This document shows positions 1-64,000 of a DNA stretch of 64,000 bases, piece by piece. Location: contig JADKKK010000003.1 of assembly GCA_016720545.1 (NCBI GenBank), positions 345,516 through 409,515 on the forward strand. Direction: 5' to 3'. Numbering within the stretch: position 1 is the first letter of the stretch; each line of letters begins with the position of its first letter. The stretch is from Myxococcales bacterium. Lineage in GTDB: Bacteria; Myxococcota_A; Polyangia; Polyangiales; Polyangiaceae. Both the position numbers and the translations under genes were made by a program. The notes beneath the pieces are model-generated. The model worked only from the letters and a program-made list of their open reading frames with translations, searched no databases and was not told the origin of the DNA.

Positions 1-570
1 CCGACCTCTCTCGCCGCGACCGCGAGGAGGATGGCCTGCCCGATCGACAGCAGGGCGTACGCGCGCCGACGAACAGCGCGAGCGGGCCGAGCTCGCGCGA
101 GTCGAGGGCGAGCGCCGTCGCCGAGGCGAGCACGAGCAGCACGTTGAAGTAGAACGACACGGCCGCCGCGCGCGCGGCCGACACCGCCCCGACGGGATCG
201 CAGCGGAGCAGCTTGGACCCCGACAGCCAGAGCCACGCCGCGAGGACGAGCCCCGGGATGCTGAGGAGCCCCGCCCATCGCGACCAAGCCGAGGGAGCGC
301 CCACGCGAGCCCGGCAGGAACATGGAGCCCATCACGAAGCGGCTCAGCGCGGCGAGCCGCACCACCCCGGCGCGCGCTCTGAGATGACCCGTGAAGACCG
401 GGCCGCCCGAGCGGTAGGCGCTGCGGTCGAGCACCTCGGGCGCCTTCCGGAAGGTCTGCCACGTAGGGCGGGTCTTCGCCTCCTCGCGGAGGTACACGGC
501 GCCCGCCAAAGGCGCGGCGTGGGTGATCGCGAACGCGCTGACGAGCCCGAAAAATATGCCGTCCGACATG
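1..570 (-). pseudogene. Integral membrane protein, N-terminal part (runs off window 5' end). Start ATG revcomp at 568-570 (MSDGIFFGLVSAFAITHAAPLAG...). Frame breaks about 250 nt in.
   Basis: Manual reverse translation gives a hydrophobic GC3-rich reading frame. A second frame continues with LLSIPGLVLAAWLWLSGSKLL...FYFNVLLVLASATALAL. No family recognised. Confidence 0.4.
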
Positions 571-787
571 GTTCCCGTCCAATCGTGAGCGACGCGGAGA
601 GCTCCCTGGGCCGGCGCTCCGCCCGTTCCCCCACCAGAGACGCTAGGGGTCGACCGCGCGCAGAGCAAGGCGGCGGGCGCGCGCGCCTGCCCCTCCCGGA
701 ACGCCCCCCGGGTGCGACGGCATTCCGCCGCGCTCGCCGCAGAAATCGTCGAGACCGTGACGGGGCGCGGGTATGCTGCGATCCCCC

Positions 788-1620
788 ATGATCGACAGTG
801 CCTCCTCCGTCCGCGCCCGGCTCGAAGAGACCGTCAGCGCCGTGCGCGCCAAGTCCTCCACCAACCTCGCGTCGGCCTCGTCCTCGGGAGCGGCCTCGGC
901 GCCTTCGGTGACACGCTCGACGACTTGGTAAAGATTCCTTACCATGAGCTGCCCCACCTCCCGCAGTCGAAGGTGGTCGGCCACTCGGGGAACCTCTGCT
1001 TCGGCAAGGTGAACGGCGTGCCGGTCGTGTGCGTGCAGGCGCATTCACCTCTACGAGGGGCACTCGGTGGAGGCCGTGGTGCACGGCGCGCACGCTCGCG
1101 AGGCTCGGGGTCGAGTCGGTGCTCACTCACGAACGCCGCCGGCGGCATCGAGCCGGAGTGGGCGCCGGGCGATCTCATGGTGCTCACCGACCACCTGGAC
1201 CTCACGGGGCACAACCCGCTCGTGGGCCCCAACGACGACGCGCTCGGCCCGCGCTTCCCGGACATGTCGGCCGCGTACGACCCGAAGCTCCGCGGCGCCG
1301 CGCACCACGCCGCCCGCGAGGCGGGGTTCTCCTTGCGCGAGGGCGTGTACGCCGGCCTGCTCGGGCCGACGCAGAGACCCCCGCCGAGGTGCGCATGCTC
1401 CGCGCCCGGCGCGCAAGCGGTGGGCATGAGCACCGTGCTCGACACCATCGCCCTCCGGCACATGAAGGTGCGGGTGGGCGCGCTGTCCTGCATCACCAAC
1501 CTGGCCGCCGGCCTCTCGAAGACCGAGCTCGATCACTCCGAGGTCGAGCAGACCGCGCGCGGCGCGCGCGAGCGGCTCACGGCGCTGCTGCGCGGCTGGA
1601 TCCAAGGGGCCGCGGCGTGA
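788..1620 (+). pseudogene. punA: Purine nucleoside phosphorylase (PNP/MTAP family), disrupted by at least 3 frameshifts
   Basis: MIDSASSVRARLEET... (frame 2), then VGLVLGSGLG...GHSGNLCFGKVNGVPVV (frame 1). HLYEGHS.EAVVH and TLARLGVESVL lie in two other frames. LTNAAGGI, GPNDDALGPRFPDMS, GMSTV and ITNLAAG are classical PNP motifs. Confidence 0.8.
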
Positions 1621-2065
1621 GCGGGCGAGCCCACCCGGCCCCAGGTCGATCTCCTCGCCGCGCTCGTCGCCGAGGCCCGCGGCCGCCAGGCGCGCGCGTA
1701 CGCCGTACTCGGGCTTCCACGTGGGCGCCGCGCTGCTCACGAAGAGCGGCCGGGTGTTCGTGGGTGCAACGTGGAGAACGCGTCTACCCGCGGGCATCTG
1801 CGCCGAGCGCACCGCCATCGTCTCCGCTGATCGCCGCCGGCGAGCGCGACCCCGTGGCGATGGCGATCGTCACGCCGGGCAAGCGCGGCGGCTCGCCGTG
1901 CGGCATCTGCCGGCAGACCCTGAGCGAGTTCGCGCGCGACATGCCAATCGCGCTCGTGGGCGTGGACGGCGACAAGGAGGCGCGGCGTGACACGCGGCTC
2001 GCGGCGCTCCTGCCGGACGCGTTCGACTTCGAGCCCGAGCACGACCCGCGCTCGCGCAAGAGCCC
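1617..2065 (+). pseudogene. cdd: Cytidine deaminase, frameshifted. GTG start overlaps the punA stop (GTGA). True 3' end uncertain, between 2065 and 2159.
   Basis: AYA(P)[26 protein letters not shown]...AGICAERTAIV.. then ..GERDPVAMAIVTPGKRGGSPCGICRQTLSEF. Zinc-binding CAER and PCGxCRQ motifs are present. One deleted C at gccccg breaks the frame. Confidence 0.8.
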
Positions 2066-2122
2066 TGACCCCGGGCGAGCCCAGGGCCGGCGCAAACGTG
2101 CAGGTTGCACACACGTCGTCGC

Positions 2123-3337
2123 TCAGAAGAAGCGCAGGCCAAACCCGATGGGCGCGTAGAGCACGCGGTTGTCGTTGGCGGGTTCGCGAAAATAGTAGCC
2201 AATGCTCGCTGTGATGAGCCACTGGCCATAGGGCTTCGTGGCCACCGAGAAGGCGAGGTCGAAGGTGGGCGAGAACACGATGTTCGTCGCCAGCTTGGTC
2301 GTCCCGGTGCAGCTCTGCGCCTGCCCGCCGAGCAGGCCAACCCCGAGCCACGCCCAGTCGCGCGCGCACGGGAGATCGCCGGGCCCATGGAGAGAAGTTC
2401 GAGCCCGCCACGCTGCCACACTCCGACCCGATGGCGGTGAGCGCGCGGACGAGGATCTCGGCGCGGCGCGTGAACGCGTAGCCGCCCTCGACCGCGAGCG
2501 ATGGAGGCGCCGGTCGCGCTCGCCTCCTGCGGGCCTTGTCGGCCTTGAAGAAGGCGTAGGGGACCGCGACGAAGTGGGCGCCGAACACGAAGCCGTCGGG
2601 CGCCGGAGCCGGCGGAGTCTTCGGAGGCACGGGCGGCGTAGGCGCGGGCACCTCGGCCGGCGGGGGCGTGACGCCGGGCGCGCGGCGCAGGCATCGCAAG
2701 ACTGGGCCGCTTGAACCTGAGCGTCTCCGACGCGCGGGGCCCAGTGTGAGATCGCGCTCTTCGCGGTACTCATCGGCCTCCACGACGACGTGGTGGGCGC
2801 CCGCGCCGAGGAGCACGGCGGTGGGGGTGCGCTCCTGCAGCTGCGCACCGTCGATGAAGACGCGCATGCCGGGCGGCTCGCTCTCGACGCGGAGGCGCGC
2901 CGCGCGCGCCTTCAGCTGTGCGGCGGCGACCGCGGCGGCGGTGGCGAACTCGCCCCGCTCGCCCTCGTCGGCGATGTACCGCTCATAGCCGTCGACGGCG
3001 GCCTGGACGCGCCCGAGCCGCTCGTCGCAGGCGCGAGGTTGTAGACGATGACCGGAGCGTGGTGGAGCTGCTCCGCCTCGGCGAAGCGCTGTCGTGCGCC
3101 GAGGACGTCGCCACCCTGGTAGAGCTTCCTCCTCCTGGAAGAGAGAGCGCCCGCTCCACCGCCGGTGCTTCCGGCGCGGCCCGCGACTCCTCGGCGCGGG
3201 CTGCGCGGGGGCGCGGCGGCGCCCCAGGTGAAGGTGGAGGCGCACGCGCACGCCACGCCAGCGCGCCGAGGCGGGCGGTGCGCGCCGACCACGGCCCCTC
3301 CCGCCCTCGCACGCACCGCATTCACGCGAGCGACCAC
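2123..3337 (-). pseudogene. PEGA-domain outer-membrane beta-barrel protein with TPR-like N-terminal segment and Pro-rich linker; frameshifted
   Basis: PEGA motif MRVFIDGAQLQERTPTAVLLGAGAHHVVVEADEYREERDL. Linker PPPAEVPAPTPPVPPKTPPAPAP. C-terminal OMP signature ...YAPIGFGLRFF ending in Phe. The 5' boundary is approximate. Confidence 0.55.
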
Positions 3338-3395
3338 GCCTGGAAGCTAGCAGGCGCGACGCGGCGCGGGCCGAAAAACGCGCCCTCGCGCGACT

Positions 3396-4843
3396 CTACT
3401 TCTCCACCTTGCAGTCGAGATCCTCGCTCACGAGCTCTCCGCCCGCGGCGCCGCCGTCACGCACGTAGACGACGGTGAACCCGCCACGCGGCTTCGCGAA
3501 CAGGCGCGCCTCGGACGCCTTCTCGTCGTCCTTCGACACGGCGTACGCGCGCCCCTGCGAGCGGAAATCAGCGCCGATCGGCATGATCCGAGGTGCCCTT
3601 CCCTTCTCGACGTCGTCGAGGTAAGATCCAGCGCTGGCCCTTGTCGTCGCGGAGGGACTCGGGCGCGGGCCGTGTGCGCCGTGAGTCTTCGTCGGTCACG
3701 TTCGTGGGCCCTGCGGGCAGCGTACCGCCCGCGACGCGCGCGCCGCGAGGGTCCTGCACGCCCCTTGCCGGTCGCCTGGGCCGCCATGAGCACGGTGTCG
3801 CGCCGTCGCGGGCGATGTCGGGCATCTGGAGTAGCCGGGGTAGCTCTTCGGCGCCCATCGGCTTCTTGTCGTGCGACACGAACGACGCGACGAGCCGCCC
3901 GCGTGCCACGAAGAACGAGCCATCCCGAAGCCGTCGGAGATGGGTGTCGTAGTCGATTCCTGGAACGGGCTCGCGCTCATCGGCGTGGCGTACGAGGGCC
4001 CTCGCTGTTCCGGCCTGGCGATGGTGAGCCTCGCCTGGGACTTGGCGTCCGCCTCCGTCCACCACCGGACCTTGAAGCTCGACACGACGACCTCCTCGTT
4101 GCGCTTGTGGGGTCGAAGAACGGACGGCAGTCGCGCTCGCGGTAGGGCCAGGCCGCCGTGATGTGGTGGGCGGCGACGAACGCCGGCACCGGGTCTTTCG
4201 AGGTCTTTGGATCATCGAGCACCGCCGGGCGCTTCCAGTCGACCCCAGCGCTCCGTGACGTTCGGTGGGGCCGCACACGATGGCGCTGCTTTCCGGGCCC
4301 GCCGGGTCGGGCGCCCTGGAACCTCGCGAAAGTCGACGAACGCCCCACGTTCGCGCCCTCGATCTTCGCGGGCGTCACGCGCCAGATGATGCGCGTCCCT
4401 CGCCGGCCTTCGGGGCGCTTGGCGAACTCGAGCCGGGTTCAGGTGACCTTCTTTAGGCCGCCCGCCGCCCTCTCCTTTGACGTTGAAGAGCACGCACGGC
4501 GTGTTACCGAGCGCGAGCCCGACGACGTCGGTGCCGTCAGGGGTCCCTCCGCCGTGAGCCCCGTGAGTGTTGACCCTTGGTCCACACCTTCTGGTTCACC
4601 GTGCAGGTGGGCTTCAGCTCCGGCGCGCTCGGCGCGCTGGACGCTCGCCGTCGCGACGGGCTGCCCGACCGCCGCGCTCGCCGTGGCCGACGAAGCATTG
4701 GCGGCGCCGCCGGTGTCGTCGCTTCTTCTTGGGCAGCCCAGGAGGGCCGTCGCGGAGAGCGGTGACGACGAGAGGCAACAGCGGAGCGGCCCTTGCTCAC
4801 GGGCGATGCTACCAAGGTGCCGCTCGCGCGTCAACCCCAACAC
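3396..4843 (-). pseudogene. Secreted or lipoprotein of unknown family, mosaic of at least 5 frames. Contains the apparently intact 62-aa tail ORF 3396..3584.
   Basis: Protein-like segments in successive frames. Lipobox-like N-terminus ...ATALLGC. Then KPTCTVNQKVWTKG, PDGTDVVGLALGNTPCVLFNVKGEGGG, VAAHHITAAWPYRERDCRPFFDPT, SSFKVRWWTEADAKSQARLTIARPEQRGPSYA, GIDYDTHLRRLRDGSFFVARGRLVASFVSHDKKPMGAEELPRLLQMPDIARDG and MPIGADFRSQGRAYAVSKDDEKASEARLFAKPRGGFTVVYVRDGG...DCKVEK. Confidence 0.45.
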
Positions 4844-4846
4844 ACC

Positions 4847-7043
4847 TCAGTCGGACGGTTCTTGCGGCGTCGCGTCGTCTTCGGCACCTTGCCCTCGGCG
4901 GAGAACGCTGCGCAGTGGGCATCTGCCGGAAGCGGCTCTGGCCGGGCCGCGACCTCCGCGACGCGGACCACCTCTCCGGTGCTCTTGGAAGCGGTACTGC
5001 GAGCGGAACGCCGGCGCGCCCGCCTTTGGCCGACCCCTGGCCAGCGCCCGTCGCTCTGGAGGGCCCACGACCCGGCCGTGTCCTGGCTCGAGATCGAGCA
5101 TGTCCGCGCGGAGCTTCGCGCGCAGGGTGGCCCTCGATGGGGATCATCACCTCGACCCGCCGGTGAGGTTTCGCGGCATCCAGTCGGCGCTCGAGAGATA
5201 GGACCTCCTCTTTTCCGCCGTTGAAGCGGAAACACGCGACCGTGCTCAGGTACCGATCGACGATGGCGCGCCACCTCTGATGTTTTCGCTCACGTTCGGG
5301 ACACCGGGTCGCAGGCAGCAGATACCGCGAATGAGCAAGGTGATCTGCGCCTGCCTGGGAGGCGCAGTAGAGGGGCCTCGATCACGTCTTCGTCGACGAG
5401 CGAGTTCATCTTGGCCACGATGCGCGCCGGCTTCCCGTGGCGAGCCTGCTCGGCCTCCCGCGCGATGAGGCCCAGCACCCCCTCGTGGAGGCCGAGGGCG
5501 CGACGATGAGCGGGTTCCACGCGCCGGGCGCTGTAGCCGGTGAGCAGGTTGAAGAGCGACGACGCGTCTTCCCCGATGCTGGTGCGGCACGTGAGGAGCA
5601 GAAACGTCGGTGTAGTGCCTCGCGGTCCCCGGGTTGTAGGTGCCAGTCGACAGGTGCACGTACCGCCGCAGTCCGGCGCGCGCCGGACGATGAGCAGGCA
5701 CTTCGCGTGGGTCTTGAGGCCCATGAGGCCATGACCACGTACACGCCCGCTCTGCTCGAGGGTGCGGGCCCACTGGATGTTGGACTCTTCGTCGAAGCGG
5801 GCCTTCGAGCTCGACGATGGCGGTGACCTGCTTGCCCGACTCCGCGGCCCGCGCGAGCGCCTTGACGATGGAGAGTCGCCGCCGGCGCAGTAGAGGTCTG
5901 CTTGATGCCAACACGTCAGGGTCTTCGGCCGCGCGGCTGACGAGTTCGACGATCGGATCGAACGACTCGTAGGGGTGGTGAAGCAGGATGTCGCCGTCAC
6001 GGATGGCAGCGAAGATGTCCTCCGCGTCGCGCAGCCAGGGCACGGCAAGCGGCACGTCCGGCTCATCCCGCAGGTTGCGCCGCTCCTCGCGCGCGAACAG
6101 CGCGAGGGGATCGCTCACGTTCAGGACCGCCGTCGTGCGGTAGACGTCGCGCACGGGTCGAGCTTCAGGGCCTTCACCAGCTTGGAGAGCGACGCCTCGG
6201 TGTACTCTCGGACACCTCCAGCCTGACGGCGTTGCCGCGCTCGCGGCGGCGGGGCTCTCCTGCTGAATCGTCTGGAGGAGATCTTCCGCCTCCTCCTCGT
6301 CGATCTCGATGTCGAAGTTGCGTGTCACGCGGAACGCGTAGACCCCCTTCAGCCGCACCCCTGGGAAGATCATGTCGACGTGCCGCGCGACGATGTCCTC
6401 GAGCAGCACGAACGCGTGCGGCGCGACGACGCCGCGGCGCTCGGGACCAGGCCCACCATCATGAGGCGAGCAACATCGTGGGCACTTGCACGACGCCGAA
6501 GTTCACGTCGCCCGAGCCGTCGCGCGAGAACATGACGCCGAGGTTCAGGCTCTTGTTGCGCACGTGAGGAACGGGTGCCCCGGGTCGATCGCGATGGGCG
6601 TGAGGACCGGGAAGATCTCGCTGTGGAACCGCTCGTCGAGGCGGGCGAGCGCGTCCTCGGGGAGCTCCGCGGGCTTCAGCCACGCGTAGCCTTGCTCGGC
6701 CAGGGCGGGCAGGAGGTGGTGCTTCAGCACCTCGTCCTGGTGGAGCATCATCTCGTGCACTCGCTCGGAGATGCGGGTGATCTGTCGGCCGCACGCTCAT
6801 GCCGTCGGGGCGATCTCGCCGACCACGCCGGTGAGCTGCTGCTTAGGCCGGCCACCCGGACCATGAAAGAACTCGTCGAGGTTCGGGTGACGATCGCGTG
6901 GATTTCAGGCGCTCGAGGAGCGGCACGGTCTCAGTCTCGGCCTCGGCCAGCACGCGCGCGTTGAACTCGAGCCAGGACGCTCGCGGTTCCAGATAGAGGT
7001 GCGGGGCGCGCAGGTCGTCGGCCTCGCGGCTCGCCGGTGGCAT
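4847..7043 (-). pseudogene. ppk1: Polyphosphate kinase 1, at least 5 frameshifts. 3' end approximate.
   Basis: Start MPPASREADDLRAPHLYLEPRASWLEFNARVLAEAETETVPLLERLK (ATG revcomp 7041-7043). N-domain FHSEIFPVLTPIAIDPGHPF. Catalytic ...KTHAKCLLIVRR, YVHLSTGTYNP.TAR.YTD, FNLLTGYS, KMNSLVDE. C-terminus IVDRYL..FNGGKEEV...RRVEVMIPIE...LDLE. Confidence 0.85.
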
Positions 7044-7555
7044 CGACGCGGAGGTCGGTGCGGTCCGGCGGGCGACGTGGTGGAGAGCGGCGCCGGCTCG
7101 ATGGGATCCATGCGTGGTCCGTTCTGCAAGAACGCTTTCGGAACACCAACTTGCGCGCAACCTAGCCCGACCTGCGTCAGGGTCACGGGAGGCGACGACC
7201 CGGGGGCCGACGGCTGGTCGAAGCGCGGCGCGCTCCGACAGCGCGGTCGTTCCGCAAGAAGACCGCGTGCCCTGAGTTCGCCGTCTCCGTGTAGCTCGCG
7301 AGACCCACGCCGCGCTCTCGGGGCGGTGCTCCCCCCGAAATCGCGGACCGACTCCTGCCAGGTGATGAGCGGCGCTTTGTCGTGAAACGAACGCGGCCGG
7401 CGGCTTCGCGCGGAGCGCGCGAGGGAAGTCGCGCTCGTGCTCGTCGCGGAGGGCCACGATCTGGCGGGCCTGCACGGGGTTGGGGTGGAGGCCGACGGGA
7501 TCCGGCAGGTTGCCGCCCGCGAGCGCGGCGTCCGGGTTAGGTCGTAGGCGTAAAT

Positions 7556-8755
7556 TTAGGGCGTCGCGCTGAGTCGCTGGGCGAGGAAGAGGACGTAGGG
7601 GGGTCCATGCCGTAGGTCTGGACGCGCTCGTCCGGTTGGGTCGTGAGGCGCAGGTACAGAGGCGGCCTGACGGAGCTCCCACGGGAAGAAGTCGCTCGTC
7701 TGGAAGTACACGAGGTAGTCGTGCGACGTGCGCTCGATGGGGTCCCGGGCCTTCGTGAGGAGCCAGAGGCCCTGCACGTACGGCGAAATCGGCATCAACG
7801 TGGCGACCCGCAGCAGAGCGCGGCGCGCCGCAACGATGGGCAGGAGGCGATCGGGACGCCGCCGGGGCGCGGAAGGTGCGCTCGGCGTACCAGCAGACGA
7901 GCAGCACCCACTGGAGGCTCACCCCGCGCTCACCGGGTGGAAGTGGTAGGGAACCCTTTGCGCTGCGCGAGCATTTGCTCGCGAGGCCACTAGCGGGGGG
8001 CGAGCGCGATGGCGAGCGCGGCGCGGCAGCGTGCCCGTCGCGATGAGGCTCACGCCATCACCGCGCTCGTGGCGACCGCCGCCGCGGCGGGTGGAGAAGC
8101 CATCGAGGCCGAGGATCTCGTAGGGGGTGCGCGGCCAGATGAACCGGTACATGAGCGGCACGTCGACGAGGTAGGTGCGGAAGAACACCACCAGGTCCCC
8201 GAGGACCGCGAGGTAGAGCAACTGCGTGGCCGCGCCGAGCGCCGCGCCGACCGCGAAGGCGAAGAGCCGTCGCTTGCGGGGAGTGGGCACGTCGTCCACG
8301 AGGAGGGTCGCGATCTGAACGACCGTGAACAGGGCGTACGTGGGACGCCGAACCACAAGATGAGCGAGCGCGCCCGCCCACACGAGCGCAGCGCGCCCAG
8401 GGAACCAGGCCCCCTCCCCCGCGCGGCTGATGGCGGCGTCGGACTCGCCGTTCCGCATGCGGTCTTGGGCGGCGAGCGGGAGGCCGAGGAGGTCAGCGGG
8501 AACCAGTCGCGAAGCTCTCTCGCTGGGCCGTCCCAAAAATGTAGAGGAGATACTGCCCGCACTCAGCACCACCCAGGCGGCCAGCGCCCAGCCGGACCGG
8601 GAGGCGATCTCGCGGACCCACCGGGCGGCAGGCCCTGCCCGGAAGGTTCGGCCTCGCCCGCCGCCCGATCCAGGGATGCACGCGCCCACGAACGCGAAGG
8701 CGACGCCGCTCTCGAGATCGAGGACATGGAAGACGTGCTCGTCGGCGCCTCCCAA
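7556..8755 (-). pseudogene. Polytopic membrane protein, possible GT87/DUF2029-like glycosyltransferase; frameshifted across 7919/7922
   Basis: Multiple TM segments (WALAAWVVLSAGSISSTFLG, ALFTVVQIATLLV, LFAFAVGAALGAATQLLYLAVLGDLVVFF). Continues after a frame break as SLQWVLLVCWYAERTF...MPISPYVQGLWLLTKARDPIERTSHDYLVYFQTSDFFPWE. The family assignment is a guess. Confidence 0.4.
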
Positions 8756-9159
8756 CGAGAAACGCGATGTGGACCCGGTGGGTCAGCGGGCCGTTGACGT
8801 CGCGCACGTCGCGGTAGTCCACGTCGCCCTTCAGCACGGCCCAGGCGATGTACTGGAAGATCCCCTGGTCGCGCCCGAGCAGCCGAGGTCGCCCGGCAGG
8901 TGGCGTCGACCCACCAGTAGAGCGGGGGAGCGCCACGACCAGCGCGGGAGCAGCACCCGGAGGGCTCGCTGCCCCGAGGACGAGGCTCTTCTTGCGGGGC
9001 TCGCGGGCATGTCGGCGCCCGGCGTGCTTCCCATCATTGGCCCGGAGAAGCAAGCGCGGGCCGCCCCACCCCGTGGGGCTGGACACCTGCGACGTGCCTG
9101 CAAAAGGGCTCACGTCCCGACCCCAGAGGGGAGCACAATTCCGCTCCACTCCCAGGCGA

Positions 9160-10254
9160 AGCTGTTCGGCGCCTCAACGTCCCTCAAGCCGGTCCTGGAG
9201 CGCGCCCGCGCCCTGGCCGAGACCCTCGAGCTGGCTCAGGGCAAGCATCTGCTGGTCTCGCTGCGCGGCACCCCGATCCCGACGGGATCGCCTCCGCGCT
9301 CGCGCTGTCGCACATCGCGCTCCGGCTCGGTGTGGGACGTGACGTGGTGGTTACCGCGATCTGTCGCACCGCGAGAACCGCGCGCTGGTGAAGCTGCTCA
9401 ACATCGAGCTCAGAAGATGCGTAGTGTCGCGGAGATAGGTCAGGTCGACTACCTCGCGTTCGTCGACTCCCGACATCGATCCCGACCTCGGGGCGCCGGG
9501 GCATCGAGGTGCTCGCGATCGTAGACCACCACCGCGCGCAGACCCCCCAAGGCCCGCTTCGTGGACATGCGCCTCGACGTAGGGGCCACGGCGACGATGC
9601 TCGGGTACCTCCAGGAGCTGGCGCCGCTCGACAACTCGAGCGAGGAAGACCGCCGCGTGGCGACCGCGCTCATGCACGGTCTCGCGACCGACACCGACGA
9701 CTTCCAGCTCGCCAAGGGCATCGACTTCCGGGCCGCGGCCTACCTCACCGAAATGTGCGACAAAGACCTACTCACCGACCTCAGCCGGCGCCTCATCGCG
9801 CCCGAGGCGATGGACGTCATCGCCCGCGCGCTCGCGTCGCTCACGGTCCGGAGAAACTTCGCCATGGCCGGGGTCGGGTTCGTCTCCGACGGCGATCGCG
9901 ACACGGTCGCGCAGGCCTCGACTCCTCGTACGCCGCGAGGACATCGACACCGTGGTGGTGTACGGCGTCGTCGGCGAGCGGTTCATCGAAGGATCGCTGC
10001 GCACGCATTCGGCGAGCGTCGACCCCGCCGCCTGGCTCGAGAAGGCGTTCGGGCACGACGACCGCGGGCGCGCGTACGGCGGCGGCCGCCGCGACAAGGG
10101 CGGCTTCCGCATCCCGATCGGGTTCCTTGGCCGCTCGACCGACCGCGCGCAGCTCTGGCAGCTCGTGGAGCACGCGATGCGGCAGGCGCTCGTGCGCCAG
10201 CTCGGCGACGAGGCCATCCCTCAGCTCCCGCCCTCTGTCCAGACTCCGGGCTGA
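9160..10254 (+). pseudogene. DHH-family phosphoesterase (NrnA-like, DHH plus DHHA1), frameshifted. Start not resolved.
   Basis: LKPVLERARALAETLELAQGKHLLVSL then (frameshift) H..PDPDGIASALALSHIALRLGVGRDV. DHH motif GIEVLAIVDHH. DHHA1 tail VVYGVVGERFIEGSLRTHSASVDPAAWLEKAFGHDDRGRAYGGGRRDKGGFRIPIGFL. Confidence 0.7.
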
Positions 10255-10261
10255 AGGGTCG

Positions 10262-11245
10262 GTGGCCCGCCTCCGCGTCGCCTTCGTCGGGCTGCCGCTC
10301 GCGGCGCTCCTGCTCGCCGCGGACGGCCACGACGTGGTGTACGCGGGCATTTGCCGGGATCGCGCGCCGGGCACCCGCCGGCTTCGGGCGCGACTCGGCC
10401 GGGGCCGCGTGTTCGTGAAGCCAAGCCTCACCGCCCACGCCGACCGCGTGCGGGCCCTCGCGCCCGACGTCGTGGTGAGCTGGTTCTGGACTCGCAAGGT
10501 GCCGGCCTCGTTCCGGGAGGCCGCCCGCCTCGCGGCGTTCGGCGTGCACCCGTCGCTCCTGCCTCGCCATCGCGGCGGAGACCCGTATTTCGCAGCCATC
10601 GATGCCGGGGACACGGTGACCGCCGTCACCGCCCTGCTCCTCGTAGACGCCGACGACACGGGGCACGTTCTCGGGCGGCGCGCGCTCACGTTCGACCCGT
10701 CGTGGAGCGCGTGGCGGCTGGCGAAGCGCCTCGATCGCCCCTCGCTCTCGCTGCTCCGGGAGGTGACCCGCGCCTACGCGGAGGGCCGGCCGCCCACGCC
10801 CGAGCCTCAAGACGAGGCGCTCGCGACCGAGGCAGGGCTGCTCTCGGAGGAAGACCTCGAGCTCGATCTGTCCATGACGGCGGAGCAGCTGGCCCGGCGC
10901 GTGCGGGCGGCGAGCCCGTACCCGGGCGCGTACCTGTTCGTGGGCGAGGCGCTCCTCACCATCGTCCGCGCCGAGGCGACGCCGGCCGCGCCGCACGGTC
11001 TTCAGCCCGGCGAGATCGCCGTGGATCCGGGGGGCGCGGCGATCGTCAAGACCCGCGATGGCGGCCTCCGTCTGCTCGCGGCGCGCCTCGCTGACGACGA
11101 CGACGACGCGCCGGACGAAGCGGGCGAGCGCGAGCCGGGGCCGGAGCGGAGCTGGATCGTGGCGAGATCGCCGATCTCGTGCGCGCGCTCGCGCGGGGAG
11201 GCGAGGAAAGACGGTTCCCTTGAACCGAAGGCTTACGTAGACTGA
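10262..11245 (+). CDS. Formyltransferase-family protein (methionyl-tRNA formyltransferase-like)
   Basis: GTG start 7 nt after the DHH stop. VARLRVAFVGLP, VVSWFWTRKVP and HPSLLPRHRGGDP match the Fmt HxSLLPxxRG motif. The Asp-rich C-terminal tail may hide a frameshift. Confidence 0.65.
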   Translation: MARLRVAFVGLPLAALLLAADGHDVVYAGICRDRAPGTRRLRARLGRGRVFVKPSLTAHADRVRALAPDVVVSWFWTRKVPASFREAARLAAFGVHPSLLPRHRGGDPYFAAIDAGDTVTAVTALLLVDADDTGHVLGRRALTFDPSWSAWRLAKRLDRPSLSLLREVTRAYAEGRPPTPEPQDEALATEAGLLSEEDLELDLSMTAEQLARRVRAASPYPGAYLFVGEALLTIVRAEATPAAPHGLQPGEIAVDPGGAAIVKTRDGGLRLLAARLADDDDDAPDEAGEREPGPERSWIVARSPISCARSRGEARKDGSLEPKAYVD

Positions 11246-11295
11246 GGCGCTCGACCATTCGCGCCCCCTCGGCCCCGCAAGAGAGCCATCGGGTA

Positions 11296-12723
11296 TTGAC
11301 TGCCCACGCTGGGATCAGAGCCTCAGGAGAGTGCCCCGTGTCCGACCCCGTGACCACTTCGCGTTCTGCCCGTGAATCCTTGGCTCGTGGCCTCGCCGCG
11401 CTCCAGGTCGACCCAAGCACTCCGCCCGCCATCCTCGAGATAGCAGAGCCCATCGCGCTCGCCATGGGCTCGCTCCACAAAATCGAGAGCTCGCAAGGGG
11501 CAGCGCTCGTGCCCAACGCGGAGACCGCGCTCGGTCACGTGCGGGCCGCGCTGTCGCAGCTCCAGGCGCAGACCTCCGGCCACCCCTCGGTGCCCAACGC
11601 CATGGAGGCGGTCGCGGCGTCGCTCGGCCTCGTGCACCAGCTCTCGAAGATGGTGACCGGGCCGTCGGTCGCGCCGGCCGCGCCGGCCGCGCCGGCCGCG
11701 CCCGTGCAAGTCGCCCCCGTCGCCCCCGCCGCCCCCACCGCCCCCGCCGCCCCCGCCGCCCCCGCCGCGGCAGCGGTCCCACGCCTCGGCACCCAGCCGC
11801 TCGCTCCGGCGATGGCCCCGCGGCCCGTGGCGGCCCCGCAAGCCCCGATGGCCCCGATGGCGCAAGCCCCGATGGCCCCGCAAGCCCCGATGGCCCCGCA
11901 AGCCCCGATGGCCCCGCAAGCCCCGATGGCCCCGCAAGCCCCGATGGCCCCGCAAGCCCCGACGGCCCCGCAAGCCCCGGCGTTCGCTCACCAGCCGGTG
12001 GCTCACCAGCCCGCTCCCCAGCAGGCCCCGCAGTTCGCCCCCCCGCCCGTGGCTCACCAGCCCGCTCCCCAGCAGGCCCCGCTGCAGGCGCCGCCGCAAG
12101 CGTTCGCGCCCCAGCCCATGGCCCAGCAGCCCGCGCCTCCGCAGGCGTTCGCGCCCCAGCCCGTCGCGGCCCCCCAGTTCGCTCCCGCGCAGCAGCCCGC
12201 TCCGCAGTTTGCCGCGCCTCCGCAGCAGCAGCCCACGCTGGCGCAGACCGTGGCGCTCGGCCAGCCCCAGCCCCAGGGTATGCAGCACACGCTCCCGGTA
12301 GCCCCCCAGGCCGCGCCGGACCCGTTCGCGGCGCCCCGCGGCTCCGCTCCCGCGCCTGCGCCCGCCGCCGCCGGAGGCCCAGGCCGGCCGGTGCCGGTGC
12401 TGAACGCCGACCTCGGCGCCCACAGCCCCACGAACTTCTACAAGGGGCTCTCGGGCAACGACGTCGTCGATCACGGCGGCCTGTTCGTTGCAACCTACAT
12501 GATCCCGAAGATCGGCAGCCCAGTGCGGCTGCACGTCTCGCTGCCCGGCGGGTATGAGTTCGACGCGGAGGCGATCGTGCGCTGGGCGCGGGACCAGGCC
12601 GGCAGCTCGGAGAGCGCGCTCCCCGGCTTCGGCGCGCAGTTCACGAACATCTCGCCGGAAGCGCGCCAGCTCATTTACCGCTACGTGCGCAACCGCGAGC
12701 CGCTCTTCCACGACGACCTGTAG
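11296..12723 (+). CDS. PilZ-domain protein with long Pro/Ala/Gln-rich low-complexity region, including 6 tandem PMAPQA hexapeptides
   Basis: Intact 475-aa ORF. C-terminal PilZ-like segment LHVSLPGGYEFDAEAIVRWARD...GFGAQFTNISPEARQLIYRYV. 18-bp DNA repeats at about 11848-11965. Confidence 0.7.
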   Translation: MTAHAGIRASGECPVSDPVTTSRSARESLARGLAALQVDPSTPPAILEIAEPIALAMGSLHKIESSQGAALVPNAETALGHVRAALSQLQAQTSGHPSVPNAMEAVAASLGLVHQLSKMVTGPSVAPAAPAAPAAPVQVAPVAPAAPTAPAAPAAPAAAAVPRLGTQPLAPAMAPRPVAAPQAPMAPMAQAPMAPQAPMAPQAPMAPQAPMAPQAPMAPQAPTAPQAPAFAHQPVAHQPAPQQAPQFAPPPVAHQPAPQQAPLQAPPQAFAPQPMAQQPAPPQAFAPQPVAAPQFAPAQQPAPQFAAPPQQQPTLAQTVALGQPQPQGMQHTLPVAPQAAPDPFAAPRGSAPAPAPAAAGGPGRPVPVLNADLGAHSPTNFYKGLSGNDVVDHGGLFVATYMIPKIGSPVRLHVSLPGGYEFDAEAIVRWARDQAGSSESALPGFGAQFTNISPEARQLIYRYVRNREPLFHDDL

Positions 12724-12754
12724 AGCACCCGTAGTTGCGTAGCAGGCGGCTCGA

Positions 12755-13204
12755 GTGAGCGTCCCGCGCCTCTCCCCGGCGGAGGCTCTGGCCCTATTGC
12801 ATGAGGGTTACACGTACCTGGACGTGCGCTCCGAGAGCGAGTTCGCCGAGGGCCACCCCGAGGGCGCGGTCAACGTGCCCTGGCGCGTGGACGGCCCGAT
12901 CGGCACCCTGCCGAACGAGGCCTTCCTCGACGTGGTCGCCCGCGCCTTCGGCGAGGAGGCGCGGCTCGTCGTGGGCTGCCACTCCGGCGGCCGCTCCCGG
13001 CAGGCCGCTGCGGCCCTCGCCGCCCAAGGGTTCCGCGCGATCGTCGAGCAACGCGCGGGCTGGGACGGCGCGCGCGGCGCGTTCGGCGAGATCGTCGAGC
13101 CCGGGTGGCGGCGCCAGGGTCTCACGCGCTCCACCGCGGGCACCTCGTACGCGGCGCTGCTCGCGTCCTTGGAGCGCGCGCTCCCCGTGGCGCCAGCCCC
13201 CTGA
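12755..13204 (+). CDS. Rhodanese-domain sulfurtransferase
   Basis: LDVRSESEFAEGHPEGAVNVP and catalytic-loop CHSGGRS. Intact. Confidence 0.8.
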   Translation: MSVPRLSPAEALALLHEGYTYLDVRSESEFAEGHPEGAVNVPWRVDGPIGTLPNEAFLDVVARAFGEEARLVVGCHSGGRSRQAAAALAAQGFRAIVEQRAGWDGARGAFGEIVEPGWRRQGLTRSTAGTSYAALLASLERALPVAPAP

Positions 13205-13243
13205 CGCGGCCTCAGCTCCGTGACGCCGTGCGCTCGCGGAGCC

Positions 13244-13861
13244 TCAGCGGCGGGCGCGCTCGTAGTCGGCTGCCGCGCGCTCGACCACCGCGAGGTCGCG
13301 CGCGCTGCGTTCGGCCTCCGCCACGAGGTCGGCCGTGAACATGGTGAGCCCCCAAATGCCGTTGTCGCGCCTACGAAACGCGTACCGCGTGCCGCGCGCC
13401 GTGACGACGCTCGCGCGCTCGCCCTGCTCCTCGACCGAGACCGCGCCCGACAGATCACGCCGGAGGCGGCGGTCCCAACCGCGCTCCTTCGCGTACAGGG
13501 TGAAGACGTCCGCGCCGTCGGCCGCGGCCGCATAGCGCGCGTAGTCGCGCTCGAGGGCGCCACGCTCCCCGTCCGGATACCAGCGCCGCGCGAGGGCGAG
13601 CGCCTTCCTCCGGTTCTCTCCCACCGTGAAGCAGGCCCACTGAGCCTCGGTCTCGAGGTAGGGAAACGCCACCTGGATCTGCCCGTCGGTCAGGCCGTGG
13701 GCGATGCGTACGTACGCCCCCTCGGGGGTGCGATCCGAGGGGAAGGGCCGGTGCACTTTGGCGACGACGCCCGCCGCCACGACCGCGACGAGCACCGCGA
13801 CGAGCGCGACGCGCCGCGCGCCCGACGCACCTCGCGGTCTCGCCTCCTCGCTCGGGCCCAT
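13244..13861 (-). CDS. Hypothetical signal-anchored protein (205 aa)
   Basis: Intact ORF with N-terminal basic segment then a hydrophobic helix VALVAVLVAVVAAGVV. Protein-like composition downstream. Confidence 0.55.
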   Translation of the reverse strand: MGPSEEARPRGASGARRVALVAVLVAVVAAGVVAKVHRPFPSDRTPEGAYVRIAHGLTDGQIQVAFPYLETEAQWACFTVGENRRKALALARRWYPDGERGALERDYARYAAAADGADVFTLYAKERGWDRRLRRDLSGAVSVEEQGERASVVTARGTRYAFRRRDNGIWGLTMFTADLVAEAERSARDLAVVERAAADYERARR

Positions 13862-13954
13862 GCGCGCCCGACGCTAGCACCTTCGCGGGCGGGTCGTCCC
13901 CTGGAGGCCGCAGAGCGGTCGCGGCGCGCGGCCGGCTTCGAGTACCCTGCGACC

Positions 13955-14926
13955 TTGCCGCTCGCTCCACTGCGCACGCGTTTTGCGCCCTCGCCCACGG
14001 GGGATCTGCACCTCGGCGGGCTCCTCTGCGCGCTCGTGTCGTTCGCGCTCGCCCGCGCCTCGGGCGGCGCCTTCGTGCTGCGGATGGAGGACCTCGACGC
14101 TCCCCGAACGGTGAAGGGCAGCGCCGCCCGCATCGAGGCCGATCTCGCGCGGCTGGGTCTGGCCTGGGACGAGCCCGCGGCGGACGGCGCCGGGCTCCAT
14201 GCGCCCTACACGCAATCGGCCCGAGGCCCGCTGTACGAGGCGGCGCTGACCACGCTGGGCGAGGTCACGTACCCGTGCGACTGCTCCCGCTCCGAGCTGC
14301 TCGCGGCGAGCGCTCCACACGCGGGCGAGGACCGCGTCTACCCCGGCACCTGTCGGGAAAAAGATCCCGCGCGCGTGATGCGACGGCCACCCGCGCAGCG
14401 GCTCCGCGTCCCGGAGGGCGCGGTCGTCGAGCTCGTCGACCTCGCCGCGGGAACGCTCACGCAAGACGTCGGGCGCGAGGTGGGCGATTTCGTGCTGCGG
14501 CGTGGAGACGGCGTCTTCTCCTACCAGCTCGCCTGTGCGCTCGACGACCACGCGATGGCGATCGATCTCGTCGTCCGCGGGCGCGATCTCCTGACCTCCA
14601 CGCCCCGGCAGCTCCTGCTCGGGCGGCTCCTCGGCGCGCGCGCGGCGCCGCGCACGCTCCACGTGCCGCTGCTGGTGAACGGCTCCGGCGAGCGGCTGGC
14701 GAAGCGCACCGGCGGCATCGCGGTCCGCGAGCTGCTCGCGCGCGGCGTGCCGATGGAGGCGCTGTTCGGCGTGCTCGCCCACGCGGCGCGCCTCGCGACG
14801 ACGCCCGGCCCGCTCACGCTCGACGAGGTCGTCTCCCGCGCGGCCGCTCGCCTGCCCGCGCTGCTCCGCGGGGAGGTGCCCCTACCGGAGCGCGCGACAG
14901 TGCCCGACGCGCTCCAGGGGTGCTGA
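13955..14926 (+). CDS. gluQ: Glutamyl-Q tRNA(Asp) synthetase (YadB)
   Basis: TTG start gives MPLAPLRTRFAPSPTGDLHLGG (class I HIGH-type motif). Also YPCDCSRSE, YPGTCR and LAKR (KMSK-like). The 568-aa listed ORF is a fusion with the antisense of the upstream gene. Confidence 0.8.
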   Translation: MPLAPLRTRFAPSPTGDLHLGGLLCALVSFALARASGGAFVLRMEDLDAPRTVKGSAARIEADLARLGLAWDEPAADGAGLHAPYTQSARGPLYEAALTTLGEVTYPCDCSRSELLAASAPHAGEDRVYPGTCREKDPARVMRRPPAQRLRVPEGAVVELVDLAAGTLTQDVGREVGDFVLRRGDGVFSYQLACALDDHAMAIDLVVRGRDLLTSTPRQLLLGRLLGARAAPRTLHVPLLVNGSGERLAKRTGGIAVRELLARGVPMEALFGVLAHAARLATTPGPLTLDEVVSRAAARLPALLRGEVPLPERATVPDALQGC

Positions 14927-14936
14927 GCGGGCCGGC

Positions 14937-15097
14937 CTAGAGCGCCGAACCGCTTGATGACCGAGGATTTTCGCCGAGTTGCGAGCCGTGCGAGGCGCGA
15001 CGACGAGTCCTACTGCTGCTAGGCGAGGAGGAGCAACGAAAGTACGGCGACGTAAATCGGCGAAAAGCCGACCGAATCAAGCGGTTCGGCGCTCTAG
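14937..15097. repeat. 160-bp palindromic MITE/REP-like element with 22-bp perfect terminal inverted repeats (CTAGAGCGCCGAACCGCTTGAT / ATCAAGCGGTTCGGCGCTCTAG). Lies between convergent gluQ and the kinase gene.
   Basis: Seen directly. Internal complementarity (TTTTCGCCGA / TCGGCGAAAA). A second copy of the right half is at 55470-55548. Confidence 0.7.
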
Positions 15098-15098
15098 G

Positions 15099-16337
15099 TC
15101 AGCGGAGCCCGAGCGCTACGCCGACGACCACGCTCCCGCCGACCACGATGATCCACGCGAGCGTCCAGCCGAGCGCCCGACGCGGCGGAGTGACGGGCCG
15201 CTTCGACACGGTCTGCGACACCCGCGACCGGCTCGGGCGCTCGCGATCGGCGTCGCCCGTGCGGCGGCTATTCGGGGGGCGCGGCGAGAGCGAGGGCTCG
15301 GTGGTGCTCGCTTCGGCGGCGAACGGACCGGCGCTCGACGGCGTCGGCCCCGTGCGCTTGGTCTCGGGCACCGGCTCCTCGGGCGCCGGAGCCGGCGGGG
15401 TCTCCGGCGGGAGCGCGGCGCGCTCGGGCACGTCGTCGGGCTCGTCGGGGAAGATCTCGGCGCGCTCGAGCGAGGCCCGCATGGCGCCGGCCGACGAGTA
15501 GCGGTTGTTCGGGTCCTTCGACAGCGCGCGGAGCACGATCGCGGTCACGGCGGGCGAGAGGCCAGGCACCTTCGCCGCGGGCGAGGGCGGCGGCTCGGTG
15601 AGGTGGGCCGTGAGCACGGCGAGCGGCGTCTCCCCGCCGAAGGGAAGGGCGCCGGTGAGCATTTCGTAGAGCATCACCCCGCACGCGTAGAGATCGCACC
15701 GGCCGTCGAGCTCGTCGCCTTGGGCTTGCTCCGGAGACATGTACTCCGGCGTGCCAAACACCATGTTGAGGGTGGTGAGGTTGGTCGTCCCGGTGCCGCT
15801 GCCGCCGTTGACGATCTTCGAGAGGCCGAAGTCGACGACGGTGGCCCGCTCGGCGGCGTCGACGAGCACGTTGTGCGGCTTCAGGTCGCGGTGGATCACC
15901 CCCTGTCCGTGAGCGCACTCGAGCGCCTCGAGCACCTGCTTGGCGATGGCCACTGCGCGCGCCTCCGGGAGCTTGCCGTCTGCGATGAGTCGGTCGAGCG
16001 GCCGGCCATCGATGCGGGGCAGCGCGAGGCAGAGGAGGGGCACGCCGCCGGCCGGGTTCTCGACCTCGCCGACCTCGAGGATGCGGCACACGTGCGGCCC
16101 TTCGAGGCGGCGCAGGATGGCGCCCTCGCGCATGAAACGCCCGCGGATCTGCACCTCGCTCGCGAGGTGAGGGTGCATGACCTTGAGCGCGACGGACTCG
16201 CCGCTCGCGGTATCGCGTGCAGAATACACGACGCCCGTGCCGCCTTCGCCAAGTACGCCTTCGACCTCGTACTTGCCGAGCACGACCGCGCCCCGCCGGA
16301 GGCGCTCTTCGCTGGTGGTGCTCGCCGGGCCGTCCAT
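15099..16337 (-). CDS. Ser/Thr protein kinase with C-terminal TM anchor
   Basis: GEGGTGVVY, VALKVM, HRDLKPHNVLV, DFGLS, GTPEYMSPE. C-terminal WTLAWIIVVGGSVVVGVALGL. Confidence 0.9.
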   Translation of the reverse strand: MDGPASTTSEERLRRGAVVLGKYEVEGVLGEGGTGVVYSARDTASGESVALKVMHPHLASEVQIRGRFMREGAILRRLEGPHVCRILEVGEVENPAGGVPLLCLALPRIDGRPLDRLIADGKLPEARAVAIAKQVLEALECAHGQGVIHRDLKPHNVLVDAAERATVVDFGLSKIVNGGSGTGTTNLTTLNMVFGTPEYMSPEQAQGDELDGRCDLYACGVMLYEMLTGALPFGGETPLAVLTAHLTEPPPSPAAKVPGLSPAVTAIVLRALSKDPNNRYSSAGAMRASLERAEIFPDEPDDVPERAALPPETPPAPAPEEPVPETKRTGPTPSSAGPFAAEASTTEPSLSPRPPNSRRTGDADRERPSRSRVSQTVSKRPVTPPRRALGWTLAWIIVVGGSVVVGVALGLR

Positions 16338-16501
16338 CGCCGCGGCAGGATACCCGACACGCGAGCGGGCGCGAGCCTGGCGCTCCGTGCGCCAACGGTG
16401 CGTTACCCCGCACTTCCTGCGCCGCCCTCGGAGGAGCCCCGGGGCGCCCTCTCAGGTATCCGCGGGCCGCCGCTTGTCACGCGCCTTGCTTGGGTTGGTT
16501 C

Positions 16502-17839
16502 ATGGGCGACCGCTCGGCTCGCGTGCTCCATCTCGCCGTCTTGGCCGTGGTCCTCGCGACTTCGCAGGCGGGGCGCGGAGCTCCCCCCACCGACGCGTGC
16601 TCGCTGCGCGGCGCCGCGGGCGCCCGGGAGAGCGCCTCGCCGCTCGCCTGGCCGCTCGCGGTGACCCCCGCCTTCGCCGAGCCGAGAGGCGGCGCCCCGA
16701 CGCCCGACGAGCTCGCCGGCGGGTGGACGGGCACGGCCTCAATCACCGCGGCGCGGAGCCCGATGAAGCCCGTGGAGAGCGCGATGGCGCCCCACCTCGG
16801 GGTCGCGAGGGACATCGAAGCGGAGGCGAGCGCGTCGAGCGCCGGGGCGACCTTTGCGTTCGGAGGAAAAGGAAGCGCGTGGAGCTGCCCCTTCACGCTG
16901 GCCCGCGGGACGCTCAGCTGCACGACGCAGGTCTACGGCTACCGCATGACGATGACCGGCGCGCTCACGCGGTCGGGCGGCACGCTCCGGGTGAGCGGCG
17001 CCTGGAGCGCCTCGCAGCCCATGCTCACGCTGCGCGGCTCGTGGAGCCTGGAGAAGCCCTCGAGCGACGTGGAGATCGAGCTGCTCCACCCCGCCGGCCG
17101 GAGCCCGAGGGTCTTCACGTCGGGCTGGCTCTTTGGCGCGCGCTGCGTTCGCGGGAAGGGCACGCCCCGCGAGGTCGACCTCACGGCGGAGGTCGAGTGG
17201 GGTGGCACCGCCACGTTCACGCCGCCGCGCGGGACGCCCGTCCGCCCGCGCTTCGCGACCACGGGCAAGAACAAGCTCACCCTCACCTGCGACGGCGCCA
17301 AGAAGACCTTCGTGATCGAGACGGTCGGCACCGCCCGCTTCGCGCGGATGGGTCACTTGGCCTCCGCCCCTGCTGACGCGCACGGCTGCGGGGCCTGCCC
17401 ACACCCCGCGGTGACGGGGCCGATCGTCCAGGGGAGCCCATCCGTGCTCATCGACGGCTTCCCTGCCGCGCGCGTCGGCGACTACGGAGTGCACGCCGCG
17501 TGCTGCGGCGCCAACACGTTCCGTGTCGCCGCCGGCAACGACCACGGCGTGCTGATCGACGGTCGCCCCGCGACGACGATGGGCGCGCGTACGGTGCACT
17601 GCGGCGGGACCGGGAAGATCATCGAGGGCGCTGCGGGCAACTACGAGCCGCCATCGTTCGCCGAGGAGGCCAGCGGCGGCTTCTTTGGGGTCCCGAGCCC
17701 CGCGCCAGCGCGCGCGCCGGCGACGAGGCCACGCGCCACGGCGTCGTCCACGACGTCGACCGCAGTCGAGCCGCCGGTGGCGGCCGACGTGAAGCTCGAC
17801 GCGCCGGCCCCCGAGGACCTCGCGGCGCAGCGAGCGTGA
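16502..17839 (+). CDS. Secreted protein with C-terminal PAAR-like domain
   Basis: Signal peptide MGDRSARVLHLAVLAVVLATSQA. C-terminal half has two PAAR-type repeats: GPIVQGSPSVLIDGFPAARVGDYGVHAACCG and DHGVLIDGRPATTMGARTVHCGGTGKIIEGAAGN. Confidence 0.65.
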   Translation: MGDRSARVLHLAVLAVVLATSQAGRGAPPTDACSLRGAAGARESASPLAWPLAVTPAFAEPRGGAPTPDELAGGWTGTASITAARSPMKPVESAMAPHLGVARDIEAEASASSAGATFAFGGKGSAWSCPFTLARGTLSCTTQVYGYRMTMTGALTRSGGTLRVSGAWSASQPMLTLRGSWSLEKPSSDVEIELLHPAGRSPRVFTSGWLFGARCVRGKGTPREVDLTAEVEWGGTATFTPPRGTPVRPRFATTGKNKLTLTCDGAKKTFVIETVGTARFARMGHLASAPADAHGCGACPHPAVTGPIVQGSPSVLIDGFPAARVGDYGVHAACCGANTFRVAAGNDHGVLIDGRPATTMGARTVHCGGTGKIIEGAAGNYEPPSFAEEASGGFFGVPSPAPARAPATRPRATASSTTSTAVEPPVAADVKLDAPAPEDLAAQRA

Positions 17840-18423
17840 CGCTGCGCACCGAGCCTGGTGCGACGCGGGTCGTCCGCAACACGCCCGACGGCGCGGCGAG
17901 CCCCGCCTCCGCCATCGCCGTCCTGCCATCGTCGGGAGTCACGAGACGCCCGGAGGGGACGATCCACCTGACGCGGGGCGCGATCGTGGTCACCACGTTG
18001 CCCCCGGCCAAGCAGCTCATCGAGACCGACGCGGGCACGGTGGAGCTCGGCTCGCAGGCGCGCGTCGCGCTAGTCGACGGCGCCGTGGACGTGGCGCTGC
18101 TGGCAGGGAACGCCACACTCCGACCGCGAAGTGGGCCCGAGCTCCGGCTCTCCGCGGGGCAGTCGGTCCGCTTCACAGCGAAGGGGGCGATGGCCCCGCC
18201 GGCGGCGATGTCGCCCACGGAGGTCGGCGACGCCGTGCGCGCCCTGGTCGACCCCAAGGCGGCCGCGGCGACGGCCGGCTCCGAGGAGGAGCTCCACCCG
18301 CTCCTGCGCGACCGGCGGCTGTGGATGGCCCTCGGCGCCGGGGTGGCGATCGCCGCAGCCGTCATGGCGGCGGTGGTGCTCGCCCTCGCGAGCAGGCGCA
18401 AGGGCGGACCCGCGGCCCGGTGA
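17836..18423 (+). CDS. FecR-like beta-sandwich protein with C-terminal TM helix; GTG start overlaps upstream stop
   Basis: LIETDAGTVELGSQARVALVDGAVDVALLAGNATLRPRSGPELRLSAGQSV resembles a FecR domain. C-terminal RLWMALGAGVAIAAAVMAAVVLALASRRKG. Confidence 0.5.
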   Translation: MTLRTEPGATRVVRNTPDGAASPASAIAVLPSSGVTRRPEGTIHLTRGAIVVTTLPPAKQLIETDAGTVELGSQARVALVDGAVDVALLAGNATLRPRSGPELRLSAGQSVRFTAKGAMAPPAAMSPTEVGDAVRALVDPKAAAATAGSEEELHPLLRDRRLWMALGAGVAIAAAVMAAVVLALASRRKGGPAAR

Positions 18424-18483
18424 GACCCGTGGTGATCGAGCGATGCAGGTTGACACCCGCGCTCAGACTGCAACCTTCTGCGG

Positions 18484-19897
18484 ATGCGCCTCCGCACGCC
18501 CGCTCTTCCGCCTCGCTTGCCACGCTTGCCACGCTTGCCACGCTTGCCACGCTTGCCACGCGCCCTCGGCGCGCTCGGCTTCGCGGCGGCCGTCACCTCC
18601 TCCGCGACCCTCGCCCGCGCCGCCACGCTGGAGGTAGGGCCGGGCAAGCAGTACGCGGAGCTGTCGGCCATCGCCCGCATCGTGAAGCCGGGCGACGTCG
18701 TGGAGGTGCAGGGCGACCACACCTACGCGCCCGTCGAGTTCAACGTGAACGCCACGCAGGCGGCGCCGATCACCATCCGCGGGGTCCGCGTGAACGGCAA
18801 GCGCCCGATCGTGAAGGGCGGCGAGAACACGGTGCTCTTGCACGGAAACTTCTACACTTTCGAGGGCTTCGAGGTCACGGGCGGCACCGGAATCTGCGTG
18901 GTCCACAGCGCCAACGGGGTAACCCTCCGCGACGACGTGATCCACGACTGCCCGCGCCACGGCATCCTCGGGACCGACAGCGAGGCCGGCTCGCTCCTGA
19001 TGGAGTACGTGGAGGTGTACGCGGCCGGCAGCGAGCGCGCCGGCGAGGCGCTGAAGCACCCGGTGTACATCGCGACCAACGAGAGGATGTACCCGAAGTC
19101 GGTCTTCCGCATGCAGCACTGCTACGTGCATGACGCGAACGGCGGCAACTCGGTCAAGTCGCGCGCCGAGCGCAACGAGATCTACGGCAACTGGCTCGAG
19201 GGCGCGCAGTACTACGAGCTCGAGCTGATCGGCCCCGACGACGACAGCGGCGACACGGTCACCGCCCCGCGCGAAGACGGGGACGTCGTGGGCAACGTGC
19301 TCCTCCAGACCAAGTCGACCTCGTACGTCGTGCGCGTCGGCGGCGACGGCACGGGCCGCACTGGCGGGCGCTACCGCTTCGTGAACAACACGTTCATCGT
19401 CGGCAGTCACGCGAACAACGCGGGCGCGATGCGGGCCTCGTACGCGCTCGACTCGCTCGAGCTCTACAACAACGTCTTCTCCAGGGCCTCCGGCCGGATG
19501 GACTACCTCGTCCGCGAGACCGATCTCACCTGGATCGCGGGCCGCCAAATCGCCGGCGCGAACAACTACATCACCCAGGGCTCGGGCAACATCCCCGCTA
19601 CCCTCACCGGGAACATCTTGGGCACCAACCCGGATTCGTGGACCTCGCGAAGAAGGACCTGCGCCTCGCCGCCCCCCCGCGCCGGGTACGCCCGAGCCGC
19701 CGCCCGGGGTGGTGCCCGGATTGCCGGGGCTGCCGGGGGCGAGCGACGACGGGGGACCCGGCAGCACGGCCACCACGAGCTCGGGATGCGGCTGCGGCGC
19801 GGTGGGCACTCCAACCCACTCGCTGCTCGCCGGGGCAAGCCTCGTCGCAGCGCTTGGACTGCTCAGCCGCGCGCGCGCGCGGCGACGCGGTCGCTGA
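18484..19897 (+). pseudogene. Right-handed parallel beta-helix (pectate-lyase-fold) surface protein with MYXO-CTERM sorting signal; frameshifted near the 3' end
   Basis: Signal ...ALGALGFAAAVTSSATLARA. Beta-helix repeats (NTVLLHGNFYTFEGFEVTGG, GICVVHSANGVTLRDDVIHDC, HCYVHDANGGNSV). Tail in another frame [45 protein letters not shown] is a MYXO-CTERM-like GCGC-TM-Arg cluster. Confidence 0.65.
18497..18541. repeat. Perfect 9-bp tandem repeat (CTTGCCACG) x5 at the extreme 5' end or start region of the beta-helix gene
   Basis: Seen directly. Encodes LPRLPRLPRLPRLPR in the gene frame. Confidence 0.9.
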
Positions 19898-19987
19898 CAG
19901 ACTCCGAGCCCTGCCCGGTGCCGCGGCTCGTGCCACGTGGGCCGCTCGGGTCTTGCGCACTCGGGCGCATCGGCCATACTCCGCCGA

Positions 19988-20933
19988 ATGCGCGCCCTCT
20001 TCCTTGCACTGCCGCTGATTCTCGCACCATTCGCCACCTTCGCGTGCTCCAGCGACGATCCGGGCGATTCGGGCACCTCGCCGACGTCCACGTCCACCAC
20101 CACGACGCCCGTGCCCTCCGTGCTCCCCGACGGCGCCCCCAACCCGACGCCACGGCGACGACCGACGGCGGGGCCCCGGTCCCGACGGCACGGTGCCCCT
20201 GACCGACAGCGGCAACCGTCCACGCCCGGCGTCGTCGGAGCGAACGGCATCGCCGACTGGGACGCTCGGCGACAAGGCCCAGGTCAAGGTATTCCGCAGC
20301 TTCTTCTTGCACCAGTCGGTGGGCGGCGACCTGGAGGACGTCGCGCAGTTCAACGGCTACAAGTTCGAGTACGCGACGAGCGGCTCCACGAACCTCAGGC
20401 CGGGGCTCAACGGCGGGCTGTTCTCCACCAGCAACGGCAACCCGGCGGGCAAAATCGCCGAGTTTCGCTCGATGGCGCTGGCCAACAAGTCGAACCTCCG
20501 CGTGGCGATCATGAAGTTCGGCTACGCCGACATCGTCGCCGGCAAGGTCGCGGGCGCGCAGACCGCCTACGAGGCGGCCGTCGCCGCCGTGAAGGCCGAG
20601 GGCGTGCGCGTGCTCCACGTCACGCCGCCGTTCGTCTACAACGTGCCCGCAGAGAACGCGCCCAAGCAGGCGATGCGCACGTGGATGATGACCACGTTCC
20701 CGAACGACATCATCTTCGACCTGCAAGACATCGAGAGCACCGAGCCCGGGAGCGGCACGCGCTGCGAGCGCGGCGGCTCGTGGGAGATCTGCAACTCGAT
20801 CCGCTCGACGAGCGGCTGTGCGAGCCTCAATCAGGGCGTCGACTCGGCCTCGGGTCAGGGCCACCTCTGCTACACGCACGCCAAGCGCATCTCGAAGGCG
20901 TTCCTTTACGCGATCTACCTCGCGGGCAAGTGA
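19988..20933 (+). pseudogene. Lipoprotein of unknown function; one frameshift between the signal/linker and the body
   Basis: MRALFLALPLILAPFATFACSSDDPGDSGTSPTSTSTTTTP lipobox. Body ...KVFRSFFLHQSVGGDLEDVAQFNGYKFEYATSG...LHVTPPFVYNV... Confidence 0.55.
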
Positions 20934-20988
20934 GGGCACCCACGCGGGCTGTGGCTCGGCGCGGGAGAGCGCCCGCCACGCATCGCCT

Positions 20989-21558
20989 TTAGCGCGCACG
21001 CGGGAGGGGCACGCGCACCTCGCGACGGGCCGCGCCCGCGTCGGCGACGTCGCTCACGAGGAACGGCATCTCGAGGCGGCGCTTTACCGGCACGCACACC
21101 GCGTGGGTCGCCTCGTCGCACACCACGAGGTCCACGGTGCCAGCCAGGCCGGCCTCGGGGGCGCCGCGTGCGGCGACCACCCGCACGTCGAACCCACGGG
21201 AGACCTCCCGCCCCTTCCCACGCAGCTCGGGCGGCACCTCGGCGAGGCCTTCGCTCGTCGTCCACCTCACGTGAAAAGGGGCGTCGTCGTTCACCGCCGT
21301 TCCCAGCGGCGCCTCCCACGCGACGTGGATGGTCGTCGCGGCGCGCGACGAGATCGTGACGGCCGGCACGACCACGCTCACGGCGGCCGCAGGCGGCGGC
21401 GGGGATGGGGATGGGGCGCCCGCGTCGGGAGGATGGACGTCGGGCTTGGGGCCCCCGGCGCGCGAGCACCCGACGACGAGCGCGAGCACCGCCGCCAGGC
21501 CCCGACGCGCCCGCACGCGCGAGGCGCGCGAACCGCAGAGTGCCGAGCGCGCGATCAC
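20989..21558 (-). CDS. Lipoprotein (189 aa), unknown function
   Basis: LAAVLALVVGCS lipobox. Intact. Confidence 0.55.
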   Translation of the reverse strand: MIARSALCGSRASRVRARRGLAAVLALVVGCSRAGGPKPDVHPPDAGAPSPSPPPPAAAVSVVVPAVTISSRAATTIHVAWEAPLGTAVNDDAPFHVRWTTSEGLAEVPPELRGKGREVSRGFDVRVVAARGAPEAGLAGTVDLVVCDEATHAVCVPVKRRLEMPFLVSDVADAGAARREVRVPLPRAR

Positions 21559-22856
21559 GTGCCTAGGGGAATGCCGAGCGATTTTCCGATCCCACAGGCC
21601 GCTGTCGCCCCCACCGCCGTCGGGCGCGTGCGTACCGCCGCCGTCGTCCGAGGCGCGCCCGAAGAACCGAGCAGCTCGTCACGGCGCGCCTGGGCGTCCG
21701 CGCGCCCCATCTCGATGAGCTGCCGGCAGAACGGCCCGTCGAACAGCAGGTAGCTCGCGAGGTCGGCCTCGTCGCCGCCTCCGATGTCCAGGAGCGAGAA
21801 AAGACGCTTCGTAAGTAATGGATTTCCCTGAAACTTTCCCTTCCGCACGTGGACGGCGGCGAGCTTCCCGATGTCCTCGCTCGGCCTCACCGTGAGCGCC
21901 GTCACGTGGCGGTAGGGGCGCGCGCCGCGGCGCTCGGCCTCGACGCTCATCGCTCGCGTGAAGTCGGGCCCGTAGACCTTCGTGCCGTCGGCGACGACGT
22001 GGTTCACGCGGTTCAGCATCTCGATGTCGACGTCGACGTGGTCGAGCAGGAACGCGTTCAGGGCTTCCCGAGCAGGAACGCGGCACCGGGCGAGCGCGCG
22101 CTCTCCTTGGCCGGCTCGACGACGCCGCGGACCTCACGCGAGCCTCGCGATGGCAAAGATGTGGGTCGCGCCGAGGGCGAGGGCGGGCGCGATGGGCGTG
22201 TTCTGGCGGAGCCCTCCGTCGAGGTAGAGGTCGTGATCGATGCGCACCGGCGGGAACAGCAGCGGGATCGCCGCGCTCGCGAGCGCGTGCACCGGCCCGA
22301 TGTGCGCCTGGCGGAAGAGGGTCCGCGGGGGCACGACGTCGGGCATCGCGACGTTCGGTGCAGTCTGCACAAAAATCACCGTGCGGCCCGTCGCGACCTC
22401 GGTCGTCGACACGGTCAGCGCGCGGAGCTTGTTCTTGCGGAGCGAGCGGGCGACGGCGCGCCAGGAGATCTCTCGCCCGACGAGATCGGCCATCGGGCTC
22501 ACGTCGAAGAGGCCCGTCCCCGCGCCCCCGCCCATCACCACGCTGGGGAGCCCGGCGAACTGGCGGAGCCCGAAGCCCAGCACGCGGGTGATCTCGAGCT
22601 CGGACCACAGGTGCACGAGCCGGCGCAGGCCTAGCACGGGATCGGCGAGGTGCGCGGCGAGGTAGCACGCGTTGATCGCGCCCACGCTGGTGCCAGAGAG
22701 CACGTCGACGCGAGGCGGCCCGCCGCGCATCCGCGTGAGCTCCTCGAACACGTAGGAGAGGACGCCCACCTCGTACGCGCCGCGGGCGCCGCCGCCCGAG
22801 AAGATCATGCCGACGCGCTTCGGCGTGGGCTCGCCCCCGCTGGTGATGCTGGTCAT
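21555..22856 (-). pseudogene. Patatin-like phospholipase, frameshift between 22134 and 22019
   Basis: GGGARGAYEVGVL (oxyanion Gly-rich loop), LSGTSVGAIN (GxSxG nucleophile), DGG motif DLYLDGGL. Confidence 0.75.
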
Positions 22857-25800
22857 TTCTTCTCCGACGGCGGCAACGAGCGGGCGCCAAGCATGGCGGT
22901 GAGCTCGCTCGGTCGATCCGCGCGACGACCAGCGGCGAGGGCGTGGTGTCGAAGAGCGCGGCCACCATCGCGCGCTGCGAGTAGAGCTTCCGCAGGCGCA
23001 TGTTCCGGATGGTCTCCATCACGCCGGTCGCGTAGTCGACGGCGCGCTGTCACGTGGCGGCCGCCTGGGGACCCGCGCGCTTCAGCGCGTCGGCGCACAA
23101 GGTGCGCACGTCGAGCCCGTACTCGCTGCCTTGGAGCGCCTCGACCGCGCCGAGGGCGGTGGTCGCGAGCAGGGTGGCCGAGTGCACCTCGCCCGCGTCG
23201 ACGCGGGCCGAGGCCTCGATCGCGAACGCGTAGAAATGATAGGCCACGAGCGCCTGCTTCTCGGCCATCCGCCGGGCCTCGATCGCGAGCTCGATGGCCT
23301 TCTGAGGCTCGCGGCGCGCCTGCGCGATCGCCGCGCCCACGACCAGCCCGTGCGCCCGCCACCCGCCTCTTCGAGAGCGCCGTTGTCGAGAGCGACCTCC
23401 GGCGCTCACGAGCAGCGTGTCGGTGCGACCGTCTTTGTCGGCGTAGCGCTCTGGGCATCGCGCGCGCTGGAGGTAGGCCGCCGCGCGTGGCACGTCGCCG
23501 AGGCGCGAGTAGGCGTGCCCGATGTTGGCGAGCGTCTTGGCGGCTGGAACCGGCCGCCCACGGAGAGGTCGATTTGGATCGACTCGAACGCGAGCGCGAT
23601 GGCGTCTTCGTAGCGACCTTGCACGGAACATGGCGTAGGCGAGCGCGTTTTTGGCCCGCGCCTCTTGGCGATGCGCGCCGCTCTTGCGGTAGATCGCGAT
23701 CGCCTGCACGTAGTCGTCCACGGCCTCGCGCACTCGCCCCACACGACGGAGCAGCACCCGCGAGAGCGCAGCGCGTCGGCGCGCAGCCGCGGCGGCACGT
23801 TGGCGTTCACGTCGGGGTTCGCGGCGGCGAGCGCGCGGTCGGCCGCCGCGAGCGCCGCCTGCGTCGCCGAGCTCGCGACAGCTCGCTCGTGAGCGACTCG
23901 GCCTCGATCTCCAGCTGAAGGAAGCCGGAGCCGCGGGCGATTTGGGCGGCCTTCCGGGCGATCGGCAGGCCGTGGGGCAGCCGCCCTTCGTCGAGATCGA
24001 AGCGGGCCGTACGGAGGAACGCGAGGCACACGCTTCGAGGCGTACCGACGTGGCGCGCGCACGCGCGCATGCCCTCGAGCTGCGCGACGCGATCGCGCTT
24101 GCGGCCGAGCATCCGGTAGATGCCCTCGAGCGCCTCGTGCGCGACGAGCCTTCGCGGGTCGTCGATGGTGAGCTGGAGGAGGGCGCGCTTGTAATAACGG
24201 ACGGCGAGCGGCGTCTGGTAGGTCGTGCGCGCCGCGGTGGCCGCCTCGATGTAGTAGTGCGCCGCGCGCTCGCCGTCGTCGCCGCGGGCAAAATGGCTGG
24301 CCACGATCGCCGCGGAGACACCCCTCGCGAGCGGGGTGCCGGTGAGGTGCTCGCCGAGCGCCTTGTGCATTCGGGCTCGCGCGGTGGCAGAGAGCGCTCC
24401 GTAGGCGACGTCGCGCGTGAGCGGGTGGCGGAAGTCGAGGTCGCTCCCGCGCCGATCGCGAACCCCCGCTCGCAGAGGCGGGCGGCGGGCTCGGTGGCCA
24501 CGCTCGGGACGGAGCTCCCCTCAGCGAGCAACCGCTCCAGGTCGGGGACGGCGAGCGGACCGCCCGCGATCGCGAGCCAGTCCACGATGCGCCGCTCACG
24601 AGGCGGGAGCTCCTCGATGCGGTCGGCGAGGAGCTGCTCGAGCGTCTGGGGGAGGAAGAACTCGCGCTCGCCCTCCTCGGCGCGGACCAGGGCATCCTCC
24701 CGGATCTCGAGGACGCCCCGCTCGAGGAGCGCGTCGACGAGCTCGAGCAAGAAGAACGGATTGCCCCCCACGCGCGGGAGCAGCTCGGCGCACACCTCGC
24801 GGACCCCCTCCTTCACGCCGATGCGTGTCTCGACGAGCCGCACCTGCTGGTCGCCCGAGAGGCCGTGCAGCTCGATGCGCACCTTGCCCTCGAGGAGGGG
24901 GGCGAGACGCTCGTCGGGTCGGGTCACGAGGACCACCAAAATAGGCAGTGGATCCGTGGATTTCAGCAGATCCGCGAGGACGTCGAGGCTCGGCTTGTCG
25001 GCCCACTGCAGGCCCTCGGCGACGAGCACGACGGGGCCATCGGCGGCGAACGCGCCGAGGAGGTTGCGCACGCTCGTGACGAGCAGGCGCTTCTGGTAAG
25101 CCGCGTCGTCGTTGTCGCCCTGTCCAGACGGGCGGTTCGTCACGAGCTCGGCGAGCCGCGCGACCATGGGGTTGTCCCCCTTCGCGCCGGGTCCGCCCGC
25201 GGGCCCGAGCACCTCGACGACCTCCGCGTAGCTCTCCTCGCCCGTGAGCGCGGCGGCCGATCGGACGAGCTCGGCGATCGTCGCGAACGGCACCTCCATC
25301 CGCACCGGCGAGCACTCGGCGCGCACGATCCGCGCGTTCGGCGGCAGCTCGGCGAGGAAGCTGTGGACGAGCGCGGTCTTGCCGATACCGAGCTCACCGA
25401 CGACGGCGCGCGCGCTCATCTTGTCGTGGCTCGTGGCGTTCATCGCCGCGTGGTACGCCGCGACCAGCTCGGCCTTCTCCGCGTCCCGCCCGACCAAATC
25501 GTGCGGCGACGCCCCGAGCCGATCGCGCTCCTCCCGCGAGGCTGCGCTCGAGCGTGTAGATGCGCATCGTCGGCGGAGGTTTGGGACGTCGGTGTCGCTC
25601 GGGAAGTCGAGGCTCGGCGCGTCGCCCCAGCGAAACTCCCGGCGCACGAGGCGGTAGAGCCCGCCCGCGACCCACGTGGTGTTCGGCGGGGTCTTCCGGC
25701 TGAGCGTGTCGGCCAGGTAGGTGACCGGATCGTGCAACGTGTACCGGACGAGGTTCCCGCTCGCGTCGCGGATGCCCGAGGCGATCCCGCGGACCAGCGT

Positions 25801-27203
25801 CATCGTGGCCGACACGGGCGCGGGGAGATCGTCCGCCAGCGCGGCGAGGGCCTCGTGGGTCTCCAAGGCCAGCCACGCGGAGTCGGAGGGGGCGCGCGCG
25901 TGCCGCGCGGTGAGGCCTACGACGGCGCGGGCCTGGAAGTCGGAGGTCCACTGCCACCGCGCACCGCGCTTGTAGGCCATATCGTCGAGCATCGGGCGGA
26001 GCCGCAGGATCGCCCGCGCGAGGCGCGCGCGTTCGCCTTCGGTGAGCACCTGCTGCGGGGCGAGCTCGAGCGTCACGAGCGCGATGTGCCGCACCTCGCG
26101 GTGCTCGCCGCCGCGCTTGTTGGGCCTCGACGACGCGGGCGCGCGATCGCTCGCGATCGCCACCGGCGCCGCGGGGTTCGTGAGCTCGGGCCCAGGCGCG
26201 GGGGACCCGCCGCGATCGCCGCGACGATCGCTCGGCCGCGGGAGGAACGCGTGGATCGTCGCCTCCAGGGGCCGCGCCGTCCACCAGCTCTTGGCGCGAC
26301 AGGAGCGCTCGACCGATGGCCGCCACGAGCTCCCTCCCCGTCGCGTAGCGGCCCTCGGGCCGCGGCGCGAGGAGCTTCATCACGATCTGCTCGAGCTCGG
26401 CGGGCAGATCCATCGCGAACGTGCTCGGCGGCTCGACGCGGCCCGTGCGGACCACCTCGAGGAGCGCCGTCCCGGTGGCGCTGCCGGCGGGACCGGCCGG
26501 AGAGGCACTCCCAGAGGATGACGCCGAGCGAGTAGAGATCGCTGCGGCGGTCGACCCGCTCCCCGCGGGCCTGCTCGGGCGACATGTACCCGTACTTGCC
26601 CTTGATGACCCCCTGCTCGTCCTGCAGGAAGCGCGCGCTCGCGATGCCAAAATCCGCAATTTTTACGCTGCCGTCGTAGGAGAGCAGCACGTTCTGGGGC
26701 GACACGTCGCGGTGAACGATCTCGAGCGACGCGCCGCCGTCGTCTTTCTTCTCGTGCGCGTAGTGGAGGCCCTTGGCCACCTCGGCGATGACGTAGGCGC
26801 TCACCCAGGGCGGCAGGCGCACGCCGGCCGCGCGGGCGGCCGCGACGATCATGCCGAAGTCCGGGCCCTCGACGTACTCCATCGCGAGGATGTGCCCCTC
26901 GGCCCCCTCGTTCGAGAAGTCGTAGACCTGCACCACGTTCGGGTGGTTCAGGCGGGTGGCGAGCTGCGCCTCGTCGATGAACATCGTGCGAAAGCGCCGC
27001 GACGCCCCGAACGAGGGCAGGATGCGCTTGACGACGACGATCTTCGAGGTGCCCTCGGCGCCGCTCTTGCGCGCCAGGAACACCTCGGCCATGCCGCCCG
27101 CGCCGAGGCGCCGAAGCACGTCGTACTGCGCCAACTTTTCGGGGAAAGATTCAGTCACGGCGTGCGCGGTGTCGATGGACGGGCTTGGCCCCGTAGCCCC
27201 CAC
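22853..27203 (-). pseudogene. Multidomain signalling protein: N-terminal Ser/Thr kinase, cyclase-like region, AAA/STAND ATPase (Walker A GELGIGKT), long TPR array. Multiple frameshifts. Could alternatively be two adjacent genes.
   Basis: Kinase: LGAGGMAEVF, VVVKRI, HRDVSPQNVLL, KIADFGIA, GYMSPEQ. AAA: LVGRDAEKAEL...GELGIGKTALVHSF. TPR-like helices through 23100. The C-terminus shifts frame to end ...ARIDRASELTAMLGARSLPPSEKK with an ATGA overlap onto patatin. Confidence 0.6.
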
Positions 27204-27374
27204 CCCGGGAAAGTGCTGTCACCAGCGCCGCCCAGTGTACCCGCGTTCACGAGGGCGGCGCTCAGGAAAACCACGCGCGGAGGGGCGACGCGAGGGCGAC
27301 GCAGGGGCGAGCCACGCGGCGATCGCCGCCCGCGACGGTTTCACGCTCGCCTCGGCTGGTGATGCAGGATATTT

Positions 27375-29095
27375 TTGAGCCTGATGGAAGCCTTGCCCCC
27401 GCCGACGGCTGCCGGTCTGCTCGCAAAGACGCCGCTGGCGCACCTTTTCACCTACGTGATGGAGCGACGCCTCTCGGGCTCGCTCGTCCTCCGCCGCCCC
27501 GACGGCTGGGGCGGGGCCATCGTCTTCTTCGAGGGCCTGCCCCGAAAGGCCGACGCGCCGCCAGAGATCGCCCCGTCCGATCCCGGGGCGCTGGCAGCGC
27601 TCGAGGCGCAGGTGCAGTGCCTCTTCACCTTCCCGCCGGCCACGCAGTTCGCGTTCTACGAGGGGCGCGACACGCTGCAAGAGCGCGGGCCTGGCTTCGT
27701 CGAGGCCGATCCCCTGCGGCTCTTGTGGGCCGGGGTCCGCATGAACCCCTCGTGGGATCACGCGAACGCGGCGCTCGCGCGCCTGCAGACCGTGGCGATC
27801 CGCCTGAAGGCGTCCGCGGCCCCCGAGCGGTGCGGTTTCGACGCGAGCGAGCTGCAGATCGTGGAGCTGCTGCGGCATCGCCCGCTGTTCCTCGGCGACC
27901 TCACGGCGGCGCGCCTGGTCCCGCCGGCCCTGGCTCACTTGTTCGTCTATTTCATGCTGATCACGAAGCAGCTCGACCTGCTCGAGGCGCCGCCGGGGAT
28001 GAAAGCACCTCCGATCGTGCCGCTGGGGCCGCAGGCGCACCCGCAGCAGCCGCAGCCCTCGTTTCACCCGCACGCCGCGCATGCCCCACACGCGCATGCC
28101 CACCACGCCGCCCCGGCTCCCGGCATGAGCCCGATGCCCCAGGCCTACGCGGTCCCCGGCGCGCCGCCCGCGACGCGTCAGCACCCGCCTTCGGACGCGC
28201 CGTTCAACCCGTTCTCCGACCTCTCGCTTGGCCCGCCCCCGCCCGTCCCGGCGACCCGTTCGCGCCCACCTCGAGCCCAAGCTCCCGCCGAACGGGGCGG
28301 CCGGCGTGGCGGCGCCCCCGACGCGCCACAAGCCGACGCTGAGCGACGCTGACAGCGCCCCTGTGGGCCCGGGTCGTCGCCAAGGCGGCCTCGATCGACG
28401 AAGAGGACCACTACCAGGCGCTCGGGATCGCGCCGGCGACCCCGAAGGAAGACATCCAGAAGGCCTTCTTCGCCCTCGCCAAGACGTGGCACCCGGACAA
28501 GCTGCCGTCGACGCTCGGCGAGCTCCGCGACGCGTGCAGCAAGGTGTTCGCGCGCATCACCGAGGCGCACGCGGTCCTGACCGACGTGGCCCGGCGCGAG
28601 GAGTACGACAAGAACCTGCGCGACGGCACGGGCGGCGCGGCCGAGCAGGCGGAGGTCCAGCGCGCCCTCGAGGCGGCCAACAATTTCCAGAAGGCCCTCG
28701 TCTACTTGAAGCGCAACGACACCGCGACGTGCGAAGAGCTCGCGCGGAAGGCGCTCGAGGCCGACTCGACGCAGGCCGACTACCTCGCGCTCGTCACCTG
28801 GCTCGACGCCCAGAAGCCCCACAACCTGAACTTCGATCGCACCCGCGAGCTCATTCTCAAGCTCGACAACGCGATCGCCATGAACGGCAGCTGCGAGCGC
28901 GCCCACTTCTATCGAGGCATGCTCCACAAGCGCACGGAGAACCCGAAGCAGGCCCTGAAGGACTTCAAGCGCGCGGTGGAGCTGAACCCCCACAACCTCG
29001 ACGCCGCCCGCGAAATTCGCCTCCACGGCATGAGGCAGCCGTCCAAGGGAGAAGAGGGCGTCGGGGGGCTCCTGGGCCGCTTCTTCAAGAAGTAG
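27375..29095 (+). pseudogene. DUF4388-like N-terminal domain, HP/Q-rich linker, DnaJ J-domain and TPR-like C-terminal region; frameshift around 28300-28340
   Basis: LFTYVMERRLSGSLVLRRPDGWGGAIVFFEG. J-domain DHYQALGIAPATPKEDIQKAFFALAKTWHPDKLP (HPD motif). The J-domain N-terminus has no in-frame start, so it must continue from the upstream frame. Confidence 0.6.
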
Positions 29096-29110
29096 CCCGC
29101 GCCCCGCCCC

Positions 29111-30112
29111 ATGTCCTCCACCACTCCGACCCCGGCGCCCACGCACTCGTCCGCGAGCGCCGCGGGGCGCGCGGGCGTCGTCCTCGGCACCATGAATTTC
29201 GGGGCGCGGACGCCCGCCCGCGACGCTGAGCGCCTCGTCGCGCTCGCGCTCGAGCGGGGCGTCACGCGCGTCGACACCGCGAACCTGTACGCGGGCGGCG
29301 AGGCCGAGCGAATCCTAGGGCGCACGCTCGCGAGCGTCGCCGGGGCTCGCGACCGCGTGCACCTCGCGAGCAAGGTCGGCGCGCAGCCCACCGGCGGCGC
29401 GGGCCGCGGGGCCGAGGGCCTCTCCCACGCGCGGGTGCTCGCGGCGGTCGACGAGAGCCTCACGAGGCTCCGCACCGAACGAATAGACCTGCTCTATCTC
29501 CACGTACCCGACCCCGCGGTGCCCATCGCCGAGACGCTCTCGGCCATCGCGCACCTGCTCGAGCGCGGGAAGATCCTCGCGTGGGGCGCCTCGAACTACG
29601 CGGCGTGGCAGCTCGTGGAGCTCTTCGCAGCAGCGGAGGCCGCCGGGATCCCGCCGCCCGCGCGCGCGCAGCAGCTCTACAACGCGCTCGTGCGGCAGCT
29701 CGACGTCGAGTACCTCCCGTTCGCCGCCCGGTACGGGCTCGCCACCGAGGTCTACAACCCGCTGGCGGGCGGGCTCCTCACCGATCGGCACGCCGACGTC
29801 ACCGCCGATCGGCGCGGATCGCGCTTCTGGAAGAACAGCCGCTACGAGCGCCGCTACTGGAGCGCGCCTCTGTTCGCGCGGCGCGCCGAGCTCGCCGCGC
29901 TGGCCGAGTCGCTCGGGGTCTCGCTGGTCACGCTCGCGTACCGCTTCCTGCTCGCGCGGGGCGTGGCCGGGGTCGTGGTGGGCCCGGCCACGGCCGCTCA
30001 CCTCGACGCGGCGCTCGACGCGCTCACCGCGCCGCTCGACCCCCCGGCGATGGCGGCCATCGACAAGCTGCATACCGCATGGATCGGGACCGATGCCTGC
30101 TACGCCCGGTGA
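29111..30112 (+). CDS. Aldo/keto reductase
   Basis: VLGTMNFG, VDTANLYAGGEAE, LYLHVPD, GASNY. Intact 333 aa. Confidence 0.85.
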   Translation: MSSTTPTPAPTHSSASAAGRAGVVLGTMNFGARTPARDAERLVALALERGVTRVDTANLYAGGEAERILGRTLASVAGARDRVHLASKVGAQPTGGAGRGAEGLSHARVLAAVDESLTRLRTERIDLLYLHVPDPAVPIAETLSAIAHLLERGKILAWGASNYAAWQLVELFAAAEAAGIPPPARAQQLYNALVRQLDVEYLPFAARYGLATEVYNPLAGGLLTDRHADVTADRRGSRFWKNSRYERRYWSAPLFARRAELAALAESLGVSLVTLAYRFLLARGVAGVVVGPATAAHLDAALDALTAPLDPPAMAAIDKLHTAWIGTDACYAR

Positions 30113-30902
30113 TCCGTCGACCCTCCCGTACGACCTCGACGGCGCGCTCGCGCACTACCGGGCCCACGGCTACGCGCGGCTCGGGCGCCTGCTGGAGGAG
30201 CCCACGCTCGCGGCGCTCCGCGCGCGCATCGACGCGCTGATGCTCGGCGAGATCACCTACCCGGGCGTCTTCTTCCAGCGCGACACCGAGACCGGCGAGT
30301 ACGACGACCTCGCCTACGGGCGCGGGTACGAGGGGCCGTCGCTCAACTACCGCAAGGTCGAGAAGCTCGAGAAAGATCCGCTCTTTCTTGCGTGGATCGC
30401 GCACCCGTGGCTCGAGCCGCTCGCGCGCGCGGTGTACGGCGGCGACGTCACGCTCTACCGCGCGCTCGTGTTCAACAAGGCGGCGGCGACCGGGGGCTCG
30501 CGCCTGCCTTGGCACCAAGACGGCGGCGCGTTCTGGGGCCTCGACCGCGAGCCGGGGCTCCAGGTGTGGACGGCCCTGGACGACGCGCCGGAAGACGGCG
30601 GCTGCCTCGAGGTCGTGCCGGGGAGCCACGCCGCGGGCCTCGTGACGCCTCTCGGAGGCGTGGTGCCGGCGGAGGCCATCGCACGCGAGCGCCCCGAGGC
30701 GCGTTCGCTCCTCTTGCCCGCGGCGGCGGGCGAGGTGCTGCTCGTGCACAACCACCTCTGGCACCGCTCGGCGCGGAGCACCACGGGCAAGCCGCGCCGC
30801 GCCCTCACGGTCTGCTACCTCGACGCCCGCACCACGTGCCGCCGCAAGAAGCGCGCGCCGCGCGAGTTCTTCAAGGTGTTCCCGCGCGACCCGCGCGAGT
30901 AG
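30093..30902 (+). CDS. Phytanoyl-CoA dioxygenase (PhyH) family Fe(II)/2OG oxygenase
   Basis: WHQDGGAFW (HxD), ...HNHLWHRS. Intact. Confidence 0.75.
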
Positions 30903-30961
30903 TTTCGCGTCCCGCACGATTCCCCCTTTACGTCCGGGCGGCGCGGCGCGATACCCGCGGC

Positions 30962-31486
30962 ATGAGCGAGCGCCTCGTCCCGATGATCACCGCCGATGAA
31001 ATCCGAGCCCGCACCGCGGAGCTCGGCAAGCAGCTCACCGAAGACTACAAGGACAAGGCTCTCGTGCTCGTGTCGGTGCTGAAGGGGAGCTTCATCTTCG
31101 CGGCCGACCTGATGCGCGCCATCGACCTGCCGTGCCGCATCGACTTCCTGGGCGTGCGCTCCTACGGCGCGGGCACCGAGACCAGCGGCGTCGTGCAGAT
31201 CACGAGCGACCTCACGCGCCCCATCGACGGCCAGGACGTGCTCATCGTCGAGGACATCGTCGACACCGGGCTCACCATCGCGCACCTCATGGATCTCTTC
31301 CGAACGCGCAACCCGCGCAGCGTGAAGGTGTGCGCCCTCCTCCATAAGCCAGCGCGCGCGCGGGTCTCGGTGCCCGTCGACTACCTGGGCTTCACGATCG
31401 AAGACAAGTTCGTGGTCGGCTACGGCCTCGATTTCGACGAGAAATACCGCAACTTGCCCTACGTCGGCGTGATCGAGCGCGACTGA
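30962..31486 (+). CDS. hpt: Hypoxanthine phosphoribosyltransferase
   Basis: [17 protein letters not shown] and PRPP-binding [13 protein letters not shown]. Confidence 0.9.
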
Positions 31487-31516
31487 GACGGCGAGGGTCC
31501 ACGCCCTCGCGCTCCG

Positions 31517-32296
31517 CTACTGCGCGGCCCAGCCGCCGTCCATGTTCCAGGCCACGCCGCGCACCTGGCTCGCGGCGTCGCTGCACAAAAACCCGACCAG
31601 CTGCGCCAGCTGCGACGTAGTCACGAAGTCGCCCGACGGCTGCTTCTCGCAGAGCAGGGCGCGCTTCGCGGTCTCCTTGTCGGTGTCGTCCTTCGCCGCG
31701 CGCGCGTCGACCTGCGCCTCGACGAGCGGCGTGAGCACCCAGCCGGGGCACACCGCGTTGCACGTCACGCCGGTGCGCGCGGTCTCGAGCGCCGTCACCT
31801 TCGTGAGCCCCACGAGGCCGTGCTTGGCGGCCACGTACGCGGCCTTCTGCGGCGAGGCCACGAGGCCGTGCACCGACGCGACGTTGACGATTCGCCCCCA
31901 GTCGTTCCGCTTCATGTGGGGCAGCGCGAGCCGCGTCGTGTGGAACGCGGAGGTGAGGTTCACCGCGAGGACCGAGTCCCAGCAGTCGACCGGGAAGTCC
32001 TCCACGCTCGCCACGTGCTGGATGCCGGCGTTGTTCACGAGCACGTCGATGCCGCCGAACTCGACCTCGGCGTACCGCGCGAGGTCCTCGATGTCGGACG
32101 CGCGGCTCATGTCGGCGCCGTGATACCCCACGCGCGCGCCGGGCCGCGCCGCGGCCTCCACCTCGCGCCGCGGCCGGCTCTCTTCGCCGAAGCCGTTCAG
32201 CACCACGTGCGCGCCGTGCGCCGCCAGCACCCTCGCGATGCCAAGGCCAATGCCGCTGGTCGAGCCCGTGACGACCGCTGTCTTCCCGGATAGCAT
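31517..32296 (-). CDS. bdhA: 3-hydroxybutyrate dehydrogenase (SDR)
   Basis: TGSTSGIGLGIA (TGxxxGIG), NNAG, YVAAK catalytic YxxxK. Adjacent to the PHB depolymerase. Confidence 0.85.
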   Translation of the reverse strand: MLSGKTAVVTGSTSGIGLGIARVLAAHGAHVVLNGFGEESRPRREVEAAARPGARVGYHGADMSRASDIEDLARYAEVEFGGIDVLVNNAGIQHVASVEDFPVDCWDSVLAVNLTSAFHTTRLALPHMKRNDWGRIVNVASVHGLVASPQKAAYVAAKHGLVGLTKVTALETARTGVTCNAVCPGWVLTPLVEAQVDARAAKDDTDKETAKRALLCEKQPSGDFVTTSQLAQLVGFLCSDAASQVRGVAWNMDGGWAAQ

Positions 32297-32301
32297 GCAG
32301 C

Positions 32302-33585
32302 TTACACCCTTTCCTGAGCGTGGTCCCTACCGCTGCGCGCACCGACGAAATCGCGCACGATGGGGTAGATCGACTCGCGCCATCGCCGCCCGGAGAACAC
32401 TCCGTAGTGGCCACACCCGGCCGCCACGTGGTGGCGCCGGTGCTCGTCGGGCACGCCCGCGCACAGCGCGTGGGCGGCCTGGGTCTGCCCGAGGCCGGCG
32501 ATGTCGTCGTCGGCGCCTTCGATGGTGAGCAGCGCCGTATCGCGGATGGCGGCGGGCCTGACGCGCTCGCCGGCCACGTCCCACGTGCCCCGCGCGAGCG
32601 CGAACTCCTGGAACACGAGCCGCACGGTCTCCAGGTAATAGGGCGCGTCCATGTCGAGCACGGCGTTGTAGTCGTCGTAGAAGCGCTCGTGCGACGCGCG
32701 CTTCGCGTCGCCGTCGCTCCCCGTGAGGTGCCCGAGCCAGTACTCGACGTGGGCGTCGATGTGCCGCGACGGGTTCATCGCCACGAACGCGGAGAGCTGC
32801 AAAAACCCCGGGTAAACGCGGCGCCCGCGGCCCGGATAGCGCCCCGGGACGGTCTTGATGAGCGTGCGCTCGAACCACGCCAGCGATCGCTCGGTCGCGA
32901 GCCGGTTCACCTCGGTCGGGTTCCGGCGCGCGTCGACCGGGCCGCCCATGAGGGTGAGGGAGCGGGGCGTGGCCTCGCCGGCCTGCGCGAGCAGGGCGAT
33001 CGCGGCGAGCACCGGCACGGTGGGCTGGCACACGGCGACGACGTGGAGTGTTGCCGCGCCGAGCAGACGCACGAGCCGCTGCACCGTGTGCACGTAGTCG
33101 TCGAGGCTGAACGACCCCTGCGCCACGGGCACCTCGCGGGCGCAGACCCAGTCGGTGACGTAGACGTCGTGGTCGGCGAGCAGCGAGCGCACCGTGTCGC
33201 GCAAGAGCGTCGCGTGGTGCCCCGAGAGCGGGGCGCAGAGCAGCACCTTCGGCTGGGCGCGGAGGCGCTGGGCCAGCGCGGGGTCGGCGGTCTCGCGGAC
33301 GAACCGCACGAGCCGGCAGAACGGCTCGGCGTGCACGACCTCCTCGGTGACGCGCACCTCGCCGGCGGCGGCGCCGCCGACCGAGACGCGGTCGAGGCCG
33401 AACGCGGGCTTCTCGTAGCGCCTCGTCAGCCGGTGGAGCAGCGCGTGCCCGGCCCCGACCACGCGCGCGCCGGGCACATGAGAGAGCGGGCTCTTCTCGT
33501 GGGTGAGGAGGCGGGCGGTAGCGAAAGAGACGCGCGCCACCGGGTCGAGGCACGTGCGCTGGAGCTCATGAAGGCGGTAGAGCAT
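32302..33585 (-). CDS. phaZ: Intracellular poly(3-hydroxybutyrate) depolymerase (PhaZ family)
   Basis: Overall PhaZ-family layout: ...LLCAPLSGHHATLLRDTVRSLL...VVAVCQPTVPVL... Intact 427 aa. Confidence 0.75.
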   Translation of the reverse strand: MLYRLHELQRTCLDPVARVSFATARLLTHEKSPLSHVPGARVVGAGHALLHRLTRRYEKPAFGLDRVSVGGAAAGEVRVTEEVVHAEPFCRLVRFVRETADPALAQRLRAQPKVLLCAPLSGHHATLLRDTVRSLLADHDVYVTDWVCAREVPVAQGSFSLDDYVHTVQRLVRLLGAATLHVVAVCQPTVPVLAAIALLAQAGEATPRSLTLMGGPVDARRNPTEVNRLATERSLAWFERTLIKTVPGRYPGRGRRVYPGFLQLSAFVAMNPSRHIDAHVEYWLGHLTGSDGDAKRASHERFYDDYNAVLDMDAPYYLETVRLVFQEFALARGTWDVAGERVRPAAIRDTALLTIEGADDDIAGLGQTQAAHALCAGVPDEHRRHHVAAGCGHYGVFSGRRWRESIYPIVRDFVGARSGRDHAQERV

Positions 33586-33767
33586 GGTCTGGGTGGCGCG
33601 GGGTCTCGCGCAGAACCCAGTATGTGCACCTGCAACAATTTGTGCAACGCAATATTTTTGCGCGCCTTCACAGACAGGGTCCGTTCATCACGTGCGCACA
33701 CACGTGTGCTGCGGCGCACAAGCACAGCGGCGGCCGCGCGTCGGCGCGGCCGACTCCGCGACCGGCC

Positions 33768-34728
33768 TCAGCTCGCTTGCAGCGCCCCCAGGTAGTCGCT
33801 GAGGTTCCCCAGGTGCTGACGCCCGCCCTCGATCGCGAAGCCCGAGACCTTCTCGTCGCGCAGCTCGCGCGAGGTGCACACGAGCCGCATCGAGACGCGC
33901 GTCTTGGCGTCACGCCCGTCACGCCCGTCACCTTCCGCGGTGAGCGTGATCTCGGCGCGGAACATCACGGTCTCCCAGTCGCCGTGGTCGTACACGATGC
34001 GCTCGGGCTCGGTGAGCTCGACGTACGTCGCCTTGTTCGGCCAGCGCTTGCCGTCGGGACCTACCATCTCGAACTTCCACACGCCGCCCACGCGCACGTC
34101 TTGCTCGACGCCCACGTTGGTGAACCCGTTGGGCCCCCACCACTTGTTCACGTGCTCCGGATCGGTGAACACCTTCCACACGAGGGCGCGCGGCGCGGCG
34201 ACCACCCGCTCGAGGCGGATCTCGCGCTCGGTCTCGTCGAGGTAGCGATCGAGGCTCGCGAACATGCCGCCGAACCCCTGCGTCATGCCGCCTCGCGCGC
34301 CGTCGAACATGGCCAAGGCCTCGGCCTCGGCCTCGTAGGGCTGCCAGGTGACCGTGACCTTGGTCTCGCCGGGCCCCGCGTCTTCGAAGGTGGTGGTGGC
34401 CATCATTTGCAGTGGCCACGTCGCAGCCATCGGGTGACGGCAGAGGGCGCCGTGCTCGTCGGAGAAGCTCTGGAGGAAGACGAGCTTCTGGTCGGGGACG
34501 ACCTCGCGGTAGAGCTGCTTGCCCCAGGTCTTCTCGCCCTTCTCGTCCGTGTACCCGTAGTGGCACTCGCCGCCCGGCCGGATGTCGAGGTCGAGCTTGA
34601 TGACCTTCGCGCCCGCGGGCCCCATCCAGCGCGCGAGGTGCAGGGCGTCGGTGTGCATTTGGTAGACGAGCGGGCGGGGCGCGCGGAAGACGCGGGAGAT
34701 GCTGAAGGGATTGGTCGGATCGCTCATG
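33768..34728 (-). CDS. SRPBCC / AHSA1 (activator of Hsp90 ATPase-like) tandem-domain protein
   Basis: MSDPTNPFSISRVFRAPRPLVYQMHTDALHLARWMGP and a second repeat RLERVVAAPRALVWKVFTDPEHVNKWWGP. The ATGA overlap with the ArsR stop is the usual pairing. Confidence 0.8.
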
Positions 34729-35113
34729 GGCTCTCTTTCGGATCGGGCGTGTCGAGTGGCGTGGGGGGCGTGGCCGCGGGGGCCGGTGATGTGCGCTGGA
34801 GCTCGTGCAGGTAGGCGTCGAGCCGATCGAAGCGAGCCTCGAGCTCGCGGCGGGTGTGCTCGATCCAGTCGACCGCCTCGTCGAGCGGGCGCGCGTCGAG
34901 CCGGCACGGGCGCCACTGGGCGTTTCGGCCGCGAGTGATGAGCCCGCTCTCCTCGAGCACCTTGAGGTGCCGCGAGATGGCGGGCGCGCTCAGGTCGAAG
35001 GGCCGCGCCAGCTCCTGCACCGACGCCTCGCCCTGGCCGAGGCGCGCCAGAATGGCCCGCCGCGTGGGGTGCGCGAGGGCGGCGAACGTGCGGCTGAGGG
35101 GGTCGGAGGACAT
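34724..35113 (-). CDS. ArsR/SmtB-family transcriptional regulator
   Basis: FAALAHPTRRAILARLGQGEASVQELARPFDLSAPAISRHLKVLEESGLI (wHTH). Confidence 0.9.
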   Translation of the reverse strand: MSSDPLSRTFAALAHPTRRAILARLGQGEASVQELARPFDLSAPAISRHLKVLEESGLITRGRNAQWRPCRLDARPLDEAVDWIEHTRRELEARFDRLDAYLHELQRTSPAPAATPPTPLDTPDPKESP

Positions 35114-35114
35114 A

Positions 35115-35147
35115 GTTAACCCATTTGTTAATTAACAAATAGGTTAA
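35115..35147. promoter_or_regulatory. Near-perfect 32-bp AT-rich palindrome TTAACCCATTTGTTAATTAACAAATAGGTTAA abutting the arsR start codon; candidate ArsR autoregulatory operator
   Basis: Seen directly. One mismatch pair. It is the only AT-rich stretch for kilobases. Confidence 0.6.
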
Positions 35148-35189
35148 ATACAGCACCGGGTCAAGCCCGCGCGGCCGGACCGCTCGCGT

Positions 35190-36404
35190 TCACGTGGTGG
35201 GCAGGGGCCCCGGGCTCCAAATGTGCACGTCCTGGGCGACGCCCTTCAGGCGCTGCGCGCCGAGGTCCTCGCACGCGACGCCGGTCGCGTCGACGAACGC
35301 CTGGCTCACCAGGAGCGGCCGGTCGAGCGCACGACACAACCCCTGGATACGGCTGGCCAGGTTCACCGCCGGCCCGATCACAGTGAAGTCGAGGCGGTCG
35401 GGGCCGCCGATGTTCCCGTACATCACCTCGCCGAGGTGGATCGACGTGCCGAACTCGAGGAGCGCGCTCCCGGCGCGCGCGGCGTTCTTCGCCTGCGCGC
35501 GCTCGAAGGCCTCTCGCGCCGCGGCGAGGGCGGCGAGGCACGCGCGGCGCTCGTCGCCCACCGAAGAGCGGAACACCGCGAGCACCGCGTCGCCGACGAA
35601 CTTCAGCACCTCGCCACCGTGCGCCTGCACCGCGCCCACGACGCAGTCGAAGTAGTCGTTCAGCAGCGCCAGGAGCTCGGCGCTCGCGAGGCGGTCGGAG
35701 AGGACCGTGAAGTCGCGCAAATCGGTGAACGAGACCGCCGCGTGGATGGGCTCGCCGTCGCCGCGCTTCACCGCGCCTCGCAGCACCCGCGCGCCCGCGT
35801 CGGCGCCGAGGTAGGTCGTGAGGAGGGTGCGCGCGATGCGGGCCATCACGTGGGCGTCGAGGATGGGCTCGAGCCACCCGACGGTCGACAGCACGAGCGC
35901 GAGCGCCTCGTCGGTGAAGCCGCCCGGCGCGCGCGTGGCCACGCTCACCGCGCCGAACCCCGCGCTCACCGTGTGGCGCGTGCCCGCGATCAGGTAGTCG
36001 GTGAAGCCGTCCGCCCGGAGATCACCGACGATCGCGAAGTCGGCGGGGCACGCGGGGTCGGCGAGCGGCCGGCGGATCACGGCGTGGGTGCCGAGCTGGA
36101 TGCTGCGGAGCGGGCTCGCGGCGAACTCGGCGCCAAGGACCGCAGCCCACGCGCGGGCGATCTCGCGGACGGGCCGGCCCTCGCCCTCCCACACGAAGTT
36201 CCACGCGGCGACCTGCGGGTGCAGCGTGGGGATGACATAGAACGCCCGGTCGACGGGGACACCGTCGGCGCGAAGCGCGCGCACGTACCCCTCGATCAGC
36301 GCCGCGGTCGCGGGGGTCGCGCGAGCCTCGCCGTGCAAGTAGTGGAGGGTCGCCCCAGGCTCGACGCTGCCGAGCGGCGGCAACGGGACGTCGTAGATGG
36401 CCAT
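35190..36404 (-). CDS. Class III adenylate/guanylate cyclase with N-terminal sensor domain
   Basis: FTDLRDFTVLS, KFVGDAVLAVF, GEVMYGNIGGPDRLDFTVIGPAVNLASR. Confidence 0.85.
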   Translation of the reverse strand: MAIYDVPLPPLGSVEPGATLHYLHGEARATPATAALIEGYVRALRADGVPVDRAFYVIPTLHPQVAAWNFVWEGEGRPVREIARAWAAVLGAEFAASPLRSIQLGTHAVIRRPLADPACPADFAIVGDLRADGFTDYLIAGTRHTVSAGFGAVSVATRAPGGFTDEALALVLSTVGWLEPILDAHVMARIARTLLTTYLGADAGARVLRGAVKRGDGEPIHAAVSFTDLRDFTVLSDRLASAELLALLNDYFDCVVGAVQAHGGEVLKFVGDAVLAVFRSSVGDERRACLAALAAAREAFERAQAKNAARAGSALLEFGTSIHLGEVMYGNIGGPDRLDFTVIGPAVNLASRIQGLCRALDRPLLVSQAFVDATGVACEDLGAQRLKGVAQDVHIWSPGPLPTT

Positions 36405-36616
36405 CGGGCCGATGCTACCTCACCGCCCCCGCGCCGTGCCGCCGCGCGGTCGCGTGAAGCCGCGAGGAGGGCCGGCGAGGCCTCGTGCAAGCCCCGACAC
36501 AGCGTCCGCCGAGGCCGCCGGGCGAGTGTGGGCTTGCGCTCGCGGCGGGGAGTGACCATTCATCGCGAAGACCTGCCGCGTCCTCGAGGCGCGACGTACC
36601 CCAAGAGACGAAGGCG

Positions 36617-37228
36617 ATGACCACCCGCGAAGACCACTGGAACACGATTTACCGCACCAAGCCGGCCGACAGGGTGTCGTGGTACCAGGCCGACGTCTCC
36701 ACCTCGCTCGACCTCGTGCGCGCGTGCGGTCTCCCTCCCGGCGCGCCGCTCCTCGACGTGGGGGCCGGGGCCTCGCTGCTGGTCGATGGCCTCCTCGGCG
36801 CGGGCTTCACCGACGTCACCCTGCTCGACCTCGCGAGCGAGGCGCTGGCCGTCACCCGGGCCCGCCTCGGCGACGAGCCGCGCGTGCGGGAGGTCGTGGC
36901 CGACGTGGCGGCGTGGTCACCGACCCGCACCTACGCGCTCTGGCATGATCGCGCCGTGTTCCACTTCCTCGTCGAGCCCGAGGCGCGCGCGGGGTACTTG
37001 CGGGCGCTCGGCGCGGCCCTCGCGCCCGGTGCGCACGCCATCGTGGGCACCTTCGCCCTCGACGGCCCCGAGCGCTGCAGCGACCTGCCCGTGCGGCGGT
37101 ACTCGGCCGAGGGGCTGGCGGAGGAGCTCGCCCCCGTGCTCGAGCACGTGGAGTCGCGCCACCTCCTGCACACGACCCCGTGGGGCTCGTCGCAGTCGTT
37201 CGTGTTCGGCCGCTTTCGCGCGCGTTGA
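36617..37228 (+). CDS. Class I SAM-dependent methyltransferase
   Basis: LLDVGAGASLLVDGLL (motif I), ...YALWHDRAVFHFL. Confidence 0.75.
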   Translation: MTTREDHWNTIYRTKPADRVSWYQADVSTSLDLVRACGLPPGAPLLDVGAGASLLVDGLLGAGFTDVTLLDLASEALAVTRARLGDEPRVREVVADVAAWSPTRTYALWHDRAVFHFLVEPEARAGYLRALGAALAPGAHAIVGTFALDGPERCSDLPVRRYSAEGLAEELAPVLEHVESRHLLHTTPWGSSQSFVFGRFRAR

Positions 37229-37302
37229 AGGCGACCGATCACGCAGCGCGTGCGTGCCTCGCGCAGAGTCTGCGCCACACACACCGCCCGCGCGATGTCG
37301 CC

Positions 37303-38337
37303 TCACGGCCGGCGCGAGGCGCCCGCGGTCTGCGCGATGGCCTCCCAGTCGATCGGGACGCGGGGCACGTAGCCGAGCACGTCACGCGCCCGCCGCCCGT
37401 CCAGGACGCCGCTCAGGTGGAAGCGCAGCGCGTTCGAATCGTACCGAAACTCCGCGTGGATCGCCCGCTGGCGCAGGCCGTAGAGCGGCCGCAGGAGCGG
37501 CCCCGGGACCGGGATCGACACGCGGCGCGCGAGCTCCACGGCGCGGGAGAGCGGCAACACGTCCCGACCGACGATGTTGAAGATGCCGGTCGGGCGCGGC
37601 CCCTCGCCAAGCCCCCCGCGCGGCGCCGCGCCGTCGACCGCGCGAGGCGACCGCAACGCCGCGAGCGTCGCCGACACAGCGTCGTCGATCGAGAGCAGCG
37701 AGAGCATCGGGTCGAAGCCGATGGGACGAAAGCACACCTTGGACGACAGGTAGTCGAAGAGCTGGCTGCCCGAGGCGGGCGCGAGCAACTCGGCGAAGCG
37801 GAGCACCGCGATCGACAGCCGTGACATGCCCATGCGCATGCACACCGTCACGTCGGCCTCGAGGCGATCGCGCTCGATCTGCGGCATCCCGCCGACGAGG
37901 CGCAGCGGGTGCTCTTCGGCGATCAGCACCGGTTCGTCGGGGTCGATGCGGTAGACGTCGGCGTAGCTGCGAAAGACGAAGTGGTCGATCGTGGGGTGCT
38001 CTTCGGAGAGCCGCAGCAGCTCCCGCGTCGAGTCCACGTTGAGCTGCCTGATCTTCCGGCCCGCGTCGGCCGCGCGCCGGTGCCATGCGCCATGCACGAC
38101 GGCGCGTAGCCCGAGCTCGCGGGCCGGTCCGCCGAGCAAGGTCTGGAGGTCCCGCGGCCGGGTGAGATCCGCACGCACGTAGGTGAGCCGCGGATCGGCC
38201 GGCAAGAGCCGCGCGGCCTCCTCATTCGACTCGGCCCCCACCGCGAGCACGGGGCAGAGCCCTGGCTCCGCCAGCAGTCCCCGCGCGAGGGCGCGCCCGT
38301 AGGGCGTGGTCGCCCCTGTCAGCAACACCCCGCTCAC
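37303..38337 (-). CDS. NAD-dependent epimerase/dehydratase family protein
   Basis: GTG start VSGVLLTGATTPYGRALARGLL (Rossmann). GTGA overlap with the upstream acyltransferase stop. Confidence 0.75.
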   Translation of the reverse strand: MSGVLLTGATTPYGRALARGLLAEPGLCPVLAVGAESNEEAARLLPADPRLTYVRADLTRPRDLQTLLGGPARELGLRAVVHGAWHRRAADAGRKIRQLNVDSTRELLRLSEEHPTIDHFVFRSYADVYRIDPDEPVLIAEEHPLRLVGGMPQIERDRLEADVTVCMRMGMSRLSIAVLRFAELLAPASGSQLFDYLSSKVCFRPIGFDPMLSLLSIDDAVSATLAALRSPRAVDGAAPRGGLGEGPRPTGIFNIVGRDVLPLSRAVELARRVSIPVPGPLLRPLYGLRQRAIHAEFRYDSNALRFHLSGVLDGRRARDVLGYVPRVPIDWEAIAQTAGASRRP

Positions 38338-39227
38338 TGGAACACGCCCTTCCGTTCCCGCAGGCCCCGCGCGATGAGGGCCTCGACGGCCGCGCGCGTC
38401 CGGTCGGCGGCGCGCTGCACGATCTCGGGCCGGCGCGCGTCCTCCGGGGCGTAGCCGAAGTGGATCGGGGCTCCGTAGTGGATGTGGTAGCGGACCGGCA
38501 GCGGGAGCGGCGTCGCGGGCACGGGCAGGTAGGGCGCGCCGAGCACGCGTATCGGGAGGCGGGCGAGCTGCGGCCACTGCTCCTCCGCGCCGATCACCGC
38601 GACCGGGACGATGGGCACCCCGTGGGCGATCGCCGTCTCGGCGTGGCCCACCCGCCAGCCCTGCAAGCGGTAGCGCTCACGGAAGCGCTTGCCCACGCCC
38701 GGCGTGCCCTCGGGGAAGATGAGCACGAGCTCGCCCGCCTCGAGCAGGAAGCGCAGGTTTTCGCGGGTGCCAGGCGCCGCGCCCGCGCGCGCAAAGAAGA
38801 GGCCCGCGAAGGGCAGCAGCGGCACGAAGCGATCGACGATGGTCCGCGGCACGCGCGGCGGCTCGGTGTGGCGCTGCACGTCGAGGTAGATCATCGCGCC
38901 GTCGAGCGGGAGGGTGCCGCTGTGGTTGGAGACCAGGATCGCCGGGCCACGCGCCGGCAGGTGCTCGGTGCCGTGGGACTCGACTCGAAAATACGACTCG
39001 TAGAGGAACCGGAAGGCGCCGAGGCCCGCGGCGACCCAGTCGGGGTGGAGCCCGAGGGCGTCGTAGCCGTGACCCGCGTCGTCGTACTGAAGCCTCGCGA
39101 CGCGCTCGCGCTGGGCCTCGGGCAGCAGCACGCGCGCGAGGGCGCGCGCGAACGGGCGCGGCGCGGGGCGCGGCGCACCCGACGCGGGGCGCGACGCAGG
39201 GCACGAAGATGGGGGCTTGGGGGTCAT
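38334..39227 (-). CDS. 1-acyl-sn-glycerol-3-phosphate acyltransferase-like (PlsC family)
   Basis: NHSGTLPLDG (HX4D-type box), FPEGT. Operon with the epimerase. Confidence 0.75.
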   Translation of the reverse strand: MTPKPPSSCPASRPASGAPRPAPRPFARALARVLLPEAQRERVARLQYDDAGHGYDALGLHPDWVAAGLGAFRFLYESYFRVESHGTEHLPARGPAILVSNHSGTLPLDGAMIYLDVQRHTEPPRVPRTIVDRFVPLLPFAGLFFARAGAAPGTRENLRFLLEAGELVLIFPEGTPGVGKRFRERYRLQGWRVGHAETAIAHGVPIVPVAVIGAEEQWPQLARLPIRVLGAPYLPVPATPLPLPVRYHIHYGAPIHFGYAPEDARRPEIVQRAADRTRAAVEALIARGLRERKGVFQ

Positions 39228-39338
39228 CGGGTGCGCTGTCAGGGAGCAAGAACCGAGCCCACTCGTTCGCGTGGGCTGGGGCGACGCGGAGACCGGCGCC
39301 CGCGCCTCGTCGCCGCGCTCCGTGGTACCGTGGACGCC

Positions 39339-40208
39339 GTGAGCGCTCCGCTTCTCGCCGCGACCGATCTGCGCCTCGACGAGGGCGCGAGCGTCGTCGT
39401 CGAGGGGCTCACGTTCGAGACCCAGGGCGACAAGGTGCTCGTCTTCGGTGGGTCCTGGCCGGTGCTGCGCGCGGCCCTCCGCGAGCTCGCGCCGCGCCGC
39501 GGGGCCCTTCTGCTGGGCGGCCACACGCCCGAGCACGCGGCCCGCGCGTCGACCGTCGCGATCGCGCCGCTCGATCCGCCGCTGCCCCCAGAGCTCACGC
39601 CCCGAGCCTACATCGCGTGGAGCGCGCGGCTCGCCACGACCAACGCCGGCCTCGCGCGGAAGCGGGCCGCGGAGGCGCTGGGCGCGCTCGGGCTCGAGCC
39701 CGTCGCCGGCTCGCCGCTCGGCCGGTGCGCCCTCACGGGCAGGCGCGCGACGGTCGTGGCAGCGGCCCTCGCGACCGGCGCCCCCGCGCTGCTCGTGGCC
39801 GATCCCACCGCGGGGCTCGCCGACGACGAGGCGCGGGGGTTCGCGCGCATACTGGTCAAGTCACTTGACAATATACGCTGGGCGCTGTTCGCCCCTCGCC
39901 TCGCCCTCGAGAGCCCGCTCGCCCTCGCCGCCGACGAGGCGCTCGTCCTCGGCGCGAGCGAGGTCCTCGCGCAGGGCGCGCCCGGCGATGTGGCCGCGCG
40001 CGAGCGGCGCTTCGCGATGCGTGTCCATGGCGAGGCCGAGGCGTTCGCGGCCGCGCTCGCAGCGCGCGGCTTCACGACGTCGGGCTCCCCGCCCCGCCTC
40101 TTCGTGGAGCTCACGGGCTCGCAGGGCACGCGCGACCTCTTTGCGCTCGCCCTCGAGCACCGCGCGATCATCGTGGAGCTCTCCCCGGTCGCGGGTGCGC
40201 TCGCGTAG
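39339..40208 (+). CDS. ABC-ATPase-fold protein with degenerate Walker A (pseudo-ABC ATPase)
   Basis: Signature-like LTGRRATVVAAALATGAPALLVADPTAGLAD (LSGG to LTGR, Walker B LLVADP). Where the P-loop should be it reads VFGGSWPVLRAAL. Confidence 0.5.
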   Translation: MSAPLLAATDLRLDEGASVVVEGLTFETQGDKVLVFGGSWPVLRAALRELAPRRGALLLGGHTPEHAARASTVAIAPLDPPLPPELTPRAYIAWSARLATTNAGLARKRAAEALGALGLEPVAGSPLGRCALTGRRATVVAAALATGAPALLVADPTAGLADDEARGFARILVKSLDNIRWALFAPRLALESPLALAADEALVLGASEVLAQGAPGDVAARERRFAMRVHGEAEAFAAALAARGFTTSGSPPRLFVELTGSQGTRDLFALALEHRAIIVELSPVAGALA

Positions 40209-40278
40209 ACTCGCGCGACGGACCCACCCGACTGCTCCGACAGACCGACGAGACGACGAGACGAGGAGACGCGAAGGA

Positions 40279-40935
40279 ATGGCGAACGACGACGAAGCGC
40301 TCGAGCCCCGTGAGGGCGCAGGCACGCTGGCCGCGCGGAGCCTCGGGCCGAGCCGTATGGGGGTATACACCGCGCTCGGCACGCTGAGCGGCGTCGTGCC
40401 CCTGCCCTGGGTGCCCGACGCTGTGGCCCGTCGCATTCGAGGGGCGCTCGCCCACGAGATCGTGAGCCGCCACGGGCTGTCGCTCACGCCCGAGGCGAGG
40501 CGCATCCTCGCGAGCACGGGCGGCGTCGAGGGCCCGCGCGGCGTCGTCGCCGAGGCCGTGGTGTTCGCCACGACCAAGGTGCTCGGGCGCTTCGGGCCGC
40601 TCGCGTTCCTCGCGCCGGTGCGCCTCGGCGTGACCACGTTCCTCCTCGGGCACCTGCTGCAGCGCTACCTCGAGACCGCCCGCAAGGGGCGCGCCGTGAG
40701 GGTCGACGCCGAGGAGGCGCGCCGCGTGCGCCGGGCCATCGACCAGGCCGTGCTCTACGTGTTCACGACCGAGGGCGAGGGCGAGAAGTTTCAGATCCCA
40801 CGCGCGCCGGAAGACCTCCGCGACGGCACGACCCAGCTCATCGACAGCGTGCTCATCTCCGCCGCCAACGTGCCGGCGTGGCTCGTGCGCAGGGTCGAGA
40901 CCGCCTTCGACGAGCTGCTCACGACGCTCGCCTGA
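40279..40935 (+). CDS. Hypothetical protein (218 aa)
   Basis: Intact ORF, protein-like composition, no family recognised. Confidence 0.5.
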   Translation: MANDDEALEPREGAGTLAARSLGPSRMGVYTALGTLSGVVPLPWVPDAVARRIRGALAHEIVSRHGLSLTPEARRILASTGGVEGPRGVVAEAVVFATTKVLGRFGPLAFLAPVRLGVTTFLLGHLLQRYLETARKGRAVRVDAEEARRVRRAIDQAVLYVFTTEGEGEKFQIPRAPEDLRDGTTQLIDSVLISAANVPAWLVRRVETAFDELLTTLA

Positions 40936-41065
40936 CCGGCGCCGCCGAGGCGACAAAAGAGGAATCGTGTCAGGCGCTTGCGCGTGGCCTGTCTCGCCCA
41001 CGCGCGTGGCCGCGCGGCGCGACGCGTGGGCCGCCTTCGTCCGTCGCCGTGCTAACAAGCGGCCC

Positions 41066-42199
41066 ATGAGGCAGCTCGTCCAGAAGGCCCGGCGCGTCGT
41101 GGTGAAGGTGGGCTCGCGCACGCTCGCGAGCGACCGCGAGGTGTTCGGGCGGCTCGCCGACGCCGTCGCCCGCGCCCAGGCCGGCGGGCGCTCGGTCGTG
41201 CTGGTGTCGAGCGGGGCCATCGCTCTCGGCGCGAAGAAGCTCGGCTACCCTACCCGCCCCAAGGAGATGGCCAAGCTGCAGGCGGCCGCCGCGGCGGGGC
41301 AGAGCCTGCTCATGCGCGCCTACGAGGAGGCCTTCGGCGCGCGCGGACTCGCGGTCGCCCAGGTGCTGCTCACCCACGCCGATCTCGCCGATCGCGCGCG
41401 GGTCAACAACGCACGCGCGGCGCTGTCCGCGCTGCTCGACGCGCGCGCGGTGCCCGTCCTGAACGAGAACGACTCGGTCTCGGTGGAGGAGATCAAGTTC
41501 GGCGACAACGACCAGCTCTCGGCGCTGGTCGCGCCCCTCGTCGACGCGGAGCTCCTCGTGCTCTTGTCCGACATCCCGGGGCTGCTCGACGCGGAGGGCG
41601 AGCGCGTGCCCGAGGTGCGCGACATCACGAACGAGGCGATGCGCCTCGTGCGGAGCGGGAAGAGCGCCGAGGGCACGGGCGGCATGGCGAGCAAGCTCGA
41701 GGCCGCGCGCCTCGCGACGCTCACGGGCGCGCAGGTGGTCATCGCCGACGCGCGCGCGCGCGACGTGCTCGATCGCGTGCTCGCGGGCGACGACGTGGGC
41801 ACGTGGTTCGTGGCGCCCGAGAAGCGCATCTCCGCGAAGCGCGCGTGGATCGCGTTCACTCTTCGGCCGCGCGGCGCGCTCGTGCTCGACCCTGGCGCCG
41901 CCCGGGCTGTCACCGAGAAAGGCAAGAGCGTGCTCAGCGTGGGTGTGCTGGGCGTGCGCGGCGACTTCCGCGCGGGCGACGCCGTGCGCCTCTTGTCGCA
42001 CGAGGGGGTGGAGCTCGGCCGCGGCCTGTCTCGGCTCGCGGTGGAGGCGGCCACCCGCGTCGCGGGCACCAAGGCGAGCGCGCCCGTCACGCCGAAGGCG
42101 GGCGGGGGCAAGGTCGCGTCGAAGCCCGACGATGACCGCGACGTGCTCGTGCACCGCGACGAGCTCGTGGTGTTCGCGAAGGCGAGCGCCGTCGGCTAG
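41066..42199 (+). CDS. proB: Glutamate 5-kinase (with PUA domain)
   Basis: VVVKVGSRTL, VLVSSGAIALG, ENDSVSVEEIKFGDND, PUA segment. No proA adjacent. Confidence 0.9.
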   Translation: MRQLVQKARRVVVKVGSRTLASDREVFGRLADAVARAQAGGRSVVLVSSGAIALGAKKLGYPTRPKEMAKLQAAAAAGQSLLMRAYEEAFGARGLAVAQVLLTHADLADRARVNNARAALSALLDARAVPVLNENDSVSVEEIKFGDNDQLSALVAPLVDAELLVLLSDIPGLLDAEGERVPEVRDITNEAMRLVRSGKSAEGTGGMASKLEAARLATLTGAQVVIADARARDVLDRVLAGDDVGTWFVAPEKRISAKRAWIAFTLRPRGALVLDPGAARAVTEKGKSVLSVGVLGVRGDFRAGDAVRLLSHEGVELGRGLSRLAVEAATRVAGTKASAPVTPKAGGGKVASKPDDDRDVLVHRDELVVFAKASAVG

Positions 42200-42500
42200 C
42201 TAGTCCCCTGGAGTCGTGGTTCGTATCAGAAGTCCGGTCTTCGGTGTCATGCCGAGGAGCGAGGGGGTGCCCCGTTTTCGGCGGCGGCGGGCCCGTCCTC
42301 AACTCGGACGTCGTTCCGCGCGGTGGAGGCGGCGCTTTGCGCTCAGGGGACAGTGGTTTCGGGTGTGACCGCGCGAGAACGCCGACCCTCGAACATGAGT
42401 ATCCTCCCACCGCCGCCGAAAACGGGACACCCCCTCGCGCCCTTGTGGCGAAAGGCCGAGCCGCGCGACTTCTGGAAGGGATCACGCTTCCAGGGGACTA
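42196..42500. repeat. ~300-bp imperfect palindromic element between proB and the protease gene. Outer arms TAGTCCCCTGGAG / CTTCCAGGGGACTA. Inner 29-bp arms GAGCGAGGGGGTGCCCCGTTTTCGGCGGCGG / CCGCCGCCGAAAACGGGACACCCCCTCGC.
   Basis: Seen directly. Starts with GCTAGCTAG at the proB stop codon. Confidence 0.65.
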
Positions 42501-42574
42501 GGTCTGACCTCATTTTGGCGTCCTCTCGCCCCGCCGCGACTCGCGCGCGGCGCGCGAGCTGCTACATCCCTGAA

Positions 42575-43447
42575 GTGAGCCCGCTTCGCTCGCTTGGGCC
42601 TTCGACGGTCGCGAAGATCCTGACCGCGGGGAGCCTGCTCGCGCTCACCGGGTGCGCGTACCCATTCTCGGCGCTCTCGCCATTCTCGCGCACGAACGCG
42701 CGCGTCCTCGAGGAGACCTCGCTCGGCGGCGTGAGCGCGGGCAACGCGCGACCCGGCGACGCCGTGGTGCGCGTGTGGATAGGACGCGGCACCTGCTCTG
42801 GCGTGCTCGTCGCGCCGCGCGTCGTGCTGACGGCGCGGCACTGCATCACCGAGACCACCGCGAGCCGCGAGGCGACCTCGCGGCCGAAGGTGCCCGGCGC
42901 GCTCCACGTCGAGCTCGGCGGCGACTACCTCCCGTGGGGGCGCGTCGCGGTCACCGGCGTCCACGTGTGCGAAGCTTCACCGAACGAAGAGCGCGATCTC
43001 GCCGCGCTGCTCCTCGACCGGCCCGTGCCCCCCGACGTGCCGCTCTTGGCCCTCGGGAGCCCCCGCGACGACGGGCGCTACGCGGTGCTCGGGTTCGGGT
43101 CCGACGTGTGGCCCAAGACCGTGGGCGGGATCACGGCGGAGGCCAAGCGGCGGCACGTCACGCGCGGGTCCGTAAAATCCACCAGCCCCGACACGGTTAC
43201 GGTGCACGCCGCGACGCTGCACGGCGACTCGGGCGGCGCGGTGGTCGACCTCGAGACGCGCGCGCTCGTCGCCGTGGTCTCGCGCGGCGACTACGCCGAG
43301 CGGGCGATGGACAACGTGCGCTACGGCGACATCACCGTGGGCGCGCGGGTCGACCGCTGCGAGCACGCGGTGCGCGCGGCGCTGGTCGCCGCGGAGCCCG
43401 CTGGGGCCGCCAGCCGCGCGCGGCGGGTGGCGACGGTCCGCGACTGA
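42575..43447 (+). CDS. Trypsin-like (S1) serine protease lipoprotein
   Basis: Lipobox LLALTGCA. Triad context TARHC (His), DLAALLL (Asp), GDSGGAVV (Ser). Confidence 0.8.
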   Translation: MSPLRSLGPSTVAKILTAGSLLALTGCAYPFSALSPFSRTNARVLEETSLGGVSAGNARPGDAVVRVWIGRGTCSGVLVAPRVVLTARHCITETTASREATSRPKVPGALHVELGGDYLPWGRVAVTGVHVCEASPNEERDLAALLLDRPVPPDVPLLALGSPRDDGRYAVLGFGSDVWPKTVGGITAEAKRRHVTRGSVKSTSPDTVTVHAATLHGDSGGAVVDLETRALVAVVSRGDYAERAMDNVRYGDITVGARVDRCEHAVRAALVAAEPAGAASRARRVATVRD

Positions 43448-43468
43448 GCGCGGTCAGGCGCGGGCGAA

Positions 43469-44686
43469 TTAGATGTAGTGCACCTTGATCGTCTCGACGA
43501 TGGTCTTCAGGGCGCGCTTGACCACGTCGGTGCTCGGATCGCGGACGATGACGTACCCGTCGCCCTCGTAGCCGTCGCTCTTCGGGGCCCCCTCCTTCGG
43601 GAGGTCGGCCTCGACGACGAGGCGCCCCACGGCGGCGTGTGTCTCCCGCACGCCCGAGACCCCCACCACGCGCCCGCGGCCCATGCCCCGGAGGAAGGCG
43701 CAGCCGACCGCGTACTTGCGGTGCCACGGGGCGTCGAGCTCGCCGTCCACCACGGCGCGCGCCCAGCCGCGGTACGGGTCGATGTCGTGCGCGAGGCCGG
43801 TCATGCGCGAGATGTTCGCGCCCGGCGGACGCTGCGCGATCTCGCCGATCGCGAGGGTGCCGTCGCCGCGCTGGAACCACTCCATGTGCGTGAACCCGTC
43901 GTCGAGGCCGAGCGCCTCGACCGCGGCGAAACCGAGCGTGCGCGCGCCGTCGTACTCGGGCCCCTCGATGTCGCGCGGCAAGAGACACGACCACTGGATC
44001 CACGGATTCTCCAGGACCTCGAGGCAGCTCGGCAGGTAGTGCGAGAGCGAGTACACGCGTGGCTTGCCCCCGAGCGTGATGGTCTCGAAGCTGAACTCGC
44101 GGCCGCGCAGGAACTCCTCGGCGAGCACGGGCTGCTCGGCGGACACGCGCAGCCCCGCGAGCGCGGCGGACAGCTCCTCGTTCGAGCCCACGCGGAACGT
44201 GGCCTTGGCGCCCATACCCGCCGGCGGCTTCAGCACGATGGGGAAGCCCACGTCGGCCGCGAACGCGCGGGCGTCTGCCTCGTTCGTGGCGAGCTTGTGC
44301 CGCGCGACGGGCAGGCCGGCGGCGCGGAGCGCGTCCTTCATGCGCGCCTTGTCGCGGAAGAGGTCGGCCGTGCGAGGCGAGGTGCCGGGCACGTTGAACG
44401 CCGCGCGCGCCTCGGCGAGCTGCACCATCAGCGCCTCCAGAATGCCCACGATGCGCGCCGGCTGACCGTGGCGACGCCGCAGCACCTCGACGGCCTCGAG
44501 CAGCTCGCGGCCCGAGAGCGGATCGGAGACCCGCACGAGGTCGTGGTAGAGGCGCGCGTCCGCGCCCTGCGGCGGCGTGTGCACGACGCCGAGCACCCGC
44601 ACGTCGTGCAGGCCGGCGACGGCGCGGAGGAAGCGCATGGTGGTCTCGGCCGGGAAGGGCGCGACGAAGACGATGTTGCGAGGCAT
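43469..44686 (-). CDS. ATP-grasp domain protein, carboxylate-amine / L-amino-acid-ligase-like
   Basis: FRDKARMKDAL, IVLKPPAGMGAKATF, EEFLRGREFSFETI, C-terminal extension. Intact 405 aa. Confidence 0.7.
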   Translation of the reverse strand: MPRNIVFVAPFPAETTMRFLRAVAGLHDVRVLGVVHTPPQGADARLYHDLVRVSDPLSGRELLEAVEVLRRRHGQPARIVGILEALMVQLAEARAAFNVPGTSPRTADLFRDKARMKDALRAAGLPVARHKLATNEADARAFAADVGFPIVLKPPAGMGAKATFRVGSNEELSAALAGLRVSAEQPVLAEEFLRGREFSFETITLGGKPRVYSLSHYLPSCLEVLENPWIQWSCLLPRDIEGPEYDGARTLGFAAVEALGLDDGFTHMEWFQRGDGTLAIGEIAQRPPGANISRMTGLAHDIDPYRGWARAVVDGELDAPWHRKYAVGCAFLRGMGRGRVVGVSGVRETHAAVGRLVVEADLPKEGAPKSDGYEGDGYVIVRDPSTDVVKRALKTIVETIKVHYI

Positions 44687-44874
44687 GGCGCGCAGGGTGG
44701 TCCGCCGAGGGCCGCGGCGTCAACCGCCTCCGTGCGAGGCGGCCCCGCCGTCCGCCGCGCCGGCGCTCCGGGCGCAGAGCTCGCGCGAGTCGCGGTCTCG
44801 GACACGCAGAGGTTGCGTGGCGGTCTGCCTCATCGGCCGGCCCCGCGCGACCGCGGCCGTGGTACATCCTCCGG

Positions 44875-46092
44875 ATGCGCGTCGTCTTCCTTGCGCCCCT
44901 CTATCCGCCGGAGATGCAGCAGTACACGCGCGGGCTCGCCGAGGTGGGCGCCGAGGTGTACGGCGTCGCCGACACCCCGCGCGAGGCCGTGCCGCCTTCG
45001 CTGCGTCCCTACCTGCGCGACTACCTCCAGGTGCCTCGCATCATGGACGAGGACGACGTCATCGCGCGCGTGTCGCGGTGGCTCCGCGGGAAATCGATCG
45101 ATCGCGTCGTGACCAACTGGGAGCCCCTCGTCGTCACCGCGGCGCGGCTCCGCGAACGCTGGGGAATGCCCGGCATGAGCGTCGACACCGCGCGCGGGTT
45201 CCGCGACAAGCAGCTCATGAAGGACCGTGTCCGCGCGGCGGGCCTCCGCGTGCCGCGGTCGCGGCGCGTGCGTGGGGAGCGCGAGATCCGCGCCGCCGCG
45301 GAGGAGATAGGCTATCCGCTCATCGTCAAGCCGATCGACGGCGCCGGCAGCGCCAACACCTACAAAGCGACGACCGACAAGGAGCTAGACGACCTCATCC
45401 CGCGCATGCGCGGCGTGCCCGAGTGCATCTGCGAGGAGTTCATCGAAGGCGAGGAGTTCACCTTCGACACCGTCTGCATCGAGGGGCGCCCCGCGTTCGA
45501 GAACATCGCGGCCTATCTCCCCAAGCCGCTCGAGATGCGCACGGTCGAGTGGATAAGCCCGGTCATCATCACCGTGAAAGACATGTACCAGCCGCGCCTC
45601 CGCGGGGGCGTCACGCTCGGCCGCAAGGTGCTCGGCGCGCTCGGCATGGACGACGGCTTCACGCACATGGAGTGGTACCTCACCTCGAAGGGCGAGGCGG
45701 TGTTCGGCGAAATCGGGTGTCGCCCAGGCGGCGCGTGCCTCGTCGACCAGATGAACTACACGTGCGACATCGACCTGTTTCGCGAGTGGGCGCGCGTGGT
45801 CTGCTACGGGCGCTTCGAGGCGAGCACCAAGCGCAAGTACAACGCGGGCATCGTGTTCAAGCGCGCGCTCGGCGAGGGGCGTATCACGCGCATCGAGGGG
45901 CTCGACGCGTGGCTTCGCGCGTGCGGCGACTGGGTGACCGACGAGCAGCTGCTCCGGCCCGGCACCCCCCGTCGAAACTGGAAGAACACCTTGCTGTCGG
46001 ACGGGTGGGTGCATGTGCGCCATCCCGACTGGGCCGAGGCGCACCGCATGGCCTTCGCGGCGGCCTCCGGCATTAAAATGTTCGCGGAGTAG
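44875..46092 (+). CDS. ATP-grasp domain protein, paralog of 43469..44686, divergently transcribed
   Basis: FRDKQLMKDRV, LIVKPIDGAGSANTY, EEFIEGEEFTFDTV. Same N-terminal pre-domain layout (MRVVFLAPLYPPE.. vs MPRNIVFVAPFPAE..). Confidence 0.7.
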   Translation: MRVVFLAPLYPPEMQQYTRGLAEVGAEVYGVADTPREAVPPSLRPYLRDYLQVPRIMDEDDVIARVSRWLRGKSIDRVVTNWEPLVVTAARLRERWGMPGMSVDTARGFRDKQLMKDRVRAAGLRVPRSRRVRGEREIRAAAEEIGYPLIVKPIDGAGSANTYKATTDKELDDLIPRMRGVPECICEEFIEGEEFTFDTVCIEGRPAFENIAAYLPKPLEMRTVEWISPVIITVKDMYQPRLRGGVTLGRKVLGALGMDDGFTHMEWYLTSKGEAVFGEIGCRPGGACLVDQMNYTCDIDLFREWARVVCYGRFEASTKRKYNAGIVFKRALGEGRITRIEGLDAWLRACGDWVTDEQLLRPGTPRRNWKNTLLSDGWVHVRHPDWAEAHRMAFAAASGIKMFAE

Positions 46093-46151
46093 CCGCGCTG
46101 CGCTCGGGGGGGAACGCGGGGCGGCCGGTACCGCGCTCCCCGCCGGGTCGC

Positions 46152-47093
46152 TCAGAAGTGCTCCATCCACTTCCACATGGGCACTCGGTACACGTCGCGC
46201 AGATCGTGCTTGTAGGGGCTCGTCGCCGTGTCTTCGCACCAGAGCACGGGCGCGGCGCCGGGGCAGCCGTCGTAGGCGACACAGCCCTTCGCGTCGAGCC
46301 CCCACTGCGTGACGGGCTTCGAGGCCTTGGAGCACCCGTTGATGGCGATCCATTTGTCGCGCGCCGCGACGCCGTTCGCCACCGGCTCGTCGTCGTCCTC
46401 GCGGCGGTGATAGACGAGGGCGGACGTCTTGCCGCACCCGCTCTCCTTGTCCGCGAAGCCGCCGTCGGCGGCGACGATCGCGCGCACCGCCGACGAACGC
46501 CTGCAGCCCAGGTGGTTCGTCATGTACGCGCCGTAGCTGAAGCCGAGCGCGAACACCCGCTGCGGGTTCACGCACAGCGTGGCGCCCAGGCTCTTCTGCA
46601 TAGCGTCGAAGAAGAGCAGGTCTTGCTCGCCCTCGATGTCCCAACGCCCGCCCGCGCCGTCGGGGAACACGACGATGGCGTTGCCCGCGGAGTAGTCTTG
46701 CATCTTTACGAACTGGGACATCTGCGTGCCGTTGGCGCCGATCCCGTGGAACACGAAGACCACGGGGTAGGCGCGCGATGGGTCGTACCCGGCGGGCACG
46801 TAGAGCACGTACGAGCGCTTCGCCGCGCCCACGTCGACGGTCTTCTTGTCGCCGGCGGCTGGGCTCGGCTTCGCCGCCACACCACACCCGGGCGTCGTGG
46901 TGGGTAAGCCGCTCCCGCCGTCGTCGCCGGGCGCGGTGCCCGTGCCGGTCGCGGTGGCCGTGGCGGTGGCCGTGGCGGTGGGCGCGTCGGCCCCCTGCGC
47001 GCCGCCGTCGCCGGACGCGCCAGGGTCGTCACCGCCGCAGCGTATCAGGAAGGGTGCGAGCGCCCCCAAGAGCGCGAGCCGTGCGAACCTCAT
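46152..47093 (-). CDS. Secreted esterase lipoprotein, PHB-depolymerase/LpqC-like alpha/beta hydrolase
   Basis: Signal plus Cys, (TA)n/(TG)n linker, VVFVFHGIGANG, GFSYGAYM (GxSxG). Confidence 0.7.
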   Translation of the reverse strand: MRFARLALLGALAPFLIRCGGDDPGASGDGGAQGADAPTATATATATATGTGTAPGDDGGSGLPTTTPGCGVAAKPSPAAGDKKTVDVGAAKRSYVLYVPAGYDPSRAYPVVFVFHGIGANGTQMSQFVKMQDYSAGNAIVVFPDGAGGRWDIEGEQDLLFFDAMQKSLGATLCVNPQRVFALGFSYGAYMTNHLGCRRSSAVRAIVAADGGFADKESGCGKTSALVYHRREDDDEPVANGVAARDKWIAINGCSKASKPVTQWGLDAKGCVAYDGCPGAAPVLWCEDTATSPYKHDLRDVYRVPMWKWMEHF

Positions 47094-47371
47094 CCCTCGA
47101 CTCTCCCAGGCTTCGGGCGGATCGTCGAGCAGAGAGAGCGCACGACCTCACGTGGAGGCGCATGACGCCATCCCCCCCGCAGCCCCCGCAGCCCGAACCC
47201 GGGGCGGCGCGCGAGCCGCGCGGGCAACATGTTAGTGCAACATACACACAACGCGGCCCCGAAGGCGCCGCGCGCTCGCGCACGGGAAGCGTCCGAGGTC
47301 ACGCGGCTACGCCTCCAGGGTGTCCCTCGCCAGCCACGCGAGGGCGGCGGCGAGGCGCGCCGATCCGACGC

Positions 47372-47626
47372 CTACTTGACGAGGCGATCGACCAACGCGA
47401 CGTACGCCGTCATGGCGCTGTCCTTCGAGGTGCCCTTCTTGGCCGCCCATGCGTCGAACTTCGCGCGCCCCTTGAAGTCCATCATGCCGGGGCGCGAGCC
47501 CGTCACGTCGCCCGCCGAGGCCTGCTTGTAGAGCGCATAGAGCTCAAGCAGTTGGTCGTTCGAGGGGGCCTGAGTGAGGGTCTTCACGCGGGCCTGGGCG
47601 TCTTGGAAGGAGGCAGCGAGATCCAT
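47372..47626 (-). CDS. Acyl-CoA-binding protein
   Basis: LLELYALYKQASAGD...KFDAW...KG (ACBP signature). Confidence 0.85.
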   Translation of the reverse strand: MDLAASFQDAQARVKTLTQAPSNDQLLELYALYKQASAGDVTGSRPGMMDFKGRAKFDAWAAKKGTSKDSAMTAYVALVDRLVK

Positions 47627-47709
47627 TGCGCGGGAGCCTATCAGGATCCCGCGCGGCGCGGTGGGAGCGGTGCCCGGCGCCTAAATAGGTCGCCTTTCCG
47701 ACGCTGGGC

Positions 47710-49176
47710 CTACTCGCTCGGCGGCTGGATGCTGCGGTAGATGCGCTCGTAGCTCGCGACGCGTTCGGCCCACCCGAAGCGGAGCCGCATGCCGTTCTGT
47801 TGGAGCCTCCGCCAGCGCGCGCGGTCCTCACCGCGGCCGGTGCCCCAGGTGCGGAGCGCCTGGTCGACGCCGTACGCGAAGCCGGGCTCATCGAAGTGAT
47901 CGAACACGAAGCCGTTGCCCTCGCCGCTGCGTCGGTCGAAGGCCGTGACCGTGTCGGCGAGGCCGCCCGTGCGATGCACGACGGGCGGGGTGCCGTAGCG
48001 CAGGCTGTACATCTGGTTCAGACCGCAGGGCTCGTAGCGCGAGGGCATGAGGAAGCAGTCGGAGCCGGCCTCCACTTTGTGCGCGATAGGCTCGCTGAAC
48101 GCCGCGCGATAGGCCACCTGGTTCGGGAACCGGCGGGAGAGACCGCGAAAAAACTCCTCGTATTTCGGCTCACCGGTGCCGAGCACCACGAGCTGCACGG
48201 GGCGACGCGCCAGCACGCGAGGCAGCACGCCGAAGCAGAGGTCGAAGCCCTTCTGCCAGGCGAGGCGCGACACGATGCCGAACACGAGGACGTGCGCGTG
48301 GTACCTGAGCCCCGCGGAGCGCACGAGGTCGCGCTTGCACACCTCCTTGCCCTCGAGCGAGTCGATCGCGTAGCGCTGGGCGAGGTGCGGATCGGTCTCG
48401 GGGCTCCAGTCGTTCTCGTCGACGCCGTTCAGGATGCCGAACAGCACGTTTTCGCGCTCACGCAGGAAGGCGTCGAGCCCGGCGCCGTGCTCCGGTCGCT
48501 GGATCTCCTTCGCGTACGTGGGGCTCACCGTGGTGAGCGCGTTCGCGTAGAGAATGCCCGTGAGCAGGAAGTTGATGCGCCCCTCGCGGAGCTGGTCTTG
48601 GTGGAAGTGGTGGGCGGCCGCGCCGAGGCCCGTCTCCCCCAAGATGCGCGCGTCGAAGGAGCCCTGGTGGCCGATGTTGTGAATCGTGAGCACGCAGCGG
48701 GTGCGCTCGAAGAGGCGATCCCACGCGAACGCGGTCTTCAGGAGCAACGGCAAGAGGGCCGTCTGCCAGTCGTTCGCGTGGACGATGTCGGGCGCGAACC
48801 CGAGGCGCTGGCAGAGCAGCAGCGACGCCCACGACAAGACGATGAAGCGAAGGTGCTCGTCGGCGTCTTGGGTGTAGATCGAGGGGCGGTCGTAGAGCCC
48901 CGGACAACGCACGAAGTAGACGGGCGCGCGGGTCCCCGGGAACACGCCCTCGAGGATCGACACGATCACCCGCGTGCCGCCGAGCTCGATCGAGAGCTCG
49001 CTCACGGCGGTCGTGAGGTCGGGCGCGTGCGCGTGCACTCGCGGGTAAAGCGGCATCACGACGCGTACGTCGTGACCACGCTCCGCGAGCCGCTGCGGCA
49101 GCGCGCCGGCCACGTCGCCGAGGCCCCCGGTCTTCGCGAAGGGGGCGACCTCCGAGGCGACGAAGAGCACCCTCAC
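47710..49176 (-). CDS. glgA: Glycogen synthase (GT5)
   Basis: GTG start VRVLFVASEVAPFAKTGGLGDV, HANDWQTAL, SRYEPCGL. Confidence 0.9.
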   Translation of the reverse strand: MRVLFVASEVAPFAKTGGLGDVAGALPQRLAERGHDVRVVMPLYPRVHAHAPDLTTAVSELSIELGGTRVIVSILEGVFPGTRAPVYFVRCPGLYDRPSIYTQDADEHLRFIVLSWASLLLCQRLGFAPDIVHANDWQTALLPLLLKTAFAWDRLFERTRCVLTIHNIGHQGSFDARILGETGLGAAAHHFHQDQLREGRINFLLTGILYANALTTVSPTYAKEIQRPEHGAGLDAFLRERENVLFGILNGVDENDWSPETDPHLAQRYAIDSLEGKEVCKRDLVRSAGLRYHAHVLVFGIVSRLAWQKGFDLCFGVLPRVLARRPVQLVVLGTGEPKYEEFFRGLSRRFPNQVAYRAAFSEPIAHKVEAGSDCFLMPSRYEPCGLNQMYSLRYGTPPVVHRTGGLADTVTAFDRRSGEGNGFVFDHFDEPGFAYGVDQALRTWGTGRGEDRARWRRLQQNGMRLRFGWAERVASYERIYRSIQPPSE

Positions 49177-49365
49177 GAGCGAGGGTCCCAGGTGGGAGCG
49201 GGGGCGCCGCGCGAGGCGGCGGGACGCGGTACGGGAGACGAAGGCGAGACGGAGTGGGCACACGCGCGCGGGGCGCGGGCGAGAGAGGAGGCGTCGCTCA
49301 TGGGCGGCCGGAGCATCGCACAGAGTCGCGCCCCCTCTCACCGAAACCCGCAGTAAGCGCGCCGA

Positions 49366-49841
49366 TCAGGGCTTCCTTTTCGGCGCGGCGGCCTTCTTCT
49401 TCGGCGCGGCCTTCTTCGGCGCGGCGGCCTTCTTCGGCGCGGCGGCCTTCTTCGGCGCGGCGGCCTTCTTCGGCGCGGCCGCCGGCGCGGCTTGCTCCCA
49501 TATGCCGAGCGCCGCGCCCGAGGGATCGAGGAAGACGCCGAGCGCCCCCATGTTGGGGATGGGCTGGTACTCGACCAGGATCGTGGCGCCGCGCTTCTTC
49601 GCCTTCGCGATGGTCTTCTTCACGCTGTCGACCTGCACGTATGGCAACCACTGCTTCGGCGCGCCGGGCGTCGGGTTCGGGCCCATACCGCCCCCAGCCC
49701 CGGGGCCGTTGCCGACGCCGAGCATGGTGTAGCCCGGCATAGGCGACGTGAACTCCCACGCGAAGAGGCCCTTGTAGAACTTCTTCGAGGCTGCGAGGTC
49801 GGAGGTGTTGAGCTCGATGTGAACGAATGCATTCGGCATGG
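49366..49841 (-). CDS. VOC (glyoxalase/bleomycin-resistance fold) protein fused to a Lys/Ala/Pro-rich histone-H1-like tail: (AAPKKA)n
   Basis: MPNAFVHIELNTSDLAASKKFYKGLFAWEF... then PKKAAAPKKAAAPKKAAAPKKAAPKKKAAAPKRKP. Encoded by a 21-bp DNA repeat x4. RBS GGAG upstream. Confidence 0.7.
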
Positions 49842-49914
49842 TGTCTCCCCTTCCAAAAATGGACCCCGAAACGTACGCAAGACCCGACCGGCCGTCCATG
49901 GTGGCCTCGCGCGG

Positions 49915-50445
49915 CGCGGCGCGGGAGCGCCCGGCGTGCGATGGCGGCCACCGTTCATGGACGACACCTCGCCTTGGGCTCGGGGCGTGTCTCCACGGTC
50001 TCCACGAGGTCACCGCGCGAACGCCGATCGCCGAGCTCAGCAATCACGAGCACCTTCGTGAATGACTAGCGCTACTGCGAGACTTCGCACGAAGCGCGCC
50101 AAGTCGATCCACGCGCCGATCACGCTTGGCTTACGAGGGAGAACCATTCGAGTGTTCGAAGTCCGTACACGGGATGTTCGGAAGCGGTACGTACGCGCGC
50201 TCTCCGTTCAGGGGTGTGGCGTGGAAAGACCAGCTCGTCATGCAGCGGAGCTCGCCCCTCCGGCTTGCGAGCGCGAGTCGCGCCGGATCGCTCTTGCTCG
50301 CACGGCGCCGATGTCTGGGGTCCCCGAGCGACGAGGGGGCGGACGGAACGCGGCCATCGAGCGCGGCGCGGGAGCGCCCGGCGTGCGATGGCGGCCACCG
50401 GGCGTGTCTCCAGGAGGTCACCGCGCGCGCGAACCCCGGGCCCCA
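49915..50445. repeat. Two direct repeats (about 110 bp at 49915-50030, about 90 bp at 50358-50445) sharing a 39-bp identical core GCGCGGGAGCGCCCGGCGTGCGATGGCGGCCACCG plus GGGCGTGTCTCCA..AGGTCACCGCGCG. They sit in a 690-bp divergent intergenic region.
   Basis: Seen directly. Confidence 0.7.
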
Positions 50446-50533
50446 AGACTCGACAATACCCTGTCACATCAAACACTTGCGGAGCCTCACGCGCGCGCCG
50501 TTCGCCTGGCACTCGCCGTGCTCATGGAGGCGC

Positions 50534-51745
50534 ATGCACAAACACGCCGCCCTCGCCCTCGTGCTCGTCTCCACCTTCGCGTGCTCGCTCGCGTCGCTGC
50601 CGGAAGGCGGGCCGTCCGTCGAGCCCGAGGCGACCGCGACCGAAGCGCGCGGAGAGGCCGAGGCCGACGCGGCGGCTCCAGACGTCGCGCCCGCGCCAGC
50701 GGCTGAGCTCACCGGAGCCGAGCCCGCGACGCTCCCGGTCGTGCACGCGGGCAAGCGCGCCTTCGTGGTGCTGAAGGCGAGTGGCGCGCGCGACGACGCC
50801 GGCGGGGCGCTCGCCGAGGGCCCGCCTCGGCTCGTCGAGACCGACACCGAGGGTGCGTTCGCGGCCCAGCGCGCGGTAGCGGTGGGGAGGCTCGCCCCCG
50901 CGTCGCGAGGGCTGGTCGGCCGGCGGGTGCGCCTCGTCGGTGAAGGCGGCGCCGTGTGCGAGGCTGTGCTCGGGGAGATCTCGCTGCTCGAGCGGGTCTA
51001 CCCCGACGGCGAAGACTACGCGCGGTGGTCGGGCACGGCGCTGGACGACCGCGGTCGAGCGCGCCCTCGCCTCGCCTCGGAGACGATCGCCCTCGAGCTC
51101 TGGCGCAGCACGGACGCCGATCCGTCGGCCGAGCACCCGCTCGTGGCCGCGGTGCGGGCCGTGTCGGGCGACTGCGACGGCGCGGTCGCCGCCCGCGTCG
51201 ACGATGCCGCCGCGCTCTCGGCGACGGAGCGCGCGAGCGACGCGCTCGAGTCCCGCGCGCTGCGCGCCTTCCGCGCGCTGCCCGAGCACACGCGCGTGGG
51301 CGTCGACTACGAGACGCGGTGGCTCGACGAGGTGCGCGCGCTCGAAGGGGCGACGGCGCGGCCTGGCGAGCTCGCGCTCGGTGGAGAGCGCGCCGACGCC
51401 CCCACGCGGAGCGCCACCTGGGACACCCACGCCGAGGCGAGCCCGTCGGTGCGCACGATCGTGGTCGGCGGCGAGACCCTGGTGTGGGTCTCCGCGAGCG
51501 TAGGCGAGGGGTGCGGGGACTTCTCCGCGCAGCTCTCCGCGCTGTTCCGGCGCTCCGAAGACGGGGAGCTCACGGTCGTGCGGGTGTTCGACGGCTTCGC
51601 CGCCGAGCTCGGCGCGGTCGGCGCGCGCGCGGCGGGCTCGCGAAGCGCGCGCGGCTACTCGCTGTACTTCCCCGAAGCGACCGCGGAGACCGTCGACGGC
51701 GAGGTGACCTCGCTCGCGCCCCGAACGTTCGGCTGCGGCTGCTGA
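50534..51745 (+). CDS. Lipoprotein (403 aa), unknown function
   Basis: MHKHAALALVLVSTFACS lipobox. Ends ...FGCGC. Confidence 0.55.
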   Translation: MHKHAALALVLVSTFACSLASLPEGGPSVEPEATATEARGEAEADAAAPDVAPAPAAELTGAEPATLPVVHAGKRAFVVLKASGARDDAGGALAEGPPRLVETDTEGAFAAQRAVAVGRLAPASRGLVGRRVRLVGEGGAVCEAVLGEISLLERVYPDGEDYARWSGTALDDRGRARPRLASETIALELWRSTDADPSAEHPLVAAVRAVSGDCDGAVAARVDDAAALSATERASDALESRALRAFRALPEHTRVGVDYETRWLDEVRALEGATARPGELALGGERADAPTRSATWDTHAEASPSVRTIVVGGETLVWVSASVGEGCGDFSAQLSALFRRSEDGELTVVRVFDGFAAELGAVGARAAGSRSARGYSLYFPEATAETVDGEVTSLAPRTFGCGC

Positions 51746-51749
51746 GCGC

Positions 51750-51790
51750 GACAGACAAAAAAAAGAAGAGCCCGCGATCGCTCGCGGGCT
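51750..51790 (-). terminator. Rho-independent terminator for the minus-strand TRL-like gene. On the minus strand, a hairpin GAGCCCGCGAGCGATCGCGGGCTC is followed by TTCTTTTTTTT.
   Basis: Seen directly. The T-run is rare in this GC background. Confidence 0.75.
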
Positions 51791-51814
51791 CAACCTGCCG
51801 TACGGCGCAGCGGC

Positions 51815-52141
51815 TCAGTTGCCGTTGACGACCGTGCAGCCCTGCTGCCAGATGCCGAGGATGTTGGTGCCGTGGAACTCCACCGAGTGGACGTCCGTGA
51901 CGCCAGCGGCCTTCTTGGCGGCGCCGAGCGAGCCGTCGCCCCAGGACGCGATCCCGAGGACGCCCGACACGCAGGCCTCGCCGTTCTTCGCGCCGGTCTT
52001 GGCCGCGCCCGCGGTCTCGTTGCGGGCCATGCCGTGCGGGATGGTGGAGCCGTTGTACGCGGAGCCGTTGGGGTAGCCGGCGCCACAGCCAACGACGACC
52101 GCGAGAATGCTGCCACACGCGAAAAGTCCGAGCTTGTTCAT
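51815..52141 (-). CDS. Small secreted protein (109 aa), TRL-like family candidate
   Basis: MNKLGLFACGSILAVVVGCGAGY signal. Cys pairs. ...VEFHGTNILGIWQQGCTVVNGN. Preceded by RBS GGGAGA and an AT-richer promoter region. Locally lower GC. Confidence 0.55.
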   Translation of the reverse strand: MNKLGLFACGSILAVVVGCGAGYPNGSAYNGSTIPHGMARNETAGAAKTGAKNGEACVSGVLGIASWGDGSLGAAKKAAGVTDVHSVEFHGTNILGIWQQGCTVVNGN

Positions 52142-52186
52142 TCGATATCTCCCTAGGTTCTTCTTCACGAAAACTTGCCTGGCGTT

Positions 52187-52868
52187 TTAAGGACTCTCCG
52201 ACCGCCCCGAGGTGTCTGCCGGTTTCGGCAGGGCCGGGACCAGGTCGAATCGAAATGAGATCGTCAGGCCCTGAGCGGTGTACCCCATCCCGAAGAGTCT
52301 CCACAAGTACTCGGTGTGCGCGCCCACAGCCAAACGAAATCTACCCGTGTGCACCGCGACAGCGAGCCCCGCGCGGGGTGCGAAAATGTCGACGCTCCAT
52401 TCGCCACGCGCCGCGCTAACCCCGAGCAATCCCAGGCCTATTTGGGCCTCCATTTCCAGGGGGCCGGCCTTGATCCCGCTGGCGTATCCCAGCTGGACGA
52501 GCGTCCAAAGGTATGTCTTGGAGTCGAAGGCGCGAAATACGGTACGCAGCGAGCCGGCCAGGTAGAGGTGCTCTGTCGCGGCGGTGGTGGTCTGCCCCGC
52601 CCCGAGCTCGACCGTGCCTAGGCGCAGCGGCTCGCCGCGCGCGCGGTACCACACGGGGCCGCCGTCAGCCTCGAGCCCCACGGTCGTGTTGGAAGCGTCG
52701 AAGAGCCCCGCGCGCTTCGTGGTGCTCTTCTTCGGCAACGCGCGAGGATCTTCCTCCGCGGGCGGCACGCCGGGCACGCGCGTCCAGTCGACGCCCTGCG
52801 CGCGGGCGGGCCGCGGCGCGAGGCCGAGCGCCAGAAGGCACAGCCCCGCCAGCGCTCGCTTCACGGGC
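52187..52868 (-). CDS. Outer-membrane beta-barrel-like secreted protein (227 aa)
   Basis: GTG start VKRALAGLCLLALGLAPRPARAQG signal. Alternating amphipathic beta-strand pattern. Confidence 0.5.
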
Positions 52869-53868
52869 GGCCCGCGCCGCGGTCGAGGGCGTCGGGGAAG
52901 GGACCAAAGCGCTGGTCGGCGAGCGCGCGGACGGCCCGCGCGATGCGCGGATCGCCGGGCTGGGGCGGCGCCGGATCGCGGTCGAAGAGGCGCGTGGCTT
53001 CGGACGCGAACGCGAGGATCTCGGGCCGAACGCTGAGCTCGCCGTTGCCGCTGACGGCGAGGACCGCGCCGATGCGCTGGTCGGCGGTGAAGCGACGGTA
53101 CACCTCGCGCTTGGCCTCGAAATACGCCCACGCCGCGCCGCGGTTCGGCAGCGGTCCGAGCGCCGCGACGTAGCGCGACGGCTCGGCGAAGAGCCCCACC
53201 GGGTAGGCCTCGCCGCGCGGCACGCCGAGGTAGGTCATGATGGTGCTGATCGAGGGCAGGTTGCTCGCGGGCCCCACGGGCGGCGGCTTGCCCCCGCCCG
53301 CCTCGACGGAGAGCGCCACGAGCTCGGAGCAATAGAGCGCCGAGTGGTCGTGCGTGTCGAAGTGCGTGTCGAACTTCACATCGCCGCGCGCGTAGAGAGA
53401 GCGCGCGTACGCCGCCATTTTCTCGCCGTCGGTGCCGGGTGGCGGATCGTAGATCTCGGTGTGGATGTTCGGGCTCGCGTACTCGAAGAGCGGCCGGCGG
53501 TACATCTTGCCCGAGATGTTGTCGAGCATGCGCGAGTGGAGCGGCACCGACGCCACCTCGCCGGTCACGTCGTACACGTACGGCTCGTCGTCCTCGATCG
53601 AGAGCACGGCCGCGTGCGTGAACGGGTAGAACTTGTCGGGCAGCATGAGGAACGCGTAGCTGGTCGCGTCCGGCGACTCGGTGAGCACGATCTGCCCCGA
53701 GCGGAGCGGCATCCCGAGGTAGTTGTTCTTGGGCGGCTTCACCCCCGCGGGCACGCCCCGGTCGATGATGTTCACACGACCCACCGGGCGCGCCATCGCG
53801 CAGCCGCTCGCGAGCGCGAGGACCGCTACGCCCAGCACCAGGGCCCCAAGACCTGGCCGACGGCTCAT
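52861..53868 (-). CDS. Lipoprotein with YiiX/YaeF (C92, permuted papain-fold) domain
   Basis: Lipobox LALASGC. HSALYCSELVALSV matches the YiiX QYCSEVVWKV catalytic Cys. Upstream SGQIVLTE / AAVLSIEDDEPYVYDVTGEV parallels GDIIF / HTGMLV..PYVFEAVGPV. Confidence 0.65.
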   Translation of the reverse strand: MSRRPGLGALVLGVAVLALASGCAMARPVGRVNIIDRGVPAGVKPPKNNYLGMPLRSGQIVLTESPDATSYAFLMLPDKFYPFTHAAVLSIEDDEPYVYDVTGEVASVPLHSRMLDNISGKMYRRPLFEYASPNIHTEIYDPPPGTDGEKMAAYARSLYARGDVKFDTHFDTHDHSALYCSELVALSVEAGGGKPPPVGPASNLPSISTIMTYLGVPRGEAYPVGLFAEPSRYVAALGPLPNRGAAWAYFEAKREVYRRFTADQRIGAVLAVSGNGELSVRPEILAFASEATRLFDRDPAPPQPGDPRIARAVRALADQRFGPFPDALDRGAGRP

Positions 53869-54215
53869 CGCCCCCCCCCGTCGGCGGGCTGGGAGACGGG
53901 CGCCGCGACGGACCCGACCGGCGCGACGGATGCAGCGGGCGGCGCAGAAGCCTCCGGGGCTGCGCTGTCGGGGCTGCCCTCTCCGGCGTCGCGAGTGAGC
54001 GACGGCATCGGCCCCACGAGATCGCGCCCCTTCGCCGTGCCGTGCGCCCCGGCTCGGAAGTTCGAGCGCTCGCCCGGCCCTACCTCGCGGAAGTCGGCCC
54101 GCAGCGAGTCAGGAATGTGAACGCACGCGAGCGCCCCACACGACACCACCCCTGCCAACGCCAGCCCTCGCACACCCATGCGCGCCACATACTCCAAAAC
54201 CCCACCCGACGTCAT
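53865..54215 (-). CDS. Small lipoprotein (116 aa)
   Basis: MGVRGLALAGVVSCGALAC. Overlaps the downstream gene by 4 nt. Confidence 0.45.
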   Translation of the reverse strand: MTSGGVLEYVARMGVRGLALAGVVSCGALACVHIPDSLRADFREVGPGERSNFRAGAHGTAKGRDLVGPMPSLTRDAGEGSPDSAAPEASAPPAASVAPVGSVAAPVSQPADGGGR

Positions 54216-54286
54216 GCGCCGCGCGCGCCGCGGCGACCGCTCGGGCACGGATCTGACCGCGGCGGTTTGCTGTACGCTTCTGCCAC

Positions 54287-55384
54287 GTGACGCGAGCCTG
54301 CGCCTTCCCCGTGGCGGTCCTCGCCGCCGCCCTCGCGTGCGCCACTGTCGGCGCGGAGAAGCGGGCGTTCGCCGACGAGCCGAAGCCCCGTTCCACCGTC
54401 CTGCAGCGCGCCCGCGCGAGCTCAGACCTGCTCGACACGGCGCCCACCATCGCGGCGGTCGAGGGCACATGGTCGATCATGCTCCAGGCCGGCACCCTCA
54501 TGAGCACGCGGGCGTGGCTCGGCCCGTACCCGCGCGGGCTCGCAGCCCACGTCGCCACGCGCGCCCTCTACGGCACCACGTGGTCGGTGATGCTCGCCTC
54601 GGAGACCCTCCTCGCCCTCACCGTCTCGGGCGGCAGCTTCGCGTGGCTCGGCGAGGCCCACTACCGGGCCGATCAGCTCTTCGGCGTCGGCGTGCCCGCG
54701 GGGTGCGGCTCGTTCGGCGCGAACGGCGGCTGCGGGGTGGGGCTGGGCGGCTTCGCGGGGCTCCACGCGCGCCTCTCGGGCTCGCCGGTTTGGGTCGAGG
54801 TGTCGGGCGGCTGGATCCAGCAGCGCGTGGGCACCGACGCCCAGCGCACGCTCGGCGAGTCGACCTGGGTGATGACCCCGATCGGGATCACCGCCGAGGG
54901 CGTGGTGAACCGGGGCGGCGCGGTCGAGCTCCGCGCGACCGGCGGACCCCACCTCCAGTTCGGCATGCACAACGGGCACGTGCACCCCACGGCGCTCGGC
55001 GACGAGACCCTCTCGGTCCCCTGGACCGAGCTCTTCCCCATGCACATGGGCCTCGGGCCGGGCGCGCGCGCCGAGGTGCGGCTCGTGCTTGGCCAGCGGG
55101 TCTCCCTCGACCTCGAGGGCGTCTTCACGCCGCTGCTGCTCTCCAGCACCGAGGAGCACCCGCGGGCCGTCCTCGCGCCGCTCGGCCCCACGGCCGGCCA
55201 GGGATTGCCCACGTGGCGCCGCCTCGCGATAGGTGCAAGCTACATCGATCGCGCCGTCCGCGTGGGCCTCTCGTTCTTCGGCGCGGAGCTGTCGGGGCGC
55301 CCGGTGACCACGCTCGGACACCAGGCGATCGCCCTGCGGCTCGACTTCCCGCTCGGGCTCGACTCCCGCGAATCCAGGCGCTAG
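54287..55384 (+). CDS. Secreted Gly-rich protein (365 aa), unknown function
   Basis: Signal FPVAVLAAALACATVGA. Gly/Cys-rich GCGSFGANGGCGVGLGGFAGL. Confidence 0.5.
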   Translation: MTRACAFPVAVLAAALACATVGAEKRAFADEPKPRSTVLQRARASSDLLDTAPTIAAVEGTWSIMLQAGTLMSTRAWLGPYPRGLAAHVATRALYGTTWSVMLASETLLALTVSGGSFAWLGEAHYRADQLFGVGVPAGCGSFGANGGCGVGLGGFAGLHARLSGSPVWVEVSGGWIQQRVGTDAQRTLGESTWVMTPIGITAEGVVNRGGAVELRATGGPHLQFGMHNGHVHPTALGDETLSVPWTELFPMHMGLGPGARAEVRLVLGQRVSLDLEGVFTPLLLSSTEEHPRAVLAPLGPTAGQGLPTWRRLAIGASYIDRAVRVGLSFFGAELSGRPVTTLGHQAIALRLDFPLGLDSRESRR

Positions 55385-55469
55385 CGCTCCGCGGCCACTG
55401 GCGCGAGCCTCGGGCAAGCCTCGCTCCGACGAGGCCGCCGAGCCTCTGGCTCGTCGAGCAACTCGGGTA

Positions 55470-55548
55470 GCTGCCGAGGAGGAGCGTCGAAGCGCGGCGA
55501 CGCAAATCGGCGGAAAGCCGACCGAATCAAGCGGTTCGGTGCTCTAGG
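55470..55548. repeat. Second, half-length copy of the 14937-15097 element (about 85% identity over about 80 bp: GAGGAGGAGC..CGAAAG..CGGCGACG.AAATCGGCG.AAAGCCGACCGAATCAAGCGGTTCGG.GCTCTAGG)
   Basis: Seen directly. Confidence 0.7.
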
Positions 55549-55628
55549 CAGCCAGGGGTGGGCTGGTGTAACCTCGGCCCGGCCACTCGGCCCTCCGAGC
55601 CACGCCCACGCCACCCAGAAAGAGCTCT

Positions 55629-56870
55629 GTGATCTCCTCGAAACTCCCCCGCACCAAAGAAGACCGCGCGATCTTCTTCGACGAAAAGGCCTGGCTGAAC
55701 CGCTGGGACCGGCTGACCGAGGAGGGGAAGAAGCTCAAGCGCTGCAAGCGCTGCCTGTACGGCGAGGATCTCCCGTCCATTAAGTTCGACGAGCTCGGCG
55801 TCTGCAACTACTGCGCGATGCACGACAAGCTCGAGGCCGAGTACCAGACCGGCTCCGAGGCGGCTTCGCGCCGGTTCTCGGAGATCGTGCAGAGCATCAA
55901 GGACGAGGGCCGGGGAAAACCCTACGATCTGGTGGTCGGGGTGAGCGGCGGCGCCGATTCGTCGTACCTCATCCACCTCGCGAAGGAGCGCGGCCTCCGC
56001 CCGCTCGCTGTTCACTACGACAACACGTGGAACTCCACCATCGCGGTGGAGAACATCCATAGCGTGCTGAAGAAGCACGACGTGGAGCTCAACACCTACG
56101 TGGTCGACAACGAGGAGTACGACGAGATTTACCGCGCGTTCCTGCGCTCTGGCACGATCGACCTCGACTGCCCGACCGATCTCGCCCTCGCGACCGTGCT
56201 CAATCGCGTCGCTGAAGAGGTGGGGACGCGCTTCATCTTCGAGGGCCACTCCTTCCAGAGCGAGGGCCTGTTCCCCATCGGCTGGCTCTACATGGACGCT
56301 CGCTACGTCCAGAGCGTCGTCACGCGCCATGGAAACGTGAAGCTCGACACGTATCCGAGCCTCTGGTTGAAAGACCAACTCCGCTGGATGCTCGCGCGGC
56401 GAATCAGGAAGGTACGACCGCTCTGGTATCTCCGGTACGACAAGCCGGCCGTCAAGGAGATGCTCATCCGAGACTACGGCTGGAAGTGGTACGGCGGTCA
56501 CCACCTCGAGAACCGGATCACCTCTTTCTGGCACACCTACTTCGCCCCCCGCAGGTGGAGCATCGACGCCCGCATCGTCGGGCACTCCGCGCACGTTCGC
56601 TCGGGCCTCCTGGGCCGCGACGAGGCGGCGGCCGATATCGAGGGACCTCCGCCTTGCTCCATGGACCAAGTGTTCATGATCATGAAGCGCTGGGGGTTCG
56701 ACCAGGCCCAATTCGAAGACTTGATGACGCTTCCGTTCCACGGGTATCGTGAATACGACACGTACAAGACCGTCTTCGAGAGGGGGCGCCCGTTCTTCTA
56801 CATGCTCGCCAAGCTCGAGCTCATTCCGATGAGCTTCTACGTAAAGTACACGTCGAAGGACAACATCTGA
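55629..56870 (+). CDS. N-acetyl sugar amidotransferase (WbpG/PseA-like PP-loop ATP pyrophosphatase)
   Basis: CxxC...CxxC N-terminus (CKRCLYGEDLPSIKFDELGVCNYC). PP-loop VGVSGGADSSY. Noticeably lower GC and A/T-ending codons compared with neighbours. Confidence 0.7.
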   Translation: MISSKLPRTKEDRAIFFDEKAWLNRWDRLTEEGKKLKRCKRCLYGEDLPSIKFDELGVCNYCAMHDKLEAEYQTGSEAASRRFSEIVQSIKDEGRGKPYDLVVGVSGGADSSYLIHLAKERGLRPLAVHYDNTWNSTIAVENIHSVLKKHDVELNTYVVDNEEYDEIYRAFLRSGTIDLDCPTDLALATVLNRVAEEVGTRFIFEGHSFQSEGLFPIGWLYMDARYVQSVVTRHGNVKLDTYPSLWLKDQLRWMLARRIRKVRPLWYLRYDKPAVKEMLIRDYGWKWYGGHHLENRITSFWHTYFAPRRWSIDARIVGHSAHVRSGLLGRDEAAADIEGPPPCSMDQVFMIMKRWGFDQAQFEDLMTLPFHGYREYDTYKTVFERGRPFFYMLAKLELIPMSFYVKYTSKDNI

Positions 56871-57002
56871 GGAACGAGATCTCGTGAAGTTGGGTTGGTC
56901 CTATTCCCACATGGAGTCGACGCAGATCGCCTGCGTCGAGCAGCTCGCGTCCACGGGGACCGTGCGCGACGGCGCTGCGCAGCGCGATTCGAGAGGTAGC
57001 AA

Positions 57003-58010
57003 GTGAGCGACGCAGGTCTTTCTGAACACTGGAGCGCGGACCGCCTCAAGCTTCCGTCGCAAATCGCCCCCGACGACTACGTGAAGGCCCTCCTCGCGTC
57101 CGTGCCCGAGGAACGATACGACCACTATCGGCTCTACCCTGCGACGGACAAGAAGGGCTGGCAGGAGTTCCGGCGAGAGCGCCTGAGAGACGCGCTCGCC
57201 GACGAGGAGACCGTCTTCTTCGGCGACATCGTAGATGGCTTGGCGCTGGCCGTTGGCTGCAAGCTGCCCAGCTGGGACCTGAACCACTTCGGCTTCCCCA
57301 TCGCGAAGATCACCTGGATGGTCTCGTACAACTTGGCGGGCGCCTCGCGAGTCATGGCGCGCCTCATGGACGAGTGCATGGCGTTCCTCGCGAGCCGCGG
57401 CGTCAAGCTCATCGTCACGAGGGTGGACGGGGACGATCTCGCGAACCTCCACCTGCTCGAAGATCAGGGGTATCGGTACTACGAGAACTCGCTCTGGTCC
57501 GTCATGGACTACTCGAAGATGCCGGCGTCGTTCGAGCGTCCCAACGTTCGCTTCATCGAAGACGCGGACATCGAGCGGGTGCTCGATCTCGCGGGGCGCT
57601 ACCAGTACTCGCGCAGCCACTACTACTGCGACGAGCGCATGGATCGCGCCCGGATCGACGACATGTACCGGGAGTGGTTCAAGACCAGCCTTCGGCGCAA
57701 AGAGCCCGTCATGGTCGTCCTCGACGAGGGCGAGGTCATCGGGGGCATCGTCTACCGGTTCCAGCCTTCGCTCTCGAAGCATCTGGGCCACAACTACGGC
57801 CAGCCCCACCTCATGATGATCGAGCCCCGCTCGCGCGGGAAGGGGCTCGGCATGGCGATGTTCCAGGGGAGCATGTACCTCATGTCGACCCTCGGCTCCA
57901 CGTGGCTCGACACGGGCCTCGCGAGCAGGAATCACCCCTCCGCGCGCACCACGATCACCTCGGGCTTCCGCCCCGTCTACGAGGAGATCACCTTCCACCG
58001 TTGGCTCTGA
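57003..58010 (+). CDS. GNAT-fold acyltransferase (two-lobed, sugar N-acyltransferase-like)
   Basis: C-terminal GNAT core VMVVLDEGEVIGGIVY...PRSRGKGLGMAMF. Lower GC, like the amidotransferase. Confidence 0.55.
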   Translation: MSDAGLSEHWSADRLKLPSQIAPDDYVKALLASVPEERYDHYRLYPATDKKGWQEFRRERLRDALADEETVFFGDIVDGLALAVGCKLPSWDLNHFGFPIAKITWMVSYNLAGASRVMARLMDECMAFLASRGVKLIVTRVDGDDLANLHLLEDQGYRYYENSLWSVMDYSKMPASFERPNVRFIEDADIERVLDLAGRYQYSRSHYYCDERMDRARIDDMYREWFKTSLRRKEPVMVVLDEGEVIGGIVYRFQPSLSKHLGHNYGQPHLMMIEPRSRGKGLGMAMFQGSMYLMSTLGSTWLDTGLASRNHPSARTTITSGFRPVYEEITFHRWL

Positions 58011-58101
58011 GCGGCGGCAGCTCGCGAGGTGGCGCGGCTCCGCGCGGGCGTGGCGGCATCGGCCCGTGTATCAACGGGCTTAGCAGCCCGCGCCGGGCTC
58101 G

Positions 58102-59490
58102 TCAGCCCACCTGCCCCGCGCACTCGACGCGAAAATCCCCCGAGCCGTCGAACCACACGTCGAAGATGGGGAGGCCATTTCCAAGGACGAACAATGTACG
58201 TGCAAGTTGCACGGACGCGAGCTGACTGATCTCTTCGGTGAGCGCCGCCGCTAGCTTCGCCTCCACGAGGCCCAGGCGTATCAACAGCTTCACGGTGAAG
58301 CCGCGCGTCGCGACGGCGACCTCGGGGTGGGCCACGAACATCTGCGTCCCGTAGGCGAGGGGTGAGATCAGCGGCACTTGCGAGAAGGGTCCGAGCGCGT
58401 CGTCGAGCCTCACGCGAAGCACGGCCCCCTCCACGTGCCCCCCCGGGAGCGCCGCGTAGAGGGCCTCCGTCGACCCGCTCCAGCGTGCGCTGAAGAACGT
58501 CCGCAGGAAGGCGCGCACGAGATCTCGCCGGGTGCCGTAGTCGTCCGCGTGGAGCATCGACAACTTGAGATGGCCACAGCCAAGGAGCTCGGGGGTCGAC
58601 AGCATGTCGAGCAGATGCGGCACCGCCTCGGGAGGGGGGGCCGTGAAGAACCTCCGCCACTCCCAGGTCTCGGAGATGCCCTCGACGTGCCGCGCGAGGT
58701 CTGGGTGGGCGCGTGCCGCCGCGATGGTCCTATTCCCTGCGGTCGTGTCCGTGTGCAGGCCACACGCCCCGAAGTCGTCGAGGCGTGCCTCCAGCACGGC
58801 GCCCACCTCGGCCTCGGTCATCGCGCGCTTGCGGAGGCTCTCGAGCGCCGAGAGCGCGAGGAGGATCTCGCCGCCGTCGCCGCCGGGCGTGCCCCAGAGG
58901 GCCCCGTGGTCACGCCCGTCGACACACGAGAGGTGCCCGCCCATGAGCAGGGCGCCGAGCTTCTGCCGGTGGATCGCCCGCGGATCGCCGAGGTGTTCGC
59001 GAATGTCTTCCAGGGAGAGCCGTCGACGCTCGGCCTCGAAGTGGGGAGCGATGCGGGCGATCTTGCCGAGGCGGAGGGGGAGCGCGCGGGTCGTCGCGTA
59101 GCCCCGAGAGCGCCACTCCGAGATGCCGCCCCACATGTAGGCGACGAAGCGCATTCCGCGCCCCTCGAGGGCCTTCGCGAGCGCGGGGGCGCGCTCGTTG
59201 GCGCGGTCGACCAGGAGCACCGGGTCGTCGCGATCGAGCGCCTCGACGACCTGTCCGAGGTCCTCGGGGCACACCGAGAAAGAGCCAGGGACCCGGCCCA
59301 TCGGCCCCGAGAGCTCGGCCGCGTCGCGCACGTCGACGAAGTGAAGGAGGCGGGCGTGCTTCGCGGCGAACGCGGCCGTCAGCGCCGGCTCCTGGCTCGC
59401 GCTGCGCACGATGGACTCCGCCCAGGTGAGGCGGAAGCTCCGGAGAGACGGCGGGACCGAGCCTATCTCTGGCACGAGGGACGTATCCAT
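58102..59490 (-). CDS. Rhodanese-domain protein with large uncharacterised C-terminal domain (463 aa)
   Basis: FVDVRDAAELSG..GRVPGS and LLVDRANERAPALAKALEGRGMRFVAYMWGGISEW, then about 300 aa with no recognised motif. Confidence 0.55.
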   Translation of the reverse strand: MDTSLVPEIGSVPPSLRSFRLTWAESIVRSASQEPALTAAFAAKHARLLHFVDVRDAAELSGPMGRVPGSFSVCPEDLGQVVEALDRDDPVLLVDRANERAPALAKALEGRGMRFVAYMWGGISEWRSRGYATTRALPLRLGKIARIAPHFEAERRRLSLEDIREHLGDPRAIHRQKLGALLMGGHLSCVDGRDHGALWGTPGGDGGEILLALSALESLRKRAMTEAEVGAVLEARLDDFGACGLHTDTTAGNRTIAAARAHPDLARHVEGISETWEWRRFFTAPPPEAVPHLLDMLSTPELLGCGHLKLSMLHADDYGTRRDLVRAFLRTFFSARWSGSTEALYAALPGGHVEGAVLRVRLDDALGPFSQVPLISPLAYGTQMFVAHPEVAVATRGFTVKLLIRLGLVEAKLAAALTEEISQLASVQLARTLFVLGNGLPIFDVWFDGSGDFRVECAGQVG

Positions 59491-59697
59491 CCGCAAAGAG
59501 TACGCCGCCCCGCGCGGGCCCCCGCGAGAATTGCGGGCTTCGCAGCCCGATCGCCGGGGCGCCGGGGCGCCGCCGCGGACACGACCGCCGGGGACCTGGG
59601 CACGTGCCCACCGTCCGCGCACGCCTGCCACCGGGGCCGCCTCGCGCGGGCGTTCCTCCTCACGCTCGGCCGGATTGTGGCCTATAGAGACGGCTCG

Positions 59698-60312
59698 ATG
59701 GGTCTCTCGCCTGCCCTCCCGGGTTCGTCACGGTCACGCGCGGCGCGTCCGGCTACGCCGCGCGCGAGCGCCCACCTGCTCCTCGGCGCCATCGCGCCCA
59801 TGCTGCTCACGGGCTGCATTCGCGGCTTCACGCGCGCGGAGACCGGCGCCGCGTACAACCTCGCCGCGCGCGACGGCCACTCGGGGCAGGTGTTCTCGGT
59901 CGACACCGCGATCGGGGTGGACGCCAAGACCGTCAAGTGGATCGACGGGGGGCCGCTGCCGTTCGCGGTGCACACGTCAGGCACGGCGATCCTCGCGCCG
60001 GATCGCAAGGTGTTCGGCTGGGGCACGGGGCTCGCGTACTACGGCTCGCCGCGGCCAATCTCCGGCTACCTGCTCGGCGGCACGTCGCTCCACTTCGACG
60101 AGATCAATGGCAAGTTCAGCTTCGGCAACGTGAGCCCGTACGGCGAGGTCGGTATCCTCACGTCGGTCCCGGCGCGCCACCGGCCCGAGGGCAACGGGCT
60201 CATCTTGAGCTTAGGCCTCCAGGGCGCGACGTACTTCAACTATCTCGTCAAGGGCAACGAGGTCGACGGCTTCCTCCTCGTGAAGCTGGGAGTCGGCTGG
60301 GAAGTGAACTGA
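59698..60312 (+). CDS. Lipoprotein (204 aa)
   Basis: LLLGAIAPMLLTGC lipobox. Beta-rich C-terminus. Confidence 0.5.
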   Translation: MGLSPALPGSSRSRAARPATPRASAHLLLGAIAPMLLTGCIRGFTRAETGAAYNLAARDGHSGQVFSVDTAIGVDAKTVKWIDGGPLPFAVHTSGTAILAPDRKVFGWGTGLAYYGSPRPISGYLLGGTSLHFDEINGKFSFGNVSPYGEVGILTSVPARHRPEGNGLILSLGLQGATYFNYLVKGNEVDGFLLVKLGVGWEVN

Positions 60313-60380
60313 GCGCGCGCCCGCGGTCGAGACCTTTCGCGTCTTCGCGTGAGGCGAGCGACCGCGACCCGGTCCGGGTA

Positions 60381-60829
60381 GCGCTCTAGCTAGCTAAGCT
60401 AGTCGCTGCGCTTTCGGCTCCGGGACCGCTTGCTCCGGGTCCGGCACCTCAGGCTTGGGGCCGGTCACTTTTTTCCCTTTCTCGGCCGCCTCTCGCTCCC
60501 GCTCCGCGCGCTTTGCGATGGCCTCCGCGGGCGGGCCTCACTTCCAGGTTCGCCATCGCCCGTGGTGAAGCGGTTGAAGCGGTCGCCGCGGTGGAGATCG
60601 CCGCCCACGCGGGGGACGCCACCCAAGAAGCGGCCGACCGATGCGTCGTCCTCGGGGATCGGTTGGTGGCGCTCCTCACGGGCCTCATCCGCCGCTGAGG
60701 GTTCGCGCTCGCCGCCCGCGGCTTCGGGTCGCGGTCGCGGTCGGGGGTCGGGGTCGCGGTCGGGGGTCGCGGGTCGGGGTCGCGGTCGGGTGGCGTTGGT
60801 CTTTTCCCGACACACTCCTAGCTAGAGCG
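60381..60829. mobile_element. ~450-bp MITE-like element bounded by perfect 12-bp inverted repeats CGCTCTAGCTAG / CTAGCTAGAGCG. Contains hexanucleotide (GGGTCG/CGGTCG) repeats and a small RP/DP-rich ORF (60465..60815, minus strand).
   Basis: Seen directly. Termini share GCGCTCTAG with the 14937-15097 family. Confidence 0.55.
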
Positions 60830-61736
60830 ACGTGTTCATCACCGCGCGCGTGACGGTGTCGGCCACGAGGGGGTACTTGTTCGCGCTCAAGGGCACCGGG
60901 AACGCCACCCCGGTGAGCTTGCAGCCGGCCTTCGCGCCGGCGAACTCTACCAGCCCGGTGCCGGGCGTGACATTGGAGATGAACACGTTGGCGCCGCGAT
61001 CGCCGGCGCTGGCGGTGAGCGCGAGGTTCGGGTTGAAGGAGCCCGAGTCGGCGTACTGAACCACGGCCTCCGGGTGGCCCGGGATCGTCACGACGAAGCC
61101 GCTCGCGTCGCAGGTGGGCTCGGCCCTGTTGATCACCAGGTAGAAATGGGCCTTCGCGGCGTTGTAGGTGGCGTCGAAGGACCCCATGGTCGTCTTCGCG
61201 AACACGGAGACGTCGGTGTCGGTCCGCACGCCGGGGGGGAAGTTGTAGACGACGCTCGCGCTCTTGTAGAAATCCGCGGGGTTCGTGGACGTCACGAGCA
61301 GGTAGTGGTTCACGCCAGTGGTCGGAGTGAAGCGCACGCGCGAGCCGGCGTAGGGGAGGGGCGCGCTCGTCCCCTGGCACGCGTCCACGAGCTGGATCGA
61401 GGTCTTGCCGCTGGGGTCGGTCCCGCTGTTCGCGGGGTTGAGCTTCACATCGGTCGCGCCCTTGTCGGTGCACGCGCCGGCCTCCGTAGGAGCGTCGGGC
61501 GAGGCGTCGACTGGCGGGGGTGCATCGGGCGTGGCAGCGTCCGTCGCCGTCGCTGACGCGTCGGGGGTCGGCGTGGTGGTCGTCGTCGTCGCCGTCGTCG
61601 TGGTCGTCGTGGTCGGCGCGGGGCCCGCGTCGGTCGCGGCCGGATCGCTGCTGCAGGCGCCGAGGGGCGCGAGGGGCGCGATCGCGCCGACGGCGAGGAG
61701 GGCGAGCAGCGGACGCTTCAGGGTGAAGTTGTGCAT
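60822..61736 (-). CDS. Lipoprotein with poly-Thr linker (304 aa)
   Basis: LAPLGACSS lipobox. TTTTTTTATTTTTT encoded by a (GTC)n tract. CTAGCTAG sits at both gene ends (60818, 61744). Confidence 0.6.
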   Translation of the reverse strand: MHNFTLKRPLLALLAVGAIAPLAPLGACSSDPAATDAGPAPTTTTTTTATTTTTTPTPDASATATDAATPDAPPPVDASPDAPTEAGACTDKGATDVKLNPANSGTDPSGKTSIQLVDACQGTSAPLPYAGSRVRFTPTTGVNHYLLVTSTNPADFYKSASVVYNFPPGVRTDTDVSVFAKTTMGSFDATYNAAKAHFYLVINRAEPTCDASGFVVTIPGHPEAVVQYADSGSFNPNLALTASAGDRGANVFISNVTPGTGLVEFAGAKAGCKLTGVAFPVPLSANKYPLVADTVTRAVMNTSL

Positions 61737-61912
61737 GAGGCCTAGCTAGGGGGGGGCGAGTGAAGGTGGGTACAAGCATACGCGGCCGAGGCGGAGAGGC
61801 AACCGAACATCGAGCGCCCGCGAGGAGCGGCGAACGCAGCGATGCGAGGCGGGCCGGGCGCGGCGAGCTTGGAGATTGCGCCACGCCTCGCGCGGCGCTA
61901 CGAGGTCCGGGG

Positions 61913-62680
61913 TTGCCCACGGCCATCGACATACGCGGGGTGCACCGGCGCTTCGTGACGGGCGGGGGCACTCTCGCCACGCGCGCGACGGTCACCGCTC
62001 TCGACGGCGTCGACCTCGCCATCGAGGAGGGCAGCTTCGTGGCGCTCATCGGCCCCTCCGGCTGCGGCAAGTCGACCTTGCTCCGCATCATCGCCGGGCT
62101 CGACGCGCCCGACGAAGGGACCGTACGGCTCGACCCGGACCACGCGCGCGCCATCGCCTACGTGTTCCAGGACGCGCACCTCATGCCGTGGCGCACGGTG
62201 GCCGAGAACGTGGGGCTGCCGCTCGAGCTGCGCGGTGTGCCGCGCTCCGAGCGCGAGGCGGCGGTGGCAGCCGCGCTGGAGCAGGTGGAGCTCGCGGACG
62301 CGGCGACGCGCTACCCGGCCGCGCTCTCGGGCGGCATGCGCATGCGCGCGTCGATCGCGCGGGCGCTCGTCACGCGGCCTCGCCTGTTGCTCATGGACGA
62401 GCCGTTCGCGGCGCTCGATGAGCTCACCCGCCAGCGCCTCGACGAGCGCCTCCTCGCGCTCTGGCGCGAGCACCGCTTCACGGCCCTGTTCGTGACGCAC
62501 GCGATCTTCGAGGCGACGTTCCTCGCGGAGCGCGCCGTCGTGCTCTCCGGTCGACCCGCGCGGGTGCTCCACGACGCCGCGATCGACCTACCGCCAGAGC
62601 GTACGGCCGCCCTCCGCGGCGAGCCCGCCTTCGCGCGCGAGGCCGCGAGGCTCCTCGCCGCGCTCGACGAGGGCGCGTGA
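61913..62680 (+). CDS. ABC transporter ATP-binding protein (NitT/TauT family: sulfonate/nitrate/taurine type)
   Basis: GPSGCGKSTLL, LSGGMRMRASIARAL, LLLMDEPFAALD. Start codon uncertain (61760-61925). Confidence 0.8.
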   Translation: MPTAIDIRGVHRRFVTGGGTLATRATVTALDGVDLAIEEGSFVALIGPSGCGKSTLLRIIAGLDAPDEGTVRLDPDHARAIAYVFQDAHLMPWRTVAENVGLPLELRGVPRSEREAAVAAALEQVELADAATRYPAALSGGMRMRASIARALVTRPRLLLMDEPFAALDELTRQRLDERLLALWREHRFTALFVTHAIFEATFLAERAVVLSGRPARVLHDAAIDLPPERTAALRGEPAFAREAARLLAALDEGA

Positions 62681-63450
62681 CGCGAGCGACGCGCGTCGTG
62701 CTCCCACCGCTCCTCGCCGCGGCGGTGGGCCTCGCGCTGTGGGAGGGCGCGGCGCGCGGGCTCGCGATCCCCGCGTACCTCCTCCCGCCGCCGAGCGCCG
62801 TGGCGCGCGCGCTGGTCAGCGAGGCCTCGGTGCTCGCGGCGGCGACGGCCACCACAGCGGCGGCCGCGCTGGCCGGCTTCGTCGCGAGCGCCGTGCTCGG
62901 CGTCGCGTTCGGCTTCCTCCTCGCCTCCTCGCGCACGATCGAGCGCGGCCTCTACCCCTACGCCGTGATCCTCCAGACCGTCCCGATCGTCGCGATCGCC
63001 CCGCTGCTCGTGCTCTGGTGCGGCGTGGGCTCGCGCGCCGTCGCGGCCTCGGCGTTCATCGTCTCGGTCTTCCCCGTGATCACGAGCTCGCTCGCAGGCG
63101 TACGAGCTGTGGACCCCTCGCTCCGCGCGCTGTTCGCGCTCTATCGGGCCTCTCGCTTTCAAGTGCTCGTGAAGCTCGAGCTGCCCGGGGCAGCCCCACA
63201 GATCGCCACGGGTCTCCGCGTCGCGTGCGGCCTCGCGGTGATCGGCGCGATCGTCGGCGAGTTCGTCGCCGGCTTCTCCGAGGGGAGCCCAGGGCTCGGC
63301 ATCCTCGTCATGACCTCGTACCGACAGCTCCGCACCGACCTCCTGTTCGCGGCGGTGGGCTGCTCCTCGCTGCTCGGCATGGCGATGCTCGGGGCGGTCT
63401 CGCTGGTGTCGCATGGCCTCCTGCGTCGCTGGTGCGCGCCCGCGCGCTGA
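62677..63450 (+). CDS. ABC transporter permease (SsuC/TauC type)
   Basis: Six predicted TM segments. GTGA overlap with the ATPase stop. Confidence 0.75.
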   Translation: MTRATRVVLPPLLAAAVGLALWEGAARGLAIPAYLLPPPSAVARALVSEASVLAAATATTAAAALAGFVASAVLGVAFGFLLASSRTIERGLYPYAVILQTVPIVAIAPLLVLWCGVGSRAVAASAFIVSVFPVITSSLAGVRAVDPSLRALFALYRASRFQVLVKLELPGAAPQIATGLRVACGLAVIGAIVGEFVAGFSEGSPGLGILVMTSYRQLRTDLLFAAVGCSSLLGMAMLGAVSLVSHGLLRRWCAPAR

Positions 63451-63471
63451 GCGCGCTGATCGGGTATGTAG

Positions 63472-64000
63472 GTGGGTATGCGCCGCCGCCTCGCCCTCGG
63501 GCTCCTCGCCGCCATGCCGCTCGTCCTGCTCGGCTGCAAGGGCGGCTCGAAGCCGGACCCTCAGGGACACGCCGCGGGCTCCGACGCCGCGCGGGTGACG
63601 AGGGTAAAGGTCCAGCTGAACTGGGTCCCCGAGCCCGAATTCGGTGGGCTCTACGCCGCGAGAGAGAGCGGCGCCTACGCGCGTGCCGGACTCGACGTCG
63701 ACATCCTCGGCGGCGGGCCTGGCTCGCCGGTCGTGCAGCTCGTCGCGAGCGGCCAGGCCGACTTCGCGGTGGCGGGCGCCGACGACGTGGTCCTCGCGCG
63801 CTCGCGAGGCGCGGACCTCGTCGCCGTCTTCGGCACGTTCCAGACCTCGCCGCAGGGCATCATGGTGCACGCGGGCAAGTACCTCGCGTCGCTGGCCGAC
63901 CTCAAGTCCGGCACCCTCGTGCTCGAGCCGGGCTCCCCTTCGGGATGTACCTGAAGAAGAAGTTCGGGTTCGCCGGAGCGAAGCTCGTGCCGTACGACGG
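63472..64000 (+). pseudogene. ABC substrate-binding lipoprotein (NMT1/SsuA-like), 3'-partial; frameshift at about 63940
   Basis: Lipobox PLVLLGC. VKVQLNWVPEPEFGGLYAA. Continues in another frame as GLPFGMYLKKKFGFAGAKLVPYD. Confidence 0.7.

What the first reader, a model, noticed from the sequence alone, without database searches (positions are those of the whole stretch)
1..29100. Clustered single-base frameshifts break well-known housekeeping genes
The following each need 1 to 5 frame changes to read through: punA, cdd, ppk1, a DHH phosphoesterase, the PEGA outer-membrane protein, two lipoproteins, a membrane GT-like gene, the beta-helix MYXO-CTERM gene, patatin, the ~1450-aa kinase-AAA-TPR gene and the DUF4388-J-domain gene. 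The 11.3-18.4 kb and 29-60 kb blocks (around 25 genes) are completely intact. Where resolvable (for example cdd, gccccg to gccg), the lesion is a homopolymer-length indel. The uneven distribution means either coverage-dependent long-read or homopolymer assembly error, or a genuinely decaying region. Essential-looking genes (ppk1, punA) being hit favours the error explanation.
Basis: partly seen in the sequence, partly recalled or inferred. Interest (0 to 1): 0.5.

Follow-up and report, generated by a model that had tools for sequence, protein, structure and literature searches.

The report
Sequencing errors, not broken genes
The frameshifts that break ppk1, punA, cdd and about a dozen other genes in the first 29 kb are almost certainly uncorrected long-read sequencing errors in a metagenome-assembled myxobacterial genome, because independent assemblies of the same organism carry every one of these genes intact.

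Summary
The window is a 72% GC Polyangiaceae genome assembled from activated-sludge or wastewater metagenomes.

Independent assemblies that are 99.5-99.9% identical exist: three NCBI genomes plus ENA, JGI and Logan short-read contigs. In all of them the listed genes are intact.

Against these assemblies the window carries 283 small indels, distributed as follows:
- **Positions 1-9950:** 235 indels (23.6/kb) plus 147 substitutions. Positions 3.5-5.25 kb reach 8.3 differences per 100 bp, which is raw-read level.
- **Positions 19.6-28.4 kb:** 36 indels, in clumps.
- **The rest of the window:** almost none.

Of the 279 indels checked, 274 are private to the window. The other five lie in a genuine tandem-repeat polymorphism.

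The spectrum is technical:
- Deletions outnumber insertions 2.5:1.
- 73% are 1 bp and 22% are 2 bp.
- There are more indels than substitutions.
- Only 33% lie in homopolymer runs of 3 or more.
- Substitutions in the dense zone ignore codon position (52:40:39), whereas in clean DNA they favour third positions (6:6:31).

The per-gene load is far above "1-5": ppk1 has 52, the 480-aa lipoprotein 62, and the 626-aa membrane protein 48.

Verdict: an artefact of patchy, low-depth polishing of a long-read assembly, with little biological interest.

The parts
1..9950 (.). Dense error zone. It has 235 small indels (168 deletions, 67 insertions) and 147 substitutions relative to near-identical assemblies. 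Differences per 100 bp are 1.8 at 1-3500, 8.3 at 3501-5250 and 3.7 at 5251-9950. The first indel is at 65 and the last at 9922, after which the rate drops abruptly to zero.
   Evidence: alignment to L097, L096, L098, L099, L100, L101
19631..28361 (.). Patchy error zone with 36 small indels in clumps: 19631-20265, 21587-22144, 23070-23877, 24459, 25519-25576, 26271-26485 and 28053-28361. The window also lacks 225 bp at about 19670, 48 bp at 22912 and 52 bp at 23358.
   Evidence: alignment to L009, L007, L010-L012
1..569 (-). 230-aa hypothetical protein gene, which runs off the start of the window. It has 7 indels.
788..1620 (+). punA, purine nucleoside phosphorylase (PF01048, 279 aa in the reference assemblies). 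It has 6 indels, at 859, 1039, 1091, 1126, 1373 and 1407.
1617..2068 (+). cdd, cytidine deaminase (151 aa in the reference assemblies). It has 10 indels.
2123..3337 (-). PEGA-domain protein (394-409 aa in the reference assemblies). It has 20 indels.
3396..4799 (-). 480-aa lipoprotein (lipobox LLGC). It has 62 indels and 52 substitutions, which is raw-read error level.
4847..7111 (-). ppk1, polyphosphate kinase 1. It is 762 aa in five other assemblies, and homologues are 740-820 aa. It has 52 indels and 34 substitutions.
7183..9037 (-). 626-aa membrane protein with no Pfam match. It has 48 indels.
9153..10254 (+). DHH phosphoesterase (373 aa in the reference assemblies). It has 17 indels, all before position 9923.
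10262..11223 (+). fmt, methionyl-tRNA formyltransferase (320 aa). It has one private 1-bp deletion at 11149, near the 3' end.
18553..19897 (+). Beta-helix protein with a MYXO-CTERM tail (525 aa in the reference). It has 3 one-base deletions and lacks 225 bp.
19988..20933 (+). 316-aa lipoprotein. It has 4 indels.
21555..22856 (-). Patatin-like phospholipase (433 aa). It has 4 indels (+1, -1, -1, +1).
22853..27158 (-). Ser/Thr kinase-AAA_16-TPR protein, 1474 aa and intact in L007 and L009. It has 19 small indels and lacks 48 bp and 52 bp.
27384..29095 (+). DnaJ-TPR protein, 572 aa and intact in L007. It has 6 indels at 28053-28361.

Best explanation
The frameshifts are consensus errors in a long-read, probably Oxford Nanopore, metagenome assembly that was polished unevenly.

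The organism is a low-abundance Polyangiaceae bacterium from activated sludge. Where the contig was supported by enough reads, polishing produced an essentially error-free sequence (10-19.6 kb and 28.4-64 kb). Where support fell to one or a few long reads and short reads did not correct it, the sequence kept raw-read-type errors: mostly 1-2 bp deletions, some insertions, and transition-biased substitutions. That describes 1-9.95 kb and the clumps between 19.6 and 28.4 kb.

These errors shred every reading frame they fall in, regardless of what the gene does. The genes are not pseudogenes in the organism.

What is shown:
- The lesions are private to this assembly.
- Their spectrum is indel-rich and deletion-biased.
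- They are blind to codon position.
- The same genes are intact in independent assemblies.

What is inferred:
- The sequencing platform.
- That low local depth, or polishing windows left uncorrected, caused the patchiness.
For: 1. **Independent assemblies are intact.** Assemblies that are 99.5-99.9% identical carry every affected gene intact. They are GCA_016704525.1, GCA_963852875.1 and GCA_035433285.1, plus ENA ERZ965205, ERZ27280342 and ERZ27275376, JGI 3300038804, 3300005660 and 3300027802, and Logan runs.
2. **The indels are clustered.** The window has 235 indels in 1-9950 and 36 in 19.6-28.4 kb, against 2 in the 26 kb from 28.4 to 54.7 kb.
3. **The references agree with each other.** Most reference pairs show 0-1 gap openings per 5-11 kb. 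The exceptions are the two long-read genomes against each other (9) and one short-read contig, L100 (17).
4. **The indels are private.** For 274 of 279 indels, the window's 21-mer across the site is absent from every assembly that covers it. The five exceptions are a tandem-repeat polymorphism.
5. **The spectrum is technical.** Deletions outnumber insertions 168:67, indels outnumber substitutions 1.6:1, sizes are 1-2 bp, and 59% of substitutions are transitions. Local error reaches 8.3% at 3501-5250. This matches published nanopore read error of about 8% in high-GC DNA. That study also reports a deletion bias, A/G confusion, and about half of errors in runs of 2 or more (PMC8486125). Here 51% of small indels are in runs of 2 or more.
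6. **Substitutions in the dense zone look unselected.** They are spread evenly over codon positions (52:40:39, 69% nonsynonymous). In the clean zone they behave like real polymorphism (6:6:31, 67% synonymous).
7. **Errors ignore gene boundaries.** They also occur in intergenic DNA, for example at 682-709.
8. **The source looks like a long-read assembly.** A window-specific protein matches GenBank MBL0194269.1 exactly. That protein comes from a Myxococcales metagenome-assembled genome whose contig is 617,599 bp, a length typical of long-read metagenome assembly.
9. **A sister genome shows a plausible mechanism.** JADIZX (GCA_016704525.1) comes from a nanopore plus Illumina study. In that study this species had only about 13-15x coverage. 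Racon was run there with --include-unpolished, so windows without read support stay uncorrected (PMC8012365).
10. **The artefact is documented.** Fragmented gene calls from indels in low-coverage nanopore metagenome genomes are well described (PMC9262707).
Against: - The raw reads of the source assembly could not be examined, so the low-depth and unpolished explanation is inferred rather than shown.
- The source assembly was not retrieved. Only one of its proteins was found, so its sequencing platform is not documented here.
- The comparison assemblies come from other samples, so in principle the window's strain could differ from them.
- A few differences may be real variants: the 3-bp indels, the 225/48/52-bp losses and the 9- to 27-bp repeat differences.
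- No platform-specific sequence motif could be recovered around the deletions.
Confidence: 0.95

Rival explanations
1. Genuine decay. In this particular strain a 10-kb segment, plus parts of 19.6-28.4 kb, has lost function and is accumulating real frameshift mutations, making these genes true pseudogenes.
For: - Substitutions in the dense zone look unselected (52:40:39 over codon positions), which relaxed selection would also produce.
- The window's strain does differ structurally from the others, by a 1431-bp insertion carrying a PAAR gene.
Against: - The private divergence of the dense zone is 3.8% (up to 8.3%), while flanking DNA of the same contig differs from the same references by 0.15-0.3%. 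That would need a local mutation rate 10-50 times higher, with a sharp edge at 9922.
- Indels outnumber substitutions 1.6:1. From general knowledge, bacterial pseudogene decay is dominated by substitutions.
- None of the 274 lesions is shared with any of 6 or more independent assemblies of the population.
- Housekeeping genes are hit as hard as hypothetical ones, and intergenic DNA is hit too.
- ppk1 alone would need 52 independent indels.
Confidence: 0.02
2. Chimeric or divergent-strain sequence. Positions 1-9950 come from a more distant relative that was joined to this contig, so the differences are real inter-strain divergence.
For: Divergence rises abruptly at a boundary near 9.9 kb.
Against: - Real divergence of 4% between functional genomes would be mostly synonymous substitutions with the reading frames preserved. 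Here all frames are destroyed by 235 indels, and 69% of substitutions are nonsynonymous.
- Gene order continues without a break across the boundary, exactly as in the references.
- A real relative (L016, 83% DNA identity) has intact reading frames for hyp230 and punA (the PEGA gene is cut by the end of its contig).
Confidence: 0.01
3. Mixed case. Most lesions are errors, but a minority are real strain polymorphisms. Candidates are the in-frame 3-bp indels, the 225-, 48- and 52-bp losses, the 11.68-11.94 kb repeat differences and the 9-bp difference at 30898.
For: - The repeat differences at 11.68-11.94 kb also vary among the reference assemblies, in multiples of 9.
- The 30898 difference is a 9-bp tandem unit.
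- Clean-zone substitutions look like real polymorphism.
Against: - The three larger losses and most of the 3-bp indels sit inside the error clumps and are private to the window. That fits long-read artefacts equally well.
- This case does not change the verdict on the frameshifts.
Confidence: 0.3
4. Programmed ribosomal frameshifting or another recoding mechanism reads through the shifts.
For: None.
Against: - Orthologues in the same population and in other Polyangiaceae have uninterrupted frames at the same positions.
- There are dozens of shifts per gene, of both signs, and they occur at no common motif.
Confidence: 0.001

Closest known systems
Indel errors in long-read (Oxford Nanopore) assemblies that fragment gene calls, especially in low-coverage metagenome-assembled genomes (Sereika et al. 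2022, PMC9262707; Cusco et al. 2021, PMC8103633; proovframe preprint 10.1101/2021.08.23.457338; Watson and Warr 2019, from my own knowledge)
   Same: - The indels are private, 1-2 bp and deletion-biased, and they truncate or shift genes of every functional class.
- Homopolymers are enriched among the sites.
- The damage depends on coverage and polishing.
- The same genes are intact in short-read assemblies.
   Different: - The density here (24 indels/kb, and locally 8% total error) is far above the residual homopolymer errors of a polished assembly.
- About half of the indels are outside any homopolymer.
- So these stretches resemble raw reads or a consensus of 1-3 reads, not the usual polished residue.
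Raw nanopore read error profile in high-GC bacteria (Delahaye and Nicolas 2021, PMC8486125)
   Same: - Total error is about 8% in the worst stretch.
- Deletions outnumber insertions.
- About half of the errors are in runs of 2 or more.
- A<->G substitutions are the most frequent.
   Different: - The 3-mer pattern that the paper reports after non-homopolymer deletions could not be seen here.
- The sequencing platform of the window is not documented.
Pseudogene-rich decaying regions in bacteria such as Mycobacterium leprae or recent symbionts (from my own knowledge)
   Same: Many adjacent genes, including housekeeping genes, carry frameshifts.
   Different: - The lesions are not shared by any other member of the population.
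- Indels outnumber substitutions.
- The damage is confined to blocks with sharp edges, inside a contig that is otherwise 99.8% identical to the others.
- Intergenic DNA is equally affected.

Membership tests
Long-read assembly consensus error | The lesions are private to one assembly and absent from independent assemblies of the same population. | tested here: met
   274 of 279 indels are private. Six assemblies cover 1-9950 and 2-4 cover 19.6-28.4 kb. Most reference pairs differ from each other by 0-1 gap openings per 5-11 kb.
Long-read assembly consensus error | The spectrum is dominated by small indels and biased towards deletions, with substitutions in the minority. | tested here: met
   Positions 1-9950 have 168 deletions, 67 insertions and 147 substitutions. 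95% of indels are 1-2 bp.
Long-read assembly consensus error | Indels are enriched in homopolymer runs. | tested here: met
   33% of indels are in runs of 3 or more, against 14% of bases. 18% are in runs of 4 or more, against 4.6% of bases. The enrichment is 2.4- to 3.9-fold, but about half of the indels are in no run.
Long-read assembly consensus error | The errors are blind to coding: no codon-position bias, and intergenic DNA is hit as well. | tested here: met
   Codon positions are 52:40:39 in the dense zone and 6:6:31 in the clean zone. Intergenic indels occur at 682-709 and 2116.
Long-read assembly consensus error | The error blocks coincide with low read depth or with windows that polishing left uncorrected. 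| not testable with these tools
   No reads are available. The support is indirect: about 13-15x coverage for the sister genome, and Racon run with --include-unpolished in that study.
Long-read assembly consensus error | The assembly was made from long reads. | tested here: inconclusive
   A window-specific protein equals MBL0194269.1, from a 617,599-bp contig of a metagenome-assembled genome. The record itself could not be fetched.
True pseudogenes / decaying region | The lesions are present in the organism's DNA, meaning reads support them or related strains share them. | tested here: not met
   No lesion is shared with any other assembly. Read support is not testable.
True pseudogenes / decaying region | Divergence is substitution-led and comparable with the flanking DNA of the same lineage. 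| tested here: not met
   Private divergence is 3.8-8.3% in the blocks against 0.15-0.3% in the flanks, and indels outnumber substitutions.
Programmed frameshift / recoding | The shift site is conserved in orthologues. | tested here: not met
   Orthologues have uninterrupted frames.

The most novel reading that the evidence does not exclude
The window's strain really carries a locally hypermutated or decaying 10-kb segment, plus smaller patches. In this reading ppk1, punA, cdd, a DHH phosphoesterase and their neighbours have been destroyed by hundreds of recent indels, while the rest of the genome stays 99.8% identical to its relatives. That would imply an unknown, indel-generating mutational process confined to one region.
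Probability: 0.01. Interest if true: 0.6.

Novelty: not a real feature. Interest (0 to 1): 0.05.

Why it matters
It matters only for data quality. About 14 genes in this window would be wrongly scored as pseudogenes or as missing in metabolic reconstruction. They include ppk1, which is relevant to polyphosphate metabolism in a wastewater organism, and also punA, cdd, fmt and a large signalling kinase.

The case also shows that a 'high-quality' long-read metagenome genome can contain kilobase stretches at raw-read accuracy next to perfect sequence. A frameshift count made by eye in high-GC DNA underestimates the damage about ten-fold. Intact versions of every affected gene are available from sister assemblies for correction.

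Tried and rejected
- **GC3 and codon-usage Viterbi frame tracking.** It located frame switches, but it was too noisy in the worst stretches, where it called 'non-coding'. Direct alignment replaced it.
- **Scan of GTDB species representatives with punA.** It did not return this species, only relatives at 81% identity or less. Those were useful for showing intact reading frames in other Polyangiaceae (hyp230, punA; the PEGA gene is cut at the contig end), but too distant for calling indels.
- **Attempts to retrieve the window's own source contig all failed.** I tried exact look-up of window proteins and of MBL0194269.1. Only the protein record was found.
- **Search for other genomes of the same dRep cluster in the supplement of PMC8012365.** The stored file is cut, and only JADIZX was found.
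- **Search for the nanopore-specific 3-mer signature after non-homopolymer deletions.** It gave no signal on either strand.
- **Search of JGI metagenomes for the PAAR insertion.** It returned only a relative at 58% identity, so it did not settle whether the insertion is real.
- **Alternatives considered and rejected.** Programmed frameshifting, a chimeric join to a divergent strain, and diversity-generating mechanisms all fail. All frames are destroyed by indels of both signs, at no common motif, and orthologues are intact.
Full report
**What the window is**

The window is 72% GC. Exact look-ups of intact window proteins showed that nearly the same DNA has been assembled many times from wastewater or activated-sludge metagenomes:
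- GCA_016704525.1, contig JADIZX010000009.1 (234 kb)
- GCA_963852875.1, contig CAWKVH010000008.1 (814 kb)
- GCA_035433285.1 (short contigs)
- GCA_020054605.1
- ENA assemblies ERZ965205, ERZ27280342 and ERZ27275376
- JGI metagenomes 3300005660, 3300027802 and 3300038804
- several Logan runs

JADIZX is listed as a Polyangiaceae genome (AalW_18-Q3-R10-53_BAT3C.9) in the supplement of Singleton et al. 2021 (PMC8012365). None of these records is the window's own source, because each differs from it by a few substitutions even in clean regions.

**Checking the observation**

I aligned the window to these near-identical loci and listed every difference. Merged over the best reference for each stretch:

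| Window region | Small indels | Substitutions |
|---|---|---|
| 1-9950 | 235 (168 deletions, 67 insertions; 23.6/kb) | 147 |
| 9951-19600 | 6 (5 in a tandem-repeat polymorphism at 11.68-11.86 kb, 1 private 1-bp deletion at 11149 in fmt) | 28 |
| 19601-28400 | 36, in clumps | 22 |
| 28401-54686 | 2 (together one 9-bp repeat-unit difference at 30898) | 38 |
| 54.7-64 kb | 4 isolated 1-bp indels | not tabulated for this stretch |

The clustering is overwhelming. For 1-9950 the count is 235 against 45 expected (p = 3e-137). For 19.6-28.4 kb, among the remaining indels, it is 36 against 8 expected (p = 9e-19).

- punA (279 aa)
- cdd (151 aa)
- PEGA protein (394-409 aa)
- a 480-aa lipoprotein
- ppk1 (762 aa)
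- a 626-aa membrane protein
- DHH phosphoesterase (373 aa)
- a 525-aa beta-helix protein with a MYXO-CTERM tail
- a 316-aa lipoprotein
- patatin (433 aa)
- the kinase-AAA_16-TPR protein (1474 aa)
- the DnaJ-TPR protein (572 aa)

- **The count per gene is far higher than 1-5.** Examples are punA 6, cdd 10, PEGA 20, the 480-aa lipoprotein 62, ppk1 52, the 626-aa protein 48, DHH 17 and the kinase 19. Many indels compensate within tens of bases. Out-of-frame stretches in 72% GC DNA rarely contain stop codons, so they cannot be seen by eye. punA stays a single open 302-codon ORF, and tblastn runs straight through it despite six indels.
- **They are not all single-base.** 73% are 1 bp and 22% are 2 bp.
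- **Homopolymers explain only part.** 33% lie in runs of 3 or more, against 14% of bases. 18% lie in runs of 4 or more, against 4.6% of bases. About half are in no run at all.
- **Substitutions are also elevated.** There are 14.8/kb in the dense zone against 1.4-2.9/kb elsewhere.
- **Some larger pieces are missing.** The window lacks 225 bp at about 19670, 48 bp at 22912 and 52 bp at 23358, all inside error clumps.

**Error or decay?** Four independent lines point to error.

1. **Privacy.** For 274 of 279 indels, the window's 21-mer across the site is absent from every covering assembly. The five exceptions are the repeat polymorphism. The reference assemblies come from different samples, and several were built from short reads (k127 and k141 contigs). 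Most pairs differ by 0-1 gap openings per 5-11 kb; L097-L096 (9) and L097-L100 (17) differ by more.
2. **Spectrum.** Deletions outnumber insertions 2.5:1. Indels outnumber substitutions 1.6:1. 59% of substitutions are transitions, with A<->G the most frequent. At 3501-5250 the total difference is 8.3 per 100 bp. Delahaye and Nicolas (PMC8486125) report about 8% error for nanopore reads of high-GC bacteria, mainly deletions. They find roughly half of errors in runs of 2 or more, and A/G the hardest pair to tell apart. Here 51% of small indels are in runs of 2 or more.
3. **Blindness to coding.** Substitutions in the dense zone fall 52:40:39 on codon positions 1, 2 and 3 (69% nonsynonymous). Those in the clean zone fall 6:6:31 (67% synonymous), as real polymorphism under selection should. 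Intergenic DNA is hit too.
4. **Scale.** The blocks have 3.8-8.3% private divergence and sharp edges (last indel at 9922, next at 11149). They sit inside a contig that otherwise differs from the same references by 0.15-0.3%.

Relaxed selection could mimic the third point. It cannot produce the first, second or fourth.

**Likely mechanism (inferred)**

The window carries a 1431-bp insertion that the other assemblies lack. Its PAAR-domain protein matches the GenBank protein MBL0194269.1 exactly over 272 of 272 residues. That protein comes from a Myxococcales metagenome-assembled genome with a 617,599-bp contig. A contig of that length points to long-read assembly.

In the study that produced the sister genome JADIZX, this species had only about 13-15x coverage. 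Assemblies there were polished with Racon using --include-unpolished, then medaka, then Illumina Racon. Windows without read support therefore remain uncorrected (PMC8012365).

Sereika et al. (PMC9262707) document that nanopore metagenome genomes below about 40x need short-read polishing to avoid fragmented gene calls caused by indels.

The pattern here fits local depth drop-outs with incomplete polishing: perfect sequence alternating with blocks of 1.8%, 3.7% and 8.3% error. I could not confirm that the window's source belongs to that project, and I could not see any reads.

The other large-contig genomes have a few private frameshifts of their own. For example, GCA_963852875.1 breaks the 412-aa kinase that is intact in the window. 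This shows the problem is general for this species' long-read assemblies.

**Comparison with what is known, and verdict**

This is the well-described artefact of indel errors in long-read assemblies, in an unusually severe and patchy form. It is not a member of the class of real pseudogene clusters, because the defining features that could be tested (shared or fixed lesions, substitution-led divergence) are not met. It is not recoding either.

- Novelty: not a real biological feature.
- Interest: low (0.05).
- Practical consequence: the roughly 14 genes should be treated as intact in the organism, and the first 28.4 kb of this window should not be used for any inference at the sequence level.

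Noticed in passing
window 16414-17844: A 1431-bp segment is present only in the window and absent from all 9 other assemblies that span the site. It is flanked by a 5-bp direct repeat (CGCAC) and lies between two divergent genes. It encodes a 446-aa protein with a signal peptide and a PAAR motif (PF05488, E = 7e-14). The closest homologues are 67-74% identical and up to 652 aa long. It has no clear terminal inverted repeats. It could be a real strain-specific cassette or a misjoin.
   Followed up: partly
window 11681-11940: There is a tandem-repeat polymorphism (9/18-bp units, Pro/Ala-rich) in the N-terminal part of the PilZ-domain gene (ORF 11296-12723). The assemblies differ from each other by 9, 27 or 32 bp. 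JADIZX seems to carry a 5-bp oddity that splits the gene there.
   Followed up: partly
window about 19670, 22912 and 23358: The window lacks 225 bp, 48 bp and 52 bp that all other assemblies have. These fall within the beta-helix/MYXO-CTERM gene, the patatin-kinase junction and the kinase gene. Each loss is bounded by 2-4 bp of microhomology and sits inside an error clump.
   Followed up: partly
window 60382-60830; L102 10887-13567: A segment of about 420 bp is flanked by the inverted repeat GCTCTAGCTAG / CTAGCTAGAGC. In GCA_963852875.1 the segment lies in the opposite orientation. There it also holds about 2 kb more, with a 563-aa DDE transposase (DUF772 + DDE_Tnp_1) and a 23S_rRNA_IVP-family protein. 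The window and JADIZX appear to hold a remnant or empty form of an insertion sequence.
   Followed up: partly
window 63929: A 1-bp deletion (CCC to CC) is private to the window against three assemblies. It shifts the frame of the NMT1-family substrate-binding gene of an ABC transporter.
   Followed up: yes
L096 (GCA_963852875.1) at window-equivalent positions 11754, 15041 and 15393; L001: The other large-contig genome has its own private frameshifts. For example, the Ser/Thr kinase is 412 aa and intact in the window but called as 356 aa there. Gene calls in L001 also differ from those in L002 and L007 at two places.
   Followed up: partly
window 56000-58000: There is an island of lower GC content (62.7% against about 72%). 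It carries a 413-aa gene and a 335-aa acetyltransferase-like gene and may have been acquired horizontally. It is present in the other assemblies too.
   Followed up: no
window 30898: There is a 9-bp tandem-unit difference (CCCGCGCGA) at the 3' end of the PhyH-family gene (269 aa in the window against 272 aa). It is in frame and is probably a real variant.
   Followed up: no

Follow-up and report, generated by a model that had tools for sequence, protein, structure and literature searches.

A hairpin-forming repeat of Myxococcota is very probably a MITE that inserts at CTAG and is mobilised in trans by IS1182-family transposases

Two convergent genes in the genome of a Myxococcales bacterium are separated by a repeated near-palindrome that fills nearly the entire gap between their stop codons, and it is the nature and origin of this element that we address here. 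The stretch of DNA that was analysed (the window) comprises 64,000 nucleotides and has a G+C content of 71.8%. A sequence-only reading of the window had proposed that the near-palindrome belongs to a family of elements that are either non-autonomous mobile DNA or a REP-type structured RNA or terminator. The analysis described below indicates that the element is very probably a MITE that inserts at CTAG and depends for its mobility on an IS1182-family DDE transposase acting in trans. The MITE consists of two IS-like ends together with approximately 120 bp of fold-back sequence, and, according to the mechanism that we propose, an IS1182-family DDE transposase, whose own ISs possess termini of the same type, would mobilise it in trans. 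The palindromic tetranucleotide CTAG serves as the insertion target and ends up on both sides of the MITE.

The element occupies positions 14937-15097 of the window and measures 161 bp, rather than the 160 bp first assigned to it, when the CTAG at each end is counted in. BLAST homology to all other copies stops exactly at these outer CTAGs. Its 22-nt termini, CTAGAGCGCCGAACCGCTTGAT and ATCAAGCGGTTCGGCGCTCTAG, are perfect inverted repeats, as had been reported, and its arms are 79% complementary across 53 nt. The left CTAG (14937-14940) represents either a target-site duplication or a TA duplication within a CTAG target, and it is followed by a left terminal inverted repeat, AGCGCCGAACCGCTTGAT (14941-14958, plus strand), that matches the ends of IS1182-family ISs (AGCGCCGAACGGGTTGAA...). 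The right terminal inverted repeat (15076-15093, minus strand) reads ATCAAGCGGTTCGGCGCT on the plus strand and contains the subterminal sequence TGATTCGGT on the minus strand; the right CTAG (15094-15097) is assigned as a target-site duplication on the basis of two-ended CTAG copies and nested copies. Another CTAG lies at the center of the element (15019-15022), a position that is a target for nested insertions by other copies. Folding, which had been suggested as a check, yielded a single long hairpin for each of the two strands, with a predicted energy of -107.5 kcal/mol for the plus-strand RNA (z = -8.1 relative to dinucleotide shuffles). The element has no coding capacity, lacking any ORF of at least 80 aa, and no tRNA or tmRNA was found near it.

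A 19-nt terminal sequence of the element occurs three times in the window, against an expectation of 0.04, and the third of these terminates a truncated copy located at 55475-55547 (plus strand). This copy had been described as a half element of about 80 bp and 85% identity at 55470-55548; its existence stands, with the coordinates corrected as above and the identity to 88.8%, measured over an 80-nt BLAST alignment that reaches a few nucleotides into the flank. Only the right half is present, corresponding to element positions ~88-161, and it starts at the position of the central CTAG, which here reads GTAG. The half copy sits in a 244-nt spacer between two plus-strand genes (54287-55384 and 55629-56870) whose spacing is equal in six other assemblies, a comparison of gene spacing and not of DNA.

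The genes flanking the full copy are convergent, as the sequence-only reading had stated. On the left is a GluQRS-like gene (13955-14926, plus strand; Pfam tRNA-synt_1c, 3e-37), whose exact protein is on record in GCA_963852875.1, and on the right is a gene encoding a Ser/Thr protein kinase (15099-16451, minus strand; Pfam Pkinase, 1.4e-46), for which coordinate 16451 is the end of the open frame rather than a verified start codon. The element begins 10 nt past the TGA of the GluQRS gene and ends 1 nt away from the stop codon of the kinase gene (15099-15101). Orthologous sites were reached by searching for GluQRS homologues and then retrieving their contigs. An insertion between the same two genes is also present in locus L192, at 99% protein identity, and in L215 (GCA_963852875.1), which is collinear with the window at 99.7%; the filled site is thus found in three assemblies of the same species, the window included. 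No element is present at the orthologous site in L193 (87% GluQRS identity) or in L194 and L195 (78%), where spacers of 11-20 nt separate the genes. The intergenic sequence at these empty sites is too diverged for the ancestral target to be read. The first 70 loci that were compared with the window share no synteny with it, and none of them provides an empty site.

When one genome per species was scanned for exact matches, the terminus was found in 70 stretches of DNA, all from Myxococcota; the carriers among these loci are Polyangiaceae/Myxococcales MAGs and Sorangium sp. So ce388. A single closed 9.9-Mb MAG chromosome (OZ245328.1) contains 16 loci. Metagenomes, soil included, yielded at least 120 loci in a degenerate scan. 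Viral contigs gave one match to the terminus, and at the DNA level the element matched nothing in the plasmid collection. The main form of the family is 160-161 bp long, with variants of 71-221 bp; it is accompanied by subfamilies of 184-198 and 221 bp, and deletion has left derivatives of 34-129 bp. An unrelated interior is enclosed by these termini in Sorangium So ce388. A terminal core, AGCRCCGAAC, is near-invariant among 32 aligned copies. Similarity among copies extends from CTAG to CTAG and stops there, the next 12 nt being unrelated from copy to copy. Numerous contigs of the MAG GFS_9240 end within the repeat.

Target-site duplications, the search for which had also been proposed, were sought at the ends of these copies. 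CTAG is present at both ends of 72 short two-ended copies and at one end of 31, counts that must be read with the knowledge that the fetch patterns contained CTAG, so that one end possesses it by construction. In the one-CTAG copies, the odd end mostly departs from CTAG by a single base; no short two-ended copy has the same non-CTAG 4-mer on both sides. Additionally, 14 copies of IS size have CTAG at both ends. Nested copies reveal the state of the target before insertion. In locus L049, an inner copy (5825-5984) interrupts an outer one at its central CTAG, and when the inner copy and one CTAG are removed, the outer copy is restored to a sequence identical at 160/160 positions to an intact copy in L053. 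Further insertions at the central CTAG occur in L018, L031, and L010. At the level of sequence comparison, these observations establish that insertion occurs at CTAG and leaves CTAG on both sides. Because every target is CTAG, a 4-bp duplication of CTAG and a 2-bp duplication of TA within it are inseparable from sequence, and the junctions fit both equally; a duplication of 4 bp, in preference to one of 2 bp, is what we infer. Since the target is doubled with each insertion and the element possesses a CTAG at its center, copies nest and cluster.

Full-length elements with termini of the MITE type number at least 10, are 1578-1881 bp long, and encode IS1182-family transposases. One of these, L147, is an 1881-bp element with perfect 24-nt termini (CTAGAGCGCCGAACGGGTTGAAAG) and one ORF of 544 aa, which contains the Pfam domains DUF772, DDE_Tnp_1, and DDE_Tnp_1_6; its score on the NCBIfam IS1182 model NF033551 is 315 bits (cut-off 270). 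Beyond L147, at least nine elements of 1578-1776 bp in metagenome loci encode related transposases, and approximately 20 loci in all have transposase matches adjoining a terminus of this type. MITE-like ends are found in the full-length ISs L147, L164, L181, L183, L186, L200, and L201, those of L198 and L199 being more divergent. The IS termini read AGCGCCGA[A/T]C... and differ from those of the MITE at about 3 of 22 positions. Furthermore, the two ends of the ISs are slightly unlike each other: the right end of the MITE resembles the transposase-proximal end, with which it has TGATTCGGT in common (L175, L181, L183, L186), and the left end of the MITE resembles the other IS end, more weakly. 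This pattern is what an internal-deletion derivative of an IS would look like.

A database search with one of the transposases returned thousands of relatives, among them Byssovorax and Sorangium sp. So ce295 proteins that bear the name 'IS1182 family transposase', and the plasmid collection contained only distant IS1182 relatives from Nostoc and Vibrio. The chromosome of So ce295 possesses two 1901-bp copies located ~10.5 Mb apart that match each other without a single mismatch, lie in different flanks, and are bounded by CTAG on either side. Each of these consists of a 1736-bp IS and a 169-bp MITE-like unit joined via a common CTAG. The identity of the two copies in different flanks shows that the composite moved recently, using an outer end of the MITE type. 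Neither the window nor any of the 70 genome loci that bear the MITE (L001-L070) contained a transposase gene with the exact termini of the MITE. P0122, P0123, and P0221 come from other samples and provide no link to a cognate IS of the window's species, and the sole IS1182-family element tied to this species has different termini (GAGTGTGTCGGG). A cognate IS1182 enzyme is presumably encoded in the window's own genome, and the resemblance of the ends points to an IS1182 transposase as the probable agent moving the 161-bp MITE family. The sequence-only reading had named IS200/IS605 TnpA(REP), IS630, and IS5 as candidate transposases; the partner found here belongs to none of these and is of the IS1182 family, itself a relative of IS5. 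Its broader suggestion of a non-autonomous mobile family is borne out by multiple copies, conserved termini, presence or absence at orthologous sites, nested insertions, and ends that match those of IS1182-family elements.

A 450-bp segment at 60381-60829 had been placed in the same family on the basis of 12-bp inverted repeats at its ends and an end motif, GCGCTCTAG, held in common with the 161-bp element. The 12-nt repeat exists (CGCTCTAGCTAG at 60382-60393 and CTAGCTAGAGCG at 60818-60829), its right arm overlapping the stop and last codons of the gene at 60822-61736, the exact protein of which is on record in several assemblies. The 9-mer GCGCTCTAG has three matches in the window versus an expectation of 0.93, and three were also reached in 6 of 100 shuffles; it is not significant alone. 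Among the other loci compared, none contained a relative of this segment. Locus L203 (JADIZX010000009.1) aligns collinearly with the window at 99.76%. The sister strain L202 (CAWKVH010000008.1, GCA_963852875.1), with flanks that are 99.4% identical, possesses an intact IS of ~2.5 kb at the same spot. This insert is bounded by CTAG followed by GAGTGTGTCGGG on one side and by CCCGACACACTC followed by CTAG on the other, and it encodes a 563-aa transposase that scores 349 bits on the NCBIfam IS1182 model (cut-off 270) as well as a passenger gene for a four-helix-bundle (23S_rRNA_IVP) protein. Comparison with the sister strain rules out the segment as a MITE with CGCTCTAGCTAG termini; the true end of the IS is CCCGACACACTC. 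Judged from this alignment, the 12-bp repeat is a palindromic target, CGCT-CTAG-AGCG, with a doubled CTAG, and not the terminus of an element.

The remaining pieces of this IS in the window run opposite to their orientation in L202 relative to the flanks. They comprise an internal 127-nt fragment of the IS1182-family transposase gene (60404-60530, minus strand; 100% identical to L202 4676-4802), the 3' part of the passenger gene with downstream tandem repeats of the GGTCGGGGTCGCGG type (60548-60790, plus strand; 96.7% to L202 6035-6275), and the true right terminal repeat CCCGACACACTC (60806-60817), after which comes CTAGCTAG; the partner terminus, GAGTGTGTCGGG, has been lost in the window. 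The 60381-60829 segment derives from a different IS1182-family IS, of which it is a remnant that has been inverted and has lost internal sequence. It is a second, decayed insertion of this family at CTAG, akin to the MITE in mechanism and not in sequence, and its resemblance to the MITE stems from the common CTAG target and the palindromic target flank. What survives of the proposed single family is that both elements are IS1182-type insertions at CTAG. For annotation, the segment should be entered as an IS remnant, neither a gene nor a new element. As a separate observation, CTAGCTAG is locally in excess.

The location of the MITE can be accounted for by its target. CTAG holds a stop codon on both strands. 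The window contains 29 CTAGs, whereas three background models predict 66-164, and the two MITE copies account for 4 of the 29. When high-GC3 ORFs abutting 46 full-length copies were counted, 23 ended at the element and 4 started there, so that the earlier statement that copies lie at gene 3' ends holds at the level of the family. The TAG stop codon of the gene is itself the TAG of the terminal CTAG in L027, L055, and L061. Incoming genes meet the element in both orientations without bias (9 versus 14). Because CTAG is strongly depleted in a genome of 72% G+C and often holds a TAG stop, tolerated insertions accumulate directly after genes. The position at gene 3' ends would follow from this rare target together with selection, as we infer it, against insertions inside genes, and a terminator function is not needed. 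The strict target thereby explains why elements of this kind are located directly past stop codons in high-G+C genomes.

Among described elements, MITEPye1 of Paracoccus yeei (ISfinder; PMC11578231) comes closest: it is an intergenic element of 159 bp that is predicted to form a long stem-loop, is flanked by 4-bp direct repeats, and has 18-bp inverted repeats like those of the IS1182-family element ISPye18. The element described here is likewise non-coding and intergenic, is nearly equal in size (160-161 bp versus 159 bp), and has IS1182-like ends and a long stem-loop; this likeness is drawn from the description of MITEPye1 and not from an alignment, and the 4-bp repeat of MITEPye1 is not known to be CTAG. 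At the level of sequence no similarity came to light, the plasmid collection having yielded nothing that matches the element of the window. The two differ in host, MITEPye1 residing in the Alphaproteobacteria and the present family in the Myxococcota, and in abundance, since MITEPye1 has 1-3 chromosomal copies whereas we found 16 loci in one closed chromosome and copies in many genomes. With IS1182-family ISs (ISPse1, IS1272, ISPsy36; NF033551), the MITE has in common matching termini and a palindromic target, CTAG, but it possesses no transposase gene and is one tenth their size. ISPse1 was caught in a trap plasmid with a 4-bp repeat (PMC3281130), and some members of the family have been reported to target palindromes (PMC5678879); palindromic flanks are present here at several insertion sites (L125, L174, and 60381-60829 of the window). 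IS1272 replaces hairpins and makes no duplication (PMC5678879), in contrast to the doubling of CTAG at the insertions examined here. Our literature search found no account of MITEs in myxobacteria, and a search on IS1182 with CTAG found nothing useful. The element is an ordinary kind of mobile DNA that has not previously been described in myxobacteria. Its significance is that a repeat by which myxobacterial and soil-metagenome assemblies are fragmented now has a concrete explanation that can be checked, and that a strict CTAG target is tied to a clade of the IS1182 family, the target rules of which are poorly described.

Thirty-two copies of about 160 bp were aligned and analysed with RNAalifold, which predicted 48 pairs with 95.8% of cells paired. 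Compensatory changes are present at 21 of the 48 pairs, versus 9.4 ± 1.9 in column shuffles and 3-10 when the partners are slid, and they extend well inside the terminal repeats; in the helix formed by alignment columns 30-40 and 126-136, 9 of 10 pairs covary. On the plus strand G-U cells outnumber A-C cells by 56 to 14, a weak signal, as the count per pair is just 18 versus 12. The interior also contains non-palindromic blocks, GACCGAGGATTT, AGGCGCGACGAC, TACTG, GAGGAGGAGCAACG, and AAAGCCGAC, that are invariant across copies whose overall identity is 64-80%. The covariation may reflect a requirement for both ends to fit one transposase, correction between the arms at the DNA level, or selection for an RNA or single-stranded DNA hairpin.

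These properties bear on the possibility that the element is a structured-RNA or termination element of the host, acting as a bidirectional terminator or 3'-end stabiliser, and that it is repeated by virtue of its function rather than through mobility. The stability of the hairpin, the near-complete pairing with its 21 compensatory pairs, the excess of G-U over A-C cells, the conserved interior blocks, and the exact position of the element between two stop codons all speak for such a role. We nevertheless consider this explanation highly improbable. A search of 14700-15350 on both strands found neither a terminator with a U-tract nor a sigma-70-like promoter consensus, and Rfam gave no match either across the whole window at the gathering threshold or within 14850-15200 at E <= 1. 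The same two genes lie 11-20 nt apart in relatives, and the element is thus not needed there; it also lacks an orientation bias with respect to flanking genes, and the G-U excess shrinks when counted per pair. Nested copies, deletion derivatives, and IS-type ends point instead to mobility. The terminator or structured-RNA interpretation in the sequence-only reading is, for the same reasons, not retained as the primary explanation. The hairpin might influence flanking transcripts, and a secondary, exapted RNA role could exist alongside mobility.

Mobility itself could be of a different type. IS630 elements prefer a CTAG target and duplicate just the central TA, and RUP is a bacterial MITE derived from IS630/Tc1-mariner elements. 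If the present family were an IS630/Tc1-mariner-type MITE, TA would be duplicated and the element proper would run from GAGCGCC to GGCGCTC (GAGCGCC...GGCGCTC). Such MITEs are likewise small hairpin elements with terminal inverted repeats, the junctions at CTAG are compatible with TA, and the invariable use of CTAG as a target and a duplication of TA fit the data equally well. Against this, all of the full-length partners encode an IS1182-family transposase and not a DDE_3 protein of the IS630 type, and ISPse1 and MITEPye1, which are of the IS1182 type, have 4-bp repeats; we judge an IS630-type origin to be even less probable than a host RNA element. Least probable of all is that the family consists of REP or REPIN elements spread by a RAYT, an IS200/IS605-like Y1 transposase, in which case only the left CTAG would come from the target, the right one belonging to the element, and there would be no true duplication. 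The family does resemble REP/REPIN-RAYT systems in being a set of repeated extragenic palindromes with long hairpins, at moderate copy number and with strong compensatory pairing, and a one-sided target combined with an element-borne CTAG could mimic a duplication. Its termini, however, are classical terminal inverted repeats of the IS1182-family DDE type rather than short REP palindromes with a conserved GTAG-type head, and CTAG is duplicated at nested insertions, which also speaks against the REP-type interpretation given earlier. Incidentally, the proteins that were scanned beside elements include no Y1 transposase. A CTAG-inserting MITE mobilised by an IS1182-family transposase remains the preferred explanation.

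A plain 'junk MITE' model requires neither compensatory pairing nor invariant interior blocks. A bolder proposal, which we regard as unlikely, is that the element is more than a passive MITE and constitutes a selected RNA or single-stranded DNA module (a 3'-end stabiliser, a roadblock, or a transposition hairpin) mounted on IS1182-type ends, seeding new CTAG targets in CTAG-depleted genomes; the CTAGCTAG excess would then be a record of cycles of excision and re-insertion. A new kind of biology would be opened only if the conserved interior proves to be functional. A second MITE family, the ends of which are different (CAGCCYGTTGAAAAAS), contains some of the interior blocks as well; it too is flanked by CTAG and is located beside or inside copies of the first family.

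Insertions in two of the compared loci, L125 (2170-2809) and L174 (2300-3065), possess flanks that form inverted repeats of one another: CCCCGCAGGCTG followed by CTAG on one side and CTAG followed by CAGCCTGCGGGG on the other in L125, and GATCTGAAGCGC and GGCGCTTCAGAT in the same arrangement in L174. The target CTAG was therefore embedded centrally in a longer palindrome. The same holds at window 60381-60829, the site of the inverted, internally deleted remnant of a different IS1182-family element.

The window contains four occurrences of CTAGCTAG (at 42196, 60386, 60818 and 61742), and the remaining 1.07 Mb of loci compared contains none. CTAG itself is depleted in the window, with 29 occurrences observed versus 66-164 expected. 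Two of the CTAGCTAG sites border the IS remnant, and at both of these only one CTAG is present in the sister strain (L202). The window CTAGCTAG sites may have been left behind by elements that repeatedly inserted into and excised from CTAG. A further CTAG-flanked inverted-repeat element of approximately 300 bp, preceded by an extra CTAG, lies at window 42200-42501, immediately downstream of the TAG stop codon of the gene at 40967-42199. This element begins with TCCCCTGGAG and finishes with TCCAGGGGA, and its arms (42200-42291 and 42406-42501) show 74% complementarity; no second copy was found among the other loci compared.

A second MITE family, of approximately 164 bp, is present at L010 7508-7671, L005 1465-1639, L049 5581-5746 and L022 374-541. 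Its members have CAGCCYGTTGAAAAAS termini and, like the first family, are flanked by CTAG. The two families have interior blocks in common (GACCGAG, TAC..GTAGG, GGAGGA.CGCAACGAAGC and GACGGGAG), and second-family MITEs sit inside or beside first-family copies. In Sorangium sp. So ce295 (CP150324.1), a 1736-bp IS1182-family IS abuts a 169-bp MITE-like unit in two identical 1901-bp composites (L198 1397-3297 and L199 1397-3297) located approximately 10.5 Mb apart, and this composite has transposed as a single unit.

Four-helix-bundle genes (23S_rRNA_IVP, TIGR02436) are passengers in two unrelated IS1182-type elements. One resides in a 616-bp element that has the termini of the first MITE family and lacks a transposase (L125 2182-2797); the other (L202 5826-6185) is carried by the sister strain's 2.5-kb IS and persists as a fragment in the window remnant (60548-60698). 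A GGTCGGGGTCGCGG-type tandem repeat lies 3' of the passenger-gene fragment (window 60718-60790), and its version in the sister strain (L202 6200-6385) is about twice as long.

Many contigs of the metagenome-assembled genome GFS_9240 (JAYUKI01) terminate within the MITE (L002, L004, L008, L017, L024, L026, L032, L035, L045, L047, L048, L056, L065 and L069), and short-read assemblies are broken by this repeat. The partial copies in GFS_9240 are 97-100% identical to the window copy, and MITE copies are nearly identical across seemingly different species. An IS1182-family IS of the same clade as the MITE-partner elements is found in L213 (1-9587; ENA ERZ25039454 contig_434), where it is clustered with other transposase genes (IS66 TnpB and DDE, DDE_5, and DDE_3) in an IS-rich island.

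Follow-up and report, generated by a model that had tools for sequence, protein, structure and literature searches.

One myxobacterial gene, annotated as two, joins a PAAR domain to a FecR-like domain in what may be a membrane-anchored periplasmic protein

Results

The locus and its features

We analysed a 64-kb stretch of myxobacterial DNA (the window), in which two overlapping open reading frames, ORF1 (16502–17839) and ORF2 (17836–18423), occupy positions 16502–18423 of the forward strand. A sequence-only reading of this DNA had given the coordinates of both and the GTGA stop/start overlap at 17836–17839, and all of these were confirmed. GC3 is 0.92 in both frames, as expected if both are coding, and the phase switches at about 17800. 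In the part of the open frame upstream of 16502, GC3 is 0.64, which supports a start near 16502. The NCBI annotation lists two CDSs, MBL0194269.1 and MBL0194270.1. The features of the segment, with position and strand, are as follows.

16414..17849, no strand assigned: 1,436-bp segment absent from five same-species assemblies (blastn of L093–L097 against the window)
16502..16573, +: signal-peptide-like N-terminus (residues 1–24: MGDRSAR, then VLHLAVLAVVLA, then TSQA ahead of G; sequence, AF2)
16694..17059, +: 8-stranded up-and-down beta-barrel, avidin/calycin-like (residues 65–186)
17069..17326, +: family-specific beta-sandwich directly N-terminal to PAAR (residues 190–275; alignment, AF2)
17342..17629, +: PAAR domain (residues 281–376; Pfam PF05488, conical fold)
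17630..17821, +: Pro/Ala/Gly-rich disordered linker (residues 377–440 of the repaired protein; AF2, alignment)
17821..17822, +: missing-base site (window GAGGACCTC-GCGG, orthologues GAGGACGTCCGCGG or GAGGACGTGCGCGG)
17836..18201, +: membrane-proximal FecR-fold beta domain (ORF2 residues 1–122; AF2 and Foldseek)
18313..18399, +: C-terminal transmembrane helix (ORF2 residues 160–188; AF2, hydrophobicity)
18400..18423, +: short basic tail (SRRKGGPAAR) and stop codon (charge asymmetry; predicted cytoplasmic)

The two reading frames are halves of one gene

The overlap had been taken as a sign of two translationally coupled genes, which comparison with relatives contradicts. Six orthologues of other lineages (P0001, P0003, P0005, P0006, P0007, and P0079, the last being from locus L010) have the two halves joined in a single ORF of 638–757 aa. 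A tblastn search with the fused orthologue P0001, as well as with P0003 and P0079, places a change of frame at 17821, and blastn of the window against its two closest relatives, L009 and L008, leaves a single 1-nt gap at 17821/17822. The missing base causes a −1 frame shift, which produces the false stop at 17837–17839 and with it the GTGA overlap. At the protein level, EDL is followed by RGAASVTLRTEPG in the window, as against EDVRGTTSATLRTEPG in P0003, and the ORF2 frame upstream of its own GTG still reads orthologous sequence (RGAAS). The two parts do recur together in other genomes, but as one ORF in the six orthologues rather than as two genes. By comparison with its orthologues, 16502–18423 is one gene, with a predicted product of about 640 aa once repaired, of which ORF1 and ORF2 are the two halves.

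Origin of the split

We consider it most likely, and think it probable, that the split arose when a base of a C/G run was dropped in error from an error-prone, probably long-read MAG; otherwise it would be a recent inactivating mutation. An artefact is favoured because the same assembly shows other window-specific deletions of 1–2 nt, at about 19628, 19671, 20142, 20169, 20215, and 20262, sites at which the window differs from two or three assemblies that agree with one another. ORFs that are intact in the same-species assembly L094 are interrupted in the window, and both ppk1 and a kinase-AAA-TPR gene are broken into fragments. A genuine frameshift at 17821 keeps some probability because these indel errors cluster at 19.6–20.3 kb and none was seen in 17845–19627. 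Searching JGI metagenomes for exact matches to the junction, in the form that has the extra base and in the form that lacks it, gave nothing.

The gene is lost or broken repeatedly in nature, and two other accounts of the split have to be weighed with this in mind. Five independent same-species assemblies (L093–L097), 99.2–99.7% identical to the window, lack the 1,436-bp segment with an identical junction in all five; the deletion is flanked by a 5-bp direct repeat, CGCAC (16409–16413 and 17845–17849), and takes out the promoter-proximal region, the whole of ORF1, and the junction between the ORFs. Two sister-species samples carry a TAG nonsense allele at codon 489, where a 99.64%-identical MAG has CAG, and L009 has a further frameshift at codon ~297. 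The gene is the fastest-evolving of its syntenic block (68–72% amino-acid identity compared with 78–94% for its neighbours), and ORF1 of this species was found in no other assembly examined. All of these observations would suit a decaying pseudogene in this strain, with a genuine 1-nt deletion at a locus heading for loss as in most sampled conspecifics. We regard this as unlikely but well worth keeping in view, since both halves retain the high GC3 and full domain integrity with no additional stops, and the missing base falls within a C/G run, resembling the demonstrable assembly errors nearby. In addition, 23 nt separate it from the deletion breakpoint, and reads from mixed strains might disturb polishing there. 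The far less probable account is that of the sequence-only reading, in which translationally coupled genes yield a secreted PAAR protein and a tail-anchored FecR-like partner as a two-component envelope module. The GTGA overlap and the two annotated CDSs agree with it, and the natural nonsense allele of the sister species likewise parts the two portions. However, every intact orthologue is a single ORF, the split sites are lineage-specific (codon ~441 in the window, 489 in L090, ~297 in L009), orthologous sequence continues 5′ of the ORF2 GTG, and ORF2 alone, without a signal peptide, would have its FecR domain on the wrong side of the membrane. Programmed −1 frameshifting, which would need a slippery heptamer, was rejected: none is present at GAC-CTC-GCG, and the orthologues are contiguous.

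The pseudogene reading is compatible with our best explanation of what an intact family member does. The case shows that a single missing base in an error-prone MAG, probably a long-read one, can fake a convincing "translationally coupled gene pair".

Domains of the repaired protein

The N-terminus has the features of a signal peptide, in agreement with the sequence-only reading: a charged n-region, a 17-residue uncharged run, and SQA ahead of GRG, with a helix at residues 7–21 followed by a disordered stretch in the AF2 model. The pattern of n-region charge, hydrophobic run, and c-region is common to 12 of 12 full-architecture relatives, and the Bacteroidota members have textbook signal peptides. 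Cleavage-site motifs are poorly conserved among the myxobacterial orthologues. A lipoprotein signal was considered and rejected, there being no lipobox ahead of the first cysteine (PTDAC).

What had been described as a ~270-aa unknown domain is in fact two domains, the 8-stranded barrel (65–186) and the beta-sandwich (190–275). The sandwich has no Pfam match; its strands are modelled by AF2 with pLDDT above 90, and G199, S201, W209, W233, G235, and G244 are invariant in a 66-sequence alignment (A2). Together, the sandwich and PAAR constitute a conserved "module". The PAAR domain proposed earlier passes the profile threshold of Pfam PF05488 (PAAR_motif) comfortably, with 52.3 bits against a GA of 27 (E 6.7e-14; residues 303–369, in two stretches), and the model has the complete conical beta fold of solved PAAR proteins. 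H294, C296, C299, H301, C334, C335, H366, and C367, at least 90% conserved in the 66 sequences, are putative metal ligands; the cysteines could instead form disulfides in an oxidising periplasm. Against NCBIfam NF033420, the T6SS PAAR equivalog, the domain scores 35 bits, below the cut-off of 124. The linker that follows has pLDDT below 50 at residues 388–445, and in orthologues it varies in length and aligns poorly.

ORF2 was modelled with a pLDDT of 83.7 and 13 strands. In Foldseek only FecR-type regulators match this model (6ovk_R, PupR, E 3.1e-8; 4m0n, E 1.7e-7), the next match having E 0.07. The superposition with PupR has an r.m.s.d. of 3.3 Å over 137 columns and takes in roughly half of its CCSSD (TMt 0.49). 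The FecR-like assignment made from the sequence thus holds by fold, even though Pfam FecR (PF04773) remains below its GA of 24, with 15.4 bits in ORF2 and 14.6 in L010; at the equivalent position in Bacteroidota homologues it exceeds GA (27–30 bits). An exhaustive phmmer search with the C-terminal domain finds the classical FecR anti-sigma factor P0081 (E 5.9e-4), and a profile of this domain gave chance matches only when compared with PDB sequences. The single C-terminal transmembrane helix is likewise present (KD19 2.54) and is kept in all full-architecture relatives. The residues after the helix carry a net charge of +4 and those before it 0, an asymmetry that ranges from +4 to +8 in 12 of 12 relatives. 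In the L032 homologue, a Zn-ribbon follows the helix.

Topology and conservation of the architecture

From the N-terminus, the order is signal peptide, disordered segment, barrel, beta-sandwich, PAAR, linker of about 65 residues, FecR domain, short helix, transmembrane helix, and basic tail. Such an order points to a type I inner-membrane protein that would be exported by Sec and anchored by its helix, with the basic tail in the cytoplasm. The barrel, sandwich, PAAR, and FecR domains would all be periplasmic, because Sec export is combined with a C-terminal anchor whose basic tail is predicted to be cytoplasmic. A PAAR domain in the periplasm would therefore not be loadable onto a cytoplasmic VgrG spike. 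The FecR part, earlier taken for a separate "tail-anchored" protein, appears instead as the membrane-proximal portion of the same exported polypeptide.

The whole architecture is conserved in Myxococcota and Bacteroidota. Pfam PAAR and FecR both score above GA in L032, L035, L038, and L040, and in a cross-phylum comparison hhalign pairs the C-terminal domains in register over 94 columns (E 8.6e-4). The sandwich–PAAR module is found behind signal peptides, lipoboxes, or transmembrane segments in Bacteroidota, Dehalococcoidia, Bacillota, Actinomycetota, and archaea. In P0041, P0052, P0055, and the Actinomycetota loci L027, L028, and L037, it comes after a transmembrane helix and an Arg cluster, and the positive-inside rule predicts that it should be cytoplasmic there; the family is for that reason not uniformly extracytoplasmic.

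Genomic neighbourhood

The module has vgrG nearby in 0 of 51 loci; for the stand-alone PAARs closest to it, the figure is 11 of 40 (p = 4.9e-5). In the window, a scan of the 50 main ORFs turned up no T6SS, eCIS, or phage-tail gene, in line with the earlier remark that T6SS core genes are missing from it, and no T6SS-type genes were found around the orthologue loci L001, L002, L003, L005, and L006. PADLOC gave no defence-system match. JGI labels these proteins "Zn-binding protein involved in type VI secretion".

The next gene downstream encodes a beta-helix protein, which had been put forward as a MYXO-CTERM neighbour. By eye, a MYXO-CTERM-like tail is present in the intact same-species copy in L094, and the 3′ part is garbled in the window. 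Synteny of the beta-helix and Ser/Thr kinase genes extends no further than close Polyangiaceae relatives. Since the beta-helix gene is absent from the other orthologue loci, its presence here is no evidence for a functional module. Among Bacteroidota the neighbours change from locus to locus, and an ECF sigma gene lies nearby only in L032. Literature searches returned no account of exported PAARs, PAAR–FecR fusions, or PAAR–methyltransferase pairs; papers on TagP and on the "sorting hat" had no bearing on the matter. The family is an undescribed one, also present in microbes without injection machines.

Discussion

Our best explanation, which we hold at somewhat better than even confidence, is that the locus carries a single gene for a membrane-anchored periplasmic PAAR–FecR protein and that its split is most likely an artefact. 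The most likely mechanism would be that of a tethered, non-enzymatic binding head. The FecR domain would adjoin the membrane as a juxtamembrane stalk, as in regulators of cell-surface signalling, and the linker might let a rigid barrel–sandwich–PAAR head span the periplasm. The PAAR cone, stabilised by metal or cysteines, and its obligate beta-sandwich could serve as a protein-docking knob, and the barrel might offer a pocket for a ligand or partner. We found no enzymatic domain, binding partner, or conserved neighbour, and the proposed function is for this reason put forward as inference only.

The sequence-only reading had suggested an envelope or contact-dependent module rather than a classical T6SS effector. 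An envelope role indeed seems likelier than that of a T6SS spike tip, because PAAR sits in a signal-peptide protein with no T6SS genes nearby; the "contact-dependent" part has no support. The protein might instead be a cytoplasmic T6SS or eCIS effector, in which the N-terminal run and the C-terminal helix insert into membranes as in prePAAR/TMD effectors, PAAR caps a VgrG encoded elsewhere, and the FecR–transmembrane portion is cargo. T6SSs are common in myxobacteria, the cone fold is complete, and the PAAR domain is 52–59% identical to stand-alone PAARs in ClpV-VgrG-PAAR and VgrG-DUF4123-PAAR clusters; as these closest relatives are true T6SS tips, the surface for VgrG binding may have stayed intact. 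About 38% of genomic PAAR genes have no vgrG within 20 genes (PMC8651086). We nevertheless find such an effector improbable. The N-terminus lacks the prePAAR motif (AARxxDxxxH), no toxin domain was detected, and neither the 64 kb nor the orthologue loci contain vgrG or an Eag/DUF1795, DUF4123, or DUF2169 adaptor. The hydrophobic run has the size of a signal peptide (11–23 aa) and is preceded by positive charges, and all 12 full-architecture proteins combine a signal-peptide-like N-terminus with an anchor, at odds with a presumed cytoplasmic synthesis free of export. Moreover, the same module occurs with lipoprotein or Tat signals in T6SS-free lineages, archaea included, and T6SS effectors that act in the periplasm are characteristically without signal peptides (PMC7376260).

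Signalling of the FecR type is a further reading, in which the periplasmic head binds a ligand or partner and regulated proteolysis or a conformational signal passes through the FecR domain and the helix to a cytoplasmic partner, such as the divergent Ser/Thr kinase or an ECF sigma factor. The fold match to PupR and BDI_1681 is consistent with it, a membrane Ser/Thr kinase gene is divergent from this gene in the window and in close relatives, and L032 has an ECF sigma gene 150 bp downstream in addition to its cytoplasmic Zn-ribbon. We think this reading has a small chance of being correct, given that the cytoplasmic tail here has only some 10 residues, with neither its length nor its sequence conserved, that neither an anti-sigma N-terminal domain nor an STN/DUF4974 domain was found, and that the kinase and sigma neighbours are unconserved beyond close relatives.

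Beyond the membrane-anchored PAAR–FecR protein itself, we tentatively propose, at less than even confidence, that PAAR cones have a second life independent of injection. The sandwich–PAAR module, exported by Sec, Tat, or lipoprotein signals or tethered to the membrane in Myxococcota, Bacteroidota, Chloroflexota, Bacillota, Actinomycetota, and archaea, might be a docking or sensing head of the cell envelope, with a FecR stalk and anchor in Myxococcota and Bacteroidota. A dedicated Trm112-type SAM methyltransferase, often with a radical-SAM enzyme, might mature this PAAR subtype or act as its partner, accompanying it inside and outside T6SS clusters. The literature regards PAAR as the sharpening tip of contractile injection devices; if our proposal is true, the fold would have a further role in the cell envelope, and genes of this kind would be misleadingly labelled "type VI secretion" by automatic annotation. 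The recurrent methyltransferase and radical-SAM neighbour, adjacent in operons of the L002, L010, L005, or L034 type, could provide a handle on the maturation of this PAAR subtype.

Comparison with known systems

Canonical PAAR tips of T6SS and eCIS (V. cholerae VCA0105, 4JIV; E. coli c1882, 4JIW; SalCis10, 9RCE) belong to the same family as the domain described here, with PF05488 above threshold and the His/Cys positions kept, and the nearest stand-alone PAARs (52–59% identity) adjoin VgrG, ClpV, DUF4123, and DUF2169 genes. In contrast to these tips, the PAAR domain here is internal (281–376 of ~640), with a signal peptide and two extra beta domains ahead of it and a FecR domain and a membrane anchor behind it. 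Neither the window nor any of the 51 module loci has a vgrG gene, and the predicted site of the domain is the periplasm, whereas spike tips are put together in the cytoplasm. In their survey, Zhang et al. 2021 (mSystems, PMC8651086) reported many PAAR genes without nearby vgrG, T6SS, or eCIS genes and considered that Gram-positive PAARs may belong to unknown systems. The survey treats every PAAR as the tip of an injection device, and the terms "signal peptide" and "transmembrane" are absent from its text. It contains no description of the exported sandwich–PAAR module, of the fusion to FecR, or of the link to a methyltransferase.

FecR/PupR regulators (6OVK; BDI_1681, 4M0N) share with the present protein the fold of a juxtamembrane periplasmic beta domain, and the sequence similarity to the classical FecR P0081 is weak but significant. 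The polarity is reversed, with the domain before the transmembrane helix here and after it in FecR. Instead of a cytoplasmic anti-sigma domain, the N-terminus consists of a signal peptide and then periplasmic domains, and the STN/DUF4974 subdomain is absent. The window contains no ECF sigma factor or TonB-dependent transducer, and neither is conserved as a neighbour.

The prePAAR/TMD effectors of the Tse6 and RhsA class (Ahmad et al. 2020, bioRxiv 10.1101/2020.10.28.356139) are likewise multidomain proteins with a hydrophobic N-terminus upstream of PAAR. However, the prePAAR motif, the gene for an Eag (DUF1795) chaperone, and the toxin domain are all absent here, and the hydrophobic run is short and signal-peptide-like, with about 250 residues of folded beta domains before PAAR.

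Gene structure and reading frames

Two reading frames were found at the positions that a sequence-only reading had assigned to a PAAR-domain gene and a coupled FecR-like gene, including the GTGA overlap:

16502-17839, plus strand: ORF1, 445 aa
17836-18423, plus strand: ORF2, 195 aa, overlapping ORF1 in GTGA

The window has a G+C content of ~72%, and the third-position G+C (GC3) of 0.92 in ORF1 and 0.92 in ORF2 indicates that both are coding, with a GC3 phase switch at ~17800. The ATG at 16502 is supported as the start because GC3 upstream in the same frame is just 0.64. The NCBI annotation of the same assembly has MBL0194269.1 (272 aa, "PAAR domain-containing protein") and MBL0194270.1 (195 aa). 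The nearest relatives are Polyangiaceae MAGs.

The orthologous proteins are single ORFs of 638-757 aa in five database entries (P0001, P0003, P0005, P0006, P0007) and in the gene at the fetched locus L010, collinear in alignment with ORF1 followed by ORF2. When these proteins were searched against the window by tblastn, the match left frame 2 at 17821 and continued in frame 1, and the window DNA differs from the two closest orthologous loci (L009 and L008) by exactly one 1-nt gap, where the window reads GAGGACCTC-GCGG, L009 GAGGACGTCCGCGG and L008 GAGGACGTGCGCGG. Read across this gap, the window protein becomes ...APAPEDL-RGAASVTLRTEPG..., matching ...APPIEDVRGTTSATLRTEPG... in P0003. Judged from these sequence comparisons, the PAAR and FecR halves belong to one gene. 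The apparent GTGA coupling is a by-product of a frameshift because the orthologues are single ORFs, one base is absent and the frame is restored across the gap; the same observations speak against two translationally coupled genes. Programmed frameshifting was considered and rejected, as no slippery site is present at the junction.

Origin of the frameshift

The flanks were compared with L093-L097, five further assemblies of this species (99.2-99.7% identity), which appear from their contig names to be short-read assemblies (SPAdes/MEGAHIT-style). At six positions within 19.6-20.3 kb, each beside a C/G run, one or two bases are missing from the window only, relative to two or three other assemblies agreeing with one another:

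~19628, 19671, 20142, 20169, 20215 and 20262: window-specific 1-2-nt deletions

A further 224 bp are absent from the window at ~19673 relative to two or three other assemblies. Because of the window-specific deletions in this region, both the beta-helix/MYXO-CTERM gene and the lipoprotein-like gene after it are broken in the window; in L094 they are intact (525 aa, 2075-3652, and 316 aa, 3743-4693, respectively). The pattern fits the homopolymer errors typical of long-read assemblies. The gap at 17821, an absent C beside a C, is of the same type as these nearby errors, which favours an assembly error there too, and we regard this origin as quite probable on the sequence pattern. ORF1 of this species is present in no other assembly. 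Two more genes probably contain further frameshifts of the same assembly:

5246-7919, minus strand: ppk1 (polyphosphate kinase), Pfam matches fragmentary only
23053-27218, minus strand: Ser/Thr-kinase-AAA_16-TPR gene, several GC3 phase changes, kinase domain cut at profile position 196/263

Two other features of the window were observed. A 9-nt in-frame length polymorphism at ~18509, in the signal-peptide region of the beta-helix gene (LPRLPRLPR repeat), separates the window and L094 from L093 and L095, which carry the 9 nt. The PilZ-domain protein at 11224-12720 (plus strand) begins with ~350 aa of low-complexity, Pro/Ala/Gln-rich sequence with APQAPM-type repeats.

Loss and divergence in populations

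Window positions 16414-17849 (1,436 bp) are deleted in each of the five other, independent assemblies of the species, with the same endpoints throughout, between CGCAC copies at 16409-16413 and 17845-17849. Lost in this way are the region upstream, the whole of ORF1 and the junction; what is left is a FecR/TM remnant of 145 aa that is labelled hypothetical protein in several MAGs. In the sister species, codon 489 is an in-frame TAG in two samples (L090, 6463-6465, and L091) versus CAG (Gln) in L008, a MAG 99.64% identical to them; the start of the FecR domain is the site of a naturally occurring nonsense polymorphism. The orthologous gene of L009 carries yet another frameshift. Within the syntenic block (window 13955-19632 against L088 and L090), divergence is greatest for the PAAR-FecR gene, with 68-72% amino-acid identity versus 78-87% for gluQ, 79-87% for the kinase and 91-94% for the beta-helix protein. 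Going by the deletion, the nonsense allele, the frameshift and the fastest evolution in the block, the gene is dispensable and often lost, a pattern that would be typical of surface or conflict-related genes.

Domain architecture and the wider family

The FecR-like assignment of ORF2 holds for the fold but not for the Pfam profile, whose score is below threshold (15.4 versus 24 bits). The AF2 model (pLDDT 83.7) matches only FecR-type regulators in the PDB, namely PupR (6ovk_R, E 3.1e-8) and BDI_1681 (4m0n, E 1.7e-7), the next match having E 0.07. An exhaustive phmmer search of 1.84 billion representatives returned only eight relatives, seven being the same PAAR-linked protein and one (P0081) a classical FecR anti-sigma factor. 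ORF2 ends in a TM helix (residues 160-188) and a basic tail. The sequence-only observation was confirmed in part: the domains had been recognized correctly, the gene structure had not. The tail has ~10 aa in the window protein; in the orthologues P0005 / P0077 (L002 gene, 7285-9558), tandem PSPSQPAYPQAQHRP-like repeats lengthen it to 130-190 aa.

The full architecture is conserved across two phyla: Bacteroidota members share it entirely, with PAAR and FecR both above Pfam thresholds, and hhalign places the myxobacterial and Bacteroidota C-terminal domains in register over 94 columns (E 8.6e-4). In all 12 full-architecture proteins (seven myxobacterial, five Bacteroidota), a positively charged N-terminus precedes an uncharged hydrophobic run of 11-23 residues, the length of a signal peptide and not of a TM helix, and the net charge is 0 to +2 before the C-terminal helix and +4 to +8 after it. 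Bacteroidota members have textbook signal peptides, and L032, one of them, has a Zn-ribbon after the TM helix.

The beta-sandwich+PAAR module (query residues ~190-375) occurs in ~65 protein clusters and ~39 species genomes, including Bacillota, Dehalococcoidia, Actinomycetota, Armatimonadota, Bacteroidota, Ignavibacteria and Pirellulales, and the archaeal Thermoplasmatota and Methanobacteriota. At the N-terminus, almost all members have a signal peptide, at least one TM segment or a Tat-like lipoprotein signal (in Dehalococcoidia, MTEIDRRKFL...GC). In a minority (P0041, P0052, P0055 and several Actinomycetota), a signal peptide and an ectodomain are followed by a TM helix, an Arg cluster and then the module, an order that would put the module in the cytoplasm; the family is therefore membrane-associated but not uniformly outside.

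Several neighbours of family members were observed. Conserved directly upstream of the exported PAAR-module gene in Dehalococcoidia, Actinomycetota and Syntrophomonas is a protein of 244 aa that has a TM segment at its N-terminus and matches no Pfam family (L003, 7227-7961, with homologues in L012, L013, L014, L018, L019, L023, L024, L029 and L030); it may be a further operon member. A 1,100-aa TPR+CHAT protein is divergent from the PAAR-FecR gene in two Chitinophaga loci (L040, 6083-9505, and L041, 6095-9409, both minus strand), and in L032 an ECF sigma factor gene (11836-12396) lies 150 bp downstream of the PAAR-FecR gene; neither is conserved at other loci.

Search for T6SS linkage, and a methyltransferase neighbour

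The absence of T6SS core genes was confirmed: a scan of the window's 50 main ORFs found no T6SS, eCIS or phage-tail gene, and none was found near the orthologues. No vgrG was present in the fetched flanks of module loci (0/51), versus 11/40 at the nearest stand-alone PAAR loci (p = 4.9e-5), which are genuine T6SS clusters (ClpV-VgrG-PAAR, VgrG-DUF4123-PAAR, DUF2169). At the following loci, PAAR genes of this subtype (motif DAHGCxxCPH) directly adjoin a gene whose product joins a Trm112-like Zn-ribbon to a class I SAM methyltransferase:

L002, 6236-7288
L010, 11665-12389
L003, 8788-9678
L005, 8888-9952
L034, 10567-11436
L066, 10310-11374
L077, 10314-11348
L058, 10407-11492

Among the exported-module loci, 13 of 48 have this gene, two myxobacterial orthologues of the window gene and one archaeon among them; among the stand-alone PAAR loci, 13 of 40 have it, some of these being ClpV-VgrG-PAAR and VgrG-DUF4123-PAAR clusters. 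A radical-SAM gene, B12-type or small, often lies close by. The window has no homologue that could be found, and the literature searched has no description of the link. Both the unusual exported PAAR family and its link to the methyltransferase merit further study.

Discussion

By the positive-inside rule and standard Sec logic, all four folded domains (barrel, sandwich, PAAR and FecR) would lie in the periplasm, with the tail in the cytoplasm. Sec would export the protein, the C-terminal helix would anchor it, and the FecR domain would sit beside the membrane. A linker of ~65 residues, disordered as indicated by an AF2 pLDDT below 50, would carry the rigid barrel-sandwich-PAAR head into the periplasm. 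As a best guess, this head is tethered there for docking or sensing and has no enzymatic activity.

Other explanations were considered. T6SS and eCIS spikes are put together in the cytoplasm. T6SS effectors acting in the periplasm are without signal peptides (PMC7376260). For both reasons, the PAAR domain probably does not serve as the tip of a projectile. A T6SS effector made in the cytoplasm, with ends that insert into membranes, is unlikely; the N-terminal hydrophobic run is of signal-peptide length and vgrG linkage is missing. A FecR-like signalling protein is also unlikely; it would account for the fold of ORF2. A pseudogene is less likely than the favoured reading; it would suit the recurrent losses, and at 17821 it competes with the assembly error that we favour; GC3 is high in both halves. 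The two-gene module is very unlikely; it has the GTGA overlap in its favour and the single-ORF orthologues against it. The earlier interpretation of an envelope or contact-dependent module outside classical T6SS is partly supported, for the envelope role. The "coupled pair" is probably an artefact, and the docking or sensing function is a putative one.

No paper describing the PAAR-FecR architecture was found in the literature searched, and the words "signal peptide" and "transmembrane" never occur in the text of a 2021 survey of PAAR diversity (PMC8651086). A prePAAR effector was rejected as the identity of the window protein. With FecR anti-sigma factors the protein shares the fold alone, all their other defining features being absent from it. 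By sequence and by fold, the gene belongs to the PAAR domain superfamily. It departs from functional spike tips in the features tested, namely the equivalog score, vgrG linkage and the absence of an export signal.

Follow-up and report, generated by a model that had tools for sequence, protein, structure and literature searches.

A copy-number-variable, in-frame 9-bp tandem repeat in the predicted signal-peptide region of a beta-helix protein gene from uncultured Polyangia

In-frame coding tandem repeats of variable number (VNTRs) are familiar from genes of surface and secreted proteins, including the 24-bp X-region of Staphylococcus aureus spa, the PE/PPE genes of Mycobacterium tuberculosis and the MIRU-VNTR loci. 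The in-frame bias of PE/PPE repeats and their changes in copy number have been described (PMC12817950), and a general review is relevant to coding VNTRs as a class (PMC3899988). Here we describe a 9-bp array in a window of 64,000 nucleotides, by which we mean the whole stretch of DNA that was analysed. The array resembles the spa, PE/PPE and MIRU loci in that its unit length is a multiple of three, its copy number varies between strains and its units are homogenised; as with in-frame coding VNTRs in general, the gene lies in a high-GC genome and its product is predicted to be exported. Unlike VNTRs of the spa and PE/PPE type, the array falls within a signal peptide that would be cleaved, leaving the mature protein unchanged, and its host is an uncultured environmental myxobacterium.

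The opa genes of Neisseria, in which CTCTT pentamers lie in the signal-peptide coding region, are classical contingency loci (PMC3960869, PMC3899988). The locus described here is similar in carrying a slippage-prone repeat in the leader-peptide coding part of a predicted surface-protein gene. However, the opa unit is not a multiple of three and its slippage switches translation on and off, whereas a 9-nt unit keeps the frame. The NanH3 sialidase gene of Gardnerella reportedly contains a slippage-prone tract as well. In promoters, the 7-bp repeats of Haemophilus influenzae hmw tune expression. Tandem repeats in promoters of M. tuberculosis likewise tune expression (PMC12817950). Our array is like these promoter repeats in having a variable copy number near the 5′ end of a gene, and unlike them in lying downstream of the predicted −35/−10 elements and start codon, so that promoter geometry would be untouched. 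By analogy only, it also recalls the ESPR of autotransporters and two-partner-secretion proteins, given an unusually long N-terminal extension before a normal h-region and a right-handed beta-helix passenger. Unlike the (LPR)n repeat, the ESPR is a conserved motif of fixed length, and the two are without sequence resemblance.

When the window (71.8% G+C) was read directly, we found that positions 18516–18560 of the plus strand hold five perfect head-to-tail copies of CTTGCCACG, preceded by a partial degenerate unit, GCCTCG, at 18510–18515. Tandem Repeats Finder reported the array at 18510–18561 with a period of 9, 5.8 copies and 97% matches. Perfect 9-nt periodicity extends over 48 nt (18514–18561). 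By comparison, 20 first-order Markov randomisations yielded perfect arrays (period 4–30) of at most 17–25 nt, demonstrating that the array is real and that its head-to-tail copies, as in a VNTR, exceed chance. The initial annotation had described five perfect 9-bp copies at 18484–18560. The number of copies and the end of the array were correct, while 18484 is the position of an ATG and the array itself begins at 18516. No other occurrence of CTTGCCACG was found on either strand of the whole window. The array is nevertheless not one of a kind there, given two longer perfect arrays of 18-bp units, with 5.7 copies (11861–11962) and 4.1 copies (49406–49479), both with a period divisible by three.

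In the register of ATG 18484 the array reads (TTG CCA CGC)5, which encodes (LPR)5 in codons 18517–18561 and is followed by ALGALGFAAAVTSSATLARA|ATLEVG. Translation from this ATG thus places (LPR)5 ahead of the signal-peptide h-region, as had been proposed. The unit is built from rare codons: among Leu codons TTG makes up 4.9%, and among Pro codons CCA makes up 6.0%, as counted over 23 high-GC3 ORFs of the window. Owing to the array, 10 rare codons fall in codons 12–26. Such a unit fits amplification of a pre-existing unit, not selection on sequence. We judged minus-strand ORFs over the array (for example 17619–18722, which would read (GKR)n) to be high-GC artefacts, since both the homologues and the GC3 signature belong to the plus-strand frame.

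We retrieved DNA from 14 related contigs and compared it across the array. Three lineages were distinguished, with lineage A comprising contigs of at least 98.5% nucleotide identity to the window over shared kilobases, lineage B being about 87–91% and lineage C about 85% identical to the window. The comparison of counts in lineages A and B covered nine assemblies, including L002 at about 2x coverage. Within lineage A, GCCTCG is followed by five units in the window and by six in L002, and GCCACG is followed by five units in L003, L004 and L012 and by three in L005. Copy number therefore differs within the species, as in a VNTR, with 3, 5 or 6 copies at a flank identity of at least 98.5%. Lineage B carries 3–4 units of the variant CTTGCCTCG. 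L001 has three of these and then a degenerate unit, L006 has the same arrangement with one extra CTCGCCTCG unit, and L013 has four units, one being the variant CGTGCCTCG. In the seven contigs of lineage C the array is degenerate at the DNA level (CTG CCT CGG / TTG CCC CGC / CTG CCT CGC / CTC GCG CGC) and still encodes LPR-LPR-LPR; its length is the same in 7/7. A metagenome scan with the conserved promoter pattern described below recovered a single contig, L012, with its five copies.

Both SNP backgrounds of lineage A vary, indicating at least two copy-number events. The units are homogenised within a lineage, with CCA in all lineage A units and CCT in all lineage B units, suggesting that the units of an array evolve in concert. 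Furthermore, the most uniform arrays were the most variable, and the degenerate array of lineage C was constant in length. Variation on both backgrounds, homogenised units and the link between purity and instability appear as expected for slipped-strand mispairing. The initial annotation had put forward a length-variable locus, and the copy-number comparison among relatives supports this reading: near-identical contigs carry 3, 5 and 6 copies, so the number is not invariant and length variability stands. Taken across the relatives, the sequences appear to form a natural series of 0, 3, 4, 5 and 6 units.

We then considered the region upstream of the array, where TTGACA, 16 nt, TGcAACCTT, 6 nt and ATG follow one another on the plus strand. 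The −35-like hexamer TTGACA (18450–18455) does not differ between lineages A, B and C. An extended −10-like element, TGc AACCTT (18469–18477), was recognised by cross-locus conservation. Its hexamer (18472–18477, 16 nt after the −35) has A at position 2 and T at position 6 and agrees with the consensus at 2/6 positions. A consensus promoter and terminator scan of 18000–20600 reported nothing; two matches fail the 4-of-6 rule of the scanner, which explains its silence on the −10-like element, and the case for a promoter therefore rests on cross-locus conservation. We assessed this in 14 loci, three from the window and lineages B and C and a further 11 from more distant members of the family, among them Sorangium So ce26, So ce131 and two Polyangium. 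In 14/14, TTGAnn had nAnnnT 16–18 nt downstream, and the position of TTGAnn relative to ATG matched in the 11 more distant loci. The nAnnnT element lay exactly at −12 to −7 of the ATG in 12/14 and was offset by 1–2 nt in the other two. Among 33 distant loci, TTGA stood 28–31 nt ahead of the likely ATG in 11; the remaining offsets, up to 45 nt, together gave 5 occurrences. The two hexamers place the predicted +1 within 0–2 nt of the ATG in 14/14 loci, pointing to a predicted leaderless mRNA that would start at the A of ATG 18484. The results also suggest that leaderless-type geometry runs, as it seems, through the whole Polyangia protein family. The initial annotation had offered, as an alternative, that unit number might set the spacing between promoter and start. 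Because the predicted promoter, with its conserved −35/−10 pair, and the ATG are both upstream of the array, copy number would not alter this spacing.

The ORF from ATG 18484 reads MRLRTPALPPR(LPR)5ALGALGFAAAVTSSATLARA|ATLEVGPGK..., and its first 46 codons (18484–18621, plus strand) would encode the signal peptide. Inspection revealed Sec-type features, with an n-region, MRLRTPALPPR(LPR)5, that holds 8 Arg and is far longer than usual, an h-region, ALGALGFAAAVTSSATL, and a c-region, ARA|A. An AlphaFold2 (AF2) model of the 3-copy allele placed a helix on the h-region and had low confidence for residues 1–17. A twin-arginine or lipoprotein signal was rejected by inspection, there being no RR-x-F-L-K motif and no lipobox Cys. 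With 3, 5 and 6 units the n-region would be 20, 26 and 29 residues long and contain 6, 8 and 9 Arg. The repeat thus appears to lengthen the positively charged n-region of a predicted Sec signal peptide, which is 46 aa here versus 22–33 aa in orthologues. Predicted cleavage on export would remove the repeat-bearing n-region, and only this region would change with unit number. As the unit is 9 nt long, the frame is unchanged at every copy number and no frameshift switch can arise. Of the effects that had been foreseen for changes in unit number, a kept frame held good, an altered n-region is predicted, and altered promoter-to-start spacing is not supported.

When the first 123–195 nt of the putative mRNA were folded with 0–8 units, no trend in 5′ AUG accessibility was seen, the probability that nt 1–12 are unpaired being 0.49–0.57 throughout. 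A mechanism through RNA structure was dropped, as accessibility was flat across unit numbers. Rfam gave zero RNA family matches in 18300–18750 at E up to 1. A search with the 52-aa N-terminus against 5.8 billion proteins returned no other (LPR)n signal peptide at E 1e-3; the query is short and of low complexity, which makes this result uninformative. Repeat number was not found to switch expression by frameshift or promoter spacing, and the suggestion of a contingency-type locus is not supported in the sense of an expression switch, since slippage by 9 nt leaves the reading frame intact and the predicted accessibility of the AUG does not respond to unit number.

The region downstream of the signal peptide (18622–19627, plus strand, in the ATG frame) is predicted to form a mature right-handed beta-helix domain. 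With a limit of E 1e-5, the protein had 1659 homologues, most of them in Polyangia (Sorangium, Polyangium, Chondromyces, Labilithrix and many MAGs). Their sources name them right-handed parallel beta-helix or MYXO-CTERM proteins; JGI calls several of them MYXO-CTERM. Pfam PF13229 (Beta_helix) matched with E 3e-4 and 20.9 bits, under its cut-off of 25.9, and there was no sequence match for the protein in PDB. The AF2 model of the intact 3-copy allele P0128 had a mean pLDDT of 82 and showed continuous short strands forming a beta-helix over residues 42–390, a disordered Pro/Gly linker at 468–520 and a C-terminal helix at 520–540. A Foldseek comparison with PDB ranked the pectate lyase Pel9A first (1ru4, E 1.7e-8) and placed GH136 and PL6 enzymes next. 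The model thus has the properties of a right-handed parallel beta-helix with a pectate-lyase-like fold, and the pectate-lyase fold assigned earlier holds at the fold level. The product had also been called MYXO-CTERM-anchored. A MYXO-CTERM-like tail, consisting of SGCGCG..., a hydrophobic helix, RARARRRGR and a stop, is present at 19709–19897 (plus strand). The intact alleles P0121 and P0128 keep this tail in frame and end in it; in the window its frame differs from that of the N-terminal part. TIGR03901 scored 15.5 bits for the out-of-frame ORF of the window and 17.2 bits for P0125, with a cut-off of 20; the SGCGCG motif, the helix at 520–540 and an RRRR tail are visible in the intact protein.

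Taken together, we consider it probable that the array is a slippage-generated, nearly neutral in-frame VNTR in the tolerant, cleaved n-region of a Sec-type signal peptide. Replication slippage, we infer, would have made the array and would keep changing its copy number, in a gene from an uncultured species of Polyangia (Myxococcota) whose product, a right-handed beta-helix protein, is predicted to be secreted and sorted through MYXO-CTERM. Translation would run from ATG 18484, also the predicted 5′ end of the leaderless mRNA, and each unit would contribute Leu-Pro-Arg, and with it a single positive charge, to a change-tolerant segment that is cleaved on export. A different reading would make the array an untranslated 5′ leader, with translation starting at a TTG inside it or at its end and with array length setting the distance from promoter to start. 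TTG codons do lie inside the repeat, as the initial annotation had remarked; every unit holds one in frame, and two annotation pipelines chose one of them. The NCBI proteins P0131 (MBL0194271.1) and P0121 begin, through PGAP, at the last one (18552–18554, plus strand; MPRALGALG...), and the JGI proteins P0122 and P0123 begin, through IMG, at a TTG within the array. Moreover, a start at the last TTG would yield MPRALGALGFAAAVTSSATLARA, a canonical signal peptide of textbook form with 23 aa. However, direct reading showed no Shine-Dalgarno-like sequence ahead of any array TTG, or of ATG 18484, and lineage C has CTC at the codon equivalent to the NCBI start and a single TTG in its array. The lineage C units differ at three sites (C/T at position 1 of the Leu codon, T/C at position 3 of Pro and G/C at position 3 of Arg), and these differences are synonymous when read as LPR but not in the other frames. 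Outside the array, indels likewise come in multiples of three, with 6 nt just after the ATG between A and B/C and 3 nt between B and C, so that the array appears to be translated. ATG 18484 (18484–18486, plus strand, 28 nt after the −35) is kept in all three lineages. In 12/14 loci the ATG comes 6 nt after the conserved −10-like hexamer, as a 5′-terminal start codon would, and orthologues of 62–75% identity start MR... at the equivalent place, with signal peptides that lack the repeat; without its five units, the signal peptide of the window would be 31 aa. Translation most likely starts at ATG 18484, and we regard an untranslated array as very unlikely. As the promoter geometry predicts a leaderless mRNA from this ATG, the PGAP start inside the repeat (18552) is probably wrong. 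It is extremely improbable that the array, or the number of its copies, was created by poor polishing of a long-read assembly. Homopolymer deletions do cluster in 19628–20262 when the window is compared with three other assemblies, and the local consensus there is doubtful, but the array was recovered independently in six or more assemblies, which differ in sample and assembler (MEGAHIT k141, SPAdes NODE, NCBI MAGs and JGI), arrays of 27–54 nt are shorter than a read or the final k-mer, and only whole-unit indels occur in the 1.8 kb around it.

The array might also act as a rheostat, in a contingency-like manner, if slippage made the n-region longer, shorter or differently charged, or changed how many rare TTG and CCA codons follow closely on the start of the leaderless mRNA. 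The amount of beta-helix protein translated or exported would then vary in a heritable and reversible way within a population. The difference in copy number between near-identical strains on two SNP backgrounds, the 10 rare codons early in the gene and the predicted secretion or surface sorting of the protein are consistent with this, and lineage C, whose DNA has diverged, still encodes LPR, which suggests some constraint. Yet that constraint is read from three variable sites only, a 9-nt unit makes a frameshift switch impossible, the predicted accessibility of the 5′ AUG is unchanged over 0–8 units, and orthologues function without the repeat. Similar perfect in-frame arrays elsewhere in the window are, in addition, what generic slippage would give. 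We therefore hold a tunable signal peptide to be rather unlikely. A more specific version, in which the number of rare-codon units after the AUG of a leaderless mRNA sets the rate of translation or export of a surface-sorted polysaccharide-active enzyme, seems quite improbable. If true, a secreted enzyme would vary heritably and reversibly in wastewater Polyangia populations without frameshifts, through a contingency mechanism acting via signal-peptide length. Under the preferred reading of a nearly neutral VNTR, the locus looks like an ordinary slippage-prone coding repeat, not an on/off switch, and offers no new type of genetic switch. Neutrality is assumed here; 20–29 residues with 6–9 arginines make an unusual n-region, which could influence targeting or the rate of export.

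The value of the locus lies in the correction of a start codon, in the leaderless-type promoter geometry suggested for the family and in a natural allelic series for n-region length. The main practical consequence concerns annotation, because public records start the gene at a TTG inside the repeat and the comparison favours the upstream ATG. The allelic series could be used to probe the tolerance of a Sec signal peptide for changes in n-region length and charge, and the array could serve as a strain marker for an activated-sludge-type myxobacterium.

Finally, we examined the state of the gene in the window, using L003, L004 and L005, three independent assemblies of the same species, as references. 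The alignment defined a disrupted stretch at 19628–19673 (plus strand), in which the window is one C short in a C-run at 19628 and lacks 232 nt at 19673. Further downstream, single homopolymer bases are missing at 20142, 20169 and 20215, and CG is missing at 20262. In the 2.3 kb and 1.8 kb of upstream sequence that were aligned, the missing C at 19628, at their 3′ edge, was the sole small indel besides whole units. The 1-nt and 232-nt deletions break the gene as assembled and put the MYXO-CTERM-like tail out of frame. The deletions cluster in homopolymers, which makes a badly polished stretch likelier than decay, and the disruption probably reflects poor assembly. The window product is identical to public MBL0194271.1 (IPQ09_08640, from a Myxococcales MAG), out-of-frame tail included, and the intact allele is represented by MBK6463075.1/HQY64580.1 (P0121).

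When upstream regions were compared across the beta-helix/MYXO-CTERM family of Polyangia, we found TTGAnn and nAnnnT hexamers whose spacing places the predicted start of transcription at the ATG, an arrangement that occupies 18450-18486 in the window. The same hexamers were found, within about 40 nt upstream of each start, at 11 more distant family loci (L015, L016, L017, L020, L022, L025, L033, L035, L040, L056 and L062). This placement, read from sequence, suggests that leaderless mRNAs are a family-wide trait of these genes, including those of cultured Sorangium and Polyangium.

At its 3′ end the beta-helix gene runs into a disrupted stretch, 19628-20262. Compared with three further assemblies from this species, the window carries five small deletions of 1-2 nt here, all within homopolymers or CG runs, together with a deletion of 232 nt. 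These deletions shift the frame of two genes: the beta-helix gene itself and, downstream of it, a conserved gene (about 20019-20933) whose 316-aa product had no match in Pfam or NCBIfam. The stretch is probably poorly polished, and it is possible that the deletions represent real decay.

Upstream, a 1,431-bp segment of the window (16414-17844) was missing from all five other contigs of lineage A, the lineage at least 98.5% identical to the window. The segment holds most of a gene for a PAAR-motif protein, which has 648 aa (PF05488, E=4e-10) in lineage C, the lineage about 85% identical to the window. The deletion is flanked by a 5-bp direct repeat, CGCAC, and the 145-aa ORF left in the five contigs is the C-terminal end of the PAAR gene. 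With lineage C as reference, the window copy itself switches reading frame at about 17800-17884; tblastn placed the switch between 17821 and 17884, and DNA alignment revealed a 1-nt gap at GAGGAC-CTC. The gene is thereby split into two ORFs, 16217-17839 and 17500-18423.

Further long tandem arrays, nearly or fully perfect, were found at 11666-12098 and 49375-49483. Their periods (9, 18 and 51 bp) are all multiples of three, and two 18-bp arrays are perfect, with 5.7 copies at 11861-11962 and 4.1 copies at 49406-49479; presumably these are coding low-complexity repeats. An imperfect GGGTCGC-type array at 60725-60790, with periods of 6, 13, 19 and 26 bp, described as not multiples of three, differs in kind from the other arrays of the window.
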